From positions 1 through 44,141 of the IMG/VR virus record IMGVR_UViG_3300034993_000102: 44,141 nt of DNA; one strand, written 5' to 3'. The notes under the pieces were generated by a model. That model was given only the letters and a program-made list of their open reading frames with translations, was not told where the DNA came from and ran no database searches. Numbering within the stretch: the first letter of the stretch is position 1; every line of letters starts with the position of its first letter. Positions 1 to 44,141 of this stretch are shown one piece after another. The DNA is from a virus (taxonomy: Duplodnaviria > Caudoviricetes). The position numbers and the translations under genes were made by a program.

Positions 1-11
1 GGTTCCATGCT
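1..11. repeat. Left copy of 11-nt terminal direct repeat GGTTCCATGCT (candidate cos cohesive end)
   Basis: Identical to 44131-44141; lies just upstream of the small terminase gene. Confidence 0.85.
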
Positions 12-136
12 GCCTCAAACTGGCTGGTGCCAGAAAATCGAGTGAATCCGTAATATGAAACTATCAACTTTTTCACTGTATTTTTCTATCTTCTCGCTCG
101 CAGTCAGCATCGCTGCGCTGATTTTCTGTTTGATCT

Positions 137-577
137 ATGGAGAATAAATCCAAGACCACATTCGGAAAAGCGATCCGGTGGACGATCCTTTCCGCTGCGC
201 AGGAGTTCGGGCTCGACGAGAAGACACTCAACGGCCGCATTCGCCGCTCGGGTGAGTTGGCGGGGAAGGATGGCTGCTACTCGACGGCACAAATCTGCGG
301 AGCCGTCTTCGGCGACCTGGAGCAAGAGCGCACGCGCCTGGTAAAGACGCAGGCCGACATTGAGGAGCTATGCCTCGCGGAGAAGCGAAACGATCTCGTG
401 CCCGTGCAAGCCGCGTTCCTTGTCGTGAGTAACATGTTTTTCGCGGTGCGGCGAATTATCCTGATGAGTGAGTTGACGAAAGAGAAACAGGACGCGGCGC
501 TGAAGGAGCTCGAAGGCTTGAAGCCGAGCGACTTCGTGACGGAAGAAATCCTGAACGCGAACAAGGAGGGGAAGTGA
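137..577 (+). CDS. terS: Terminase small subunit (Nu1-like)
   Basis: N-terminal HTH-like segment plus ERTRLVKTQADIEEL...LV coiled-coil motif typical of Nu1-like proteins; directly before GpA terminase. Confidence 0.8.
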   Translation: MENKSKTTFGKAIRWTILSAAQEFGLDEKTLNGRIRRSGELAGKDGCYSTAQICGAVFGDLEQERTRLVKTQADIEELCLAEKRNDLVPVQAAFLVVSNMFFAVRRIILMSELTKEKQDAALKELEGLKPSDFVTEEILNANKEGK

Positions 578-744
578 CCACCGAAGAGCTACTGGAGTTT
601 TGCAACTTCTGCGACATCGGGACGGTTGTGGAAAAAATTCCGTTTGCCACCGAGGCCGACGGCATTCGCTGGATCAAGGAGGGCGGCGCGGTTGTCAGAT
701 TCGTGCGCGTGGACGACGGGTGGATGAAAGTCGAAATTCCATGA
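574..744 (+). CDS. Hypothetical protein, 56 aa (MTTEELLEFCNFC...)
   Basis: GTGA overlap with terS stop and ATGA overlap with terL start; read directly from sequence. Confidence 0.6.
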   Translation: MTTEELLEFCNFCDIGTVVEKIPFATEADGIRWIKEGGAVVRFVRVDDGWMKVEIP

Positions 745-2693
745 ACGCCGCTTGGAACCATTGCCCCGCGCTTGAATCGCTTTGCTCGCGGCTGCTCACG
801 ACGTGCTTCGCGGCACCGGAGCGGCTGAAGAAAAGCGAGTGGGCGGAACGCTATCGCAGGATGCCGGCCAGTTCCGCGCAGCGCGGCGGTCGGTTCAGCT
901 TCGCGGCGGCGCCGTGGCAGCGCGAGGTGATGGACGCCGACGACGATCCGTCTGTGTCGTCCGTGGTTTGCATGTGGGCGTCACAGGTCACGGGCAAGAC
1001 CGAAACGTTTCTCAACATCCTCGGGGCGACCATCGACATTGACCCTTGCCCGATGCTGTGGGTGGAACCGAACGAGAAACCGCTGGGCGAAGCGTTCAGC
1101 AAGGAGCGGCTCGCCACGATGTTACGCGACACACCGCGGCTACGTGGCAAGGTGGCCGACCCGCGGCAGCGCGACAGCGGAAGCACAACGCTGTTCAAAG
1201 CATATCCTGGTGGAGACCTGGCCATCGTCGGGGCGAACGCGCCGAGCGGGCTTGCCGGCCGGCCGCGGCGGAAACTGTTCTTTAACGAAGTTGACCGCTT
1301 TCCGTTCTCGGCTGGCACAGAGGGCGACCCGATGGCGTTGGCATCGATGAGAACCGGGACGTTTTCCGACGCCATCGAATACAAGAACTCCACGCCGACG
1401 ATCAAAGGGCAGAGCCGCATCGAGCGCGAATTTGAGAAGAGCGACAAGCGGCACTGGTTCTGTCCGTGCCCGGTGTGCGCGCACTGGCAGGCGTTGGAGT
1501 GGGAAGCGTTTGACTTCGGGAAGTTTGGCCACGGCACGCCGGAAGATCCTAGAATCATTTGTAGCAGTTGTGGGTGCGCGTTGGATGACGCGCAGCGCCA
1601 GGCAATGATTCACGCCGGGGAGTGGAGGCCCACGTCACCGTTCCGCGGTGTGCGCGGCTATCGTTTGCCGGGCTGGTATTGCCTGTTCAAGCCGAAGCGC
1701 CGTTTCAAGAATCGCATGGTGCAGATGGTGGCGGAATTTCGCGAGGCGCTCGACGGCGGGAACGAGACGCACCGAGTTTGGCACAACACCGTTGCGGCCA
1801 AGACTTGGGAAAACCCCGCGGAGAAACCGCCCGCAGCCGAGACGCTGTTTGAGCGGCGCGAGAATTATCTGAGCCGGAACGACCGCGGGGAAATCACAGT
1901 GCCCGAGGGCGTGCTGGTGCTTACATGCGGCGGGGATCGGCAGGCCGACCGTGTGGAACTGGAGATCGTAGGTTGGGGCTTCGGTGAGGAGTCATGGGGT
2001 ATTGAGAACATTTTGATCGCAGGCGATCCCGAATTGCCGGAGACGTGGGAGCGCGTGGACGCTGCGCTTAACCGGCGCTACAACCATCCGTGCGGTTCGA
2101 CGCTGCCGGTTGCCGCGTGCCTGATTGACCGCGGCTTCAAGGGGAAGAGTGTTGACGACTTCACGAGGCCGCGGAACAGCCGATTCATTTTCTCGTGCTA
2201 CGGTTCGAGCACGCCCGGGCAACCCGTCGCGAGCGGTGTCACGCGGCAGGGCGCGCGGAGAACGCCCTGCGTGCGCGTTGGGACCGACACGGCGAAGGGC
2301 TTGATCTTCTCGCGGCTGAAGCTGCTCCGCGCCGGGCCGCGTTACATGCACTTTCCAGATGGAAACTACGGCTACGATCTGATTTGGTTCGAGCAACTCG
2401 TGAGCGAGCACGAAGAAACGACGTGGGAGAACGGGAAACTGAACCGCAAATGGGTGAAGACTCACGCGCGCAATGAGGCGCTCGACAAGCGGGTTTATTC
2501 CCATGCGGCGTTGGAAGTCTTGCGGCCAAATTTCGAGACGTGTTTCAAAACGCTGCAAGCGAACAAACCAGCGGCGAAGGAATATGTGCTGAAGGCGGAC
2601 GCGCCCGCACCGACAGAGCCAACCAAACCCGCGCCCGTTATTCGACCACCGCGGAGGACGGAGGCGCTGCGGAGGCCGAGCAAATTTCGGTAA
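741..2693 (+). CDS. terL: Terminase large subunit, lambda GpA family
   Basis: SEWAERYR, PWQRE, SQVTGKTE Walker A, NEVDRF, STPT, CPCPVC..CSSC zinc motif, RNEALD; start moved to ATG 741, coupled to upstream stop. Confidence 0.95.
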   Translation: MNAAWNHCPALESLCSRLLTTCFAAPERLKKSEWAERYRRMPASSAQRGGRFSFAAAPWQREVMDADDDPSVSSVVCMWASQVTGKTETFLNILGATIDIDPCPMLWVEPNEKPLGEAFSKERLATMLRDTPRLRGKVADPRQRDSGSTTLFKAYPGGDLAIVGANAPSGLAGRPRRKLFFNEVDRFPFSAGTEGDPMALASMRTGTFSDAIEYKNSTPTIKGQSRIEREFEKSDKRHWFCPCPVCAHWQALEWEAFDFGKFGHGTPEDPRIICSSCGCALDDAQRQAMIHAGEWRPTSPFRGVRGYRLPGWYCLFKPKRRFKNRMVQMVAEFREALDGGNETHRVWHNTVAAKTWENPAEKPPAAETLFERRENYLSRNDRGEITVPEGVLVLTCGGDRQADRVELEIVGWGFGEESWGIENILIAGDPELPETWERVDAALNRRYNHPCGSTLPVAACLIDRGFKGKSVDDFTRPRNSRFIFSCYGSSTPGQPVASGVTRQGARRTPCVRVGTDTAKGLIFSRLKLLRAGPRYMHFPDGNYGYDLIWFEQLVSEHEETTWENGKLNRKWVKTHARNEALDKRVYSHAALEVLRPNFETCFKTLQANKPAAKEYVLKADAPAPTEPTKPAPVIRPPRRTEALRRPSKFR

Positions 2694-2706
2694 ACAACAA
2701 ACCAAA

Positions 2707-2943
2707 ATGAAAAACCAAACACAACCAATGTTGGACAGAGATATGTTCAACAAAATCAACACACAACTCGAGGCCGCGGTTTCCCTTCCGTTTAGGGAAT
2801 GCCCGTTTTGCGGGGAAGACAAATTAGAAGTGCATGACATAGCGGATTTGGGCTTCTACGTGACATGCGAAACCTGTTCGTCTGATGGCCCAACCGGCGA
2901 AAGCAAGCTGGAAGCAATCATGCTCTGGAACAGCAGGAAATAA
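2707..2943 (+). CDS. Lar-like restriction alleviation zinc-finger protein
   Basis: CPFCG...VTCETC...GP...EAIMLWNSR pattern. Confidence 0.75.
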   Translation: MKNQTQPMLDRDMFNKINTQLEAAVSLPFRECPFCGEDKLEVHDIADLGFYVTCETCSSDGPTGESKLEAIMLWNSRK

Positions 2944-2946
2944 TCT

Positions 2947-3141
2947 ATGAGAAAAACCACAATAGGCGTCCCTGTAACCTCGCCGGAAATCTTGCGTAGC
3001 CTGCTCTATCGAAGGAAATTCGACTTCGCCATTGTGAATCCAGCCACGGGGGAAATCCTGGCGGACGTACATCAGACAATCACGGTTTCAATCATCAACA
3101 GGATCATCTCCTCAAAATCGGTAGTCTTTGAACATCTATGA
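2947..3141 (+). CDS. Hypothetical protein
   Basis: ORF in tightly packed array. Confidence 0.5.
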   Translation: MRKTTIGVPVTSPEILRSLLYRRKFDFAIVNPATGEILADVHQTITVSIINRIISSKSVVFEHL

Positions 3142-3323
3142 AAAACCAAACACAAAAGCAGTTGAAAGAAATCTCGCGCAAGTTAGAGACGGCTCAGAAA
3201 TTGCGGCTTATGGCTGACGGTTGCTATAGCTGGAAACTGAGCCGCGGACTACTCCTTCGCGCGCTAGACATAGTTGACGCCGCCATAGGTGAGTGCGTGC
3301 GCGCTGAATCCCCGTTGACATGA
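3138..3323 (+). CDS. Hypothetical protein
   Basis: ATGA-coupled at both ends. Confidence 0.55.
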   Translation: MKNQTQKQLKEISRKLETAQKLRLMADGCYSWKLSRGLLLRALDIVDAAIGECVRAESPLT

Positions 3324-3520
3324 GCAGGCAGGAGGACATCGAGGGTGTGGCCGCAGTTATGGGCGTGGAGGCGAAAACCGCAACAGCCCTGGCCGCCGCC
3401 TATCTTCGGCAGCAACTTGCGAAACTTCCTCCGACTCCGCAGGGTGAAAAATACCATAGCAAAGAAAAATCAATTCTGGCGTGGCTGATAGTCCTGCTAG
3501 AGGAATCCCCGTTGACATAG
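3320..3520 (+). CDS. Hypothetical protein
   Basis: ATGA-coupled to upstream ORF. Confidence 0.55.
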   Translation: MSRQEDIEGVAAVMGVEAKTATALAAAYLRQQLAKLPPTPQGEKYHSKEKSILAWLIVLLEESPLT

Positions 3521-3540
3521 GAACCTAACGGCGGCAAGTT
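3512..3540 (+). promoter_or_regulatory. Candidate sigma70-type promoter TTGACA-N17-CAAGTT
   Basis: Perfect -35, 17-nt spacer, weak -10, 11 nt before ATG 3552. Confidence 0.45.
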
Positions 3541-3551
3541 GCGGCCAAGAT

Positions 3552-4115
3552 ATGGCCGCGAGCATTCCGACGCGAGAGCCGACGCAGTTCCGCGCCGGTG
3601 ATACAGTCCAATGGACGCAGGGCAACTACACCGACTATTCCGCCGCCGATGGCTGGATTCTTTCCTATTACATCGTCGGGGCCGGCGGCACACACACGGC
3701 AACAGCCACGACGGATAGTGTCACTGGCTACGCCGTAACACTCACAGCCGCAGAAACAGCATTGCTCGGCCCCGGCGACTACGCCATTGAGGGCAAAGTC
3801 GCTCTCAGCGGTGAAGTGTTCACCGTCTATTCCTCGCGGTTGACGGTTCTAACCAACTTCACCACGGCGGGAATTGAAACCGAGACGCGCAGCTATTGGC
3901 GGCGCGTGCGCGACGCGCTGCGGAACCTATTGGAAGCCACCGCGCCAGACCCGACGCAGGCCTATACGATCTTCGGCGAGCGCGCCGTCACGCTGATGAC
4001 TATTGACGAGCGACTGAAGCTCCTGGCCGTTGCGGAATCCAACGTGCAGGCCGAGGAGTCCGCGGTGGGCGGTGGCAACAAAAACATCTATATGCGATTC
4101 AGGAATCCACGATGA
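3552..4115 (+). CDS. Head-tail joining protein (gpW-like position)
   Basis: Between terL and portal; AGDT..W N-terminus and YTI..R C-terminal segment seen in lambda-like head completion proteins. Confidence 0.6.
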   Translation: MAASIPTREPTQFRAGDTVQWTQGNYTDYSAADGWILSYYIVGAGGTHTATATTDSVTGYAVTLTAAETALLGPGDYAIEGKVALSGEVFTVYSSRLTVLTNFTTAGIETETRSYWRRVRDALRNLLEATAPDPTQAYTIFGERAVTLMTIDERLKLLAVAESNVQAEESAVGGGNKNIYMRFRNPR

Positions 4116-4245
4116 AAAAAGAATTCTACTTAGACGTGACCGAGGAATTAAAAAAAGACATTGCGGATGGGTTTGAGATAGCCAAGCGCGTTGCACTTGT
4201 TTGCTATATGTTCCGCGGCCAAAAAGGGAAAAAGCGCAAGAAGAA

Positions 4246-4434
4246 ATGAAAGCACTTTCACAAATCCAACCTTTCGAGAACGCAAAGCGCGGCGAAACCG
4301 TCAGGGCTGAGTTGCCGTTTGCAACCGATTTGAATTGCCGAGAGGTCAAATTCTGCAAGCCCTACGGCTCAGACAAACCCGAGGAGATCATTCACCTGCG
4401 GCGCATTGCTGGTGTTGGTTGGAAACGTTTATGA
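4246..4434 (+). CDS. Hypothetical protein
   Basis: ATGA-coupled to a short upstream ORF (4112-4249) and to the portal. Confidence 0.45.
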   Translation: MKALSQIQPFENAKRGETVRAELPFATDLNCREVKFCKPYGSDKPEEIIHLRRIAGVGWKRL

Positions 4435-6023
4435 AATCACTTTCACAAAGCGGCATCATGCGTCGCATTGCCGCCCGAATTGGATTCGTTCCAAAACGCG
4501 AATCAGAAACGCAGCGCCGGAATTTCGGCGCTGCCGCGGTCAACCGGCTCACGCAGCCGTGGAGCGCGTTCGGAGACATGTCGCTCGACTCCGTGCTACA
4601 CACGCAGCTTCCGATTCTACGCCAGCGCGCGCGCGACCTGCGGAAGAACAACGAGTATTTCCAGAAATACCTTTCGATGTTGAAAAGCAACGTCGTGGGT
4701 GAGTGCGGGATGACGCTGAAGAACAAGGCGTGCGACCCGCACACCTTCGCCGACGGTGAACTCATTCCCGGGAAACCCGACAAGCTGGCCAACGCCTTGA
4801 TCGAAGAGGCGTTTTGGGAGTGGGGCAAGAAAGAGAATTGCACAACGGCCAAGAATCTTTCATGGACGCAGGTTCAGCACCTTAACATTGACGAACTCGG
4901 GACGTGCGGAGAAACGCTCTGGCGCATGGTGCGCGGGCCGGAGGCCGGGAACAAATTCAACTTCGCGCTGCAACCGATTCAGATTGATCGGCTTTACCAG
5001 TGCGCGAACTACAACCTCGCCAACGGCAACGTGGTTCGGATGGGCGTAGAGACGAACGCCGCGGGCCGCGTGGTGGCGTATTGGATCACGGACTCGGACC
5101 CGACGGATACGCTTTTCAGCCGCGGCAGCGCCTACCGGGCAAGGCGCTACGACGCGAAGGAGTTCATTCACCCCTATCTCATGCGCGAGATCGGGCAGAC
5201 GCGCGGGTTTCCTTGGGGGGCCGCTTCGATGCTGCGCCTCAAGATGCTCGCGGACTACGACGAAGCGGAAATCACGGGCAGTGTGGCCGCGTCGCGCAAG
5301 ATGGCGTTTCTGACCAAAGGAACGAACGCGCCGGGCGAATACGGCGGCGAGGGCGCGAACGGTGGCGGAAAATACATGGACGCCGAGCCCGGGATGGTGG
5401 AGGAGCTGCCTTACGGGATGGATGTCAAGGTTGTGGATTGGAATCATCCAAACTCAGTCTATGGAGACTTCACCAACGCCTGCTTGCGTGGCATCGCCTG
5501 CGGCCTGTCCGTGAGTTACCCGAACCTGGCCAACGATTACGCCAGTGTGAACTTTTCAAGCGGGCGCATGAGCCGGCAGGAGGAGATCGAGACGTGGAAG
5601 TTCTTGCAGACGTGCGTGAGCAGCGATTTCAACGAGCCAGTTTTCTCGGCGTGGCTGGAAATGGCTCTGCTCTCTGGAGTCTGCAACTACGTGCTGCCGA
5701 GCGGGCGGGAAATCGTTCTCCCGGCCAGCAAGTTCCAGAAGTTCAATCAACCGAGGTTCTATGGGCGCCGTTGGCAATGGCTCGACCCCACAAAAGAAGT
5801 TGCCGCCATCGCGGAGCAGTTGCGGCTGAAGCTCACGACGCGAACGCGCATCTGTGCGGACCTCGGGGAGGAGTTCCTGGAAATCCTCGACGAACTGGAA
5901 GCTGAGAAGATCGAAGCCGAGGCGCGCGGGATCAAACTTCCCGAGGACGTGGATGAAACGGAAGCCCTCGCCGCGGCCGAGGCGGCAGAGCACGCAGCAG
6001 CGGCGCCGGCCGCAGTGGAATGA
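4431..6023 (+). CDS. Portal protein, lambda family
   Basis: LRQRARDL.KNN, GQTRGFP, VNFSSGR, WLDPTKEV motifs; start placed at ATG 4431. Confidence 0.95.
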   Translation: MKSLSQSGIMRRIAARIGFVPKRESETQRRNFGAAAVNRLTQPWSAFGDMSLDSVLHTQLPILRQRARDLRKNNEYFQKYLSMLKSNVVGECGMTLKNKACDPHTFADGELIPGKPDKLANALIEEAFWEWGKKENCTTAKNLSWTQVQHLNIDELGTCGETLWRMVRGPEAGNKFNFALQPIQIDRLYQCANYNLANGNVVRMGVETNAAGRVVAYWITDSDPTDTLFSRGSAYRARRYDAKEFIHPYLMREIGQTRGFPWGAASMLRLKMLADYDEAEITGSVAASRKMAFLTKGTNAPGEYGGEGANGGGKYMDAEPGMVEELPYGMDVKVVDWNHPNSVYGDFTNACLRGIACGLSVSYPNLANDYASVNFSSGRMSRQEEIETWKFLQTCVSSDFNEPVFSAWLEMALLSGVCNYVLPSGREIVLPASKFQKFNQPRFYGRRWQWLDPTKEVAAIAEQLRLKLTTRTRICADLGEEFLEILDELEAEKIEAEARGIKLPEDVDETEALAAAEAAEHAAAAPAAVE

Positions 6024-6169
6024 AATCAAGATTGATCGATCCGGTTAAAGAGGTACGAGAAATGTTCGAGGCTGAGATCCGGCGCAAGATCGTGGAGCAA
6101 AACAAAGAAGCAGGAGAACTCACTAAGGAATTTCTTAGGGTGCTGGACGAGATCGAAAACCCATTATGA
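6020..6169 (+). CDS. Hypothetical protein, 49 aa
   Basis: ATGA-coupled to portal stop; read from sequence. Confidence 0.5.
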   Translation: MKSRLIDPVKEVREMFEAEIRRKIVEQNKEAGELTKEFLRVLDEIENPL

Positions 6170-6333
6170 GCGAACCTCGCCGGCCACATAACAGGGCAAG
6201 GCTAAACCCTGACATAGTGCGCAAGATTAGAAGCTCGCCGCAGCCGGGAAAAATCTTCGCCATCGATCTACAAGTTAGCGAGGCCGCGATTAGTTATATC
6301 CGCAGCGGTCGTAGATGGGGATGGGTCAAATAG
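6166..6333 (+). CDS. Small HTH-like DNA-binding protein, 55 aa
   Basis: ARLNPDIVRKIR...VSEAAISYIRSGRRWGWV resembles the C-terminal HTH of phage HNH proteins; not in ORF track. Confidence 0.55.
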   Translation: MSEPRRPHNRARLNPDIVRKIRSSPQPGKIFAIDLQVSEAAISYIRSGRRWGWVK

Positions 6334-6375
6334 GTTTCAAGTTAAGAAGTTCCATTTCCCACCACATAGGTTTCG

Positions 6376-8274
6376 GTGATATGTGTTGCGCTAGTGGCAA
6401 AGAGCGCGCACGTCGAAACGAAAAGCCTGAGCACCGGGACTATGTTCCGGTCTGCGCAGCTTACCCGCGCCGGGCTAGACAAGGACAAGCGCACGATCAC
6501 CGTCCGGTTCTCGACCCAGACACCCGTCAAGCGATGGTTCGGCACTGAAGTACTGTCGCACGATGCCGGCGCGGTGAAGCTCGAACGATTCAACGCCGGG
6601 GCCGCGGTGCTAATGGAGCACGACACCCACATGCGTTGCGGCATCACCGAGAGCGCCACGATCACCTCGGACGGAAACGGCGAGGCAGTTGTTAGGTTCT
6701 CGCGAAACAAGGCCGGAGACGAGTGCATGGCCGAAGTAGAAGACGGCACGCTCCGTTATGTGAGCGTCGGTTATGTCGTCAACCGTTTCGAGTCCAACGA
6801 GGACGAGACGGAATACCGCGCGATCGAATGGGAGCCGCTGGAAGTCAGCTTTGTAGGAATCCCCGCCGACCCGAACGCCAAAATTTTACGGAACGCAGCA
6901 GAACAAACACACGAGTCAAAAGTTATGAAACGATCCATTCTCCTCGACGCTATCGCCACTGAAGGCGGCGCTCCAAACATCGTCACGAAAGAGGATTTCT
7001 CCCGTCAGCTCGACGAGGTGAAAGAAATTTCCGCGCTGGTCCTGCAATACCAGCGCACGCACCCGAAGATCGTCGAGATTGCCGAGAAGGCGATCCGTGA
7101 CGGCACCGGGATCCGCAAATTCCAATCGGACATCATTCCGATTGTGAGCGCGGCACCGACGGCCGGCGCCTCCGAGATTGTTGACCGCCAGGCGCCCACG
7201 CGCGGCAACGGCAGCATCGGCGATCGTTTCGTTGCGAGTGAATCCTACCGTAACGCCAGCCGCGCGACCCGCGGCAACGGCAAGGGCGGCATCGGCCGCG
7301 GCAATCACGTCAGCTTCGAGATCCCGGACCGTTATTCGTTCCGGCACGACATGGTTGGAATGCAGACGCGCGTCAATTTCGGCCTCGGCACGTCGGACGT
7401 TTCCACTTCGACGGACATCGGCGGCACGGGCGGCACGGGCGTTGACATCATGCGCCAGTTCAACCTGCTCGGGCAGCAGCCGCTCAATATCGCGGACCTG
7501 TTCAGCCAGGGGACGACCTCGGGTGACGTGGTTCGATATGTGCGCGAGTTGAGTTACACGCAGGCCGCGGCACGCGTCGCGGAAGCCGCGGCCAAACCGC
7601 AGGCGCAACTCGACGTGGGCGTCATCAACGCCACGGTCGAGAAAACGGCCGTTTACCTCGACGTGACCGAGGAAATGATGAACGACCAGGAGCAGGCCAG
7701 CTCCTACATCAATGGCCGGCTCTCCTTCATGGTGCAATCCAAAGAAGAAGACTACCTGCTCAACGGAACGGGTTCATCTCAGATTTACGGGGTGCTCGGC
7801 ACGACCGGCATTCAGACGATTTCTGGAGCGACGAACACCATCGACAACTTGCTCCGCGCCAAGGCTTACGTCGAAGGCGCGAACGGCGCCGGCTTCACGT
7901 CCCCGGACGCCTACGTGATGAACCCGCTCGACTATCTGAACGTGCGGCTCACGAAGGACAGCAATGGCCAATACCTCTTCGGCGGCCCTGGTTTCGGTCC
8001 TTACGGCGTCGGCGGTTTCTCGAATGTCGGCATCTTGTGGGGCTTGCCTGTCGTTACGAACACACAGATCGCACAGGGTACGGCGCTCGTTGGCGCATTC
8101 AAGCAGGGCGGGCAGATTTTCCGCCGGCAAGGTCTGGTCATCAAGACCACGGACAGCGACGGCTCGAAGTTCCTCTCGAACATAATCACGGTGCTAGCGG
8201 AATCCCGCTTCGCCCTCGCGATCTATCAGCCGAACCGTTTTTGCAGCATTACGGGCATTCCGCCGGTGAGCTAA
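6376..8274 (+). CDS. Prohead protease fused to HK97-fold major capsid protein
   Basis: N-terminal LMEHD, VSVGY, EVSFVGIPADP protease motifs; C-terminal VAEAAAKP, LLNGTG, VMNP.D, KDSNGQYL, LWGLPVV, LAESR capsid motifs; exact start uncertain (6376 or 6394). Confidence 0.93.
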   Translation: MICVALVAKSAHVETKSLSTGTMFRSAQLTRAGLDKDKRTITVRFSTQTPVKRWFGTEVLSHDAGAVKLERFNAGAAVLMEHDTHMRCGITESATITSDGNGEAVVRFSRNKAGDECMAEVEDGTLRYVSVGYVVNRFESNEDETEYRAIEWEPLEVSFVGIPADPNAKILRNAAEQTHESKVMKRSILLDAIATEGGAPNIVTKEDFSRQLDEVKEISALVLQYQRTHPKIVEIAEKAIRDGTGIRKFQSDIIPIVSAAPTAGASEIVDRQAPTRGNGSIGDRFVASESYRNASRATRGNGKGGIGRGNHVSFEIPDRYSFRHDMVGMQTRVNFGLGTSDVSTSTDIGGTGGTGVDIMRQFNLLGQQPLNIADLFSQGTTSGDVVRYVRELSYTQAAARVAEAAAKPQAQLDVGVINATVEKTAVYLDVTEEMMNDQEQASSYINGRLSFMVQSKEEDYLLNGTGSSQIYGVLGTTGIQTISGATNTIDNLLRAKAYVEGANGAGFTSPDAYVMNPLDYLNVRLTKDSNGQYLFGGPGFGPYGVGGFSNVGILWGLPVVTNTQIAQGTALVGAFKQGGQIFRRQGLVIKTTDSDGSKFLSNIITVLAESRFALAIYQPNRFCSITGIPPVS

Positions 8275-8310
8275 TCGAACGTTGAAAACAGACCAGAAAG
8301 AACACGAAAC

Positions 8311-8817
8311 ATGAAAACCTTTTTTGCAATCCTCGCAGCGTTCGGGCTGGCGGTCAGCGCACACGCACAGTTCGGTCAGGGGCCAATCATCGCCAACGCG
8401 GTGACAAACAACCCGCTGAACAGCGTCACTGCGCCTTCAAACCCATTCATCTCGCTTGGCGTGAGCAACAACGCCGCCGTGTATAACTCCAACATCGTGG
8501 CCGGCGCGCGGCGCGCCATTCAAATCGGGCCAAACGGGTTCGGTGTCATCATCAACGCCGCGGGGCCGCTCGCCACGGCGATCACGAATATGTCCGTGAT
8601 CTTTGAACTTTCGGCCAACGGCACCATCTGGCACACGAACACGATTGCCATTAGCTATTCGCCTATGGGCGTCAACTACGCTCCTTTCTTCACGAACATC
8701 ACGCCGGCTGTCTTTCCGAACGTCGGCAACGTGTCCTCGGTTAGGTTACTGCGCATCAACAACACGAATTCCGAGGCCGTGATCTTCACGAACATTTTGG
8801 TCACTACGCGCTTGTGA
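8311..8817 (+). CDS. Signal-peptide-bearing Asn/Thr-rich protein at the head-decoration position
   Basis: MKTFFAILAAFGLAVSAHA|Q classic Sec signal with AxA site; directly after capsid gene. Confidence 0.75.
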   Translation: MKTFFAILAAFGLAVSAHAQFGQGPIIANAVTNNPLNSVTAPSNPFISLGVSNNAAVYNSNIVAGARRAIQIGPNGFGVIINAAGPLATAITNMSVIFELSANGTIWHTNTIAISYSPMGVNYAPFFTNITPAVFPNVGNVSSVRLLRINNTNSEAVIFTNILVTTRL

Positions 8818-9065
8818 TTCGACGCGATGGCAAACGGCTATTCGCCACCGAGCGGCTCTATCTGAACCGGGAGCAGAACCAGGCGGTGCGAGAGGGAGAT
8901 CCGAAAGCAGCGTTCCTGCTGGCCGGCACTGGCGCGGAGATCCCGACGCGGTTCTCGCATTTGTTTGAAGTCGTTCCGCCAGTGGAACCAACGCCGGCGC
9001 CAGTGGTCGGCACGGAACCGGAGCGGAGAAGCACGAGGCCCGCGCGAGCGCGCCACACGCGGTAG
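8814..9065 (+). CDS. Hypothetical head-associated protein
   Basis: GTGA-coupled; small protein after capsid module. Confidence 0.6.
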   Translation: MIRRDGKRLFATERLYLNREQNQAVREGDPKAAFLLAGTGAEIPTRFSHLFEVVPPVEPTPAPVVGTEPERRSTRPARARHTR

Positions 9066-9088
9066 AAAATTTTGGTTGGTTGGTTGGG

Positions 9089-9127
9089 CGCGCGACGGGT
9101 TTTTGAAGTTTCCCGTCGCGCGTTTTT
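9089..9127 (+). terminator. Intrinsic terminator
   Basis: 11-bp stem CGCGCGACGGG/CCCGTCGCGCG followed by TTTTT, at end of capsid block. Confidence 0.8.
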
Positions 9128-9131
9128 AGTT

Positions 9132-9494
9132 ATGAGCCTGAAAGCTATCGACAGACTTTGCTTGCGAGGAATCGTGGGCCGCGAGCCGGTCACGTTCGAG
9201 ATTTCGGACGTTGAATATACTGGCACCTGCGGTGCGCGGGAGATGATGCAGGAGCTAACCGACGGAGGGGTATTCAATGGCCAGGAATTTGCGATCCTTG
9301 TCCCTACTGAAAACATCGCCGACATGGATTCTAAGCCGTCCCAACGCCAGGTCATTGCCGTGTGCGTGGACAGCGACGGCATTCCATGTGTCGCTGACGA
9401 AGCGGTTGCCACTCGCGCGCAATGCCGCATCACGCGGATCGTGCCGTCACTCGCTGGCATAACCTACACGCTGCAAACAGCGCAACGAGGATGA
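9132..9494 (+). CDS. Putative head closure/neck protein
   Basis: Size, beta-rich composition and synteny. Confidence 0.5.
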   Translation: MSLKAIDRLCLRGIVGREPVTFEISDVEYTGTCGAREMMQELTDGGVFNGQEFAILVPTENIADMDSKPSQRQVIAVCVDSDGIPCVADEAVATRAQCRITRIVPSLAGITYTLQTAQRG

Positions 9495-10213
9495 AGCCAG
9501 TTGTCCACATGACGATGAACACGGCGGACTTCAACCGAGTCCTCAGGGATTGTTACGCGCAGAGTTCGCGGACAATGCCCGACTTCATCAACGGCCAAGC
9601 CTATCGGCTCGCATTGGACGCGGTGAACGCCACGCAGCGTGCGGACGCGAACAAGATTGCATGGTCGCTCGGGCAGACGGATCGCCGATTCGTGAATAAG
9701 CGCACGGGAGGGATGCTTAAAACGCCCCGTCGGGTTTACGGAAGCAGCGCCGCCAGCTTGAACCTGTACCGGATCGTCAACTGGAGGCGGGCGCGCACCA
9801 ACAAGGCCGGAATCGCCGGCGCCGAGATGTCGGCGGCGGCCCGCAGGATGCGTGCCGCGGCTCTGCGTTCCACGGCGTTCATTGCGAGCGGCTGGCTATG
9901 GGCAATCAAGCGGCTGGCGGTGGCGACCAGGGACAAGAAGGGGCAAGTTCGTTTCCCGCTGAAGTTATCCGGCCAGCCAAAGGGATGGGCGCGCGTGGCC
10001 ACCTTCACGCTTAACGGTGTGGTCGCGTGCGAGATTGGAAACACCTCGCTGCTCGAAATTTCAAAAGCCAGGACGGGACTTCGCCCGGGCAACCCTATGC
10101 CGATTGCGGAACGCGGCATGGCCATCGCACGACACATGACGGCCAGTAACATGATTGAGCACCTCCGTGGAAAGCTGCAGCCAGTCCTAAACCGCTTTAG
10201 CGCACGTCGATGA
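9491..10213 (+). CDS. Putative tail completion/neck protein (basic)
   Basis: Arg-rich, ATGA-coupled, neck-module position. Confidence 0.5.
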   Translation: MKPVVHMTMNTADFNRVLRDCYAQSSRTMPDFINGQAYRLALDAVNATQRADANKIAWSLGQTDRRFVNKRTGGMLKTPRRVYGSSAASLNLYRIVNWRRARTNKAGIAGAEMSAAARRMRAAALRSTAFIASGWLWAIKRLAVATRDKKGQVRFPLKLSGQPKGWARVATFTLNGVVACEIGNTSLLEISKARTGLRPGNPMPIAERGMAIARHMTASNMIEHLRGKLQPVLNRFSARR

Positions 10214-10686
10214 GCTACGCGAATCACATCGCACATAAAACACAGCTAGCCGCGCAGGCCTATCTGCAAGCCGCGGTGACGGCCGGAACGCTCACGCTGA
10301 TTTCATCGGGCAGCATTTACGCTGGCCTCGGGGCCGACACCGTGACCGCGCAGCGCGTGGTCTGCGTATGCCGCGCCGCGGAGAACGAGGAAACGCTGAA
10401 TATCGGGAACTGGGTGGCAGAACTGGAGATCATAACGCGCTCGCCGTTTGCCGACACGACTGAGGATGATTTTCATTTGCTATGCTCAGAGGTATGGGCG
10501 CACTTTTTCGTTTCAGAGTCCGATCTACAAACCGGCCTAAGCAACGCCACTATAGAATATACCGCTTTCAAGCACTATATTAGGGCTCAGTCTTGGGACA
10601 TAGAGCCTGGGGCGGACGGACAGCCCGCGGAGTGGGTTAGTCGGTTGACGCTTGCGGTCAAGTGTTGCGGTTCAGTTATAGCATAA
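10210..10686 (+). CDS. Putative tail terminator protein
   Basis: Acidic 158-aa protein directly before tail-tube-like genes. Confidence 0.5.
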   Translation: MSYANHIAHKTQLAAQAYLQAAVTAGTLTLISSGSIYAGLGADTVTAQRVVCVCRAAENEETLNIGNWVAELEIITRSPFADTTEDDFHLLCSEVWAHFFVSESDLQTGLSNATIEYTAFKHYIRAQSWDIEPGADGQPAEWVSRLTLAVKCCGSVIA

Positions 10687-10699
10687 CAGAGGAAAATAT

Positions 10700-11197
10700 A
10701 TGGCAGCAGCAGCGGAAATTTTAGTAGGTGCAGCCGTCATCAACGGCATTCAGGGGACCATCGCGACGACGAGCGCGGCGCCAGCCACGCACGTTATGAA
10801 CACCGGCACGCGCACCCTGAGCCACGATTTTAAGATGGAGGAGATCCCAGCCCAGAACGGAGCCACCATCGCGACTATCGTGGCCTGCCAGCGGCGCAAG
10901 ATTCTGGAGCTGGAGTTTTTCCCATCAGGAACGACGCGTGCGAACGCCATCGCGGAAGTGGCGGAACTGACGGCACTCACAGCCTACGCCGTGATCACCA
11001 TCACTCAGAGCGGCACTCCGGCGCTCGCCTCGGCTGGCTTGCAGAAGGTGGGAGGTTCGGCGGCGACCTACAACCTGATGAGCGGGATGACAACGCGTGA
11101 GTCTCGCGACGGAATTCTGAGCGTAGTTATGCGGCTCGAAGCCGTGCAAACCAATTCCAGCGACAGCCTGATTTTTGCCGCTCTCGCAATCGTTTAA
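10700..11197 (+). CDS. Putative tail tube protein, paralog 1
   Basis: Synteny; Ala/Thr/Gly-rich; clear similarity to next gene. Confidence 0.55.
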   Translation: MAAAAEILVGAAVINGIQGTIATTSAAPATHVMNTGTRTLSHDFKMEEIPAQNGATIATIVACQRRKILELEFFPSGTTRANAIAEVAELTALTAYAVITITQSGTPALASAGLQKVGGSAATYNLMSGMTTRESRDGILSVVMRLEAVQTNSSDSLIFAALAIV

Positions 11198-11210
11198 CCG
11201 AGGAACACAT

Positions 11211-11663
11211 ATGCCAGCATTTGAAATCATCGCAGGCGAGGCCGTTATCAACGGTTTCCCCGGCACAATCACCATGACCGGAGCCGCGACGTTCAACGCC
11301 GGCACGCGCAGCTTCTCGGCAGAGTTCAAGTCCGAGGACGTGCCTTCTCAGGACGGCGGGACTATTGCGACCCGTGTGGCGAGCCAACAGAAGCGGAAGA
11401 TCGATGTTGAGTTTTTCCCGACGGGCGCAACCCGCGCCGCGGCAATCGCCGTGGTTGCCTCACTGGAGGCGCTGCTTCCGCTCGACGTTATTACAATCGG
11501 CGGCTCTGGCTCTGCCGTGGCCGCAACGGTTGGGACGTGGAACCTGATTTCCATGCCAGTGTTCAAGGAGTCGCGCGACGGCATCTTGAGCGTTTCGCTT
11601 TCGCTTCTCGCGCACGAATCGACCACGGCGGGCACCTTCGCTGGCCTGACAATCGCCTCTTGA
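11211..11663 (+). CDS. Putative tail tube protein, paralog 2
   Basis: Shares AVING, GTR, G.TIAT, EFFP.G.TRA.AIA, ESRDGILSV with paralog 1. Confidence 0.55.
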   Translation: MPAFEIIAGEAVINGFPGTITMTGAATFNAGTRSFSAEFKSEDVPSQDGGTIATRVASQQKRKIDVEFFPTGATRAAAIAVVASLEALLPLDVITIGGSGSAVAATVGTWNLISMPVFKESRDGILSVSLSLLAHESTTAGTFAGLTIAS

Positions 11664-11666
11664 TGT

Positions 11667-12233
11667 GTGTCTGATTTCTCACAAGCAATCCTCGATCCGC
11701 CGCAGCCGCGTATCATCGGCTTGCGGATGCGCCCGTTCTCGATCGGGCACCGGCTGATCCTGACGCAGATTGATTCGGCGTTTGTGGCGGGCCGCGTGCC
11801 GCTTTACGAAGACCTCATAGCGTCTGTGTTCGTGTGTGCGTGGTCGTGGGAAGAAAACCAACGGCTCGCTGCGTCGCCACGCCGCCGCTGGCTGCATTTC
11901 AAGCTGTGGGGACTGCTCGCCGGGCGGTTCGACATACCGGGCGCCATGCTGGCGTTTCTAAATTACATCCGCACGGGTGACGTTTTCCCCGAGACTAATT
12001 CACCGGACAGCGATTCAACCACGCGCGAATTAGGTTCTGACCAGCTTGCCAGGTTATACCTATTTCTGCGATCTAGCGGCTTCGATGATAGTTCCACGTG
12101 GAACATGCCTATAAACGCTGCCAACGCGATGCACGCGGCGAAGCTGGAGGAGGATGGAAAACTGTCACTTATTGGCCCGTCGCGCCGCGCGCTGTTAGAT
12201 CTGGTTCGTAAGCAACAGGGGGTGGCGGCATGA
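11667..12233 (+). CDS. Putative tail assembly chaperone
   Basis: Between tube genes and tape measure. Confidence 0.5.
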   Translation: MSDFSQAILDPPQPRIIGLRMRPFSIGHRLILTQIDSAFVAGRVPLYEDLIASVFVCAWSWEENQRLAASPRRRWLHFKLWGLLAGRFDIPGAMLAFLNYIRTGDVFPETNSPDSDSTTRELGSDQLARLYLFLRSSGFDDSSTWNMPINAANAMHAAKLEEDGKLSLIGPSRRALLDLVRKQQGVAA

Positions 12234-13402
12234 GCATTCTGAAACTAGCGGCCATGCTCACGCTCGACGGGACCGGCTTCAAGGCGGGACTGAAGGAGGC
12301 TGAGGTTGCGTCGAATAAGTTCGCGGCACAGGTTAAAAGCAAACTCACGGGGGCTTTCGGGGCAACGGCTATCAGCTTCGCGGTCAAGCAGTTGATAGAT
12401 TACAACTCAAAGATCAGGGACACCGCGACGGCGCTGGACATTTCCACGGACGCACTTCAGGAGCAGACGTTTTGGGCTACTCAAAACGGGGCTTCAATGG
12501 ACGACTTGGCGATGGCCTACAAAGGGCTTGCCAAAGCAAGGGCGGAAGCACTCGGAGGAGGAAAGCAGGTCGGGCTGTTCGCCGCGATGGGAATCAGCGA
12601 GGCCGATCTCCGCGGCTCGTCAATCGAATCACTGTTCAAGCGCGTTGCCGACAAGTTCCGTACTACGGACTTCGGTGGAGACAAGATGGCCGCGGCTCAG
12701 GGGTTATTCGGCAGGGGCGGAATGGCGATGCTTCCAGCCCTTGAGCAATCACTTGCGGACGCATCAACCAGGGCACACGAGCTAGCGCAAATAATCGGCG
12801 TGGATGTCAATTCAGCCCTCGAAGAAATGGGCGACCGGCTTGATGTCATCGGCACGGCGCTAAAGAACGTCGGGAGCGTTTCGCTCTTGGGCGTTATCAA
12901 GGGAGTTGACCTAGGCATCACAACGCTTGGCATGGGCATTCTAGGACTGGAGCAGCAGTCCATCCGATTCCTTCACGCGATCCTAGCGACCATCGGCCAG
13001 ATCCCCGGCATGAAAACGCCAGCCCTGCAAGGAATGCTAAGGGACAGGGATGCCGAGGTTGGAATGGCTTCCGACGAAATGTTCAACGCCATGCTGGACC
13101 GATACGATCCAGCGAAATTGGCCGAGAGAACAGCACGCAAAAAGCGAGGCGAGGAGATTTTCGTGGCACCCATAAAACCCGAGGTAATCGCAAAGGCGGT
13201 GGCATTCCACGCCAGCCGCGCCGCTCAACTCTCCGCCGGCTCACTGACCAGCGTCGGCCAATGGAGCGGGCGCAACTTGATCGGCTCGGGCGGAAGCAAC
13301 GACCCAACGGAGAAGCTCAGGCACGAGCAGGAGAAGACCACAAAAGCCGTTGAGAAGCTCGCCGAAAAACTGAAACCCAAAACCCTGATTGCTGTTCCAT
13401 GA
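12230..13402 (+). CDS. Tape measure protein (short, 390 aa)
   Basis: L.LDGTGFKAGL N-terminus, Ala/Gly-rich helical, LFGRGG.AMLP.L motif. Confidence 0.8.
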   Translation: MSILKLAAMLTLDGTGFKAGLKEAEVASNKFAAQVKSKLTGAFGATAISFAVKQLIDYNSKIRDTATALDISTDALQEQTFWATQNGASMDDLAMAYKGLAKARAEALGGGKQVGLFAAMGISEADLRGSSIESLFKRVADKFRTTDFGGDKMAAAQGLFGRGGMAMLPALEQSLADASTRAHELAQIIGVDVNSALEEMGDRLDVIGTALKNVGSVSLLGVIKGVDLGITTLGMGILGLEQQSIRFLHAILATIGQIPGMKTPALQGMLRDRDAEVGMASDEMFNAMLDRYDPAKLAERTARKKRGEEIFVAPIKPEVIAKAVAFHASRAAQLSAGSLTSVGQWSGRNLIGSGGSNDPTEKLRHEQEKTTKAVEKLAEKLKPKTLIAVP

Positions 13403-14196
13403 GCAACTGCATTATTGCCGGAAATCCCGCCCCGCAGCAGATGCCCACGCGCATGACCGCGCGACGCATCGGCGGGCGCGACTACGAGCAGCGTTGGCAC
13501 GGCGAGGCGGAAGCGGTGCGGACCTACTATGAGGTGCTGGTAGCTTCCGGCGCGGACGAAGTGACCTACGACCAGGCGCCCGGGAGCGCTGTGGCGATGG
13601 TTTCGGCGCGCTATTCAGGCACATACGGCGAGCCGAATGAGCAGGCGGTCGAAACAATGGAGATCGATTTCGCGGATGTCACTTTCCCGATTCACCAAAA
13701 CCCGTCTTTCGTTGGCCTGAGCACGCAATCAATCCGGCTGCTGGAGGACGCGATCAAGAATGAGACGGGGCGCGACGAGGTTCTGGCTTCGATGATCGAC
13801 CTCATCGGCGAGGCCGCAACAGACAACGGAACGGGATCGCACGGCGACTATTGGGACACCCGCGCCCGGGGTATCGAGTCCTATCGCGTTTTCGTTCCTG
13901 TCGTTGTCTGGACGCGCACAGTGAGCGCGCAATATCCCGCCGGGCTTGAACTCGACAACGTTGGGTCAATCTTCAGCACCGCGGCGCTGTCTTCCGCAAT
14001 GGGAACCCCGATCCTGTTCAGCATACCCACGGGCAACGTCGGCATCGCCGCGGGCGGTTCTGCGCCTCAGTTTTACGCCGGCTGGCTCAAGACCGGCCGC
14101 GTGAGTCTGCAAAGCGACGGCAAGATCCAACTCGTGCTCAAAGGCGAATACGGACTGTGGGCCGGGAACCTCTACACCATCGTGAGTTCTGACTGA
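13399..14196 (+). CDS. Putative distal tail/baseplate protein
   Basis: Follows tape measure, coupled. Confidence 0.5.
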   Translation: MSNCIIAGNPAPQQMPTRMTARRIGGRDYEQRWHGEAEAVRTYYEVLVASGADEVTYDQAPGSAVAMVSARYSGTYGEPNEQAVETMEIDFADVTFPIHQNPSFVGLSTQSIRLLEDAIKNETGRDEVLASMIDLIGEAATDNGTGSHGDYWDTRARGIESYRVFVPVVVWTRTVSAQYPAGLELDNVGSIFSTAALSSAMGTPILFSIPTGNVGIAAGGSAPQFYAGWLKTGRVSLQSDGKIQLVLKGEYGLWAGNLYTIVSSD

Positions 14197-14915
14197 TGAA
14201 AGAACTCGCAAAACCCACCGTCGGCGATTCGGACCTCGGGCAATGGCTGAACCGGATTCGTGAGAACATCGGGGAACGCACCCCGCGCGCGGGAGACGGC
14301 ATTCGGATCGATTACTTCCCGGACCACTTCAAGATTCACAGCACGGCAAAGGGTGGTGGCGGCGGCTTCGCTGGCGAGCAGATGCTTGTCACCACGACAA
14401 AGAAGAACCACCTCGAATGCCGGCGCGTGACCGTATCGGATGATGGTGTCAGGACAGCTACCAGCGAGATTATCCGCGTCGCGAAGCCGGACGAACTGCG
14501 CTCAATCGGTTGGGACTCAAACGACCGCTCAATAGCGGGCCTGTCCACGACCATTGCCGGCTACCAGTACGACTACACGCCCGACACCGCGCCCTGGAAC
14601 CAGCGCACAACTACGCTTGTGGACGGCGAGGAGTTCGACGCCGAGGAAGTTGTTTTCTCGGAGCAGGTTTCACCGGACTACATAGAAAACCACACCGTGA
14701 TCCTTGCCGCGCGCGTGAAGCCCTCGCCGCTATTCACGGTGACGGAGGACGAAGGGACGCCCGAGGAGGCCACCTACAACATCGAGTGGATTGACATGAA
14801 CCTCGCCGGCCGCGTGTGGCTGCCGGAATACCGAAAGACCCGCGTGTGCGTGAGCGGGCAAACCGGGACGTGGTATGTGCTCATCCGCGCCAGTAACGCC
14901 TTTCAGGAGGGATAA
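14196..14915 (+). CDS. Putative tail tip/baseplate protein
   Basis: Synteny, acidic. Confidence 0.45.
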   Translation: MKELAKPTVGDSDLGQWLNRIRENIGERTPRAGDGIRIDYFPDHFKIHSTAKGGGGGFAGEQMLVTTTKKNHLECRRVTVSDDGVRTATSEIIRVAKPDELRSIGWDSNDRSIAGLSTTIAGYQYDYTPDTAPWNQRTTTLVDGEEFDAEEVVFSEQVSPDYIENHTVILAARVKPSPLFTVTEDEGTPEEATYNIEWIDMNLAGRVWLPEYRKTRVCVSGQTGTWYVLIRASNAFQEG

Positions 14916-15877
14916 TGGCAACCGGAGATCTAGCTTTTGCTTGTCAGTGTGAATGCCCTTCGTGTGAACGCTACTGGATTCGCACCGCGTCGCGTCCGTG
15001 GACTGGAGCGATCTTTCTCGGACTTCGCTTTCGGGATTATCACGAACTTTTCGAGCCATCTGCGTTCTATCAGCCATCCGATTTCAACCTGACTTTCAGC
15101 ACCGCCCGCACGAACTACGGCGCTTTTGAATTATCTGGGGAGGTTGGGTTTCTGCCATCGTTTGCGCTGAATTTCCCGATTCATCCAGAAGATGCCGTCG
15201 TTTTTTCCGACGCGCCAGGCGCCTACGTGTTCACCTACGACGAGGCCACTGATCCGGCTTACTCGCACCTGACATCTTTCGAGGCCGCTAACGATTACTC
15301 CGTGCGGTGGGTTTTAGATTTCACCGTGGCTGGAAACGCCATGCACGCCGAGTTGACGTTCGGCGATTGGTTCAGCGTCACGGAACTGGAGGCGATACTT
15401 CAGGAAGAACTGGAGGACGCTAGGGAGTCGTTCATTGACGCCGTGAACGGAAGCCCAACCTACGGGCTCGCCACCTATTACGACGACACATTGCTACCCG
15501 CAGACCCGCGCGGATTCAATTCCCAGTCGGTAGGTGGATCGGTGGGTGGCTTCTACGATCAGTGCGAAATCAGCAGCGTGCCGCTTCCGGTAACTTTCAC
15601 AAAGAGCAATGACGCATCGGTCGGGTTTGCTAGCCGATGTATAGATGCGCGCGCTGACGTTGCAAACGCACTCAGGCGTTCAACGATATATGTTTCCGGC
15701 TTTCACCGCGTCACAACCCATCCGGTCGAGTTCTATTTATCACCTTCCGGCGTTGGCATAAGAACCGACACCGCGGCCACGTCCTGCCAGGAAATAACAG
15801 TTTCCGGCTCATACCTAATCGAGCCACCTACAGAAAACGAGCTTTGGAGGACTTGGGGAGAGAACCAGCAATGCTAA
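14915..15877 (+). CDS. Putative tail protein with N-terminal Cys cluster
   Basis: CQCECPSC near N-terminus; coupled ORF. Confidence 0.45.
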   Translation: MATGDLAFACQCECPSCERYWIRTASRPWTGAIFLGLRFRDYHELFEPSAFYQPSDFNLTFSTARTNYGAFELSGEVGFLPSFALNFPIHPEDAVVFSDAPGAYVFTYDEATDPAYSHLTSFEAANDYSVRWVLDFTVAGNAMHAELTFGDWFSVTELEAILQEELEDARESFIDAVNGSPTYGLATYYDDTLLPADPRGFNSQSVGGSVGGFYDQCEISSVPLPVTFTKSNDASVGFASRCIDARADVANALRRSTIYVSGFHRVTTHPVEFYLSPSGVGIRTDTAATSCQEITVSGSYLIEPPTENELWRTWGENQQC

Positions 15878-15906
15878 TTGCTTTCTATGTCAACACATAG
15901 CAAAAT
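15878..15906 (+). promoter_or_regulatory. Candidate promoter TTGCTT-N17-CAAAAT with palindrome CTATGT-N4-ACATAG in spacer
   Basis: Fills the intergenic gap before the adsorption module; GGAGG follows. Confidence 0.5.
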
Positions 15907-15915
15907 GGAGGAGCG

Positions 15916-16506
15916 ATGTCATTAGAGAACCTATGCTTTAACCTCAGCACGGGGCGCTTCGTGCGTTCCGCGACATCGCCGACGCCGACGGACTGGCCGG
16001 TATTTGGTTACGGGGACGCGCGCGATTTCGCCGTTACGTTCGTTTCGGCCACCAGCGATACGCGCGTGCAGGTCGAGACCGCGGTGACCAGCGCGAAGAT
16101 AACCCTATCAAATCCCCTGACGCTCGCCGAGTGGACGAGCGCGGACGCCTCGGCAGCGACGGCCAGTAGCGCATTCCCGTTCCTTCTGCCGGTTACAAGC
16201 TCGAACCTGTCAACGTTTATGAGCGGCAAGATCACGAACCAGATGGCCTATTGCGAGTTCCTGCTGGGGACCGCTTCCGGCTCGAACCGATACGGATCTA
16301 CGATCTACATCAAGCCACAACTCAACACGGGGGTAACGAGCGTGGCCGTGGTTAGCGACGTGGCGCTCGGGAAGAATGAGGCGCAGGGAATCTATGTCAG
16401 CAAGGCTCCAGCCAAAGGGACAAGGATACTTTTCACGGACGAAATCACCGACCAGCTTTATTCCGTCGGGTTTGCTAACGGGCAGTTCCTGGCCGAGCTT
16501 TTATGA
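15916..16506 (+). CDS. Putative baseplate/fibre attachment protein
   Basis: YGD...F.V.F N-terminal pattern reminiscent of upper-baseplate domains; no signal peptide. Confidence 0.45.
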   Translation: MSLENLCFNLSTGRFVRSATSPTPTDWPVFGYGDARDFAVTFVSATSDTRVQVETAVTSAKITLSNPLTLAEWTSADASAATASSAFPFLLPVTSSNLSTFMSGKITNQMAYCEFLLGTASGSNRYGSTIYIKPQLNTGVTSVAVVSDVALGKNEAQGIYVSKAPAKGTRILFTDEITDQLYSVGFANGQFLAELL

Positions 16507-17894
16507 GAAACCTCTTTTTCGCTTTGATGATGTGCGCCGTGAGCGCGGAAGCGGCCTACGTGAGCGTCACTGTGACCTTCACTAACCGCACGATGATTGG
16601 CTCTAACTTCGTCGTGAACGGCGCCACGAAGCGCTGGACGAACGCGCCGCTGAACACCGTGGATTGGCTCACGACGAACTCGCCCGCGGGTAGCGCGACG
16701 AACCTTCAACGGTTCATGGCCGGGAACTTCCCGGCGTATTACTCGAGACTCACGACGGCAACCAACGTGGTGCTTTCCGGCACGGACCTTCAGTGGAGCA
16801 TTCCCGACAACGCAACCGTGGCGGACTCGTGCTGCGCCATCTCGACAAACAGCGCACCGACGACGAACTTTCACGCCATCCTCGTGCCGTGGGATACGCA
16901 GCCCTGGTCAACGAACCGCACCAACGACGCGGACGAACTCATTTACGGGCTGAACAAATACGCGCTCACGAATGCGTTTTCAACGAACGCGCAGGCGCTG
17001 TCGAACTACGTTTCAACCGGCTCAGGGGCGCAGACGTTTGGGAATAAGACGCTGACGAACTCGACGATTGCCGGCGGCACGCTCTCAACCAACGTCCTGA
17101 CGAATACGATCCGCGCGAATATCAACCTCGCCGTCATCACGAACATAACCGGATTCGGCGGCACGCTTTCAAACAACGTCGGCACGAACTGGACACGGCT
17201 GAACGTGGACAGGCTTCACGCCACGAATGCCATCGTTGACGCGCTGACAAACCGCATACTGGTGAGCACACAGATCGTCAGCTACGGAGCGGTCAAGATC
17301 AACACCAACGCAAACAGCGGCGTGGCTGCGTCGATATTGCTGGACAGCGTTTACTCGTTTTTTGCGGCCGGTAACTACGTCGGGATCGAGAACGTGGACA
17401 CCGGCCAGCAAATGCTGCGGATTGAATACGGCGGCAATACGGTAATCCCGGCACCACTGGTCGCGAGCAACGGCGTGACCGCCTACACCAACGCGCTCAC
17501 CGGGAACAACCTCACGAACTCAGTCATCCGCGGGACGAATGTTTGGAACGGGTCAGTGATTTACACGCCGCGCGCGAACAGCGGGCTCGCCAATGGATTC
17601 AACTCCGGGATCATCCTCGGGACAAACGTGTACGTACAACTCTCGGGGCCGTCGGGGCTTTACACGAACGTCGGCTTCGCGGCTGAACCTTCCGGATCTT
17701 ACCATATCGTGCGGCTCGCGATGCCAGCGGCCAACGTGACCATCCGAAACAATGACGGCCTGGAGGCGACGGCCGAGAACCGAATCACGACCGGCACGGG
17801 CGGCGAGCTGGTGCTCACGAACAATCCAGCCTGGCTGAAAGTCATTTACGACGGCACTAGCAGCCGGTGGCAGGTCATCGATCGGAGCAACTGA
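16503..17894 (+). CDS. Signal-peptide-bearing, TN-rich fibre-like protein
   Basis: MRNLFFALMMCAVSAEA|A signal; about 25 TN dipeptides; C-terminal YDGTSSRWQVI like tail-fibre domains. Confidence 0.7.
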   Translation: MRNLFFALMMCAVSAEAAYVSVTVTFTNRTMIGSNFVVNGATKRWTNAPLNTVDWLTTNSPAGSATNLQRFMAGNFPAYYSRLTTATNVVLSGTDLQWSIPDNATVADSCCAISTNSAPTTNFHAILVPWDTQPWSTNRTNDADELIYGLNKYALTNAFSTNAQALSNYVSTGSGAQTFGNKTLTNSTIAGGTLSTNVLTNTIRANINLAVITNITGFGGTLSNNVGTNWTRLNVDRLHATNAIVDALTNRILVSTQIVSYGAVKINTNANSGVAASILLDSVYSFFAAGNYVGIENVDTGQQMLRIEYGGNTVIPAPLVASNGVTAYTNALTGNNLTNSVIRGTNVWNGSVIYTPRANSGLANGFNSGIILGTNVYVQLSGPSGLYTNVGFAAEPSGSYHIVRLAMPAANVTIRNNDGLEATAENRITTGTGGELVLTNNPAWLKVIYDGTSSRWQVIDRSN

Positions 17895-17897
17895 CGA

Positions 17898-20800
17898 ATG
17901 AAAACCTTTCTCTCCCGCCTCATCACGCACGCCCCGCGCGCGCTCGTGGGAATCGCCGTTCTCGCTGCGGTGTCATTACCCACGGGCGCGCTCGCCGTCA
18001 CCAACTCTGTCTCTTTTGATCTCGCGAACTACGGCGCCACATCGGTTTCTCGCAAGCTGGTCCGCATTGAACCCACGACGGACACCTTCCCGCGCGCGGA
18101 CGGAAACACGGTCATCGGCCGGGATTACGGGTTTGTTCGGACGGACGCGAACGGCAAGTTCACAAATTCGATGGTGACTGGGACATACAAGATCACCTTC
18201 ACGAACAACTTTGTGGCGAGCGTTTTTCAGATCACCGTTCCCGACACGAACTTTTCCGGGATTCTGACCGCAGCAGAGTTGACCAGCACGGGGACGAACC
18301 TGCCGAGCAACCTCGCCGGCTACTCCCAGACCGCGGCAAATAGCATGTTCGCCAAGCGCACGAATGCGTTCCAAATCATGCTCACGAACAGCGTGGCCAT
18401 GCACACGAATCGAGGGTTTACGAATATCGACTGGGTTTCAGGTGTGACGGGATTCGTGAGCGGAGCAACAATCAAGCTGGGCGTGGATGTTGCTGCGGCT
18501 GGCGGTATCAGCGCGGCCACGGCGACAAACATCGTCAACGCGAACGCCATCGCGATTCAATCGGGAAACGGCAACGCCACCACGCTAACGAATGCAACGC
18601 TGCGCGCCAACGCGACGAACGATCCGCTGATTGTGCGCGACGCCTCGGGGAGGGCCATCCTTAGCTTCGGAACCAACAACATCCTTTGGCTTGGGACAAA
18701 CGGCAGTTTCGACAGCCAAACCGCCGTGCTGCTTTTGTTCCCGCTCGCTGGCGGCTCGAACCAGATCGGGATTCCGTTCACGAACGGCGCGCAATACGGG
18801 ATTCGCCAGCTCGGCACCTATCGCACCGAGACTGCGGGGAGCAACTACACGGACTCCACCTGGTCGCTCGGATGGAACCTTGAAGGGAAAAACAACACCG
18901 AGCCGATTGCCGGGCTGCAAATGGAGGCCGCTTATCGCAACAGCACGAACGACGCATTCCTTTGGGAAACGTTCTGGAGCGTCACCGGAACCAATCGCGC
19001 CTACTCGCAGCGACCGTGGGGCTTCACCGCCAACCGCTCGAACGGCGTCGCCTACACCATCAACCAATACAGCGAGAATCTTTCCATCTACGGCGGGACC
19101 AGCACCGAACCACGCCTTCAAATGACGAGTGGGAACTCCTGGTATTTCTGGAGCCCTGTTTTCGGAAGTAACGCGATCCTGTGCGTGGCGGGGGATGGCA
19201 AGGTTGCGCCCGTGACGATCACTTATCCGCTCGCGGCCAGGACCAATACCACGGTTGGCTTGCCGCTGGCCCTCGTCATCACGAATTTCTGGAACGACAA
19301 CCTGACGCTAACGGCGCCGAATGCGCAGGCGGGCGGGGACGATCTCGCGCTGCGGTTGCGCGCCGTTGGAAACGGCTATTCGCTGGACTGGGTAGCAAAC
19401 TATTACAACGACGCGATCATCGAGAGCTACCGATGGCTGCTGCACCAGACTAACAGCGGGAACGCTTACAGCAACGTCATGGTAATTGACCGGGGGCGGG
19501 TGGGGATAAATCTCCCGCTGGTTGCAGCGGGCATCACGCCCACAAACGGCTTCGACGTGAACGCGCACTCAGGTTTTCGTAGCAATGTTTGGATGCATGG
19601 ACTCAAAACAAACGCCTCGGTGGTTTCATACGTCGGGAAAACCACGGGTGGGGAATTGGTTGAAACGGCCGTCCCGGCTGCCTCAGGCGGAACCAATACC
19701 CTTTTCTCCACCAATGGCGTCACGCTTGGCTCTGCCGGGACAGTGAACTGGACTGCGGGCGTCACGGGATATCTCGCGGGTGCCATTGCCCATCTCGGCG
19801 TGAACGTCACGGGCAGCGGCGCGGCGGCGATTGGATGGCAGACAAACGGCGTGGACGCGGCCACCAACGCCAACGTGTTCGTAGTGTCAAACACCGCGAG
19901 CATTCTTTGGAACGCGCACTCGAACAACAGCGGGCGGGTGTCGTTCATCGCGGACGTGGCTACGGGCGTCACCAACGGACTGAATACCCGCGTCGGAAAT
20001 CTCGAGGGCGTCACCAATTCCTTCGTGACGCTCACCACCGCGCAGGACATCACAGGCAGCAAAAGCATAGGCTCGCTGACGAACAAGACGAACGCGACTC
20101 TGAGCGGGCAGTTCATCCGAACCGTGCAGCGCCTCGGCAACGGGACCGTGCCGGCCGCTTCAAATAATTTCGTCATCGTCACCAACGCGGATTTCACCCT
20201 CGACTTCGCCGGCACGCGCACCACGGGCGACCGCTTCGGACTGGCCATCTCGAACTACAACGAGAACACCGATATCACTGTCACCTGGCCCGGGAACGTT
20301 TACGACTCGACCGGCTACGTCGGCGCCTCCGTGCTCAAGAGTAACGCGGTTTATTCGTGGGAGTTTGAATATCTCACGAACGGCGGGAGCAACACGTTTT
20401 ACATGGTGCCGAAGGTTTATCCAACCTACTCGCTCGTTGCCGGCGTGGGCCTCGGCTTCGCGACGAACTATTACACGATCACGCTCACGAACACTGGAGC
20501 GGCGTTCCTCACCAACTGGGCAAACTCCATTTCCAACCTGGTGCAGACGAAGCAGTACGGGACCGCGGCCCTCAGCAACATCGCCAATATCACGAAAACC
20601 GCAGAGGTAGTGAGCGGCGCCGGGAACGGAAACACAAACTACCTGCTGACGCTCTCGACGAACGCGCTAAACGATTTCTACCTCGGCTCATCTAACGTCC
20701 ACATCTACACCGTGGGTGGCTCGACGCTCGGATCGCCGATTTTCTGGACGGCCTCTATCACGAACTTGAGCGCGATCAGTTGGGGGATCAATTTCAGCAG

Positions 20801-20945
20801 CCTGACGAACCGCTGGCGCTACTCGGGGATCTACGGGACAAACGCGCCTTCCGTGCTCACAAACGGGACTTGCCTGATGCTTGCGGGCCGCACCGACGGG
20901 ACGAATTGCACCGTGGGTTACACGTATTTTGCGCCCGGCTTATGA
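17898..20945 (+). CDS. Large signal-peptide-bearing, TN-rich tail fibre-like protein
   Basis: Basic N-region, hydrophobic core, ALA|V site; RTDANGKF..GTYKITF fibre N-terminal-like domain; VTLTTAQDITGSK fibre repeat; about 40 TN. Confidence 0.7.
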   Translation: MKTFLSRLITHAPRALVGIAVLAAVSLPTGALAVTNSVSFDLANYGATSVSRKLVRIEPTTDTFPRADGNTVIGRDYGFVRTDANGKFTNSMVTGTYKITFTNNFVASVFQITVPDTNFSGILTAAELTSTGTNLPSNLAGYSQTAANSMFAKRTNAFQIMLTNSVAMHTNRGFTNIDWVSGVTGFVSGATIKLGVDVAAAGGISAATATNIVNANAIAIQSGNGNATTLTNATLRANATNDPLIVRDASGRAILSFGTNNILWLGTNGSFDSQTAVLLLFPLAGGSNQIGIPFTNGAQYGIRQLGTYRTETAGSNYTDSTWSLGWNLEGKNNTEPIAGLQMEAAYRNSTNDAFLWETFWSVTGTNRAYSQRPWGFTANRSNGVAYTINQYSENLSIYGGTSTEPRLQMTSGNSWYFWSPVFGSNAILCVAGDGKVAPVTITYPLAARTNTTVGLPLALVITNFWNDNLTLTAPNAQAGGDDLALRLRAVGNGYSLDWVANYYNDAIIESYRWLLHQTNSGNAYSNVMVIDRGRVGINLPLVAAGITPTNGFDVNAHSGFRSNVWMHGLKTNASVVSYVGKTTGGELVETAVPAASGGTNTLFSTNGVTLGSAGTVNWTAGVTGYLAGAIAHLGVNVTGSGAAAIGWQTNGVDAATNANVFVVSNTASILWNAHSNNSGRVSFIADVATGVTNGLNTRVGNLEGVTNSFVTLTTAQDITGSKSIGSLTNKTNATLSGQFIRTVQRLGNGTVPAASNNFVIVTNADFTLDFAGTRTTGDRFGLAISNYNENTDITVTWPGNVYDSTGYVGASVLKSNAVYSWEFEYLTNGGSNTFYMVPKVYPTYSLVAGVGLGFATNYYTITLTNTGAAFLTNWANSISNLVQTKQYGTAALSNIANITKTAEVVSGAGNGNTNYLLTLSTNALNDFYLGSSNVHIYTVGGSTLGSPIFWTASITNLSAISWGINFSSLTNRWRYSGIYGTNAPSVLTNGTCLMLAGRTDGTNCTVGYTYFAPGL

Positions 20946-21511
20946 AGTGGATCGCATTTCTGATCGTGTTTTCTTGCACGGCTCAAAGCCTGCGCCAACC
21001 CGCCTACGTGGCGCAGCTACAGCGACCAGCGGCCGCCGCGGCTGGCACGGAATGGGTTACAGGCGTCACGGCTTTCGGCACCCCGAGCAACGTGTTCGAT
21101 CTTGAAATCGGTTGCCGGATTCAGATCGGCGCGTCCGATGTCGTGGTTACACATCTTGGGAGATGGGTGAAATCCGGCAACAGCCAAACTCACGTCATTC
21201 GCATTCAGGGGATCGATTGCAACACGCTCGCCAGCGCCACCGTGGATTGCAACGGGGCGGCGGCCGGCGCTTTCGTTTACGCCGCGCTGGCTAGTTCGTT
21301 CACGATGACGAACGGGGCGTATTATCACATCCTGTCTGCCGAATCCAACGGGGGGGATGATTGGTATTACGCCACCACGACGGTTTCCACGACGGGCGTT
21401 GAGGCGGCATTGAATCGCGCCTATGCAAGCCTTGGAGGCGCGGCGGGATGCACTGCTGAGGACGCAAATCAAATCTTTGGGCCGGTGAGCTTCAAGTATT
21501 CATCGCCGTGA
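20942..21511 (+). CDS. Exported beta-sandwich protein (DUF4082-like)
   Basis: MKWIAFLIVFSCTA signal-like start; VTHLGRW..GNSQTH...LASA pattern; start moved to ATG 20942. Confidence 0.6.
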   Translation: MKWIAFLIVFSCTAQSLRQPAYVAQLQRPAAAAAGTEWVTGVTAFGTPSNVFDLEIGCRIQIGASDVVVTHLGRWVKSGNSQTHVIRIQGIDCNTLASATVDCNGAAAGAFVYAALASSFTMTNGAYYHILSAESNGGDDWYYATTTVSTTGVEAALNRAYASLGGAAGCTAEDANQIFGPVSFKYSSP

Positions 21512-22140
21512 ATACGCCCCGCAATCGCATTCATCCACGCGACTTGCGCCGCGGGGCCAAGGTGCAGGCCGTCACCCTCGCAAGTGATAGGGCTGAGTTT
21601 CTTCTCGGAAATGCAATCGCCGGAAACGATGCGGCAACTCCCGCCGAGGCGCTCACGGATCAGCTTGTTGACCGGCGCGACATCAGCAAAGCGGTTCGGC
21701 AACAACTCGCACACGACGACGGGGACTTGAGCGGGGACAAAGGCGCGCAGGGCTTCGAGGTTAGCCACGATACTTTCAGGGCTGGCGCCTCGAACAAGGT
21801 CATTGATTCCGCTTTGCACGACCACGGCCCTTGCCGTTCGCAGAGATTGATAAGATCGGGCGCGGATCAAGAGTCGTCCGGTTGGCTCGCCGCCGATGCC
21901 GAGATTGAGCGCGGGCGATGCGATGCGGTTGACGGGCAGGGATTGGATCAGGCTGTCGCCTATGAACACCACGCAGCCGGCCTGAGCGGTTGCGTCCGCG
22001 CTGGCGTGCGCGCGCTCGATCCACTCCGGGCGCTTGCGTCCGCGCATCTCATCGAACACGCGATCCCAGTTCGCGTTTCGAGTGGCGTAGAGAAACGACA
22101 CAGCGAGGCAAACCAACAGGGAGGCAAGGATTTTCTTCAT
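21469..22140 (-). CDS. SGNH/GDSL hydrolase with N-terminal signal/anchor
   Basis: VFIGDSL, NLGIGG, SGIND, DGLH blocks; MKKILASLLVCLAV start with GAAGGA upstream. Confidence 0.9.
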   Translation of the reverse strand: MKKILASLLVCLAVSFLYATRNANWDRVFDEMRGRKRPEWIERAHASADATAQAGCVVFIGDSLIQSLPVNRIASPALNLGIGGEPTGRLLIRARSYQSLRTARAVVVQSGINDLVRGASPESIVANLEALRAFVPAQVPVVVCELLPNRFADVAPVNKLIRERLGGSCRIVSGDCISEKKLSPITCEGDGLHLGPAAQVAWMNAIAGRIHGDEYLKLTGPKI

Positions 22141-22226
22141 TGGTCCTTCGTGATGATGGCGTGGAGCATGACGAGGGCGACGCTGGAAAAGACGATGCCG
22201 TGGATGAGCCAGACAGTTGTTTGCAT
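22137..22226 (-). CDS. Small hydrophobic peptide, 29 aa (MQTTVWLIHGIVFSSVALVMLHAIITKDQ)
   Basis: ATGA-coupled to SGNH start; single TM-like stretch. Confidence 0.4.
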   Translation of the reverse strand: MQTTVWLIHGIVFSSVALVMLHAIITKDQ

Positions 22227-25200
22227 TCTCGGATTCTGCCTGATGAGCGCGCGGGGCGCAACGGTAATCGGTGACGAGGCCGCCCTTGTCAGCTTGCCGA
22301 ACCACGCGCAATACGGCCTGACGCCACACTTCAAGCCGGGAGATGGCGAGACGCCGGATTTCAACCCGCCCATCTTCAGCTTCAACGCGAGAACCAATTT
22401 CGCGACATCGGACTCGACGCTGGATTCGCAGGTTTACCAATATCAGTTGCAGGTTTTCCGTGAGACGCAGATGGACGTTTACACAAACGACGTTGTTTTC
22501 TACATGGGGGACTCTTACACGGCGGCTTACAACTGGTCGCAATACGTCACCAATTATCTGATGCTGAAGCCGCGCTGGCAGTTTCAAATGGCGGTTTCCG
22601 GTGACACCCTGGGGCGAGCTTACAGCAACCAGTGGCCGCTGGTGAAGGCGATGCTTGCAGCCACTAATTTCCCGGCTTTGCAGAATGGCAACGGGCGAAT
22701 CATTTTGGAGTTCCCGATTGGCGTGAATAAGAACTACGCTCCGTCCTACGTCAACCCGCCGGAGTATGAGTTCCGGGATTGGATCGCCACTTATTCAAAC
22801 ATCGTTTGGGAGGCAGGGCAGTCGAACATGCTCGTGGTGGGTTTCACAATTCCCGAAATCTTTGGTGACGCCACGGCGGGAACTTACGGCGCATCGACGA
22901 ACTACTGGCCGGACTATTGGCGAACCCCGATCAACAATTTTCTCCTGCACACACAGAAGCTGTGGCACGTCGTGGACATATTCAGTTTGTATCCGTGCGG
23001 CGTTCCGATTTGCCCCGGCACGGATGGCATTCACCCGGACGACTATCACCCCATCTCGACAAATGTGGTTTTCACGCTGCTCTACTCCAACGCGATCAAC
23101 GTGCGGACCACGAGCAACCTTGAGAACCGACACCGGCCTTTCGTCGGGAACGAATCGACCAACCTGAACCTTTATTGGCGCACGCTCTACATCGGAACGA
23201 ACGGATCAACGAACGCCGTCAGCGCGACGCGCACTTACGTCGTGGCCACCAACGCGACGAATTGGAATCGCTCCTTTCTCGCCGATGACAACTACCTGAC
23301 GAACAAGTTCTCCACCAACCTATTGATGTTCAGCGCGGCGACGCGCTCCAACGCCGCCTGGTTTCTCGGTACCAATGGCGGGGCAGACAAATGGCTGGCG
23401 CTCACGAATTGGGCAGCGACAGCGACCAACTCCGCGTGGTGGGTAGCAACAACGGCGTGGGACACCAACAACTTTTTGCTGAACAGCGAAGACCTCGGCA
23501 TCATGTCCGTGCTCCTGCTCTCGCAACTCAACACCAACACCGGCACATGGACGAACCGGCTCGCGGACAACATAGGGCGCTTTACCGTCTGGGCGCACGG
23601 CGCACCAGACAAGCTCATCTTCTACGACTGCAACGCTTGTTATCCGCTGACACAGCGGACGCTCGCGCTCTCCTACGTCTGGGGCCGGTCGCTACTCTCG
23701 ACGCTGCAACGCACGAACTTGCTGGCGGCACTGGAGAAGGTTTGCACGTTCATGGAGCAGGGAGGGGGCTTTTACAAATCAGAGCACCTTTACGTCGCGA
23801 CGAACGATTACACCTTCACATACGACAAGCCGGAAACCTCGCCCTGGTTCAACTCCCAGAAATACGGCGAGTCGCACATCTCGGCAATGTGGCACAACTG
23901 GAGCCTTGCGCCGCTCGCCATTTACGCGGATTCAACCGTGGGCCGGCGCGTGTTCGATCTGTGGGTGAACTACCTCATCGGACGCGGCTCGCCGTGGGTC
24001 AACAGCAGCCGGCACATGATGGGGCGGGGCTACGGCTTCGCCAACTTCGGCACGCCAGACGTTTACGGCAGTGCGATTTTCTACGCAGCGGCACTGCCTG
24101 AGGCGGGGCTGACAAATTCGCCGTGGATGAAGAACACCGTCGATTGGTTCAGCCGCATGATTCAGCCGGGCGCGCACGAGGTTAGCGGGGAATGGCAGGA
24201 CGGCGGACTGGGAGGCTCAAAGGAGCTTTACTGGGCAACGCCGACTTTCGGGCGCAACGCCGCGCTGCTGACCCGCGACGGCGTGGCGTGGCATCATTAC
24301 CAGAACCAGAACACGATTCAGGCGAACAGCGATAACGTTTGGCCGGACCTGATGATCGAGGCGTTTCCAATGTGGCCACCGGGAACGCCGGCCACCAACA
24401 CCGCGGCGCGGCTATTCATTGACGACGGAGCGGTTATTTCCACCACGATTGCGGCAAACCGAATCGACAGCTTCACGAATGGCGTGAGCGTGGTGTTCGA
24501 GGCGCGACCCTACGGCCCGGAAGGCAATCACTCGCTCAATTCCGACTTGGCGCTTCAGGTCATGGCCTACGGCGGACTGAGCACCGGCAACGGCTCGGAC
24601 GTGTGCTGTATCGGCGGCGGATTCGGCTTCAAGCCGTGGGCGAATAACGTACCGCTAATCAACGGCGCCGGCGCTTCGTTCCCTGACCGCGGCCACGCAG
24701 CGCAATCGTCCTACTCGCGCATCACCGCCTACACTAACTCCGACGATTTCACCTACTTCGTTGGCGACGCGCTCGGGACCGTCACGAACGGCACGAGCAG
24801 TATTTCCAACATCGTGACGGCCTACCGCAGGCGCGTCCTGCACATGCACCGCCCGGGCGAGCCGAGTTACATCGCCGTGCGCGACGAGATTCCGACCGGC
24901 TCGACGCTGACCACGAACCAGCTTGTTCACCACATCCAGGTCGCCGGGCTGACTAACCTGAGCACGAGTGGGTTTCGTTTTCCGTCCACGAACTACGCCG
25001 GCCAAACGATGAGCAATTATCTCGTTGTGGCGATGGTCAACGGGACCGTGAGCAACTTCACGGGCACGAACGTCCTCCGAAATGCCTTCACAAGCGTTTG
25101 GACGACGGACGGGGATTCAACGTTTCGGCGGGCCAACGCCGTTTGGTTCAACTCCACTAACAGCGTTTTCCATTGGCTGCTTTACCCGGTGCAGTCCGGC

Positions 25201-25368
25201 GCCTCGCAACCTTCGACGCTCACTGTCTCGACGGACGGCGCCTTTTCGGTCGTCAACGGCTCGCAGCGCGACTCCATCACATTTGCCGAAAGCAGCGTGA
25301 CGCTGGATTTGATCGTCACGTCAACCAACAACCCCGTGCGCTTCCGCGGCCTGAAATTCCGCCCATGA
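22204..25368 (+). CDS. Exported multidomain putative depolymerase: SGNH esterase plus heparinase II/III-like lyase fold
   Basis: PGDGE..FNPPIF N-terminal motif; YMGDSYT, AVSG, GVN, DGIHP (SGNH); PYGPEGNHS..., NNVPLING, YFVGDA, RRRV, YIAVRDE (heparinase II/III-like). Frame is open from 21508, so true start is uncertain. Confidence 0.7.
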   Translation: MSQTVVCILGFCLMSARGATVIGDEAALVSLPNHAQYGLTPHFKPGDGETPDFNPPIFSFNARTNFATSDSTLDSQVYQYQLQVFRETQMDVYTNDVVFYMGDSYTAAYNWSQYVTNYLMLKPRWQFQMAVSGDTLGRAYSNQWPLVKAMLAATNFPALQNGNGRIILEFPIGVNKNYAPSYVNPPEYEFRDWIATYSNIVWEAGQSNMLVVGFTIPEIFGDATAGTYGASTNYWPDYWRTPINNFLLHTQKLWHVVDIFSLYPCGVPICPGTDGIHPDDYHPISTNVVFTLLYSNAINVRTTSNLENRHRPFVGNESTNLNLYWRTLYIGTNGSTNAVSATRTYVVATNATNWNRSFLADDNYLTNKFSTNLLMFSAATRSNAAWFLGTNGGADKWLALTNWAATATNSAWWVATTAWDTNNFLLNSEDLGIMSVLLLSQLNTNTGTWTNRLADNIGRFTVWAHGAPDKLIFYDCNACYPLTQRTLALSYVWGRSLLSTLQRTNLLAALEKVCTFMEQGGGFYKSEHLYVATNDYTFTYDKPETSPWFNSQKYGESHISAMWHNWSLAPLAIYADSTVGRRVFDLWVNYLIGRGSPWVNSSRHMMGRGYGFANFGTPDVYGSAIFYAAALPEAGLTNSPWMKNTVDWFSRMIQPGAHEVSGEWQDGGLGGSKELYWATPTFGRNAALLTRDGVAWHHYQNQNTIQANSDNVWPDLMIEAFPMWPPGTPATNTAARLFIDDGAVISTTIAANRIDSFTNGVSVVFEARPYGPEGNHSLNSDLALQVMAYGGLSTGNGSDVCCIGGGFGFKPWANNVPLINGAGASFPDRGHAAQSSYSRITAYTNSDDFTYFVGDALGTVTNGTSSISNIVTAYRRRVLHMHRPGEPSYIAVRDEIPTGSTLTTNQLVHHIQVAGLTNLSTSGFRFPSTNYAGQTMSNYLVVAMVNGTVSNFTGTNVLRNAFTSVWTTDGDSTFRRANAVWFNSTNSVFHWLLYPVQSGASQPSTLTVSTDGAFSVVNGSQRDSITFAESSVTLDLIVTSTNNPVRFRGLKFRP

Positions 25369-25468
25369 AAACGCTCTTGCAAAAGGTCCGTGAATCCGTG
25401 CTGCGAATGCGCGCGGAGCGGCTCGCGCGAAAGAAAAATTTGGACATGCTCAAGAAAAGGAAAAGCGG

Positions 25469-25681
25469 ATGAGATCGAAGGAGCCGGTGCTCTGGAGCTG
25501 GCGCGGGATGCTGTCGGTTCTGATGCTTTACGTGGCGGCGGAAAACACGGCCATCCGAAAGGAACTCCGGGCCCTGAACGTTTCAGCCACCGCGAACGCC
25601 GTTCGCCTGGTGCGAATTGAGCGACTGTTGCAGATCGAACAAGTGAACACAGAAAAAGCCTATGGACTCATCCCTCATTGA
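25469..25681 (+). CDS. Small membrane/coiled-coil protein (lysis region)
   Basis: Hydrophobic stretch followed by heptad-like segment. Confidence 0.5.
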   Translation: MRSKEPVLWSWRGMLSVLMLYVAAENTAIRKELRALNVSATANAVRLVRIERLLQIEQVNTEKAYGLIPH

Positions 25682-25931
25682 CCTGATACCGGAAAAGTAT
25701 CGCACCTACCTGCTGCTGATTGTGGCGGTGTCTCCCTATATCACCCGCGCATTGCACGCCGTTATGAACGGGCGCGGCATCAAGGGCATTTTCAGCGCCA
25801 TCTGGCTAGGCACGAACACGCCAAACCCTGGATCGTCCAACCCGCAAAACAAGAATGGACCGCCTGACGCCGAAGAACCCACGCTGATAAAGGATCTCCG
25901 CAAGCTCGACGACCCGAAAAGGCTGCCATGA
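25662..25931 (+). CDS. Putative holin
   Basis: Small, hydrophobic/amphipathic N-half, charged C-tail, located after tail genes. Confidence 0.45.
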   Translation: MDSSLIDLIPEKYRTYLLLIVAVSPYITRALHAVMNGRGIKGIFSAIWLGTNTPNPGSSNPQNKNGPPDAEEPTLIKDLRKLDDPKRLP

Positions 25932-26041
25932 AAACCACTCTCATCCTTTGCCTTCTCGCGCTAATCTTGGCCGGCTGTTCAAGCGCAGACACGGTGGGCC
26001 ACGCATGGCCGCGGGCTTCGACGACATCAACGAATTTATGA
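25928..26041 (+). CDS. Small lipoprotein, 37 aa
   Basis: MKTTLILCLLALILAG|C canonical lipobox; ATGA-coupled both ends; not in ORF track. Confidence 0.7.
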   Translation: MKTTLILCLLALILAGCSSADTVGHAWPRASTTSTNL

Positions 26042-26382
26042 AAATCCAGATCGCAATCGCAACGGCCGCACTGAGCTGCGGGTTAGTCGGGTGCATCAAT
26101 CCCGTGCCGTCAACGAAGTTCAGCGGCACAATCGGAGGCCAGCCGTTCGAGTTCGAGGGCCATAAGCAAACCAGCGTGGAGAAGCTCGCGCTCGAACTCA
26201 ACCAGGGGACCAATCATTTCACGCTCTCAATCGGAAAGCTGAGTTCCGTCAACGACGAGCGGGTTATTTCCAAGGCCTACGCCGGGCAAGCCGCGGTGAT
26301 GAAAACCGCTTTCGACGGCGCGAACAATCTCGTCAGCAAGATGATCGAGGGCGGGGTGAAAGGCGCGAGCCCGGCGCCGTGA
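26038..26382 (+). CDS. Lipoprotein (possible spanin component)
   Basis: MKIQIAIATAALSCGLVG|C lipobox; start moved to ATG 26038. Confidence 0.65.
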   Translation: MKIQIAIATAALSCGLVGCINPVPSTKFSGTIGGQPFEFEGHKQTSVEKLALELNQGTNHFTLSIGKLSSVNDERVISKAYAGQAAVMKTAFDGANNLVSKMIEGGVKGASPAP

Positions 26383-26954
26383 AGCTAATCGGCATCTCAG
26401 GCAAGAAGCGCAGCGGGAAGGATACCGCAGCGGCAATCATCCAAGCCGCTTTCCCCGCCGGCATGGTCGCAACGCTGGCCTTCGCGCTCGCGCTGAAGCA
26501 GGAAGTTGCCATCGCCTGTGGGGTGACGATGCAATACATGGATGAGCACCGAGACGCCTTCCGCCCGATCTGGCAATGGTGGGGGACCGACTTCCGGCGC
26601 GACCTGTTCAGCGATCGTTATTGGCTGTCTCGCGCAGAGGAGCAGATCCAACTGAACGAACTAGCCGGCTTCGACTGCACCATCCTGACGGACGTTCGCT
26701 TCCCAAACGAGGCCGATTTAATACGGGACCGTGGGGGAATTTTGATCCGCATTGAAACCGGCCTTTACATGGACGCGCACCGCAGCGAAACGGAGTTGGA
26801 CGACTGGCCGTTCAATTACACGCTGCACAACGATTCGACCCTAGAGAAGTTCTCAGAAGATGTTCGTCGGCTCGCCAGCAGCCCCGTGGCGCAGTTCCTA
26901 GGGGCATATGTATGCAAACCTCAGGACTGTTCACCACTCATTCATTCGTCGTAA
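26379..26954 (+). CDS. Deoxynucleoside monophosphate kinase
   Basis: IGISGKKRSGKDT P-loop, WGTD, TDVRFPNE, H.SE. Confidence 0.9.
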   Translation: MKLIGISGKKRSGKDTAAAIIQAAFPAGMVATLAFALALKQEVAIACGVTMQYMDEHRDAFRPIWQWWGTDFRRDLFSDRYWLSRAEEQIQLNELAGFDCTILTDVRFPNEADLIRDRGGILIRIETGLYMDAHRSETELDDWPFNYTLHNDSTLEKFSEDVRRLASSPVAQFLGAYVCKPQDCSPLIHSS

Positions 26955-27772
26955 AACATAAATTCGGGGTGCCGCTGCACCTCGTGATCTTCGGGGATGT
27001 CCACCGGGACAGCCCAAACTTCGCTGACGGCGCGTGGCAAAGTTTCCTCAAGCGCGCCAAGTCACTTCCGAACGTAATTTTCCTCGGTATGGGCGACATG
27101 GTGGATTCGGCTTCGACCTCGGAACGGGAATGCCTGGAGCGTTCAGCTTTCCACGAAAGCACGAAAAACGACTTGGTGAAGCTGGCCGAGGCGAAGATCA
27201 AGCTGATAGCTTCTGAACTGGACTTCATGCGGGGCCGGCTTGTCGGACTGATAAACGGGAACCACTTCTTTCACTTCCACGGAGACAACACCAATACCGA
27301 CCAGCGGCTGGCGCGGGAACTGTCTTGCAAATACCTGGGCGTGTGTGCGCTGATTCGGCTTTACATCGAATGCGGCACGCGCTCGCAAGCTGTTGACATC
27401 TTCGCGCATCACGGTAAAGGTGCGTCGCGCCTAATTGGCGGTTCGTTAAATCGAGTGGCCCAAATGGTGGAAGGTGTCGAAGCTGACATCTTCATAATGG
27501 GGCATGACCACAAGCGGGGCGTGGTACCAACTACGCCCCGCATTTATTTGGATCACAGTGCGCGCGACGGTTTCAAGGTTCGCCACAAAGAAGTTTGGAT
27601 CGCACGCTCGGGTTCGTTCCTGGCTTCCTACCGGGACGGCGAGGTTAATTACAACGTGGACGCCGGACGCCTGCCGTCGAGCCTCGGCCACGTCGAGATG
27701 ATTTTTACCGCGCACCACATCGGGAGAAAAGACGGTCCGCCCGACACGCTTTCAATCAACGCTTGGGCATGA
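26912..27772 (+). CDS. Calcineurin-like metallophosphoesterase
   Basis: GDVH, MGD, GNH, HHG, GHDH motifs. Confidence 0.88.
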   Translation: MQTSGLFTTHSFVVKHKFGVPLHLVIFGDVHRDSPNFADGAWQSFLKRAKSLPNVIFLGMGDMVDSASTSERECLERSAFHESTKNDLVKLAEAKIKLIASELDFMRGRLVGLINGNHFFHFHGDNTNTDQRLARELSCKYLGVCALIRLYIECGTRSQAVDIFAHHGKGASRLIGGSLNRVAQMVEGVEADIFIMGHDHKRGVVPTTPRIYLDHSARDGFKVRHKEVWIARSGSFLASYRDGEVNYNVDAGRLPSSLGHVEMIFTAHHIGRKDGPPDTLSINAWA

Positions 27773-28011
27773 AAACGTTTCCAGATATTGCCGGAATCCG
27801 CCCGGCGATTACTGCGAACGCCCAACATTCGCGGCATTCCGCAAAATCCCTATTTCCGAAACTTTCCGGAAACACCTGCCCTGAATGCTACGGGGAAGAC
27901 GGGGACCACGCCGAAACCTGCCCTTTTTACTCGAAAGAGGAGGATTCGAGTATGCAAAAAAAGCATACTCGCGACGCAATTATTACTTGCATCGTAAGCG
28001 GCTTAGGATAA
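27769..28011 (+). CDS. Hypothetical protein with CxxC..H...C motif
   Basis: ATGA-coupled; CPEC...HAETC. Confidence 0.45.
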   Translation: MKTFPDIAGIRPAITANAQHSRHSAKSLFPKLSGNTCPECYGEDGDHAETCPFYSKEEDSSMQKKHTRDAIITCIVSGLG

Positions 28012-28014
28012 ATT
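27987..28014 (+). promoter_or_regulatory. Candidate promoter with palindrome TAAGCGGCTTA in spacer
   Basis: TTGCAT-N16-TAAATT, 6 nt before ATG 28021. Confidence 0.5.
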
Positions 28015-28020
28015 GAGGAC

Positions 28021-28251
28021 ATGAAAACGGTGCTTGAAAAACTAAATAGCAAATACGGCAACTCGGAAATCACCCGGCTTGCGAACGCTGGAGACATGGC
28101 CGGCGCACAAAACATCGCGGCCGGAATGGGCGCATGGGGGCTGTGGGAGGAAATCGGTCAGGCGGCTGGACTGCCCTGCGATGGCGCCGCCCGCGCACAA
28201 TGGCTGGAGAATTTCAAGGCTCGCCGCGCCGCCAAATTTGCCAAACACTAA
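28021..28251 (+). CDS. Hypothetical protein
   Basis: First gene after promoter. Confidence 0.65.
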   Translation: MKTVLEKLNSKYGNSEITRLANAGDMAGAQNIAAGMGAWGLWEEIGQAAGLPCDGAARAQWLENFKARRAAKFAKH

Positions 28252-28256
28252 TCCCA

Positions 28257-28420
28257 TGAACGAAAACAAAACGACACCAGCGGAACAGAACGACGCCATC
28301 CGCGAGCGGGTAAACAGGGAGATGCCGAGGCCGGTTGGCGGATTCGAGTCGAGCGAGCAGGAAGACGAATTTCGCGCAGCCCACGAAGCGCGGTTCATGG
28401 AACTGGTGCAGAACCAATGA
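28257..28420 (+). CDS. Hypothetical acidic protein (MNENKTTP...; start approximate)
   Basis: ATG after A/C-rich leader; coupled to next gene. Confidence 0.5.
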
Positions 28421-28701
28421 CCTCCGCCGCGCGAAAATACCTCTCCGACATCGGTCGGAGAGGCGGACAGAAAAGCCGCCGCACGCTCACCACGGCGCAG
28501 GCTACGAAAATGTGGCGGGCTAGGGAGCTCAAGGCCGCAGCGAAGCGCAAGGCGCTCAAAAACCTTGAGCGGTTACAGTTCGACACTGACACCGAGAGCG
28601 CCCACGCCAAAGCCGACGACGTTCTTTGCGGATTCCTTCGGGCAATCGGCTATGCCGATGTCGTGGAGGAATTCGAGAAGGTCCAAAAATGGTATGCGTG
28701 A
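28417..28701 (+). CDS. Basic protein with KGG-like motif
   Basis: RKYLSDIGRRGGQKS. Confidence 0.65.
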   Translation: MTSAARKYLSDIGRRGGQKSRRTLTTAQATKMWRARELKAAAKRKALKNLERLQFDTDTESAHAKADDVLCGFLRAIGYADVVEEFEKVQKWYA

Positions 28702-28717
28702 ATCGAAAGGTGAAGGC

Positions 28718-28918
28718 GTGAAACACGGATTCCTCGTGCGGCAGCCCTTGCCGTTTGGAAAACACGAACTCTGGCCGTCCGAATATCTGACGCTGGCGGA
28801 GGCAATCCGCGAAGTGGATCGTGTTGGCAATACCGCCGTCGAAATCATCAACGCGGCTGGCGAAGTCGTCATGCACTCTAGGCTATGGTGGAAGCAGGGC
28901 AAGGACGGCAGGCCGTGA
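28718..28918 (+). CDS. Hypothetical protein
   Basis: GTG start after GAAGG. Confidence 0.5.
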   Translation: MKHGFLVRQPLPFGKHELWPSEYLTLAEAIREVDRVGNTAVEIINAAGEVVMHSRLWWKQGKDGRP

Positions 28919-29097
28919 AACTAAAACGCGAGGGGGAGCCATCGTTTGAGTTTGACAACTGGTGGAGCGTCAATCACCCGTTCGACTGGTGGGCCAGCGA
29001 GCGAGACGGGGAGCCTCTGCCGCACGCCGACCGGCTGCGCGTTGCGCTGATGGCGCGGGCTGCGTGGGAAGCGGCAAAGCGAAAGGCGAAGGCGTGA
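28915..29097 (+). CDS. Hypothetical protein
   Basis: GTGA-coupled; AAWEAA ending. Confidence 0.5.
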   Translation: MKLKREGEPSFEFDNWWSVNHPFDWWASERDGEPLPHADRLRVALMARAAWEAAKRKAKA

Positions 29098-29402
29098 AAA
29101 GCAAGGCACGGAAAACCAAACTCATCAACGACTATCTCGTTGATATGGTGATCCGCAATGGCGACCGCTCCCTATCCGAACTCGACCCGAGAACAGCGGC
29201 CGGCGAGTTTCTCGCCCTTGTGAATTTTCTGCGCGTCAACCGTTTTCCGTTGAAAATTCAGCGGCATAACATCGCGGAGTGGATATTTGGCGAAGGGTCG
29301 GATTCAGCAGTCAAGAAAATTCGGGCTCTCGCGGGGCAACTGGATGAGCGGAAATTGCGGGGCGCACTGGCGTTACCAAAGCGTTACCGTGATTTTCAAT
29401 GA
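29094..29402 (+). CDS. Hypothetical protein
   Basis: GTGA-coupled. Confidence 0.5.
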   Translation: MKSKARKTKLINDYLVDMVIRNGDRSLSELDPRTAAGEFLALVNFLRVNRFPLKIQRHNIAEWIFGEGSDSAVKKIRALAGQLDERKLRGALALPKRYRDFQ

Positions 29403-29632
29403 GCAGAAACACCAATGAAAGCGCATTAAGCCCCTACCTTGACACGGTAGGGGTCAGAGGTTCGAAACCTCTACCGCGCACCATCTAATTTATGCCTATT
29501 TACATTGATCCAACCGTGATTCCATTGAGCATTTACACGGTTGAGATGTTAGGACCGGCAAACAACAAACAGCAACCAATGACAACGAAAACACACCCAG
29601 AACAGGCAAAAGTCGTTTCCAAAGCGTTACCG
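29371..29632 (+). repeat. Candidate integrase arm-type sites flanking attP
   Basis: CGTTACCAAAGCGTTACCG (29371-29389) and CGTTTCCAAAGCGTTACCG (29614-29632), 18/19 identical. Confidence 0.65.
29434..29483 (+). mobile_element. attP core: 3' part of tRNA-Val(GAC)
   Basis: Anticodon arm CTACC-TTGACAC-GGTAG, variable loop GGGTC, T arm AGAGG-TTCGAAA-CCTCT, acceptor 3' strand and ACCA; 5' half absent; integrase nearby. Confidence 0.88.
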
Positions 29633-30019
29633 GAATCTTCAATGGATCGCATCTCCAAAGCACTCAAGGCGTATCCCGACTCCGACCTGGTATCGCTCGC
29701 TGAAACACTGACCACGATTCAGGAACGGGCGGCGGAGCTTCACGAGGAACAAGCGGCCAAGTCGCAGGAGTGGGCGATGCGGGCAGCGGACGAAATTCTT
29801 GCTTTTGATCACGTTCCATTCCGAGAACAACTCGCCGCCATCATCCAGCGTCATGCGCCGCCGAGCATGGAGCGTGATCTTGCGGATGCGCTGCGGGACT
29901 TACTTGGCAATGATGAGCATATCGTTCATCACGCTATTGCTATGCACTGCAAGACTTGCAAAGCAGAAGATTCCGCCCGTGCCGTGCTCGCCCGCTACGA
30001 CGCGAAAGGAACGAATTGA
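29579..30019 (+). CDS. Hypothetical protein
   Basis: ATG after A/C-rich leader; ends in ARAVLA motif. Confidence 0.55.
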   Translation: MTTKTHPEQAKVVSKALPESSMDRISKALKAYPDSDLVSLAETLTTIQERAAELHEEQAAKSQEWAMRAADEILAFDHVPFREQLAAIIQRHAPPSMERDLADALRDLLGNDEHIVHHAIAMHCKTCKAEDSARAVLARYDAKGTN

Positions 30020-30146
30020 AACCCAACAAGCGCAACACCCAAGGATGGCGTAAAGCGCGACTCACGCGCCTGCTTTATACCAAACCACTAACGCCACAAC
30101 AGGCCGCGCGCATCGCGCAGCTTGAGCGAACCTCCCTTTATTTACC

Positions 30147-30335
30147 ATGACCATGACCATCTTGAGCGAGGAATTGCGTGTTAGGATGGAACGACCGAAG
30201 GGAACCGTTGTTCTTTTCAACGGGCGCAACTGGCTGCTCGTGGACTACTCGGACGGGATCGCCACGCTGCGGATTTACCACGCGCAGGAATATACGCCAG
30301 AGGAATGGTTTGAGGACTGCCCGTTTGTAAAGTGA
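30147..30335 (+). CDS. Hypothetical protein
   Basis: Coupled to integrase start. Confidence 0.5.
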   Translation: MTMTILSEELRVRMERPKGTVVLFNGRNWLLVDYSDGIATLRIYHAQEYTPEEWFEDCPFVK

Positions 30336-31498
30336 CCATCACGCCCACAACCAAGCACGGACAACCCCGCTGGCGCGTGGACCTCGGCCGGCAGCTCGTG
30401 GGCGGGGCGCAGAGGCGTATAGTGCGGTTTTTTAAGTCTGAAACCGCCGCGAAGGCCTTCGCGGCCCGGGCAGCGCAGGACCGCGCCGAGATTGGCCGGC
30501 GGTGGAGCGATCTGCCGGCGCACCGGCGCCACGCCACGCTTGAGACGCTCGCGGAGATGGAAGCCGCCGGGCAGACATTGCAAGGCGTGTGGAACGCTTT
30601 CAGGGCGGAACGGCTGAAGGCCGCGGACACCACGAACCGAAAGACGCTGCGGGAAGTCATTGACGAACTGGCCGAGACCAAGCGCCGCACCCAGAAGCGG
30701 GAGAACTACGTCAAGGGGCTGGTCTGGTACTGCCGGCGCTTCGCCCGCGGGCGCGAGGAAATGACGGTTGACAAGGTGACGGAGCACGATGTCGAGGCGT
30801 GGTTTGCGGAACGCAAGGAGGCGCTATCAACTCAGGCGAGCAACCTATTCCGGCTATCCTGCATGTTCTCGCTGGCCGTCCGCCGCGGCTACCGCGCCGA
30901 TAACCCGTGTGATCGGGTGGAGCGGATTACCGTCGAAGAGCGGCCACCGCAGATTTTCTCAGTTCACCGGAGCGCCAAGATCCTGATTCGAGCCGCAAAG
31001 CGGGAACCGGCGTTCCTCAACTGGGTGGCAATGTGCCTCTGCGCCGGGCTGCGGCCCGAGGAGGCGGACAAGGTGGGCCCGGAGCACCTCGAGCTCGAGC
31101 GCGGCGTGATTCGGCTGTCCGCGGCGATTAGCAAGGTGCGCACGTCGAGAATCGTTCACCTGACGCCCAGCGCGCGCGCCTGGCTCACGCTGGCGCAAAG
31201 ACTCGGCTCACGCTTCAAGATGCCGCACGCGACGCGCAGGCGCTGCCAGCGGCGCCTGCGCGAGTGGATGAAGCTGCCGAAGTGGCCGCAAGACATTTTG
31301 CGCCACACCGCGGCGAGCCACCTGCTGGCGCATTTTCAGAGTTTCTCGCACGTCGGAATGGAACTCGGCAACAGCGAGACTATCCTGCGGAAGCATTACC
31401 GCGAGCTGGTCACGAAGGAGCACGGCGACGCTTTCGTCGCGATGGAACCGAGCCGGCGAATGTTGGAACGCGCGATCCGGTTGAGAAAGGCGGCTTGA
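30332..31498 (+). CDS. int: Tyrosine integrase
   Basis: AGLRPEE (R), SKVR (K), ILRHT, LGNS, RKHY (Y) catalytic pattern; N-terminal arm-binding-like domain. Confidence 0.95.
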   Translation: MTITPTTKHGQPRWRVDLGRQLVGGAQRRIVRFFKSETAAKAFAARAAQDRAEIGRRWSDLPAHRRHATLETLAEMEAAGQTLQGVWNAFRAERLKAADTTNRKTLREVIDELAETKRRTQKRENYVKGLVWYCRRFARGREEMTVDKVTEHDVEAWFAERKEALSTQASNLFRLSCMFSLAVRRGYRADNPCDRVERITVEERPPQIFSVHRSAKILIRAAKREPAFLNWVAMCLCAGLRPEEADKVGPEHLELERGVIRLSAAISKVRTSRIVHLTPSARAWLTLAQRLGSRFKMPHATRRRCQRRLREWMKLPKWPQDILRHTAASHLLAHFQSFSHVGMELGNSETILRKHYRELVTKEHGDAFVAMEPSRRMLERAIRLRKAA

Positions 31499-31636
31499 AA
31501 GTGCGCGCTCTTTTGAAGAAAACCAAGCGCCGTGCGTCAGTTCTCAATTATTTAATGCCTTACCAATACGATCCTCTATTTTTTGTCGTTACGAAAACAA
31601 AATCCACCGTTTGGTGCGGTGCGTCATCTCGCCTCC

Positions 31637-31906
31637 CTAGTCACCTCGGTGAAACCGTTTTGACTTGTGACCGCTGCGATTGGGCTGAGTTTTGTGATCG
31701 GGTGACGGAGCCGCTTCCGCCGCTGGAGTAGCCGACAACTTTTGCTGGAGTAGTTTCCACCTTTCGCGGACCAGCTCTTCGACGAAGGCCGTAAAGTTTC
31801 CCCTATCTTCCGAGGCCATCATCTTGTGCGCCTTGTCCCAAAGGGCGCGCTCAATATTGATGGTTGTTCTTTTCTTCCGCCCCGTCCGTGGCTTTTCACG
31901 ATCCAT
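31637..31906 (-). CDS. Ribbon-helix-helix regulator (repressor candidate)
   Basis: KRTTINI strand, helix, GNFTAFVEELVRE helix. Confidence 0.7.
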   Translation of the reverse strand: MDREKPRTGRKKRTTINIERALWDKAHKMMASEDRGNFTAFVEELVRERWKLLQQKLSATPAAEAAPSPDHKTQPNRSGHKSKRFHRGD

Positions 31907-32108
31907 GTGGTTCTAAATTTTCGGCCTTCCGCATGAAGTCGTTCAGGCCAGCGTCCTGCCGAACCCTCATCGTGATGTATTCCGACAGGCCACTGAACCC
32001 GAAACGAATCATCACGACTTGTGCCGCGTGCTGGATTTGTGGAGCGAGAGAGATGGTGGTTCGCACCACTCTTTCGTGCCGTGTTTTCAAGCTCTGTTTA
32101 GTGCTCAT
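31896..32108 (-). CDS. Ribbon-helix-helix regulator
   Basis: VRTTISL strand, GFSGLSEYITMRVR; start at ATG 32108. Confidence 0.7.
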   Translation of the reverse strand: MSTKQSLKTRHERVVRTTISLAPQIQHAAQVVMIRFGFSGLSEYITMRVRQDAGLNDFMRKAENLEPHGS

Positions 32109-32225
32109 GCATACACGGTATGCATGACAGGCATAACAAGTCAAAGCAAAAAATGGCTAGGCCCAAAAAAGAATTTTGAAAATTCCTGTTGACGGCTTGC
32201 ATACGATGGGTGCAAAACGTATGCA
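32105..32225. promoter_or_regulatory. Divergent promoter/operator region
   Basis: Palindrome TCATGCATAC-N3-GTATGCATGA (32105-32127); TGCATACG-N12-CGTATGCA (32198-32225); leftward TTGACT-N18-TACCGT; rightward TTGACG at 32189. Confidence 0.75.
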
Positions 32226-32231
32226 CAAGTT

Positions 32232-32402
32232 ATGGCTAACAGATGCAAACCACCGAAGAAGCGAACGACAATTTCGATCAGTGATACGACCCACGCCATC
32301 GGCAAAAAGATCGCGGCAATGGAGCGCCGCAACTTTTCGGGGATGCTGGCGAACGCCATCGAGGAGCGGTGGCTGGCGAAGCAGAAGGAGCGCGCAGCGT
32401 GA
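32232..32402 (+). CDS. Ribbon-helix-helix regulator (Cro-position), 56 aa
   Basis: MANRCKPPKKRTTISISDTT...ERRNFSGMLANAIEERW; not in ORF track; similar to 31637-31906 product. Confidence 0.75.
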   Translation: MANRCKPPKKRTTISISDTTHAIGKKIAAMERRNFSGMLANAIEERWLAKQKERAA

Positions 32403-32650
32403 AAACCAAGGACGTGACCATCGTTTACGCCATCGTGGACGAGGCTGCATACCGCCGCGACGGCCATCGGATGCTCTACGAGCAGCACGGGCTTTTATCG
32501 CACACGGTTTCATTGGGCGACATGGTGGCTGCTAATCACGCGCTGGAAACGGCGCTCCAACAGATCGCGTCGGGCTTTGGCGAACCAGCGAAGATCGCGC
32601 AGGCGGCGCTGGAAGCGGATACCGCCAGAATCGTGGAGGCGCTCAAGTGA
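32399..32650 (+). CDS. Hypothetical protein
   Basis: GTGA-coupled both ends. Confidence 0.55.
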   Translation: MKTKDVTIVYAIVDEAAYRRDGHRMLYEQHGLLSHTVSLGDMVAANHALETALQQIASGFGEPAKIAQAALEADTARIVEALK

Positions 32651-32679
32651 ACCGTAAAACCAAAACCAAAACCAAACCT

Positions 32680-33051
32680 ATGCCAGAAAAACAACATACC
32701 GCAGAAGAAAACATCCACGCCAAGCACGTTTTCAACACCGAGGAAACAATCGAACTTTCTCGCGAGCTTGCCCGTGTTTGCACCGCAGTTGCGACGCTTC
32801 AGGCCGAGAAGTCTGCCGTGACGAAAGATTTCGCATCGCGCATTGAGACGAACGAAATCAAAAGCTCGTTGCTAGTTGACAAAATCACCAGCGGTTACGA
32901 GATGCGGCCAACGGACTGCATTGTTCAATTCGACCCGAAGAATCGCTCGAAAGATTACTTCCGCAAAGACTCTCTTGGGCTGGCCGGAGAATTCATCGAA
33001 CGCCGGGAAATGACTCAAGCGGACTTTCAGCTCTGCCTGCCGACCGCATGA
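32680..33051 (+). CDS. Hypothetical phage coiled-coil protein
   Basis: ATG after (AAAACC)n leader; SGYEMR...REMT..Q..L ending common in phage early genes. Confidence 0.65.
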   Translation: MPEKQHTAEENIHAKHVFNTEETIELSRELARVCTAVATLQAEKSAVTKDFASRIETNEIKSSLLVDKITSGYEMRPTDCIVQFDPKNRSKDYFRKDSLGLAGEFIERREMTQADFQLCLPTA

Positions 33052-33302
33052 ACCCGATGCGCCGAACGCAGTGGTCTCTGCTCTTCGCCGAACTCCGCGC
33101 TTGGATCTCCGCTATCCCCGAGGCGCGCCACGCGGCCACCGCGGTTTGCGATGGCTGCGGGAAGCGGCTGTTCCTAGTCAGGGGCCGGCACAGCGGGAAA
33201 TACTTTTTCTCGCACGATGGACTGAGCGGGTGTGAGTCGGCTCGGGCTGTGTTCTTCGACAACAAGCAGGAGGCCGAAACGGCCAGGGAGGTTTTCAAGT
33301 GA
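33048..33302 (+). CDS. Hypothetical protein with CxxC
   Basis: Coupled ORF. Confidence 0.55.
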   Translation: MNPMRRTQWSLLFAELRAWISAIPEARHAATAVCDGCGKRLFLVRGRHSGKYFFSHDGLSGCESARAVFFDNKQEAETAREVFK

Positions 33303-34273
33303 GCGAGCAAAAATTCATTGCATCAATGATCGGTTTCAAAGCCACCAACGCGGATTTAACCTGCCAGGGTTTCAAGTTTGAAATCGGGAAATGGCACGAG
33401 ATCGACGGCGAGATCGAACTGTGCAAGCGCGGGTTTCACTTCTGCGTTCATGCGTCTGGGCCATACGCCCACTACTCACAATCGGACGCGCGCGTTTTCA
33501 AAGTCGAAGCGGAACAGGTTTTGAAAGTTCCGACCGAGGCCGGGGCCGATTTTAAGCTGGTGGCGAGGCGCATTCGGCTGGTGAGCGAAATCACGCCGGG
33601 AGGAGACGGGAACACCGGAGACAGGAACACCGGAGACGGGAACACCGCAGACGGGAACACCGGAAACAGGAACACCGGAGACAGGAACACCGGAAACTGG
33701 AACACCGGAAACTGGAACACCGCAGACGGGAACACCGGAGACAGGAACACCGGAAACTGGAACACCGGAAACTGGAACACCGGAAACAGGAACACCGGAT
33801 ACGGGAACACCGGAAACAGGAACATCGGAGACGGGAACACCGGAGACGGGAACACCGGAGACGGGAACACCGGAGACAGGAACACCGGAGACAGGAACAC
33901 CGGATACGGGAACACCGGAAACTGGAACACCGGAAACAGGAACACCGGAGACGGGAACACCGGAGACAGGAACACCGGAAACTGGAACACCGGAAACGGG
34001 AACACCGGAAACAGGAACACCGGATACGGGAATTCAGCCTCTTACTGCACTGGTTTTTTCTGCTCAAAGGATCCGCGCGTTCTATCGTTCGATGTCCAGA
34101 CAAAGCTGACGCACGCCGAATTTCTGGAGAATCACCCGGAGGCCAATACGCTTTCCGAGCTACTCCTAAAGCCGGAACTGATTGAGTTCGCGCCGTTCAA
34201 AAGGATTCCGGGGATCACCAAGTCGAAGCTCGCGAAGTTGCACGCGGCGCACCTGAAAGCGAGGGCCGCGTGA
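33299..34273 (+). CDS. Pentapeptide (NTGxx) repeat protein with N-terminal C..GFHFC domain
   Basis: GFK...LTCQGFKFEIG...LCKRGFHFC domain followed by about 29 G[DNY][GRW]NT units. Confidence 0.85.
   Translation: MSEQKFIASMIGFKATNADLTCQGFKFEIGKWHEIDGEIELCKRGFHFCVHASGPYAHYSQSDARVFKVEAEQVLKVPTEAGADFKLVARRIRLVSEITPGGDGNTGDRNTGDGNTADGNTGNRNTGDRNTGNWNTGNWNTADGNTGDRNTGNWNTGNWNTGNRNTGYGNTGNRNIGDGNTGDGNTGDGNTGDRNTGDRNTGYGNTGNWNTGNRNTGDGNTGDRNTGNWNTGNGNTGNRNTGYGNSASYCTGFFCSKDPRVLSFDVQTKLTHAEFLENHPEANTLSELLLKPELIEFAPFKRIPGITKSKLAKLHAAHLKARAA
33602..34033 (+). repeat. 15-nt coding tandem repeat GGA NAC NGG AAC ACC, about 29 units
   Basis: Directly visible. Confidence 0.95.
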
Positions 34274-34677
34274 CCAACCTAATCGCCAGTCTTTACCTGC
34301 TCGCCGTCACAAATTGGATGGATGTCACGCCACTAACTCCGGCCCGAGGTGGGTGGGAATATTCTCAAGAAACGCGTTCGTTTGAGTACGCGAACCGCAG
34401 GGAATCCGCAGGGGTTAAAAAATGGATCGGCCACGTCCGCACCAACACCTATGCGCGCGTGATTCACGGCGGGAAAACAAACGACGTTTTGCTTTCCGAG
34501 GGTGAGCCGGTTCTCGAAATCATCCGCGAGTTGACGCCCATCGTCACGACTACCTGGAGCACGAACGAAGTCACGCATGTGTATCAGCCGCTAATATGGG
34601 TCACGAACGGGACTGTAGGAATTCGAGCGATTGCTTTTACAAACAACCTTTTCTGGGGAGCCAACAGCAACCGATGA
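34270..34677 (+). CDS. Putative exported TN-rich protein
   Basis: Hydrophobic N-terminus, 7 TN dipeptides in 135 aa. Confidence 0.55.
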   Translation: MTNLIASLYLLAVTNWMDVTPLTPARGGWEYSQETRSFEYANRRESAGVKKWIGHVRTNTYARVIHGGKTNDVLLSEGEPVLEIIRELTPIVTTTWSTNEVTHVYQPLIWVTNGTVGIRAIAFTNNLFWGANSNR

Positions 34678-34901
34678 ACCTAACCCCGCAATCCGCCCCG
34701 CGCGACCTCGACGCACTGCTCTCGGTTGACGAGTTCCTCGCGTGGACGGGCAAGACGCCCGACGCGCGCACCCGCCGGTGGGCGAAGTGGAGCGCCGTTA
34801 ACAAAAGAATTCCCGCGGTGAAGATGGGCCGCGACTGGCTGTTTCACCCGCGGACTGTGTTGGCAACGTTAACAACTGGAGGTAAACCATGCTTCTCGTA
34901 A
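34674..34901 (+). CDS. Excisionase-like HTH protein
   Basis: LLSVDE...RIPAVKMGRDWLF pattern. Confidence 0.7.
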   Translation: MNLTPQSAPRDLDALLSVDEFLAWTGKTPDARTRRWAKWSAVNKRIPAVKMGRDWLFHPRTVLATLTTGGKPCFS

Positions 34902-35099
34902 TCATCTGTCTCTTCGCCATCGCGTCATTCTTGACGCTGTGGATCTGCGCCTGTTGCGTCGCGGCGAGCAAACCAATTCCGCCCGCCAGTCCCACCACGA
35001 AAGCGAGGGCCAACGCGGTCTCGGCTGTCGCCAACGTTCGATTGTCCCGGCTCAATCCCGCGCTGTTGGGCCGGCAATTTTCATTCGAGGACAACTAGC

Positions 35100-35708
35100 A
35101 TGAAACTATTTTTCGATACCGAGACCACGGACAAGGCGGACTTTCACGCGCCGTGTGATGCGCCACACCAGCCGCGCATTGTACAACTGGCTGCGGTTCT
35201 CACGGATGCGGAGGGCCGTGAGCGGGGATCGATGGCCATGATCATCAAGCCGCAGGGCTGGCGCATCAGCCATGAAGCTCAGGCCGTGCATGGCGTCTCG
35301 CTGGAAGATTGCGAACGCTTTGGGGTGCCGATCGTGGTGGCGCTGGCTGCATTCTCGAACCTGGCCCGCGTGGCGGAGGAATTGATCGCCTTCAACGTCG
35401 ATTTCGACCGGCTGCTCCTCGAAGGGGAATGCCGGCGCTGTGCGCGCTCGCTCCCGCCGACGGTGCATTACCGCTGCGAGATGAAGGCGATGACGCCCGT
35501 GTGCGCCATTCCCAAGCCCAGCCAGTACCGCCAGGCAAATGACCCCTACAAATGGCCCTCGCTCAGTGAGGCCCACATTTTTGCGCTCGGCACTGATTTC
35601 AAAGACAAGCACGACGCGCTCGGGGACGTGCGCGCCCTGATGGCGGTTCATTTCTGGCGGTTGCGCCAGCAGTCGCCCGCGCCCAAGCAGGAGGAACTGG
35701 TCCGATGA
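35100..35708 (+). CDS. DEDDh 3'-5' exonuclease (DnaQ-like)
   Basis: FFDTETT, AFNVDFD, KWPSLSEA, HDALGDV. Confidence 0.92.
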   Translation: MKLFFDTETTDKADFHAPCDAPHQPRIVQLAAVLTDAEGRERGSMAMIIKPQGWRISHEAQAVHGVSLEDCERFGVPIVVALAAFSNLARVAEELIAFNVDFDRLLLEGECRRCARSLPPTVHYRCEMKAMTPVCAIPKPSQYRQANDPYKWPSLSEAHIFALGTDFKDKHDALGDVRALMAVHFWRLRQQSPAPKQEELVR

Positions 35709-35825
35709 TTTCAAAACCACACCATGCACACCTAACATGCACACCTAACACTGAGCCCGGCTGTCAGGTTGCGCTGACCCGCACAACGGCGGCGCGGCAG
35801 CCAGCCGGGACGATTTAACCAATCC

Positions 35826-36458
35826 ATGAAAATAAGCATCAAAAGCATTGCCGGATCGGTCCTGTTTGAAGGCGATTTTAGTTGCGTCGCCGAAGCGGTG
35901 AAAGCCGCGATCAAAAGTTACGCCGACTTGCGTTACGCCGACTTGCGTTCCGCCGACTTGCGTTACGCCGACTTGCGTTCCGCCGACTTGCGTTCCGCCG
36001 ACTTGCGTTCCGCCAACTTGCGTTCCGCCGACTTGAGTTCCGCCGACTTGCGTTCCGCCGACTTGAGTTCCGCCGACTTGCGTTCCGCCGACTTGAGTTC
36101 CGCCGACTTGCGTTACGCCGACTTGCGTTCCGCCGACTTGAGTTCCGCCAACTTGCGTTCCGCCGACTTGCGTTCCGCCGACTTGCGTTCCGCCAACTTG
36201 CGTTCCGCCGACTTGAGTTCCGCCGACTTGAGTTCCGCCGACTTGCGTTCCGCCAAAAACTCAGAACTCGCCGTCGCCATGACGCGCATTTTACCCGAGG
36301 GCAGTATCGTCGGATGGAAGAAATGCCAGGGTGACGTGATCGTTAAGCTACTAATCCCGGCCACCGCGAAACGCAGTTCCGACTTCGGTCGCAAGTGTCG
36401 GGCGGAATTCGCCGAGGTGCTGGAGGTAAAAGGCGCGGAAGAAGAAATGCCAGGGTGA
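35826..36458 (+). CDS. A(D/N)LRS pentapeptide repeat protein; C-terminal DUF5758-like domain truncated by a duplication
   Basis: 22 pentapeptide units, then LPEG..VGWKKC...GRKCRAEFA. Confidence 0.85.
   Translation: MKISIKSIAGSVLFEGDFSCVAEAVKAAIKSYADLRYADLRSADLRYADLRSADLRSADLRSANLRSADLSSADLRSADLSSADLRSADLSSADLRYADLRSADLSSANLRSADLRSADLRSANLRSADLSSADLSSADLRSAKNSELAVAMTRILPEGSIVGWKKCQGDVIVKLLIPATAKRSSDFGRKCRAEFAEVLEVKGAEEEMPG
35922..36251 (+). repeat. 15-nt coding tandem repeat GCC RAC TTG MGT TMC, 22 units
   Basis: Directly visible. Confidence 0.95.
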
Positions 36459-36564
36459 CGTGATCGTTAAGCTACTAATCCCGGCCACCGCGAAACGCAG
36501 TTCCGACTTCGGTCGCAAGTGTCGGGCGGAATTCGCCGAGGTGCTGGAGGTTAAAGGCGCGGAA
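36317..36564 (+). repeat. 124-nt tandem duplication (36317-36440, 36441-36564)
   Basis: Copies differ at one base (GAGGTAAAA vs GAGGTTAAA). Confidence 0.92.
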
Positions 36565-36723
36565 GTTGGCATTAGCCTGAACTCAAACTATCCCGCCGTT
36601 GAATACAAAGCAGGCGAAACCGTTAAGCCGCTGAACGGATTCAGCGACGATTGGCAGAAGGAATGCGCGAGCGGGATTCACTTTTTCATCACCGAGGCCG
36701 AAGCGAAGGCGTTCAAGATTTAA
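36460..36723 (+). pseudogene. Out-of-frame C-terminal part of the pentapeptide/DUF5758-like gene
   Basis: Repeats IVKLLIP...EVKGAE then continues to ECASGIHFF. Confidence 0.65.
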
Positions 36724-36741
36724 CAAAACCAACAAACCAAC

Positions 36742-37623
36742 ATGAGCAAACTCAAAGCAAAACCGCCCGAGGAAGTCACACCGGGCAAAACCAAGGGAAT
36801 GATCTTCGGCGCGAGTGGCGTCGGAAAAACGTGGTTTACGCTGACCTTTCCGGCGCCATATTTCATCGACACCGAGGGCGGCGCGGACCTGCAACACTAC
36901 CAGGAGCGGCTGAAGCGGAGCGGCGGGGCGTATCTCGGACCGAAGGAAGGCGCGTTGGATTTCGTAGCCATTATCGAACAGATGAAGGCGCTCGCCGAGG
37001 AAAAGCACCAGTTCAAAACGCTCATCATCGATTCGATTACGAAGCTTTACCAGACGGCTATTGCCAACGAGGCCGGGCGGCTCGGGGACAAGGACGCTTT
37101 CGGTGCGAGTAAGAAACCCGCCATCGCCGGCATGAGGCAGCTCGTTAACTGGGCGATGAAACTCGACATGAACATCTGGTTTGTCGCGCACGACGCCGCC
37201 GAGTGGGGCGTTGACCCGAAGACGCAACAGCGCACCGAGATCGGGCGGGTGCCGGACTGCTGGGAAAAATTGATCTACGAGCTGCACCTGACGCTGCAAG
37301 CCGTGAAACGCGGCCCGGCGCGCGTGGCCATCGTGAAGAAATCGCGCCTCTTGGGCTTCCCCGACCTGGAGCAGTTCCCGCTTGATTACGCCGAATTCGC
37401 GCAGCGTTACGGCCGGGACTATATCGAAGCCGACTCAAAGCAAATCGTTTTCGCCACCACAGAACAGGTTGCGGAAATTCACCGGCTACTCGGCGCCATC
37501 AAGGTGAGCGAGTCCGAGATTGAGAAGGTGTGGACGAAGGCCGGCGTTGACTCGTGGAACGAACTGAGCACTGAGCAGGCCGTGGCCACCGTCGCCTGGC
37601 TAAAAAAGAAAATCGCAGCATAA
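36742..37623 (+). CDS. AAA_24/Sak4-like ATPase (recombination)
   Basis: FGASGVGKT, IDTEGG, IIDSIT, FVAH. Confidence 0.85.
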   Translation: MSKLKAKPPEEVTPGKTKGMIFGASGVGKTWFTLTFPAPYFIDTEGGADLQHYQERLKRSGGAYLGPKEGALDFVAIIEQMKALAEEKHQFKTLIIDSITKLYQTAIANEAGRLGDKDAFGASKKPAIAGMRQLVNWAMKLDMNIWFVAHDAAEWGVDPKTQQRTEIGRVPDCWEKLIYELHLTLQAVKRGPARVAIVKKSRLLGFPDLEQFPLDYAEFAQRYGRDYIEADSKQIVFATTEQVAEIHRLLGAIKVSESEIEKVWTKAGVDSWNELSTEQAVATVAWLKKKIAA

Positions 37624-37632
37624 CAAAAACCT

Positions 37633-38106
37633 ATGGCATTCAAATTCACACCAAAATCCGAAAAAGACGTGAGCAGCGGAGGATTCTCTAATCTGCCGGC
37701 CGGGGAATATCCGTTCACGGTGATGGAGTCAGGCATTGCGCGCAGCAAGAGCGAGAAGAACGCCGGCCGCGAGTTCATCAAACTCAAACTCATCGTCCAC
37801 GGACCGGACTACGATCGACACGTATTTGATATGTTCGCCGACTGGTTCAGTGAGTGGAAACTCAAGCACTTCTGCGAAACCGTCAACATGCAGAAGGAAT
37901 ACCTCTCCGGCGCACTGAACCCCGACAACAACCGATGGAAGGACCGCCAGGGCTTCGTGCGGATCAAGGTGACGCCGGCTCAGGGCAATTACGAATCGAA
38001 GAATGAGGTGGTGGACTATCTGCCCGACGATTTGCAGAAGTGCGAGGAGGTAGAGAAAGCCGAGCCGACCATGCCGCCGGCGCCGGATGACGACGTTCCG
38101 TTCTAA
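37633..38106 (+). CDS. DUF669-like single-stranded DNA-binding protein
   Basis: LPAGEY, KNEV..Y, acidic DDDVPF C-terminus; follows Sak4-like gene. Confidence 0.85.
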   Translation: MAFKFTPKSEKDVSSGGFSNLPAGEYPFTVMESGIARSKSEKNAGREFIKLKLIVHGPDYDRHVFDMFADWFSEWKLKHFCETVNMQKEYLSGALNPDNNRWKDRQGFVRIKVTPAQGNYESKNEVVDYLPDDLQKCEEVEKAEPTMPPAPDDDVPF

Positions 38107-38181
38107 TCTGATGGGTGGAACGTTCGCTGGGTGCGATATAAGCCCTCCCTAAACGCTGCAATCGAAACCCGGCCCTAACTT

Positions 38182-38358
38182 ATGGAAATGTCACTAGGAA
38201 TGATAATGCTCTGGCTCTCCGGCTTCACCGCGGGGCTCGCCACCGCGCTGGTTATCGCCACGATCCTTTCACGGCGCGCGAAACATAACACCGAGTGGCC
38301 AGAAACCTTTCCCGCCGACGGCTGCGGATAATACAACCCACAACCCCATGAAAAATGA
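38182..38358 (+). CDS. Small membrane protein, 58 aa
   Basis: N-terminal TM; ATGA-coupled to next gene. Confidence 0.5.
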
Positions 38359-38720
38359 TTACGCTCGCCGAATACCTAATAATGCAAAGACGGCGCGAGA
38401 ATCGTTCGCGCTTGCAATCTCCAATCGCAACTACTTCAAGCGGATCGGAGGCCGACCTGCAAAACCAGATCGCGGACTACTGCCGGACCGAGGGCTGGAT
38501 CGCCCTGCGCGGCTCGATGGCGCACCGGACTCACCGCACGAAGGGAGAAGCCGACTTCACGATCTTAGCGTCACGGGGCCGCAAGTTCCTCGTCGAGTGC
38601 AAAACCAAAACGGGAAAGCTCTCAACCGATCAACTCGCGCTGAAAATGCAAGCCGAGTCGCTCGGTCATGCAGTTGCTGTGGTGCGCTCATTCCAGGATT
38701 TCCTCGAACTGGTGGGGTGA
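38355..38720 (+). CDS. VRR-NUC domain nuclease
   Basis: SEADLQ..I, G.AD, VECKT..GKLS.DQ, VVRS. Confidence 0.88.
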   Translation: MITLAEYLIMQRRRENRSRLQSPIATTSSGSEADLQNQIADYCRTEGWIALRGSMAHRTHRTKGEADFTILASRGRKFLVECKTKTGKLSTDQLALKMQAESLGHAVAVVRSFQDFLELVG

Positions 38721-38724
38721 AGAT

Positions 38725-39066
38725 ATGAACTTTACGCAAGCCCTCGGCTTTGACCCTGCCGCTCTGGTGGGCAGGTTTGTCCGCAGTGGGAAGATTAGGT
38801 TTGAGGCGCCGCTGCTCACACCTCCGACGGCGCGCCCGCGGGCGCTATCCCGCAACGCGCAGAGCGAACGCAGGCGTCGCGCACGATTCCGCGCGCTCGG
38901 ATTAACATCGAAAGGCAAACCGCGAACCGGGCTCGCCAAAACGTTCAGCCCCGCGCTCAAGGAGTGGTTCATCGACGAGGCGCAGCGGCTCGGAATCACC
39001 CCGCACGCCGTTTACATGCGCGTGAAACGCGGCAAGGCGACGCCGCCAAAAGGGCTGCGCCCATGA
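38725..39066 (+). CDS. Hypothetical basic protein with C-terminal HTH-like segment
   Basis: EAQRLGITPHAVYMRVKRG. Confidence 0.55.
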   Translation: MNFTQALGFDPAALVGRFVRSGKIRFEAPLLTPPTARPRALSRNAQSERRRRARFRALGLTSKGKPRTGLAKTFSPALKEWFIDEAQRLGITPHAVYMRVKRGKATPPKGLRP

Positions 39067-39205
39067 TTGAGAAGCCAAACAAAAGGAGAAACCTAACAAG
39101 GTGGCGCGACGCCCGGCTGCGCCGGCTGCGCTACTTGGAATCACCCACGGACCGGCAGCGTCGGAGAATTGAGACGCTGGAGAGGCAATTAGGAGGGCTT
39201 TACCT

Positions 39206-39424
39206 GTGACCGTTATGAGTGAAGCGATCTGTGAATTTTGCGGCATCGAAATTGCGAAACACGCCCGTTGTCGTTTGTGTGGCTATACGTGGTGTGACTG
39301 CCAAATTCACGGCGACCATTGGCGTTGCGATGCAATAATAAGTCCAGAACGACCAACTGAATTGCGCCGCCGTGACAATGCGTCAATGAAGTTGGCGCGT
39401 GCGGCACTAAAGGATTCCGCATGA
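39206..39424 (+). CDS. Cys-rich hypothetical protein
   Basis: CEFC, CRLC, CDC; coupled. Confidence 0.5.
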   Translation: MTVMSEAICEFCGIEIAKHARCRLCGYTWCDCQIHGDHWRCDAIISPERPTELRRRDNASMKLARAALKDSA

Positions 39425-39615
39425 CCGCCGCCGAAGCCAAAACCTTAGCAGACAAAGGGATGCGCGCCGCGCTCACGAACCTGATGGCGACGTGCGAATC
39501 AGATTCGTGCGACCTGCTCATGCACGGCCTGACCAACGACGAAACCGCCGCCATGTGGCACGCCCTGGACACCCTTAGGACGGAGTTCGCGGTTAGGCGG
39601 GAGGCGTTGAAATGA
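39421..39615 (+). CDS. Hypothetical protein
   Basis: Coupled both ends. Confidence 0.55.
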   Translation: MTAAEAKTLADKGMRAALTNLMATCESDSCDLLMHGLTNDETAAMWHALDTLRTEFAVRREALK

Positions 39616-40118
39616 CGTATCAAATCATCTACGCCGATCCGCCGTGGACATACCACCAAAAGGGCGTGAGCGGAGCCGCGTCGAAGCAATACCAACTGAT
39701 GACCGATGATGAACTCTGCGCGATGACGATACCAGCCGCGGATAATTGCATCCTGTATATGTGGGCAACGTCCCCGCTATTAGAGAGCGGGCTTCGCGTT
39801 ATGAAGGCGTGGGGATTTAGCTATAAGTCACAGGCGGTGTGGGATAAACTCCGAACAGGGATCGGCTTCTGGTGGATTGGGCAGCACGAAATCCTGATGG
39901 TTGGCGTGCGTGGCAAAGTAAGTCCCCCACCTCCCGCACTCCGCAAATCTTCGGTGATACGGTGTGGCCGTGGGAGGCATAGCGCAAAACCTGAACAGGT
40001 TCGCGCATGGATCGAGCAATGGTATCCAGACGTTCCGAAGCTGGAAATGTTTTCGCGGCTAAAACGTCCTGGTTGGGATGTGTTTGGAAATCAAGTTGAA
40101 TACGATCTTCTATCCTAG
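39612..40118 (+). CDS. MT-A70 family adenine methyltransferase
   Basis: IYADPPW, LYMWAT, WGFSY, HS.KP, LEMFSR. Confidence 0.92.
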   Translation: MTYQIIYADPPWTYHQKGVSGAASKQYQLMTDDELCAMTIPAADNCILYMWATSPLLESGLRVMKAWGFSYKSQAVWDKLRTGIGFWWIGQHEILMVGVRGKVSPPPPALRKSSVIRCGRGRHSAKPEQVRAWIEQWYPDVPKLEMFSRLKRPGWDVFGNQVEYDLLS

Positions 40119-40119
40119 C

Positions 40120-40296
40120 ATGAAGAAGTTTGTTCAATCCTACGACCAGCCGCACGGGATCGACTTAGCTATGCTGCGCCCGGTGCGCTCGTGTGCAGCC
40201 GTCGGGAAGCTGCTCGGGCTGACTTCTCAAAGAGTGAACCAGATCCAGCGCGTGGCGCTGCGCAAGGTGGCGCTGCGAATGCGGAGGGGAATATGA
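40120..40296 (+). CDS. Sigma70 region-4-like HTH protein
   Basis: VGKLLGLTSQRVNQIQRVALRKV. Confidence 0.7.
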   Translation: MKKFVQSYDQPHGIDLAMLRPVRSCAAVGKLLGLTSQRVNQIQRVALRKVALRMRRGI

Positions 40297-40302
40297 CGCC
40301 CA

Positions 40303-40425
40303 TCACTTTTTCTTCTTCGGCCGACCGCCCCGGCGACCATTGGCTCGAGCTGCCTCGGATTTCTTGCGCGTCTTTGCTGATCCGCCAACCGCGCCAATCT
40401 TGCGGAAATAGTTTCGCAGTATCAC
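40303..40425 (-). CDS. 40-aa basic KGG/GRP-motif peptide
   Basis: MILRNYFRKIGAVGGSAKTRKKSEAARANGRRGGRPKKKK; GTGA-coupled to 40422-40607; not in ORF track. Confidence 0.75.
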   Translation of the reverse strand: MILRNYFRKIGAVGGSAKTRKKSEAARANGRRGGRPKKKK

Positions 40426-40607
40426 TCGACCCTCGTAATACGGTAAGCGCCCGGCTCGGTCATGTGAACTTCAACGATGAGCCCGCGCTTCTTGGCCATG
40501 CGGTAAGCGTTTGTGGCGCCATTGGCCGAGAGCAGGCATTCAATGGAACCACCGCGCTTGAGCGACTTGAGAAAGTCCCAACGTTTTGCAGGTGTAATCA
40601 ATTTCAT
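40422..40607 (-). CDS. Hypothetical protein, 61 aa
   Basis: Own promoter directly upstream. Confidence 0.7.
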   Translation of the reverse strand: MKLITPAKRWDFLKSLKRGGSIECLLSANGATNAYRMAKKRGLIVEVHMTEPGAYRITRVE

Positions 40608-40613
40608 AGCGCG

Positions 40614-40642
40614 ATATTCCCAAGCCGCTTGGGTTTTGTCAA
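40614..40642 (-). promoter_or_regulatory. Promoter TTGACA-N17-GAATAT with palindrome CCCAAGCGGCTTGGG
   Basis: Perfect -35; -10 lies 6 nt before ATG (leaderless-type). Confidence 0.7.
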
Positions 40643-40654
40643 GAGGGAAATAGA

Positions 40655-41665
40655 ATGACGGCTGAACCGCTCAAATCTCCGTTCCCGTACTTTGGCGGCA
40701 AGCGCAAGGTCGCTGAAACCGTTTGGCAGCGGTTCGGGATGGTTCAGAACTACGTGGAGCCCTTCTTTGGAAGCGGCGCCGTGTTGCTAGGATGCCCGTA
40801 CAGCGATCCTGTTACCGAAACGGTAAATGATGCCGACGGGCTGCTTGCGAACTTCTGGCGGGCGCTCCAGGCGCAACCCGAGATGGTCGCCAAATGGGCG
40901 GACTGGCCCGTAAACGAGAACGACTTGCACGCGCGGCACGCTTGGCTCGTGGAGCATAAGGAAACGCTGCAGTCTCGGCTTGAAGGCGATCCCGATTTCT
41001 ACGACGCGAAGGTTGCCGGATGGTGGGTGTGGGGTATGGCCTGTTGGATAGGCTCAGGCTTCTGCTCAGGCAACGGTCCTTGGAAAGTGCGCGAGATAGA
41101 CGGCGTGCGACAGTTGGTTGACACAGGAGAACAAGGCGGCGCTTGGCGTAAACGCGTCCACGTCGGCAGCGAAGGGCAGGGCGTAAACCGTCAACTCGTC
41201 CACTTAATGAATGCGGGCTACAGCCTTAACCGCAACGAGGATTTGATCCACTACTTCACCGCCCTCGCCGCTCGCCTGCGCCGCGTGCGCGTTTGTTGCG
41301 GTGACTGGAGCCGCGTGTGCGGGCCGTCTGTCACCTACAGACACGGGATCACCGCCGTTTTTCTCGACCCGCCTTACGCCGACACCGCCAGCCGAACCAG
41401 CAACCTTTACCGCGTCGATTGCGAGAAGGTCGCGCATGACGCGCGCGAATGGGCCATAGCTGAGGGCAAAAATCCACTCATGCGGATCGCGCTATGCGGT
41501 TACGCCGAGGAACACACCATGCCGGCGGAATGGGAATGCTTCTCGTGGTCCGCTGGCGCCGGATTCGGGGGGCAGGCGCACGGGGAACAAACCGGCAACG
41601 GCAAGCGCGAGCGTGTTTGGTTCTCGCCGCACTGCGAACGGCCGAATCAGGGGAGTTTGTTTTAA
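40655..41665 (+). CDS. Dam-like (D12 class) DNA adenine methyltransferase
   Basis: PYFGGKR, YVEPFFGSGAV, VND, FLDPPY. Confidence 0.92.
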   Translation: MTAEPLKSPFPYFGGKRKVAETVWQRFGMVQNYVEPFFGSGAVLLGCPYSDPVTETVNDADGLLANFWRALQAQPEMVAKWADWPVNENDLHARHAWLVEHKETLQSRLEGDPDFYDAKVAGWWVWGMACWIGSGFCSGNGPWKVREIDGVRQLVDTGEQGGAWRKRVHVGSEGQGVNRQLVHLMNAGYSLNRNEDLIHYFTALAARLRRVRVCCGDWSRVCGPSVTYRHGITAVFLDPPYADTASRTSNLYRVDCEKVAHDAREWAIAEGKNPLMRIALCGYAEEHTMPAEWECFSWSAGAGFGGQAHGEQTGNGKRERVWFSPHCERPNQGSLF

Positions 41666-41669
41666 CGCT

Positions 41670-42479
41670 ATGCAATGGCTGAACCTCAATTCTGAGACCC
41701 TCGACAGCGAGGAGTTCGTCGGCAGCGAGCCCGTGGACCGGGCGACGTGGCTCTGCCTGTTGCGCTATTGCGCGGGGCAAGAGAACGGCGGCCGAATTCG
41801 CGATTGCAAGGCATGGGCGGATCGCAAATGGCAGCAACTTTGTAGGGTGACAAAAACGGAAATTGAGCGTGCCTCGAAGCTCTGGAAATGGAAGGGAGAC
41901 GACCTGATCGTTTTCGCTTATCCGAGCGACCAAGAAGCGGTTATTTTAGCAAAAAGAGAGGGCGGACGCGTCGGCGGACTAAAATCCGCTCAAACACGAC
42001 GCAAAACGGAAGTCGTTTCCGAGGCTCAAACAAAGGACGAAGCAAGCTCACCTCCAAGCATAGCTTCAAATGAGCTTCAAGCTGGAGACCAACGTAAGGG
42101 AAGGGAAGGGAAGGGAAGGGAAGGTAAGGGAAGTACACACGCATACCCCGCGCGCGCGAAGCGGCTTCACGGAATCCCTGAAACCGTGGACGAGGTTGTC
42201 GCCTACGGCCGAACGATTAACCCGCCCGTCAGCGAATCGAAATGCCGAAACTTCTGGGCGCATTACGAGGGGCAGGCCGGCACAAACCCCAACGGGGACA
42301 TTTTCTGGAAAACCAGCGGCGACGCCGTGGTTACAAAGTGGAAAGTGAAACTACCGCAGTTCGAGGACAAACAACATGGAAACAATCAACGAAACAATCG
42401 GCAGGGTGACCGCAACGCGGGAACAGCCAACGAAGGTCGCGCCGGGCAATATGCAGGCATCGGCAAGGTTCAATCCTAA
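41670..42479 (+). CDS. Replication initiator protein
   Basis: N-terminal winged-helix-like region, REGGRVGG, KGREGKGREGKG linker, P.TVDEV..Y...FWAHYE..W C-terminal domain; precedes DnaC-like gene. Confidence 0.75.
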   Translation: MQWLNLNSETLDSEEFVGSEPVDRATWLCLLRYCAGQENGGRIRDCKAWADRKWQQLCRVTKTEIERASKLWKWKGDDLIVFAYPSDQEAVILAKREGGRVGGLKSAQTRRKTEVVSEAQTKDEASSPPSIASNELQAGDQRKGREGKGREGKGSTHAYPARAKRLHGIPETVDEVVAYGRTINPPVSESKCRNFWAHYEGQAGTNPNGDIFWKTSGDAVVTKWKVKLPQFEDKQHGNNQRNNRQGDRNAGTANEGRAGQYAGIGKVQS

Positions 42480-43023
42480 GTTTCAAACCTTCGGGGAGCG
42501 GGAACTCGTGGTTATGCTAAATGCGGCCGTCGGATTCGTGGAAGACATAGACGCCATCGCCATCGGCTCTAAACCACGGTGGCTCTCACTGCTCGGTGGC
42601 AGTGGCGCCGGCAAGACGCACCTCGCAAAAGCGATCTGGCGTTGGTTCAGGACTTCACCGCACGCCTGCGCCGAAGTTGTTGGTGAGCAAGAAATCATTT
42701 ACCCGGGCCAGTTCGCCTCGTGGCGTAAGGTGGCTGACGGCATTCTCGGCGGGAACTACTCCCGGATCGAGGAACTCTGCTCTGAGAAGTTCGTGGTCAT
42801 CGACGACATCGGCGCCGAATACCAGGACAAGGCCGGGATCGTGAAAGCGAAACTAGATCGCGTGATCGACGCGCGCCTCGGAAAGTGGACCGTCATCACC
42901 TGCAATCTCACGCTCGAACAAATCGCAACGCAAATGGACACACGCATCGCCTCACGCCTAATCCGCGGCGGCAGTGTCGTGGTGGAAACAACGGCGCAGG
43001 ATTTCAATACGAGGAAATTATGA
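42376..43023 (+). CDS. DnaC/IstB-like ATPase (helicase loader)
   Basis: GGSGAGKTHLA, IDDIGAE, TVITCNL, RIASRL. Confidence 0.9.
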   Translation: METINETIGRVTATREQPTKVAPGNMQASARFNPKFQTFGERELVVMLNAAVGFVEDIDAIAIGSKPRWLSLLGGSGAGKTHLAKAIWRWFRTSPHACAEVVGEQEIIYPGQFASWRKVADGILGGNYSRIEELCSEKFVVIDDIGAEYQDKAGIVKAKLDRVIDARLGKWTVITCNLTLEQIATQMDTRIASRLIRGGSVVVETTAQDFNTRKL

Positions 43024-43205
43024 CCCACGGCTGGCTACTGCACGAACAGAAAAAACAACGCGCGAAGATGCACCACTTTTTTCGCGGCCCGCTCTCGCTC
43101 TGCGAACGCGCCCCGAGGCCGAAGGGGGAACCTTTGCCCGTGAAGGATGACGACGCTTTCAACTGCACCAGGTGTCAGAAACTTAAACGGATGTTGGAAC
43201 TATGA
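43020..43205 (+). CDS. Small Zn-finger-like hypothetical protein
   Basis: HFF...SLC...CTRC; coupled. Confidence 0.55.
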   Translation: MTHGWLLHEQKKQRAKMHHFFRGPLSLCERAPRPKGEPLPVKDDDAFNCTRCQKLKRMLEL

Positions 43206-43390
43206 GAAAAAACGAAACACTCGAAGCCGAGGCCGCACGCAAGAAGCGCGAAGCGGAATTGCCTCTGCGGATCGCTGGCTGCTCGAACCGCGTCGCTGCA
43301 TTGTGTGAGAAAGTGATTGCCGCGATCCAAACCGTTGACCGCAGGAACCGAACCAACCCCGGCGGGGAAAAAAGCGGCACGCTCGAATGA
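43202..43390 (+). CDS. Hypothetical protein
   Basis: Coupled ORF. Confidence 0.5.
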   Translation: MRKNETLEAEAARKKREAELPLRIAGCSNRVAALCEKVIAAIQTVDRRNRTNPGGEKSGTLE

Positions 43391-43590
43391 AAACGAAAAC
43401 CATAACCATCGGCAGCGGGGAGTTCCTCGTTGAAAATATCTTAGCCATCTTCAGGGAGAATCGCACTTTATGCGTTTCGCTTCGCGTCGGTGAGACTGTC
43501 GGATTCATCTATCCAAACACACAGCTCGCGCACGAGGCACAAGTGGAAGCGGCTGAAAGCTGGCGGGAAGCAATGAATGAATCGCAATGA
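43387..43590 (+). CDS. Hypothetical protein
   Basis: Coupled ORF. Confidence 0.55.
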   Translation: MKTKTITIGSGEFLVENILAIFRENRTLCVSLRVGETVGFIYPNTQLAHEAQVEAAESWREAMNESQ

Positions 43591-43777
43591 CTTCCACAAC
43601 GGCCGCGTGAAACAACCGCACGGAGATTGGCATTATGATCACCACATGAAAACCCCACACGACGAACATTGGCCCTGGTATCTCACGCTCATGCTCGCAC
43701 CGCTCGCCGTGTTCTACGTCGTGTCGCTGGTCGCGCTTTCGGTGGGCGCTGTGGTTTGTCGGCTGTTAAAGAAATGA
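43577..43777 (+). CDS. Small membrane protein
   Basis: Long C-terminal hydrophobic segment. Confidence 0.55.
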   Translation: MNRNDFHNGRVKQPHGDWHYDHHMKTPHDEHWPWYLTLMLAPLAVFYVVSLVALSVGAVVCRLLKK

Positions 43778-44085
43778 ACTGCCTTCTCTTTCTACTCGCA
43801 CCCCTCGCCCTATGGTGGCTCTCGCTCGTGTTCTCCTTCAGGCCATCACGCAATGCGTATGTGACAACGGCGTGGGCTGGTGTAGCACTGGCCTGCTGCT
43901 TCGCACCCGGCACAAACCCAGACATAGGAGCAGAGCAAATGCGACCCGAGGACGTTCCCGTTAGCCCGCATAGATTCGATGCGATAGGAATCGCTAGGCT
44001 CGCGGGCTTCATCGCCTTCTTTGCTTTCGCACCGATCTTCTATGCGTGGACTTTTGAGTGGGCTGATAGGGAGGAGGATATATGA
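43774..44085 (+). CDS. Multi-pass membrane protein
   Basis: Three hydrophobic stretches; ATGA-coupled. Confidence 0.55.
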   Translation: MNCLLFLLAPLALWWLSLVFSFRPSRNAYVTTAWAGVALACCFAPGTNPDIGAEQMRPEDVPVSPHRFDAIGIARLAGFIAFFAFAPIFYAWTFEWADREEDI

Positions 44086-44102
44086 CGCAGAAAAAAACGC
44101 GC

Positions 44103-44141
44103 GGGTCCTTCCCGGAACCCTCTAGGAACAGGTTCCATGCT
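44103..44141 (+). promoter_or_regulatory. cosQ-like GGGTCCT plus right copy of terminal repeat
   Basis: GGGTCCT at 44103-44109, 21 nt before GGTTCCATGCT (44131-44141). Confidence 0.7.

Follow-up and report, generated by a model that had tools for sequence, protein, structure and literature searches.

General O-glycosylation in Bacteroidota takes place at the motif D-(S/T)-(L/I/V/T/A/S/M) in non-cytoplasmic proteins; transfer is proposed to occur in the periplasm, by a transferase that has yet to be identified, Ser is slightly preferred, and Asn follows the modified residue in under 1% of cases (PMC12871550). In anammox bacteria (Ca. Kuenenia), S-layer O-glycosylation occurs at GT/S (bioRxiv 10.1101/2020.12.03.409086). 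Human TMEM260 makes Man-O-Ser/Thr, and distant bacterial homologues are mentioned in the same paper (PMC10214176). The open-access literature searched yielded no bacterial substrate of the TMEM260 family, no mention of a T-N motif and no account of protein glycosylation in Verrucomicrobiota.

The window analysed here, a stretch of 44,141 nucleotides of DNA from an uncultured phage, encodes several proteins in which Thr is directly followed by Asn (TN) far more often than expected. Across the seven phage proteins with a leader, called by eye and with a hydropathy script, TN occurs 114 times vs 33.2 expected (z=14, top of 400 dipeptides), whereas the remaining 31 ORFs contain 16 vs 18.2 expected, a sum that excludes the NT-rich pentapeptide-repeat protein 33299 (TN 1, NT 28). 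Five proteins, four of them with export signals, carry TN at three to five times chance level, and for these the hand counts of the first-pass annotation, including its low NT count for 16503, are reproduced. The gene next after that of the major capsid protein (8311..8817, plus strand) encodes 168 aa with a Sec-type leader and 6 TN vs 1.8 expected (NT 2, shuffle p=0.004). A 463-aa tail-module protein (16503..17894, plus strand), also with a Sec-type leader, has 25 vs 7.1 (NT 4), with Thr preceding 44% of its Asn residues, and the 1015-aa fibre-like protein that follows (17898..20945, plus strand; Sec-type leader) has 42 vs 13.3 (NT 10). The leader-bearing protein 22204 (22153..25368, plus strand; 1071 aa, or 1054 from position 22204) has 32 vs 8.4 (NT 5) and the 135-aa early-region protein 34270 (34270..34677, plus strand) has 7 vs 1.4 (NT 1), with p<=0.0002 in 5000 shuffles for each of these last four. 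The controls are as low as had been claimed: 2 vs 2.3 in the prohead protease-major capsid fusion (6376..8274, plus strand), 0-1 in each tube/baseplate-region ORF, and 1 vs 0.7 in the 189-aa protein 20942 (20942..21511, plus strand) despite its leader. The bias is one of order, not composition. The further claim that it is confined to exported proteins stands for the pooled contrast but not for every protein: 34270 is TN-rich without a classical leader, while 20942 and the predicted lipoprotein 26038 (26038..26382, plus strand; lipobox-like Cys, likely part of the lysis block) have leaders and a single TN each. Because all 8 codon pairs for TN are in use and the excess is confined to the coding frame, a DNA-level motif is ruled out as its cause; the TN excess is a protein-level signal.

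No family match was found for 8311, whose homologue search returned 8311 alone, and no Pfam or PHROG match for 16503, which from its position is likely a fibre. For residues 700-1015 of 17898, ESM Atlas feature scores of 0.90-0.91 point to clusters of phage tail-fibre C-termini (PF26209 in 59% of one cluster's members), a resemblance to be taken as a lead only, and no homologue of this protein was found in the metagenomes or cultured phages searched. The DUF4082 match of 20942 is weak and below cut-off. No recognisable glycosyltransferase was present among the phage ORFs scanned. No tRNA was found in the phage.

Protein 22204 offers a contrast between fold and lineage. It is a DUF4962/heparinase II-III-like polysaccharide lyase, with profile matches to exoHep (6LJA) and Atu3025 (3A0O) at E 1e-14 to 2e-13. 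Its matches are alpha/alpha-toroid plus beta-sandwich lyases, and exoHep Y390/H555 align with invariant Tyr610/His776 of 22204, which points to the same fold family and catalytic Tyr/His pair. It differs from these lyases in its 32 TN and in an SGNH-like insert of ~200 residues. Four chromosomal homologues were found in 201 genomes of a Verrucomicrobiota order (order G002), with TN observed/expected values of 18/5.2, 24/5.6, 20/5.9 and 14/5.6; three adjoin genes resembling polysaccharide synthesis by eye and one lies in a prophage-like context. Five full-length homologues from G040, G085 and G101 have 4 TN vs 10.0 expected in total. The TN excess in the 22204 family therefore follows lineage rather than fold. 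Its sites also turn over quickly: in alignment A3, 40/71 TN columns are private to one sequence, 10 are shared by four and 2 by all six.

The same excess is found on chromosomes of the candidate host lineage. In 20 x 20 kb (400 kb) sampled from two genomes of the order, G189 and G197, TN ranks 1 of 400 dipeptides in signal-bearing proteins (n=73; 113/69.6) and 122 in cytoplasmic proteins (n=116; 71/65.2), so that the signal-positive versus signal-negative statistics suggested by the first-pass annotation separate the two groups in the candidate hosts as in the phage. The excess is weaker in the host (1.6x) than in the phage (3.4x). The signal-bearing host proteins show no such rise in NT, SN, TD or TQ. 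The motif had been proposed as (T/S)-N; T-N is borne out, but since S-N is only weakly up in the phage leader-bearing proteins (36 vs 23.5; z=2.6, with 400 dipeptides tested) and shows no rise in the host samples (43/56.0), it is better written as T-N. Clades outside the host sample are represented by the 12-20 kb surrounding bamA in each genome, or by 3-5 kb in a few. Among exported and membrane proteins outside the core set, TN observed/expected (O/E) is 1.65 in order G002, 1.44 in clade B3 and 1.30 in clade B2, against 0.54-0.94 in seven other clades, core proteins having been dropped from these ratios after their lack of excess was seen. No excess is seen in the order's BamA (33/55.0, n=30) or, with core proteins kept, in its BamA loci (73/78.8), and BamA and its neighbours were rejected as a TN reporter. 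A genome-wide triple-TN DNA pattern was likewise unreliable as a proxy and was not used as evidence: G105, G017, G029, G050 and part of G065 owe their high counts mostly to out-of-frame 7- and 10-bp repeats, and a length-mod-3 check gave 34/46 (G167), 27/58 (G197) and 15/28, 16/30 and 13/19 (B2), with 16/27 in G053, a genome without PF11028.

The TN-rich order probably corresponds to Limisphaerales/Pedosphaerales, judging in part from tree position, and the phage host probably belongs to it. The link suggested by the first-pass annotation to Verrucomicrobiota subdivision 3 (Pedosphaera-like) is supported to the extent that one Verrucomicrobiota order, under this probable name, has the exported-protein excess, but the trait extends beyond it, to a Kiritimatiellia-like class. 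Close phage relatives were not recovered in scans with the capsid, terminase, P0007 and P0012. The best terminase matches are 40-46% identical (6/381 order genomes), viral-contig terminase matches reach at most 44%, capsid matches 38-39%, and P0007 and P0012 gave 34-46% identity except for one 297-bp piece at 75%. The P0140 search found no viral contig, and no prophage above 46% was found among the 381 order genomes or 251 genomes of G154's class. Among sequencing runs, one DNA run was listed as a match, possibly the source itself, and no RNA run.

Since the phage excess is matched in host exported proteins, the pair may well be a host sugar-attachment signal. The best reading, to which we give a probability of roughly 40%, is that a glycosylation system in the host periplasm recognises T-N, with a TMEM260-like transferase that would put sugar on Thr. 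In a host from the TN-rich order, 8311, 16503, 17898, 20942 and 22204 would be Sec-exported during infection, and a host enzyme would move a lipid-linked sugar onto their T-N sites. Under selection, the fibres and the depolymerase would have come to carry a site roughly every 19-33 residues, giving a stabilising or shielding coat, and the exported parts would either be added to the particle at lysis or do their work on the cell surface. A candidate enzyme family is present: PF11028 (DUF2723, TMEM260-like) was found in 15/15 order genomes (E 1e-26 to 1e-32), in 7/7 B2 and 15/15 B3 genomes, and in 1/69 genomes of clades A, C1, C2, C3, C5 and C6. The family thus occurs in all three TN-rich clades, a co-occurrence that amounts to about two independent lineages. 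All 12 copies examined contain an Asp-Ser-Gly-Glu-Leu motif, and the proteins have 10-14 predicted membrane helices. PF08409 (TMTC-type) was over cut-off in 0/60 genomes, and no control matched either. Against the Thr-glycosylation reading stand clade B1, in which 11/12 genomes carry PF11028 yet TN O/E is 0.86, as well as BamA, 34270 and 20942, the weaker excess in the candidate hosts, and the Pro avoidance right after Asn, which would fit a glycan on Asn equally well.

In the phage and the hosts alike, Pro is avoided directly after TN (21 vs 50.1 expected, p=2e-6; phage 0/114 vs 4.5, order 12/428 vs 29.2) and favoured one residue later (82 vs 43.5). A somewhat unlikely alternative puts the glycan on Asn, with Thr as the recognition hydroxyl of a reversed, gapless sequon served by a non-STT3 GT-C enzyme, possibly TMEM260-like. 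The Pro depletion matches that described for X in N-X-S/T. No other residue tested can stand in for Asn (neither TD nor TQ is raised), and Thr is preferred over Ser. The motif is not the canonical sequon, as had been stated: TN-x-S/T occurs 22 times vs 21.0 expected in the phage and 65 vs 59.9 in the order, with no N-X-S/T enrichment, and the 52 vs 31.9 in the Kiritimatiellia-like set comes from proteins partly selected by a TN pattern. Against a glycan on Asn, STT3/PglB was matched in 0/11 order genomes and over cut-off in only 4/151 phylum genomes; sensitivity to bacterial PglB is unproven, as the responding controls were archaeal only. The characterised TMEM260 is O-linked.

It is unlikely that an envelope machine reads T-N for a non-glycan purpose, be it a non-sugar modification such as phosphoethanolamine, phosphocholine or acylation, or a chaperone/export binding tag, although 34270 would suit such a role. 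Its N-terminus runs M-T-N (one TN at residues 2-3), ten hydrophobic residues and T-N, is kept in three homologues and has no basic n-region or classical signal peptide; residues 4-18 form a beta-strand in a low-confidence model (pLDDT 45), and one G197 chromosomal protein has the same arrangement, again with no basic n-region. That BamA does without the motif and that PF11028 is present in a TN-poor clade would also suit a non-glycan function, but sites that are dense, turn over fast and run along whole proteins look more like a stoichiometric coat than like a sorting tag.

Quite improbable is a lineage-specific structural or physicochemical preference (turn/cap motif, hydration) in extracellular proteins whose TN pairs stay unmodified. 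It could account for the few conserved TN columns of alignment A3 and for the 21/32 TN sites of 22204 that a low-confidence model (pLDDT 34) places in neither helix nor strand, but NT, SN, TD and TQ do not rise with TN in the host proteins, and the same fold in other clades has no excess. Twelve T/N-rich proteins from T4, P22, S-LBS1 and P-SSM2, comprising fibres, spikes and baseplate components, have 77 TN vs 77.6 expected (0.99); together with the 22204 orthologue contrast, they rule out composition or fibre fold as the cause. A ladder of Asn/Thr buried in a beta-helix, or a repeat at the DNA level, is very improbable and largely refuted, for although 16503 and most of 17898 could adopt such a fold and 7- and 10-bp repeats with these hexamers occur in some Verrucomicrobiota genomes, 22204 matches a toroid/sandwich lyase, TN spacing along the phage proteins is aperiodic, the P22 beta-helix tailspike has 2 vs 2.8 expected, and codon-pair usage and reading frame exclude a repeat.

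If Thr-glycosylation at T-N is correct, it would give bacterial protein glycosylation a new sequon, in a lineage that is widespread but poorly cultured, with a testable enzyme family, and tailed phages could use host chemistry to mature their adsorption parts in the periplasm, contrary to the usual all-cytoplasmic assembly. PF11028 would also become a candidate for the Bacteroidota transferase. The full form of this proposal is doubtful: an undescribed general T-N glycosylation by a bacterial TMEM260 homologue in the Verrucomicrobiota order and the Kiritimatiellia-like class, phages that Sec-export fibres and a depolymerase to be densely glycosylated by the host and then mounted on particles outside the cytoplasm, and the same family as the missing Bacteroidota transferase. 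The TN excess in leader-bearing proteins can already serve as a sequence cue to the lineage that an uncultured phage is likely to infect.

Among described systems, TMEM260 shares with the proposed one a GT-C domain whose N-terminal part bears a conserved acidic motif, present in all the order genomes searched; the human enzyme is domain-specific (IPT beta-strand B) and not motif-driven, unlike the proposed T-N system. Bacteroidota O-glycosylation is similar in its short linear motif, enriched lineage-wide in non-cytoplasmic proteins; T-N shows the same restriction, with 34270, 20942 and BamA as exceptions, and B. thetaiotaomicron was the sole PF11028 carrier among 14 control genomes. It differs in that no Asp precedes the motif here (DT 74/85.5 and DS 57/72.4 in the signal-bearing proteins of G189 and G197; neither pair reaches the phage top 10) and that Ser, slightly preferred there, is not raised. 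There the glycan is O-linked to Ser/Thr at high occupancy, whereas the T-N system is predicted from sequence statistics. Given the rarity of Asn after the modified residue in Bacteroidota, the PF11028 family would need a different specificity here. The anammox motif is likewise of dipeptide scale, O-linked and from a PVC bacterium, but the signal-bearing proteins of the order show no rise in GT (124/135.4) or GS (111/112.6). PglB/STT3 (D/E-X-N-X-S/T) also acts on an Asn motif in exported proteins with Pro avoided after Asn, and differs in having its hydroxyl residue at +2, where T-N has it at -1.

Thr-Asn (TN) pairs in five phage proteins, named by their start positions, bear out the hand counts of the first-pass annotation: 6 in 8311 (1.8 expected), 25 in 16503 (7.1), 42 in 17898 (13.3), 32 in 22204 (8.4) and 7 in 34270 (1.4). 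Pooled over seven leader-bearing phage proteins, with leaders assigned by eye and a crude script, TN occurs 114 times against 33.2 expected (z = 14), ranking first of 400 dipeptides, whereas 31 other phage ORFs contain 16 against 18.2, a sum that leaves out the NT-rich pentapeptide-repeat protein at 33299–34273 (DUF7666 and Pentapeptide_2; 28 NT pairs). The claim that TN is confined to exported proteins is not exact: 20942 and the lipoprotein 26038 have a leader and one TN apiece, and 34270 is TN-rich with no classical leader. Of the (T/S)-N motif originally suggested, T-N stands and S-N is weak (SN 36 against 23.5). Composition does not account for the excess, as first argued: a dozen fibre, spike and baseplate proteins rich in T/N, taken from T4, P22, S-LBS1 and P-SSM2, give 77 against 77.6, and a fibre fold as its source is rejected on the same controls.

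The N-terminus of 34270 consists of M-T-N, ten hydrophobic residues and T-N, a start common to three homologues that may form a beta-strand or serve as a leader of non-classical type. Since it lacks a basic n-region and a poor structural model renders it as a beta-strand, export is not established. A chromosomal protein of genome G197 (L389, 15447–16466, minus strand) has the same start without basic residues.

The window, a 44.1-kb record of a tailed phage that looks complete, encodes a lambda-type terminase, portal, protease-capsid fusion, short tape measure protein, integrase and replication/methylase genes. A short tail is suggested by the 10700–13402 region, where two similar ORFs of 162–165 aa, tube-like by position and without family match, accompany a tape measure protein of just 390 aa. 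The likely lysis block (25469–26382) comprises a lipoprotein and two small membrane proteins; among the window ORFs scanned, no endolysin was recognised by Pfam or PHROGs, nor was any glycosyltransferase. A second pentapeptide-repeat protein (Pentapeptide and DUF5758) lies at 35826–36458.

Built from 22204 (22153–25368) together with five of its homologues, a profile finds exoHep and Atu3025 (E 1e-14 to 2e-13), lyases whose match rejects a beta-helix fold. In 22204, the invariant Tyr610 and His776 align with exoHep Y390 and H555, catalytic according to the title of 6LJL. An insert of ~200 residues, absent from all five homologues, bears motifs that we take to be SGNH-esterase-like. 22204 is likely a depolymerase, and likely one of an esterase-lyase type. 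Its nearest relatives are located in bacterial polysaccharide gene clusters. Within the Verrucomicrobiota order sampled here, homologues occur in 4 of 201 genomes, three adjoining polysaccharide-synthesis-like genes and the fourth prophage-like (contexts read by eye), with TN at 24 against 5.6, 20 against 5.9, 14 against 5.6 and 18 against 5.2. TN totals 4 against 10.0 over five full-length homologues from G040, G085 and G101. In an alignment of six sequences of the family, 40 of 71 TN columns occur in a single sequence only. In G346 (L394, 168–5255), a TN-rich fibre-like ORF comes before a lyase homologue, which is itself followed by Mu-type-late-like genes; read by gene likeness, this locus is a second phage with the same TN-rich depolymerase family.

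Three Verrucomicrobiota MAGs have the best terminase E-values among the matches listed (80 genome loci), at only 44% identity, and one of them, G002, was the starting point for sampling the order and phylum. Neither 381 order genomes nor 251 genomes of G154's class yielded a close prophage (none above 46%). A BamA tree of 109 genomes places G001 and G002 apart from a Luteolibacter clade and next to an Opitutales-like clade; we infer that the order, with genomes of 2.6–8.6 Mb, is Limisphaerales/Pedosphaerales, the names of the remaining clades being assigned likewise. In a related phage contig from a MAG labelled Acetobacteraceae (L012, 12305–14617), the capsid gene is followed by one for a fibre-like protein with a leader; TN shows no excess in this protein (7 against 7.3), so export and motif are separable.

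A 400-kb host sample was drawn from G189 and G197 at regular intervals; 19 ambiguous ORFs, one giant ORF and those cut at an edge were set aside. TN ranks first of 400 dipeptides in signal-bearing proteins (n = 73; 113 against 69.6) and 122nd in cytoplasmic ones (n = 116; 71 against 65.2). The comparison initially proposed, of signal-positive with signal-negative proteins, thus gives higher TN in leader-bearing proteins of phage and host sample alike. For exported and membrane proteins below 1500 aa that matched no more than 10 genomes, a filter adopted post hoc because core envelope proteins were seen to lack the excess, observed/expected TN is 1.65 in the order (n = 160), 1.44 in clade B3 (71), 1.30 in B2 (30), 0.94 in C6 (64), 0.86 in B1 (78), 0.81 in C3 (76), 0.80 in C5 (45), 0.71 in A (160), 0.69 in C2 (31) and 0.54 in C1 (9). 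BamA of the order has 33 against 55.0 and its BamA loci 73 against 78.8, so only some of the exported proteins carry the T-N mark. Six genomes (G105, G017, G029, G050, G062 and G085) carry dispersed 7-bp and 10-bp DNA repeat arrays, at up to dozens of sites in a single genome, which confound DNA-level pattern counts.

Compared with other Asn, Pro is depleted right after TN in the phage (0 of 114; 4.5 expected), the order (12 of 428; 29.2) and B3 (9 of 244; 13.4), pooled 21 against 50.1, and enriched at N+2 in all three (pooled 82 against 43.5), the host sets being partly picked for TN content. Such a shared context would be the trace expected from an enzyme's binding groove. TN-x-S/T is not raised in phage or order, which bears out the view that this is not the canonical N-x-S/T sequon. 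The GT-C families profiled were STT3, TMTC and PF11028 (TMEM260-like). STT3 gave no match in 11 order genomes and cleared the cut-off in 4 of 151 genomes from the phylum (only archaeal controls matched). The TMTC profile gave 0 of 60 above the cut-off and matched no control, and so says nothing either way. PF11028 occurs in 15/15 order and 52/151 phylum genomes (B2 7/7, B3 15/15, B1 11/12, other placed clades 1/69), as membrane proteins with 10–14 predicted helices and a conserved Asp-Ser-Gly-Glu-Leu motif. Human TMEM260 is described as an O-mannosyltransferase that requires its Asp52 and has distant homologues in bacteria (PMC10214176). TMEM260-like proteins (L409–L420) occur almost throughout two Verrucomicrobiota lineages and are also present in B. 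thetaiotaomicron, the only control genome with PF11028. Motif-driven O-glycosylation in Bacteroidota is described with its transferase unidentified (PMC12871550); the TMEM260-like family is a candidate for that role. Against a link with TN, clade B1 carries the gene yet shows no TN excess, and the co-occurrence rests on about two lineages.

The leading reading, at a probability of roughly 0.4, is that the host glycosylates T-N sites in its periplasm, most likely at the Thr and through the TMEM260-like enzyme. Phage proteins presumed to be exported in this presumed host would gain glycans at T-N in its periplasm, and may be located on the virion. A glycan N-linked to the Asn of T-N is the foremost alternative, if a rather unlikely one; the depletion of Pro after TN speaks for it and the STT3 result against it. 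Next, and unlikely too, T-N could be a non-glycan modification site or binding tag, in favour of which are the N-termini of 34270 and its homologues, the lack of excess in BamA and the presence of PF11028 in clade B1. An unmodified structural preference appears improbable, beside T/N-rich controls at expectation. That the pairs are ladders or DNA repeats is scarcely credible: 22204 is not a beta-helix, and each of the eight Thr-Asn codon pairs occurs, with no excess in other reading frames, so selection acts on the protein.

Neither a T-N motif nor protein glycosylation in Verrucomicrobiota turned up in the open-access literature searched. The T-N lineage fails both tests for PglB N-glycosylation, the raised sequon and STT3. 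The T-N signal works like Bacteroidota general O-glycosylation, yet the Bacteroidota motif test failed here; it is real and lineage-linked, and probably a novel variant of motif-directed envelope modification.

Follow-up and report, generated by a model that had tools for sequence, protein, structure and literature searches.

Signal-peptide-like leaders and a Thr-Asn excess on candidate outer virion proteins of a tailed phage

The window analysed here is a 44,141-nucleotide stretch of DNA from an uncultured tailed phage that is likely to be temperate and long-tailed. The genome ends have an 11-base overlap in common. Among the sequencing runs listed, one DNA run contains the sequence as a single piece and may be its source, and no RNA run was listed. 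The genes considered are given in Table 1. In gp16503, gp17898 and gp20942 a basic n-region opens the N-terminus, followed by a hydrophobic core and then by a cleavage site with small residues, and an additional leader, overlooked by an earlier note on this DNA, was found on gp8311, the gene of which lies immediately 3' of the major capsid protein (MCP) gene. Leaders were called using a home-made Sec rule, in some cases by eye, and not using SignalP; the rule was composed after the window sequences and the hydrophobicity values of the homologues were known, and with alternative starts allowed it gives false positives such as a tape-measure gene. Four of the 26 window proteins were positive by this rule (gp8311, gp16503, gp17898 and gp20942), and the rule called none of the 16 leaderless proteins tried from the head, neck, tube, tape measure and tip. 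The earlier note had described the upstream tube, tape-measure and baseplate genes as lacking leaders. The same note described four consecutive signal-bearing genes. Leaders were confirmed for gp16503, gp17898 and gp20942 and a weaker one was seen on gp22204, but the genes are not consecutive, as a minus-strand SGNH gene lies between the last two.

Table 1. Coordinates and predicted features of the genes discussed.
Feature	Coordinates	Strand	Description
gp8311	8311..8817	+	TN-marked, with leader and jelly-roll domain; likely decorates the head; directly after protease-MCP
gp15916	15916..16506	+	Leaderless, putative tail-tip adaptor (role from position)
gp16503	16503..17894	+	TN-marked; leader, N-terminal beta-sandwich, stalk modelled at low confidence, fibre-tip domain at the C-terminus
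gp17898	17898..20945	+	Leader, Stf/DEV-gp53-type virion-anchor domain, long fibre; TN-marked
gp20942	20942..21511	+	Leader, short conserved peptide, lectin-like body; DUF4082 E 0.007
SGNH/GDSL esterase gene	21469..22140	-	Pfam Lipase_GDSL_2 E 9e-7, PHROG E 1e-14; hydrophobic N-terminus; 0 TN
gp22204	22153..25368 (start 22153-22204 uncertain)	+	TN-marked; weaker leader, predicted polysaccharide lyase of heparinase II/III-like type with inserted SGNH-like segment
Three small lysis-position genes	25469..26382	+	Two membrane-type (25469-25681, 25662-25931), lipoprotein (26038-26382)

The inverted SGNH gene is likely to be a moron expressed in the lysogen and to stand outside the virion module; in the related locus L014 its slot holds an inverted methyltransferase gene. 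A reading of 21508-25368 as one gene of 1286 amino acids was rejected in favour of the minus-strand SGNH gene followed by a later start. The GC content by codon position was 0.71/0.49/0.65 in the plus frame from 21508 and 0.64/0.48/0.72 on the minus strand, and the long plus-strand frame is probably a shadow of the SGNH gene. Candidate starts for gp22204 are the ATG codons at 22153, 22168, 22195 and 22204. Its N-terminus has a strong hydrophobic core (3.1) and an A-x-A-like site. Read from 22204 it contains no K or R and so fails the Sec rule, which it satisfies when an ATG further upstream is used. The prophage L156 homologue (29%, E 1e-72) has a clear leader and lacks the SGNH-like insert. 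The top ESM Atlas match of gp22204 scored 0.92, Hepar_II_III_C was present in 94% of members and the best 10 named matches all agreed (10/10) with a DUF4962/toroid/Hepar_II_III architecture; searches of Pfam and PDB sequences and a word-index search for homologues returned zero matches. The protein is likely to be a capsule or EPS depolymerase, and in relatives its slot is filled by other leader-bearing glycanases, a beta-helix lyase in L014 and a GH27 enzyme in prophage G318. The likeness of gp20942 to the syntenic L014 gene is limited to the first ~45 residues, comprising the leader and an LRxPA[FY]VAxL peptide that is a possible docking tag. Of the four products in the earlier note, only gp16503 and gp17898 are fibre-like, with gp20942 being small and lectin-like (DUF4082) and gp22204 lyase-like. 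The three small genes that follow contain hydrophobic segments and a lipobox and may have lysis-related roles; family searches gave no matches for them, and no endolysin was recognised in the genome. A promoter and terminator scan gave fewer sites than were found in shuffled sequences.

The earlier note had proposed looking for signal peptides in homologues, and the Sec rule finds them for gp16503 in 31 of its 35 homologues and for gp8311 in 31 of 32. The four gp16503 misses consist of one fragment, two truncated starts and one sequence in which a leader is visible by eye. In fold, residues 19-124 of gp16503 are similar to domains that protrude from virions (sheath 8kee, Z 9.7, rmsd 1.9, 81 aligned) and residues 352-463 to domains of tailspikes and capsid spikes (24qj, Z 7.8, rmsd 3.1, 90 aligned), where Z-scores of 7-10, for this protein as for gp8311, are in the range of common arrangements; the stalk has a pLDDT under 50 in the monomer model. 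The C-terminal domain also lies at the C-terminus, or close to it, in fibre-like leaderless proteins of unrelated phages, and its comparison with cultured-phage records gave four weak matches (E 0.07) annotated as tail fiber. Trimeric autotransporter adhesins of the YadA family have a signal peptide, YadA_head repeats and a C-terminal outer-membrane beta-barrel anchor. The likeness of gp16503 homologues to these adhesins consists of the signal peptide and YadA_head (PF05658, in 10 of the 35), whereas no YadA anchor was matched in Pfam and the AF2 C-terminal domain of gp16503 is the beta-sandwich common to the leaderless phage proteins.

A gp15916 homologue lies directly upstream of a gp16503 homologue in the metagenome loci L014, L015, L020, L021, L022, L025, L027, L028 and L029 and in prophage G318, and gp15916, which might conceivably be BppU-like, would be the docking site for the exported fibres. 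The family gave no Pfam or PDB match of note, single-protein scans of viral contigs with gp15916 and gp13399 gave zero relatives, and so did a profile search of genome contigs with alignment A2. A model of gp15916 together with three gp16503 chains (residues 19-200) scored 0.00, but the fold of the partner was uncertain and the score speaks neither for nor against docking. In L001, L016, L017, L026, G189 and G305 the gp16503 homologues precede the tape-measure gene.

The mature N-terminus of gp17898 is weakly matched as a virion-anchor barrel. The family profile, A6, matched the N-terminal barrel of DEV gp53 (E 0.0016) and the N-domain of lambda Stf (E 0.038; hhalign probability 56%, E 1e-4). 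Among its members 7 of 21 matched PHROG tail protein 1718 and 6 of 21 matched Pfam phage_tail_N (PF08400), with the window member matching neither. The fold is of a generic transthyretin-like type, the best PDB match of A6 being NOMO2, and CarboxypepD_reg was found in 8 of the 21 members; cultured-phage records gave no match for the gp17898 anchor. The mature N-terminus of the gp17898 family aligns along the full length of the anchor barrel in Pseudomonas phage DEV gp53 (9COD) and lambda Stf (9E7M), and a long variable body comes after it. In these two proteins the aligned barrel starts at chain residues 3-4 without a leader, while gp17898 has a leader of 33 residues ahead of the barrel and three times the expected Thr-Asn. 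In the DEV paper 15 N-terminal barrels of gp53 are modelled as a virion collar, a model that the authors call hypothetical (PMC11445570). In host genomes a leader was present at 17 of 20 anchor-family loci, some of them called by eye, and leaderless members of the family are also present in the same host order. The L014 counterpart of gp17898 is divided into two leader-bearing genes.

In host genomes seven homologues of gp8311 lie directly behind a head gene or one small gene further, as in G318, where a small gene intervenes; the neighbouring MCP was confirmed by PHROG at six of the seven loci, and these MCPs belong to three families. The AF2 model of gp8311 (pLDDT 80) is a jelly roll of CBM-like type, for which the best Z was 9.1 (rmsd 3.7, 129 aligned), given by an Eph receptor domain tied with CBMs, while the best Foldseek match was birnavirus VP2 (E about 6e-4). 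No match to the fold of a solved phage decoration protein stood out in the structure-match lists. Capsid decoration or cement proteins of tailed phages, among them lambda gpD, T4 Hoc and phage L Dec, are added late to the capsid surface. With this class gp8311 has in common a gene for a small beta-protein immediately behind the MCP gene, but it differs in its conserved, cleavable-looking leader and jelly-roll fold; the protein is likely to be a head decoration protein.

In prophage G318 the gene set recurs in the window's arrangement, and the members with leaders are those that have them here. This prophage belongs to the order that contains a Limisphaerales-labelled genome, and the host of the phage is probably a member of Limisphaerales (Verrucomicrobiota). 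Counting against this assignment, the best match of a flanking gene in L026 is labelled Ca. Baltobacteraceae, ahead of Verrucomicrobiia matches.

A virion role for the module is supported by its gene position in unrelated phages and by the tail-fibre anchor domain. The earlier note had raised the alternative that these are lysogen surface proteins. In a fuller form, the proteins would be exported to work at the cell surface or in its surroundings as lysogen adhesins, receptor decoys or capsule-clearing glycanases that aid the release of progeny, and would never be virion parts. A precedent is the mosaic adhesive trimer (MAT) of Bdellovibrio, which is phage-fibre-like, has a signal peptide followed by a conserved N-domain and variable tips, and is displayed on the cell surface; MATs are chromosomally encoded and 13 of 21 contain an S74 domain (PMC10769870). 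The window fibres have in common with MATs a signal peptide followed by a fibre body, but they are encoded in a phage late operon, gave no S74 match and belong with a gene fixed behind the MCP. Some support for a cellular role comes from G067, G155 and G024, where leader-bearing anchor-fibre genes lie among host genes with no head, tube or tape-measure gene recognised nearby, which indicates that export can persist without a particle; the G067 gene adjoins a gp6-like connector gene. The ordinary bacterial glycanase folds of gp22204 and its replacements, and the inverted moron within the module, point the same way. Set against these, the module genes overlap or abut structural genes within the late operon, gp8311 homologues keep their place after MCPs of three unrelated types, and gp17898 retains a virion-anchor domain after its leader. 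Searches matched no outer-membrane anchor family, and full-length or N-domain homologues of gp16503 were found in 2 of 301 genomes of the inferred host order, in both within prophage DNA. Family searches also recognised no leaderless fibre or spike anywhere in the genome, although a leaderless receptor-binding part could reside in the tail-tip proteins 14196 and 14915. A purely cell-acting role is judged unlikely.

If the outer parts are exported, the question is what export provides. The earlier note proposed periplasmic disulfide formation, citing several paired cysteines. The mature forms of gp16503, gp17898, gp20942 and gp22204 contain 2, 3, 4 and 7 Cys and mature gp8311 contains 0. The four in gp20942 and some close pairs in gp22204 would suit a disulfide role, but of the 35 gp16503 homologues 23 have no mature Cys, nine have one and three have two, and the CC of gp16503 is not conserved. 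Disulfide-driven export was rejected on these counts and is considered very improbable; the proposed export of the module itself retains support from the conserved leaders and from a Thr-Asn (TN) excess that also marks predicted exported proteins of the inferred host group.

In the window the leader-bearing proteins contain 106 TN pairs compared to 32 expected (3.3x), and the leaderless structural proteins 11 compared to 13 (0.84). The excess is carried by gp8311 (6 vs 2), gp16503 (25 vs 7), gp17898 (42 vs 13) and gp22204 (32 vs 9); gp20942 has a leader but no excess (1 vs 1). Prophage G318 gave 38/12.7 for leader proteins and 8/9.0 for leaderless ones. Within single families, the gp16503-type C-domain gave 95/41.8 with a leader and 13/15.6 without, and the gp17898 anchor family 177/58.7 (17 proteins) with and 5/7.0 (3 proteins) without. 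In host genome G305, TN ranked first of 400 dipeptides in predicted exported proteins (494/291), compared to 228/185 (1.23) in cytoplasmic proteins; in G309 it ranked first of 391 in predicted exported proteins (182/98), and the 'cytoplasmic' set was likewise enriched (95/57, rank 1). Leaders that went unrecognised, or a bias of the whole genome, may account for the cytoplasmic enrichment in these two Verrucomicrobiae genomes. In the exported sets Pro seldom follows TN (14/983 vs 62/1390; 9/493 vs 163/2879), whereas the cytoplasmic set shows no such depletion (11/228 vs 154/2683). TN was not notably frequent immediately past the cleavage site of host proteins (13/118 vs 9.3 expected).

Campylobacter PglB glycosylates N-X-S/T, and Bacteroidota O-glycosylate D-S/T. 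The TN mark resembles these systems in being a short motif over-represented in exported proteins, with Pro avoided after Asn, but differs in the motif itself, which is T-N. The classical N-X-S/T signal was rejected, with 54 sites against 52 expected in the window leader set and 564 against 531 in host exported proteins, and STT3/PglB was found in 0 of 10 genomes searched, five from the inferred host order and all possibly incomplete. The search for a modifying enzyme identified none; the GT-C families PMT_2 and TMEM260-like occurred in five of five genomes including controls, and are thus uninformative. Modification directed to Thr-Asn would be a better candidate reason for export than disulfides, and it might be glycosylation, though at somewhat less than an even chance.

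The TN excess could instead be a structural or compositional preference of the extracellular beta-proteins of this lineage, with the parts exported and on the virion but unmodified. The absence of N-X-S/T enrichment and of STT3/PglB, the location of several TN sites within predicted strands or helices and the excess in the G309 cytoplasmic set would all fit such a preference. It explains less well why leaderless versions of the same domains show no excess, why the reverse pair NT is depleted (0.69), why SN is not raised among host exported proteins (0.75), why Pro is avoided after TN in exported sets only, and why exported proteins of two other phyla, one genome each, show no comparable excess (Chitinophaga 17/41, Acidobacteriota 17/14). 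This preference is regarded as somewhat unlikely.

The N-terminal segments might also be uncleaved membrane anchors that keep the appendages on the inner membrane, facing the cytoplasm, while assembly proceeds there in the ordinary way. Hydrophobic leaders occur in the G189 and G318 prophages on some MCP, protease or scaffold-type genes, the products of which necessarily act in the cytoplasm, and in two homologues of gp8311 the hydrophobic segment comes after a small domain of cytoplasmic type. Anchoring is nevertheless improbable, as the cleavage-site residues A19-Q20 are nearly invariant in the gp8311 family (90% or more of homologues), the TN mark goes with the exported class and positive charge precedes the hydrophobic core. 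By the positive-inside rule, charge before the core puts the body of the protein outside.

Taken together, the leaders and the Thr-Asn excess suggest that the outer parts are likely finished outside the cytoplasm. The explanation we favour, with rather better than even confidence and from sequence evidence, is that the parts of fibre, lectin, lyase and head-decoration type leave the cytoplasm, probably receive a modification at Thr-Asn, and join the particle by docking at lysis. The capsid, the tail and the gp15916 adaptor would be assembled in the cytoplasm, while the outer parts would leave through Sec with cleavage of the leader, and a host enzyme would probably modify them at Thr-Asn. On breakage of the inner membrane at lysis the exported parts would meet the finished particle, and attachment by the anchor barrel and short terminal peptides would take place during or after lysis. 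In a broader and distinctly tentative reading, Limisphaerales have a general Thr-Asn modification of exported proteins, and their tailed phages, whose heads are of several unrelated types, send every outward part, from head decoration and fibres to lectin and depolymerase, through Sec for decoration by the host, to be snapped on at lysis by the anchor barrel and docking peptides.

In the textbook view the assembly of tailed phages is finished in the cytoplasm, and the titles and abstract openings searched, mainly of freely accessible literature, described neither tailed-phage appendages with signal peptides nor a Thr-Asn motif. If decoration and receptor-binding parts do pass through Sec, assembly would gain a second compartment, lysis would set the timing of infectivity, and periplasmic modifications by the host would be possible. 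Annotation would discard such fibres as 'secreted morons', and production in the cytoplasm would mis-express them. The Thr-Asn excess may mark both the identity of the host and the division between exported and cytoplasmic phage proteins, and predicts a novel protein-modification pathway in a widespread, poorly studied order of Verrucomicrobiota. Should the broader reading prove true, the virion would be a two-compartment product with a host-type coat.

The window is a single contig of 44,141 bases with an 11-base overlap between its ends. It codes for lambda-like terminases and portal, a protease-major capsid protein fusion, a 390-residue tape-measure protein, an integrase and replication genes. 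No sheath was recognised among these genes, which suggests that the tail is non-contractile. Leaders (signal-peptide-like N-termini) were called with a simple self-written rule composed after the window sequences had been viewed. Four of 26 window proteins were positive: gp16503, gp17898, gp20942 (each named by gene start) and gp8311, which is encoded immediately 3' of the capsid gene and was overlooked in the earlier note. That note had described four consecutive leader-bearing fibre or spike genes downstream of leaderless core genes. The leaderless state of the core was borne out (16 of 16 tested structural proteins rule-negative), as were a basic stretch, hydrophobic core and small-residue cleavage site in gp16503, gp17898 and gp20942. 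The fourth gene is rule-negative when read from 22204, its leader having no basic residue there, and is positive by the rule from an upstream ATG. The four are not consecutive, being interrupted by a minus-strand SGNH gene (22140-21469); an inverted methyltransferase occupies this slot in the related locus L014. No leaderless fibre was recognised in the window; the tail-tip proteins gp14196 and gp14915 may yet include a receptor-binding part of that kind.

Further features of the window
Feature	Position	Strand	Remark
Tail-tube-like gene pair, adjacent and alike (165 and about 150 aa)	10700-11663	+	no family match
Holin-like and lipoprotein genes	25469-26382	+	
Two pentapeptide-repeat proteins, fused to DUF7666 and DUF5758 domains	33299-34273 and 35826-36458	+	
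Two DNA methyltransferases	39612, 40655		
Small early-region gene, hydrophobic N-terminus, 7 Thr-Asn pairs in 135 aa	34270-34677	+	outside structural operon; probably another exported protein

The leaders are conserved in relatives. The rule was positive for 31 of 35 gp16503 homologues and for 31 of 32 gp8311 homologues, the latter with a nearly invariant A-Q cleavage pair. Of the four gp16503 homologues missed, one is a fragment, two have truncated starts and one shows a leader on inspection by eye. Gene order was examined at 21 of 31 metagenome loci, and at nine of these (including two near-duplicate pairs) a gene of the gp15916 type, the leaderless putative adaptor, is followed by a gp16503 homologue. 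The homologue precedes the tape-measure gene in L016, L017, L026 and likewise in viral locus L001. A remnant prophage in genome G305 (C1, about 2314500-2323600) retains an integrase, a fragment of the major capsid protein (MCP) gene, an intact gp16503 homologue with its leader and a tape-measure gene, the genes between them being gone.

The predicted fold of gp8311 is a jelly roll (pLDDT 80, best Z 9.1), and its homologues sit after MCPs that belong to three PHROG families; at 6 of 7 loci the identity of the MCP was confirmed. At L140 (1489-2139, minus strand) and L155 (903-1862, minus strand) a small domain (phrog_2616 in the case of L140) is fused in front of the homologue, and a signal-like segment lies internally; at L156 (2153-2803) two hydrophobic segments precede the jelly roll. 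In predicted structures the gp16503 N-domain resembles virion protrusion domains (Z 9.7) and the C-domain tailspike and spike domains (Z 7.8), both middling scores. The C-domain is found too in fibre-like proteins without leaders from unrelated phages, and YadA-head repeats occur in 10 of 35 homologues. The family profile of the mature gp17898 start (the anchor; 21 rows, two near-duplicate loci excluded) matches the N-terminal barrel of gp53 from Pseudomonas phage DEV (E 0.0016) and the lambda Stf N-domain (E 0.038). Seven of the 21 members match a PHROG tail family and six Pfam phage_tail_N; the fold is generic, NOMO2 being the best PDB match of the profile. In DEV, 15 such barrels were modelled as a virion collar (PMC11445570).

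The L014 counterpart of gp17898 consists of two leader-bearing halves, the outer one 75% identical across the last 157 aligned residues. Split fibres with leaders on both halves occur at L014:8384-10569, L021:3890, L022:5166, L019, L023 and L024; the acidic motif x-x-[DE]-D-G closes the anchor half and K-[IV]-S-x-L opens the outer one, and the halves are likely a two-piece docking pair. Between gp20942 and the syntenic L014 product the common part is the leader and a short peptide after it, nothing more. In the Atlas comparison (0.92) gp22204 is similar to lyases of the heparinase II/III type, and its slot in relatives holds other leader-bearing glycanases. A short C-terminal motif is alike in the exported enzyme-type proteins gp22204, L016:4807, L017:4610 and L156:5554 (hydrophobic-R/L-G-x-K/R-hydrophobic in three, looser in L156). 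It is a possible docking tag, and none of 118 exported host proteins has it.

A flank gene of the L026 prophage has its closest matches mostly in Verrucomicrobiia, the single best record being labelled Ca. Baltobacteraceae. Genomes were searched in the order of G005, whose locus carries a Limisphaerales label. In that order, 8 of 301 genomes had a match to the gp16503 profile: the N-domain was covered in G305 and G189, where the gene lies in a prophage and retains its leader, the repeat region only in five genomes and the C-domain only in one. With the gp8311 profile, matches came from 6 of 301 genomes, and with the anchor profile from 19 of 401. All elements of the plan recur in a G318 prophage: terminase, portal, protease, MCP, a gp8311 homologue with a leader, tape measure, adaptor, homologues of gp16503 and of the anchor that both have leaders, and a GH27 enzyme that has one too. 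These matches point to a Limisphaerales host for the window phage.

The earlier note offered disulfide bonding as a possible reason for export, which finds no support, Cys being absent from mature gp8311 and from 23 of 35 gp16503 homologues. N-X-S/T sequons were at chance in the window leader proteins (54 vs 52 expected) and were dropped as an explanation. The Thr-Asn dipeptide (TN) occurs 106 times against 32 expected in the five window leader proteins, gp20942 being the exception (1 vs 1), and 11 times against 13 in the 16 leaderless structural proteins. The G318 prophage gave 38/12.7 (observed/expected) with leaders and 8/9.0 without. Proteins with the gp16503-type C-domain gave 95/41.8 with leaders (35 proteins; one lacking the domain excluded) and 13/15.6 without (13 proteins), and the anchor family 177/58.7 and 5/7.0 (three proteins only); family counts are not independent, the homologues being related, and host and single-phage counts are cleaner. 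In 800 kb of G305, TN ranked first of 400 dipeptides in 118 predicted exported proteins (494/291) and 24th in 235 cytoplasmic ones (228/185), while in 240 kb of G309 it ranked first in both classes (182/98 exported, 95/57 cytoplasmic). Exported proteins of Chitinophaga (n=17; 17/41) and an Acidobacteriota genome (n=33; 17/14) showed no excess. Pro following TN is avoided in exported sets only. No TN-modifying enzyme was identified: a search of 10 genomes for STT3 was negative, and the PMT_2 and TMEM260-like families were present in each of 5 genomes, the controls among them. Leader-bearing fibre-like genes of unrelated phages (L009:8441, L002:10548, L034:4933 and 6605) show no TN excess (23 vs 18); export and the TN mark are thus separable.

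Leader-bearing phage-like fibres can instead act at the cell surface rather than on a virion, as do the signal-bearing mosaic adhesive trimer fibres of Bdellovibrio (PMC10769870). In G067, G155 and G024, anchor-fibre genes with leaders persist in host surroundings, with no phage recognised around them. They lie among housekeeping genes at L258:14249-16216 (G067), L256 around 15733 (G155) and L260 around 13680 (G024), and the same arrangement is seen at L240, L244 and L250. In several genomes, including G067, a gp6-like head-tail connector gene pairs with the fibre gene, and such host-borne genes may be a domesticated cassette. A leader alone is no proof of export, because head genes of some related prophages, whose products must function in the cytoplasm, carry hydrophobic leaders. 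These stand on major capsid, protease and scaffold-type genes at L148:5211-8305 (G189) and L261:8850-9947 (G318), several ending in C-[FC]-A-N, and MCPs at L142, L153 and L154 keep only [FL]-A-N-D; possibly the heads are assembled tethered to the membrane and released by protease.

What the sequences show directly are the leaders, the gene positions, the anchor homology and the TN excess. From these we infer, for the presumed outer parts of the virion, export, modification and docking, by a route that on balance we hold to be probable. Head, tail and gp15916 adaptor would be put together in the cytoplasm; the outward-facing parts would pass the inner membrane via Sec and be cleaved, a host enzyme would probably modify them at Thr-Asn, and they would attach to the particle once lysis mixes the compartments. 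Pfam and PHROG scans recognised no endolysin anywhere in the window, which counts against this mechanism. Signal-bearing tailed-phage appendages and the Thr-Asn motif were not found reported in the literature searched, mostly open journals and main texts. With the window a host order can be named, the TN motif is controlled against host proteomes and the system is seen in a Cys-poor version, and an export-then-attach route, if true, would be new in kind against published knowledge.
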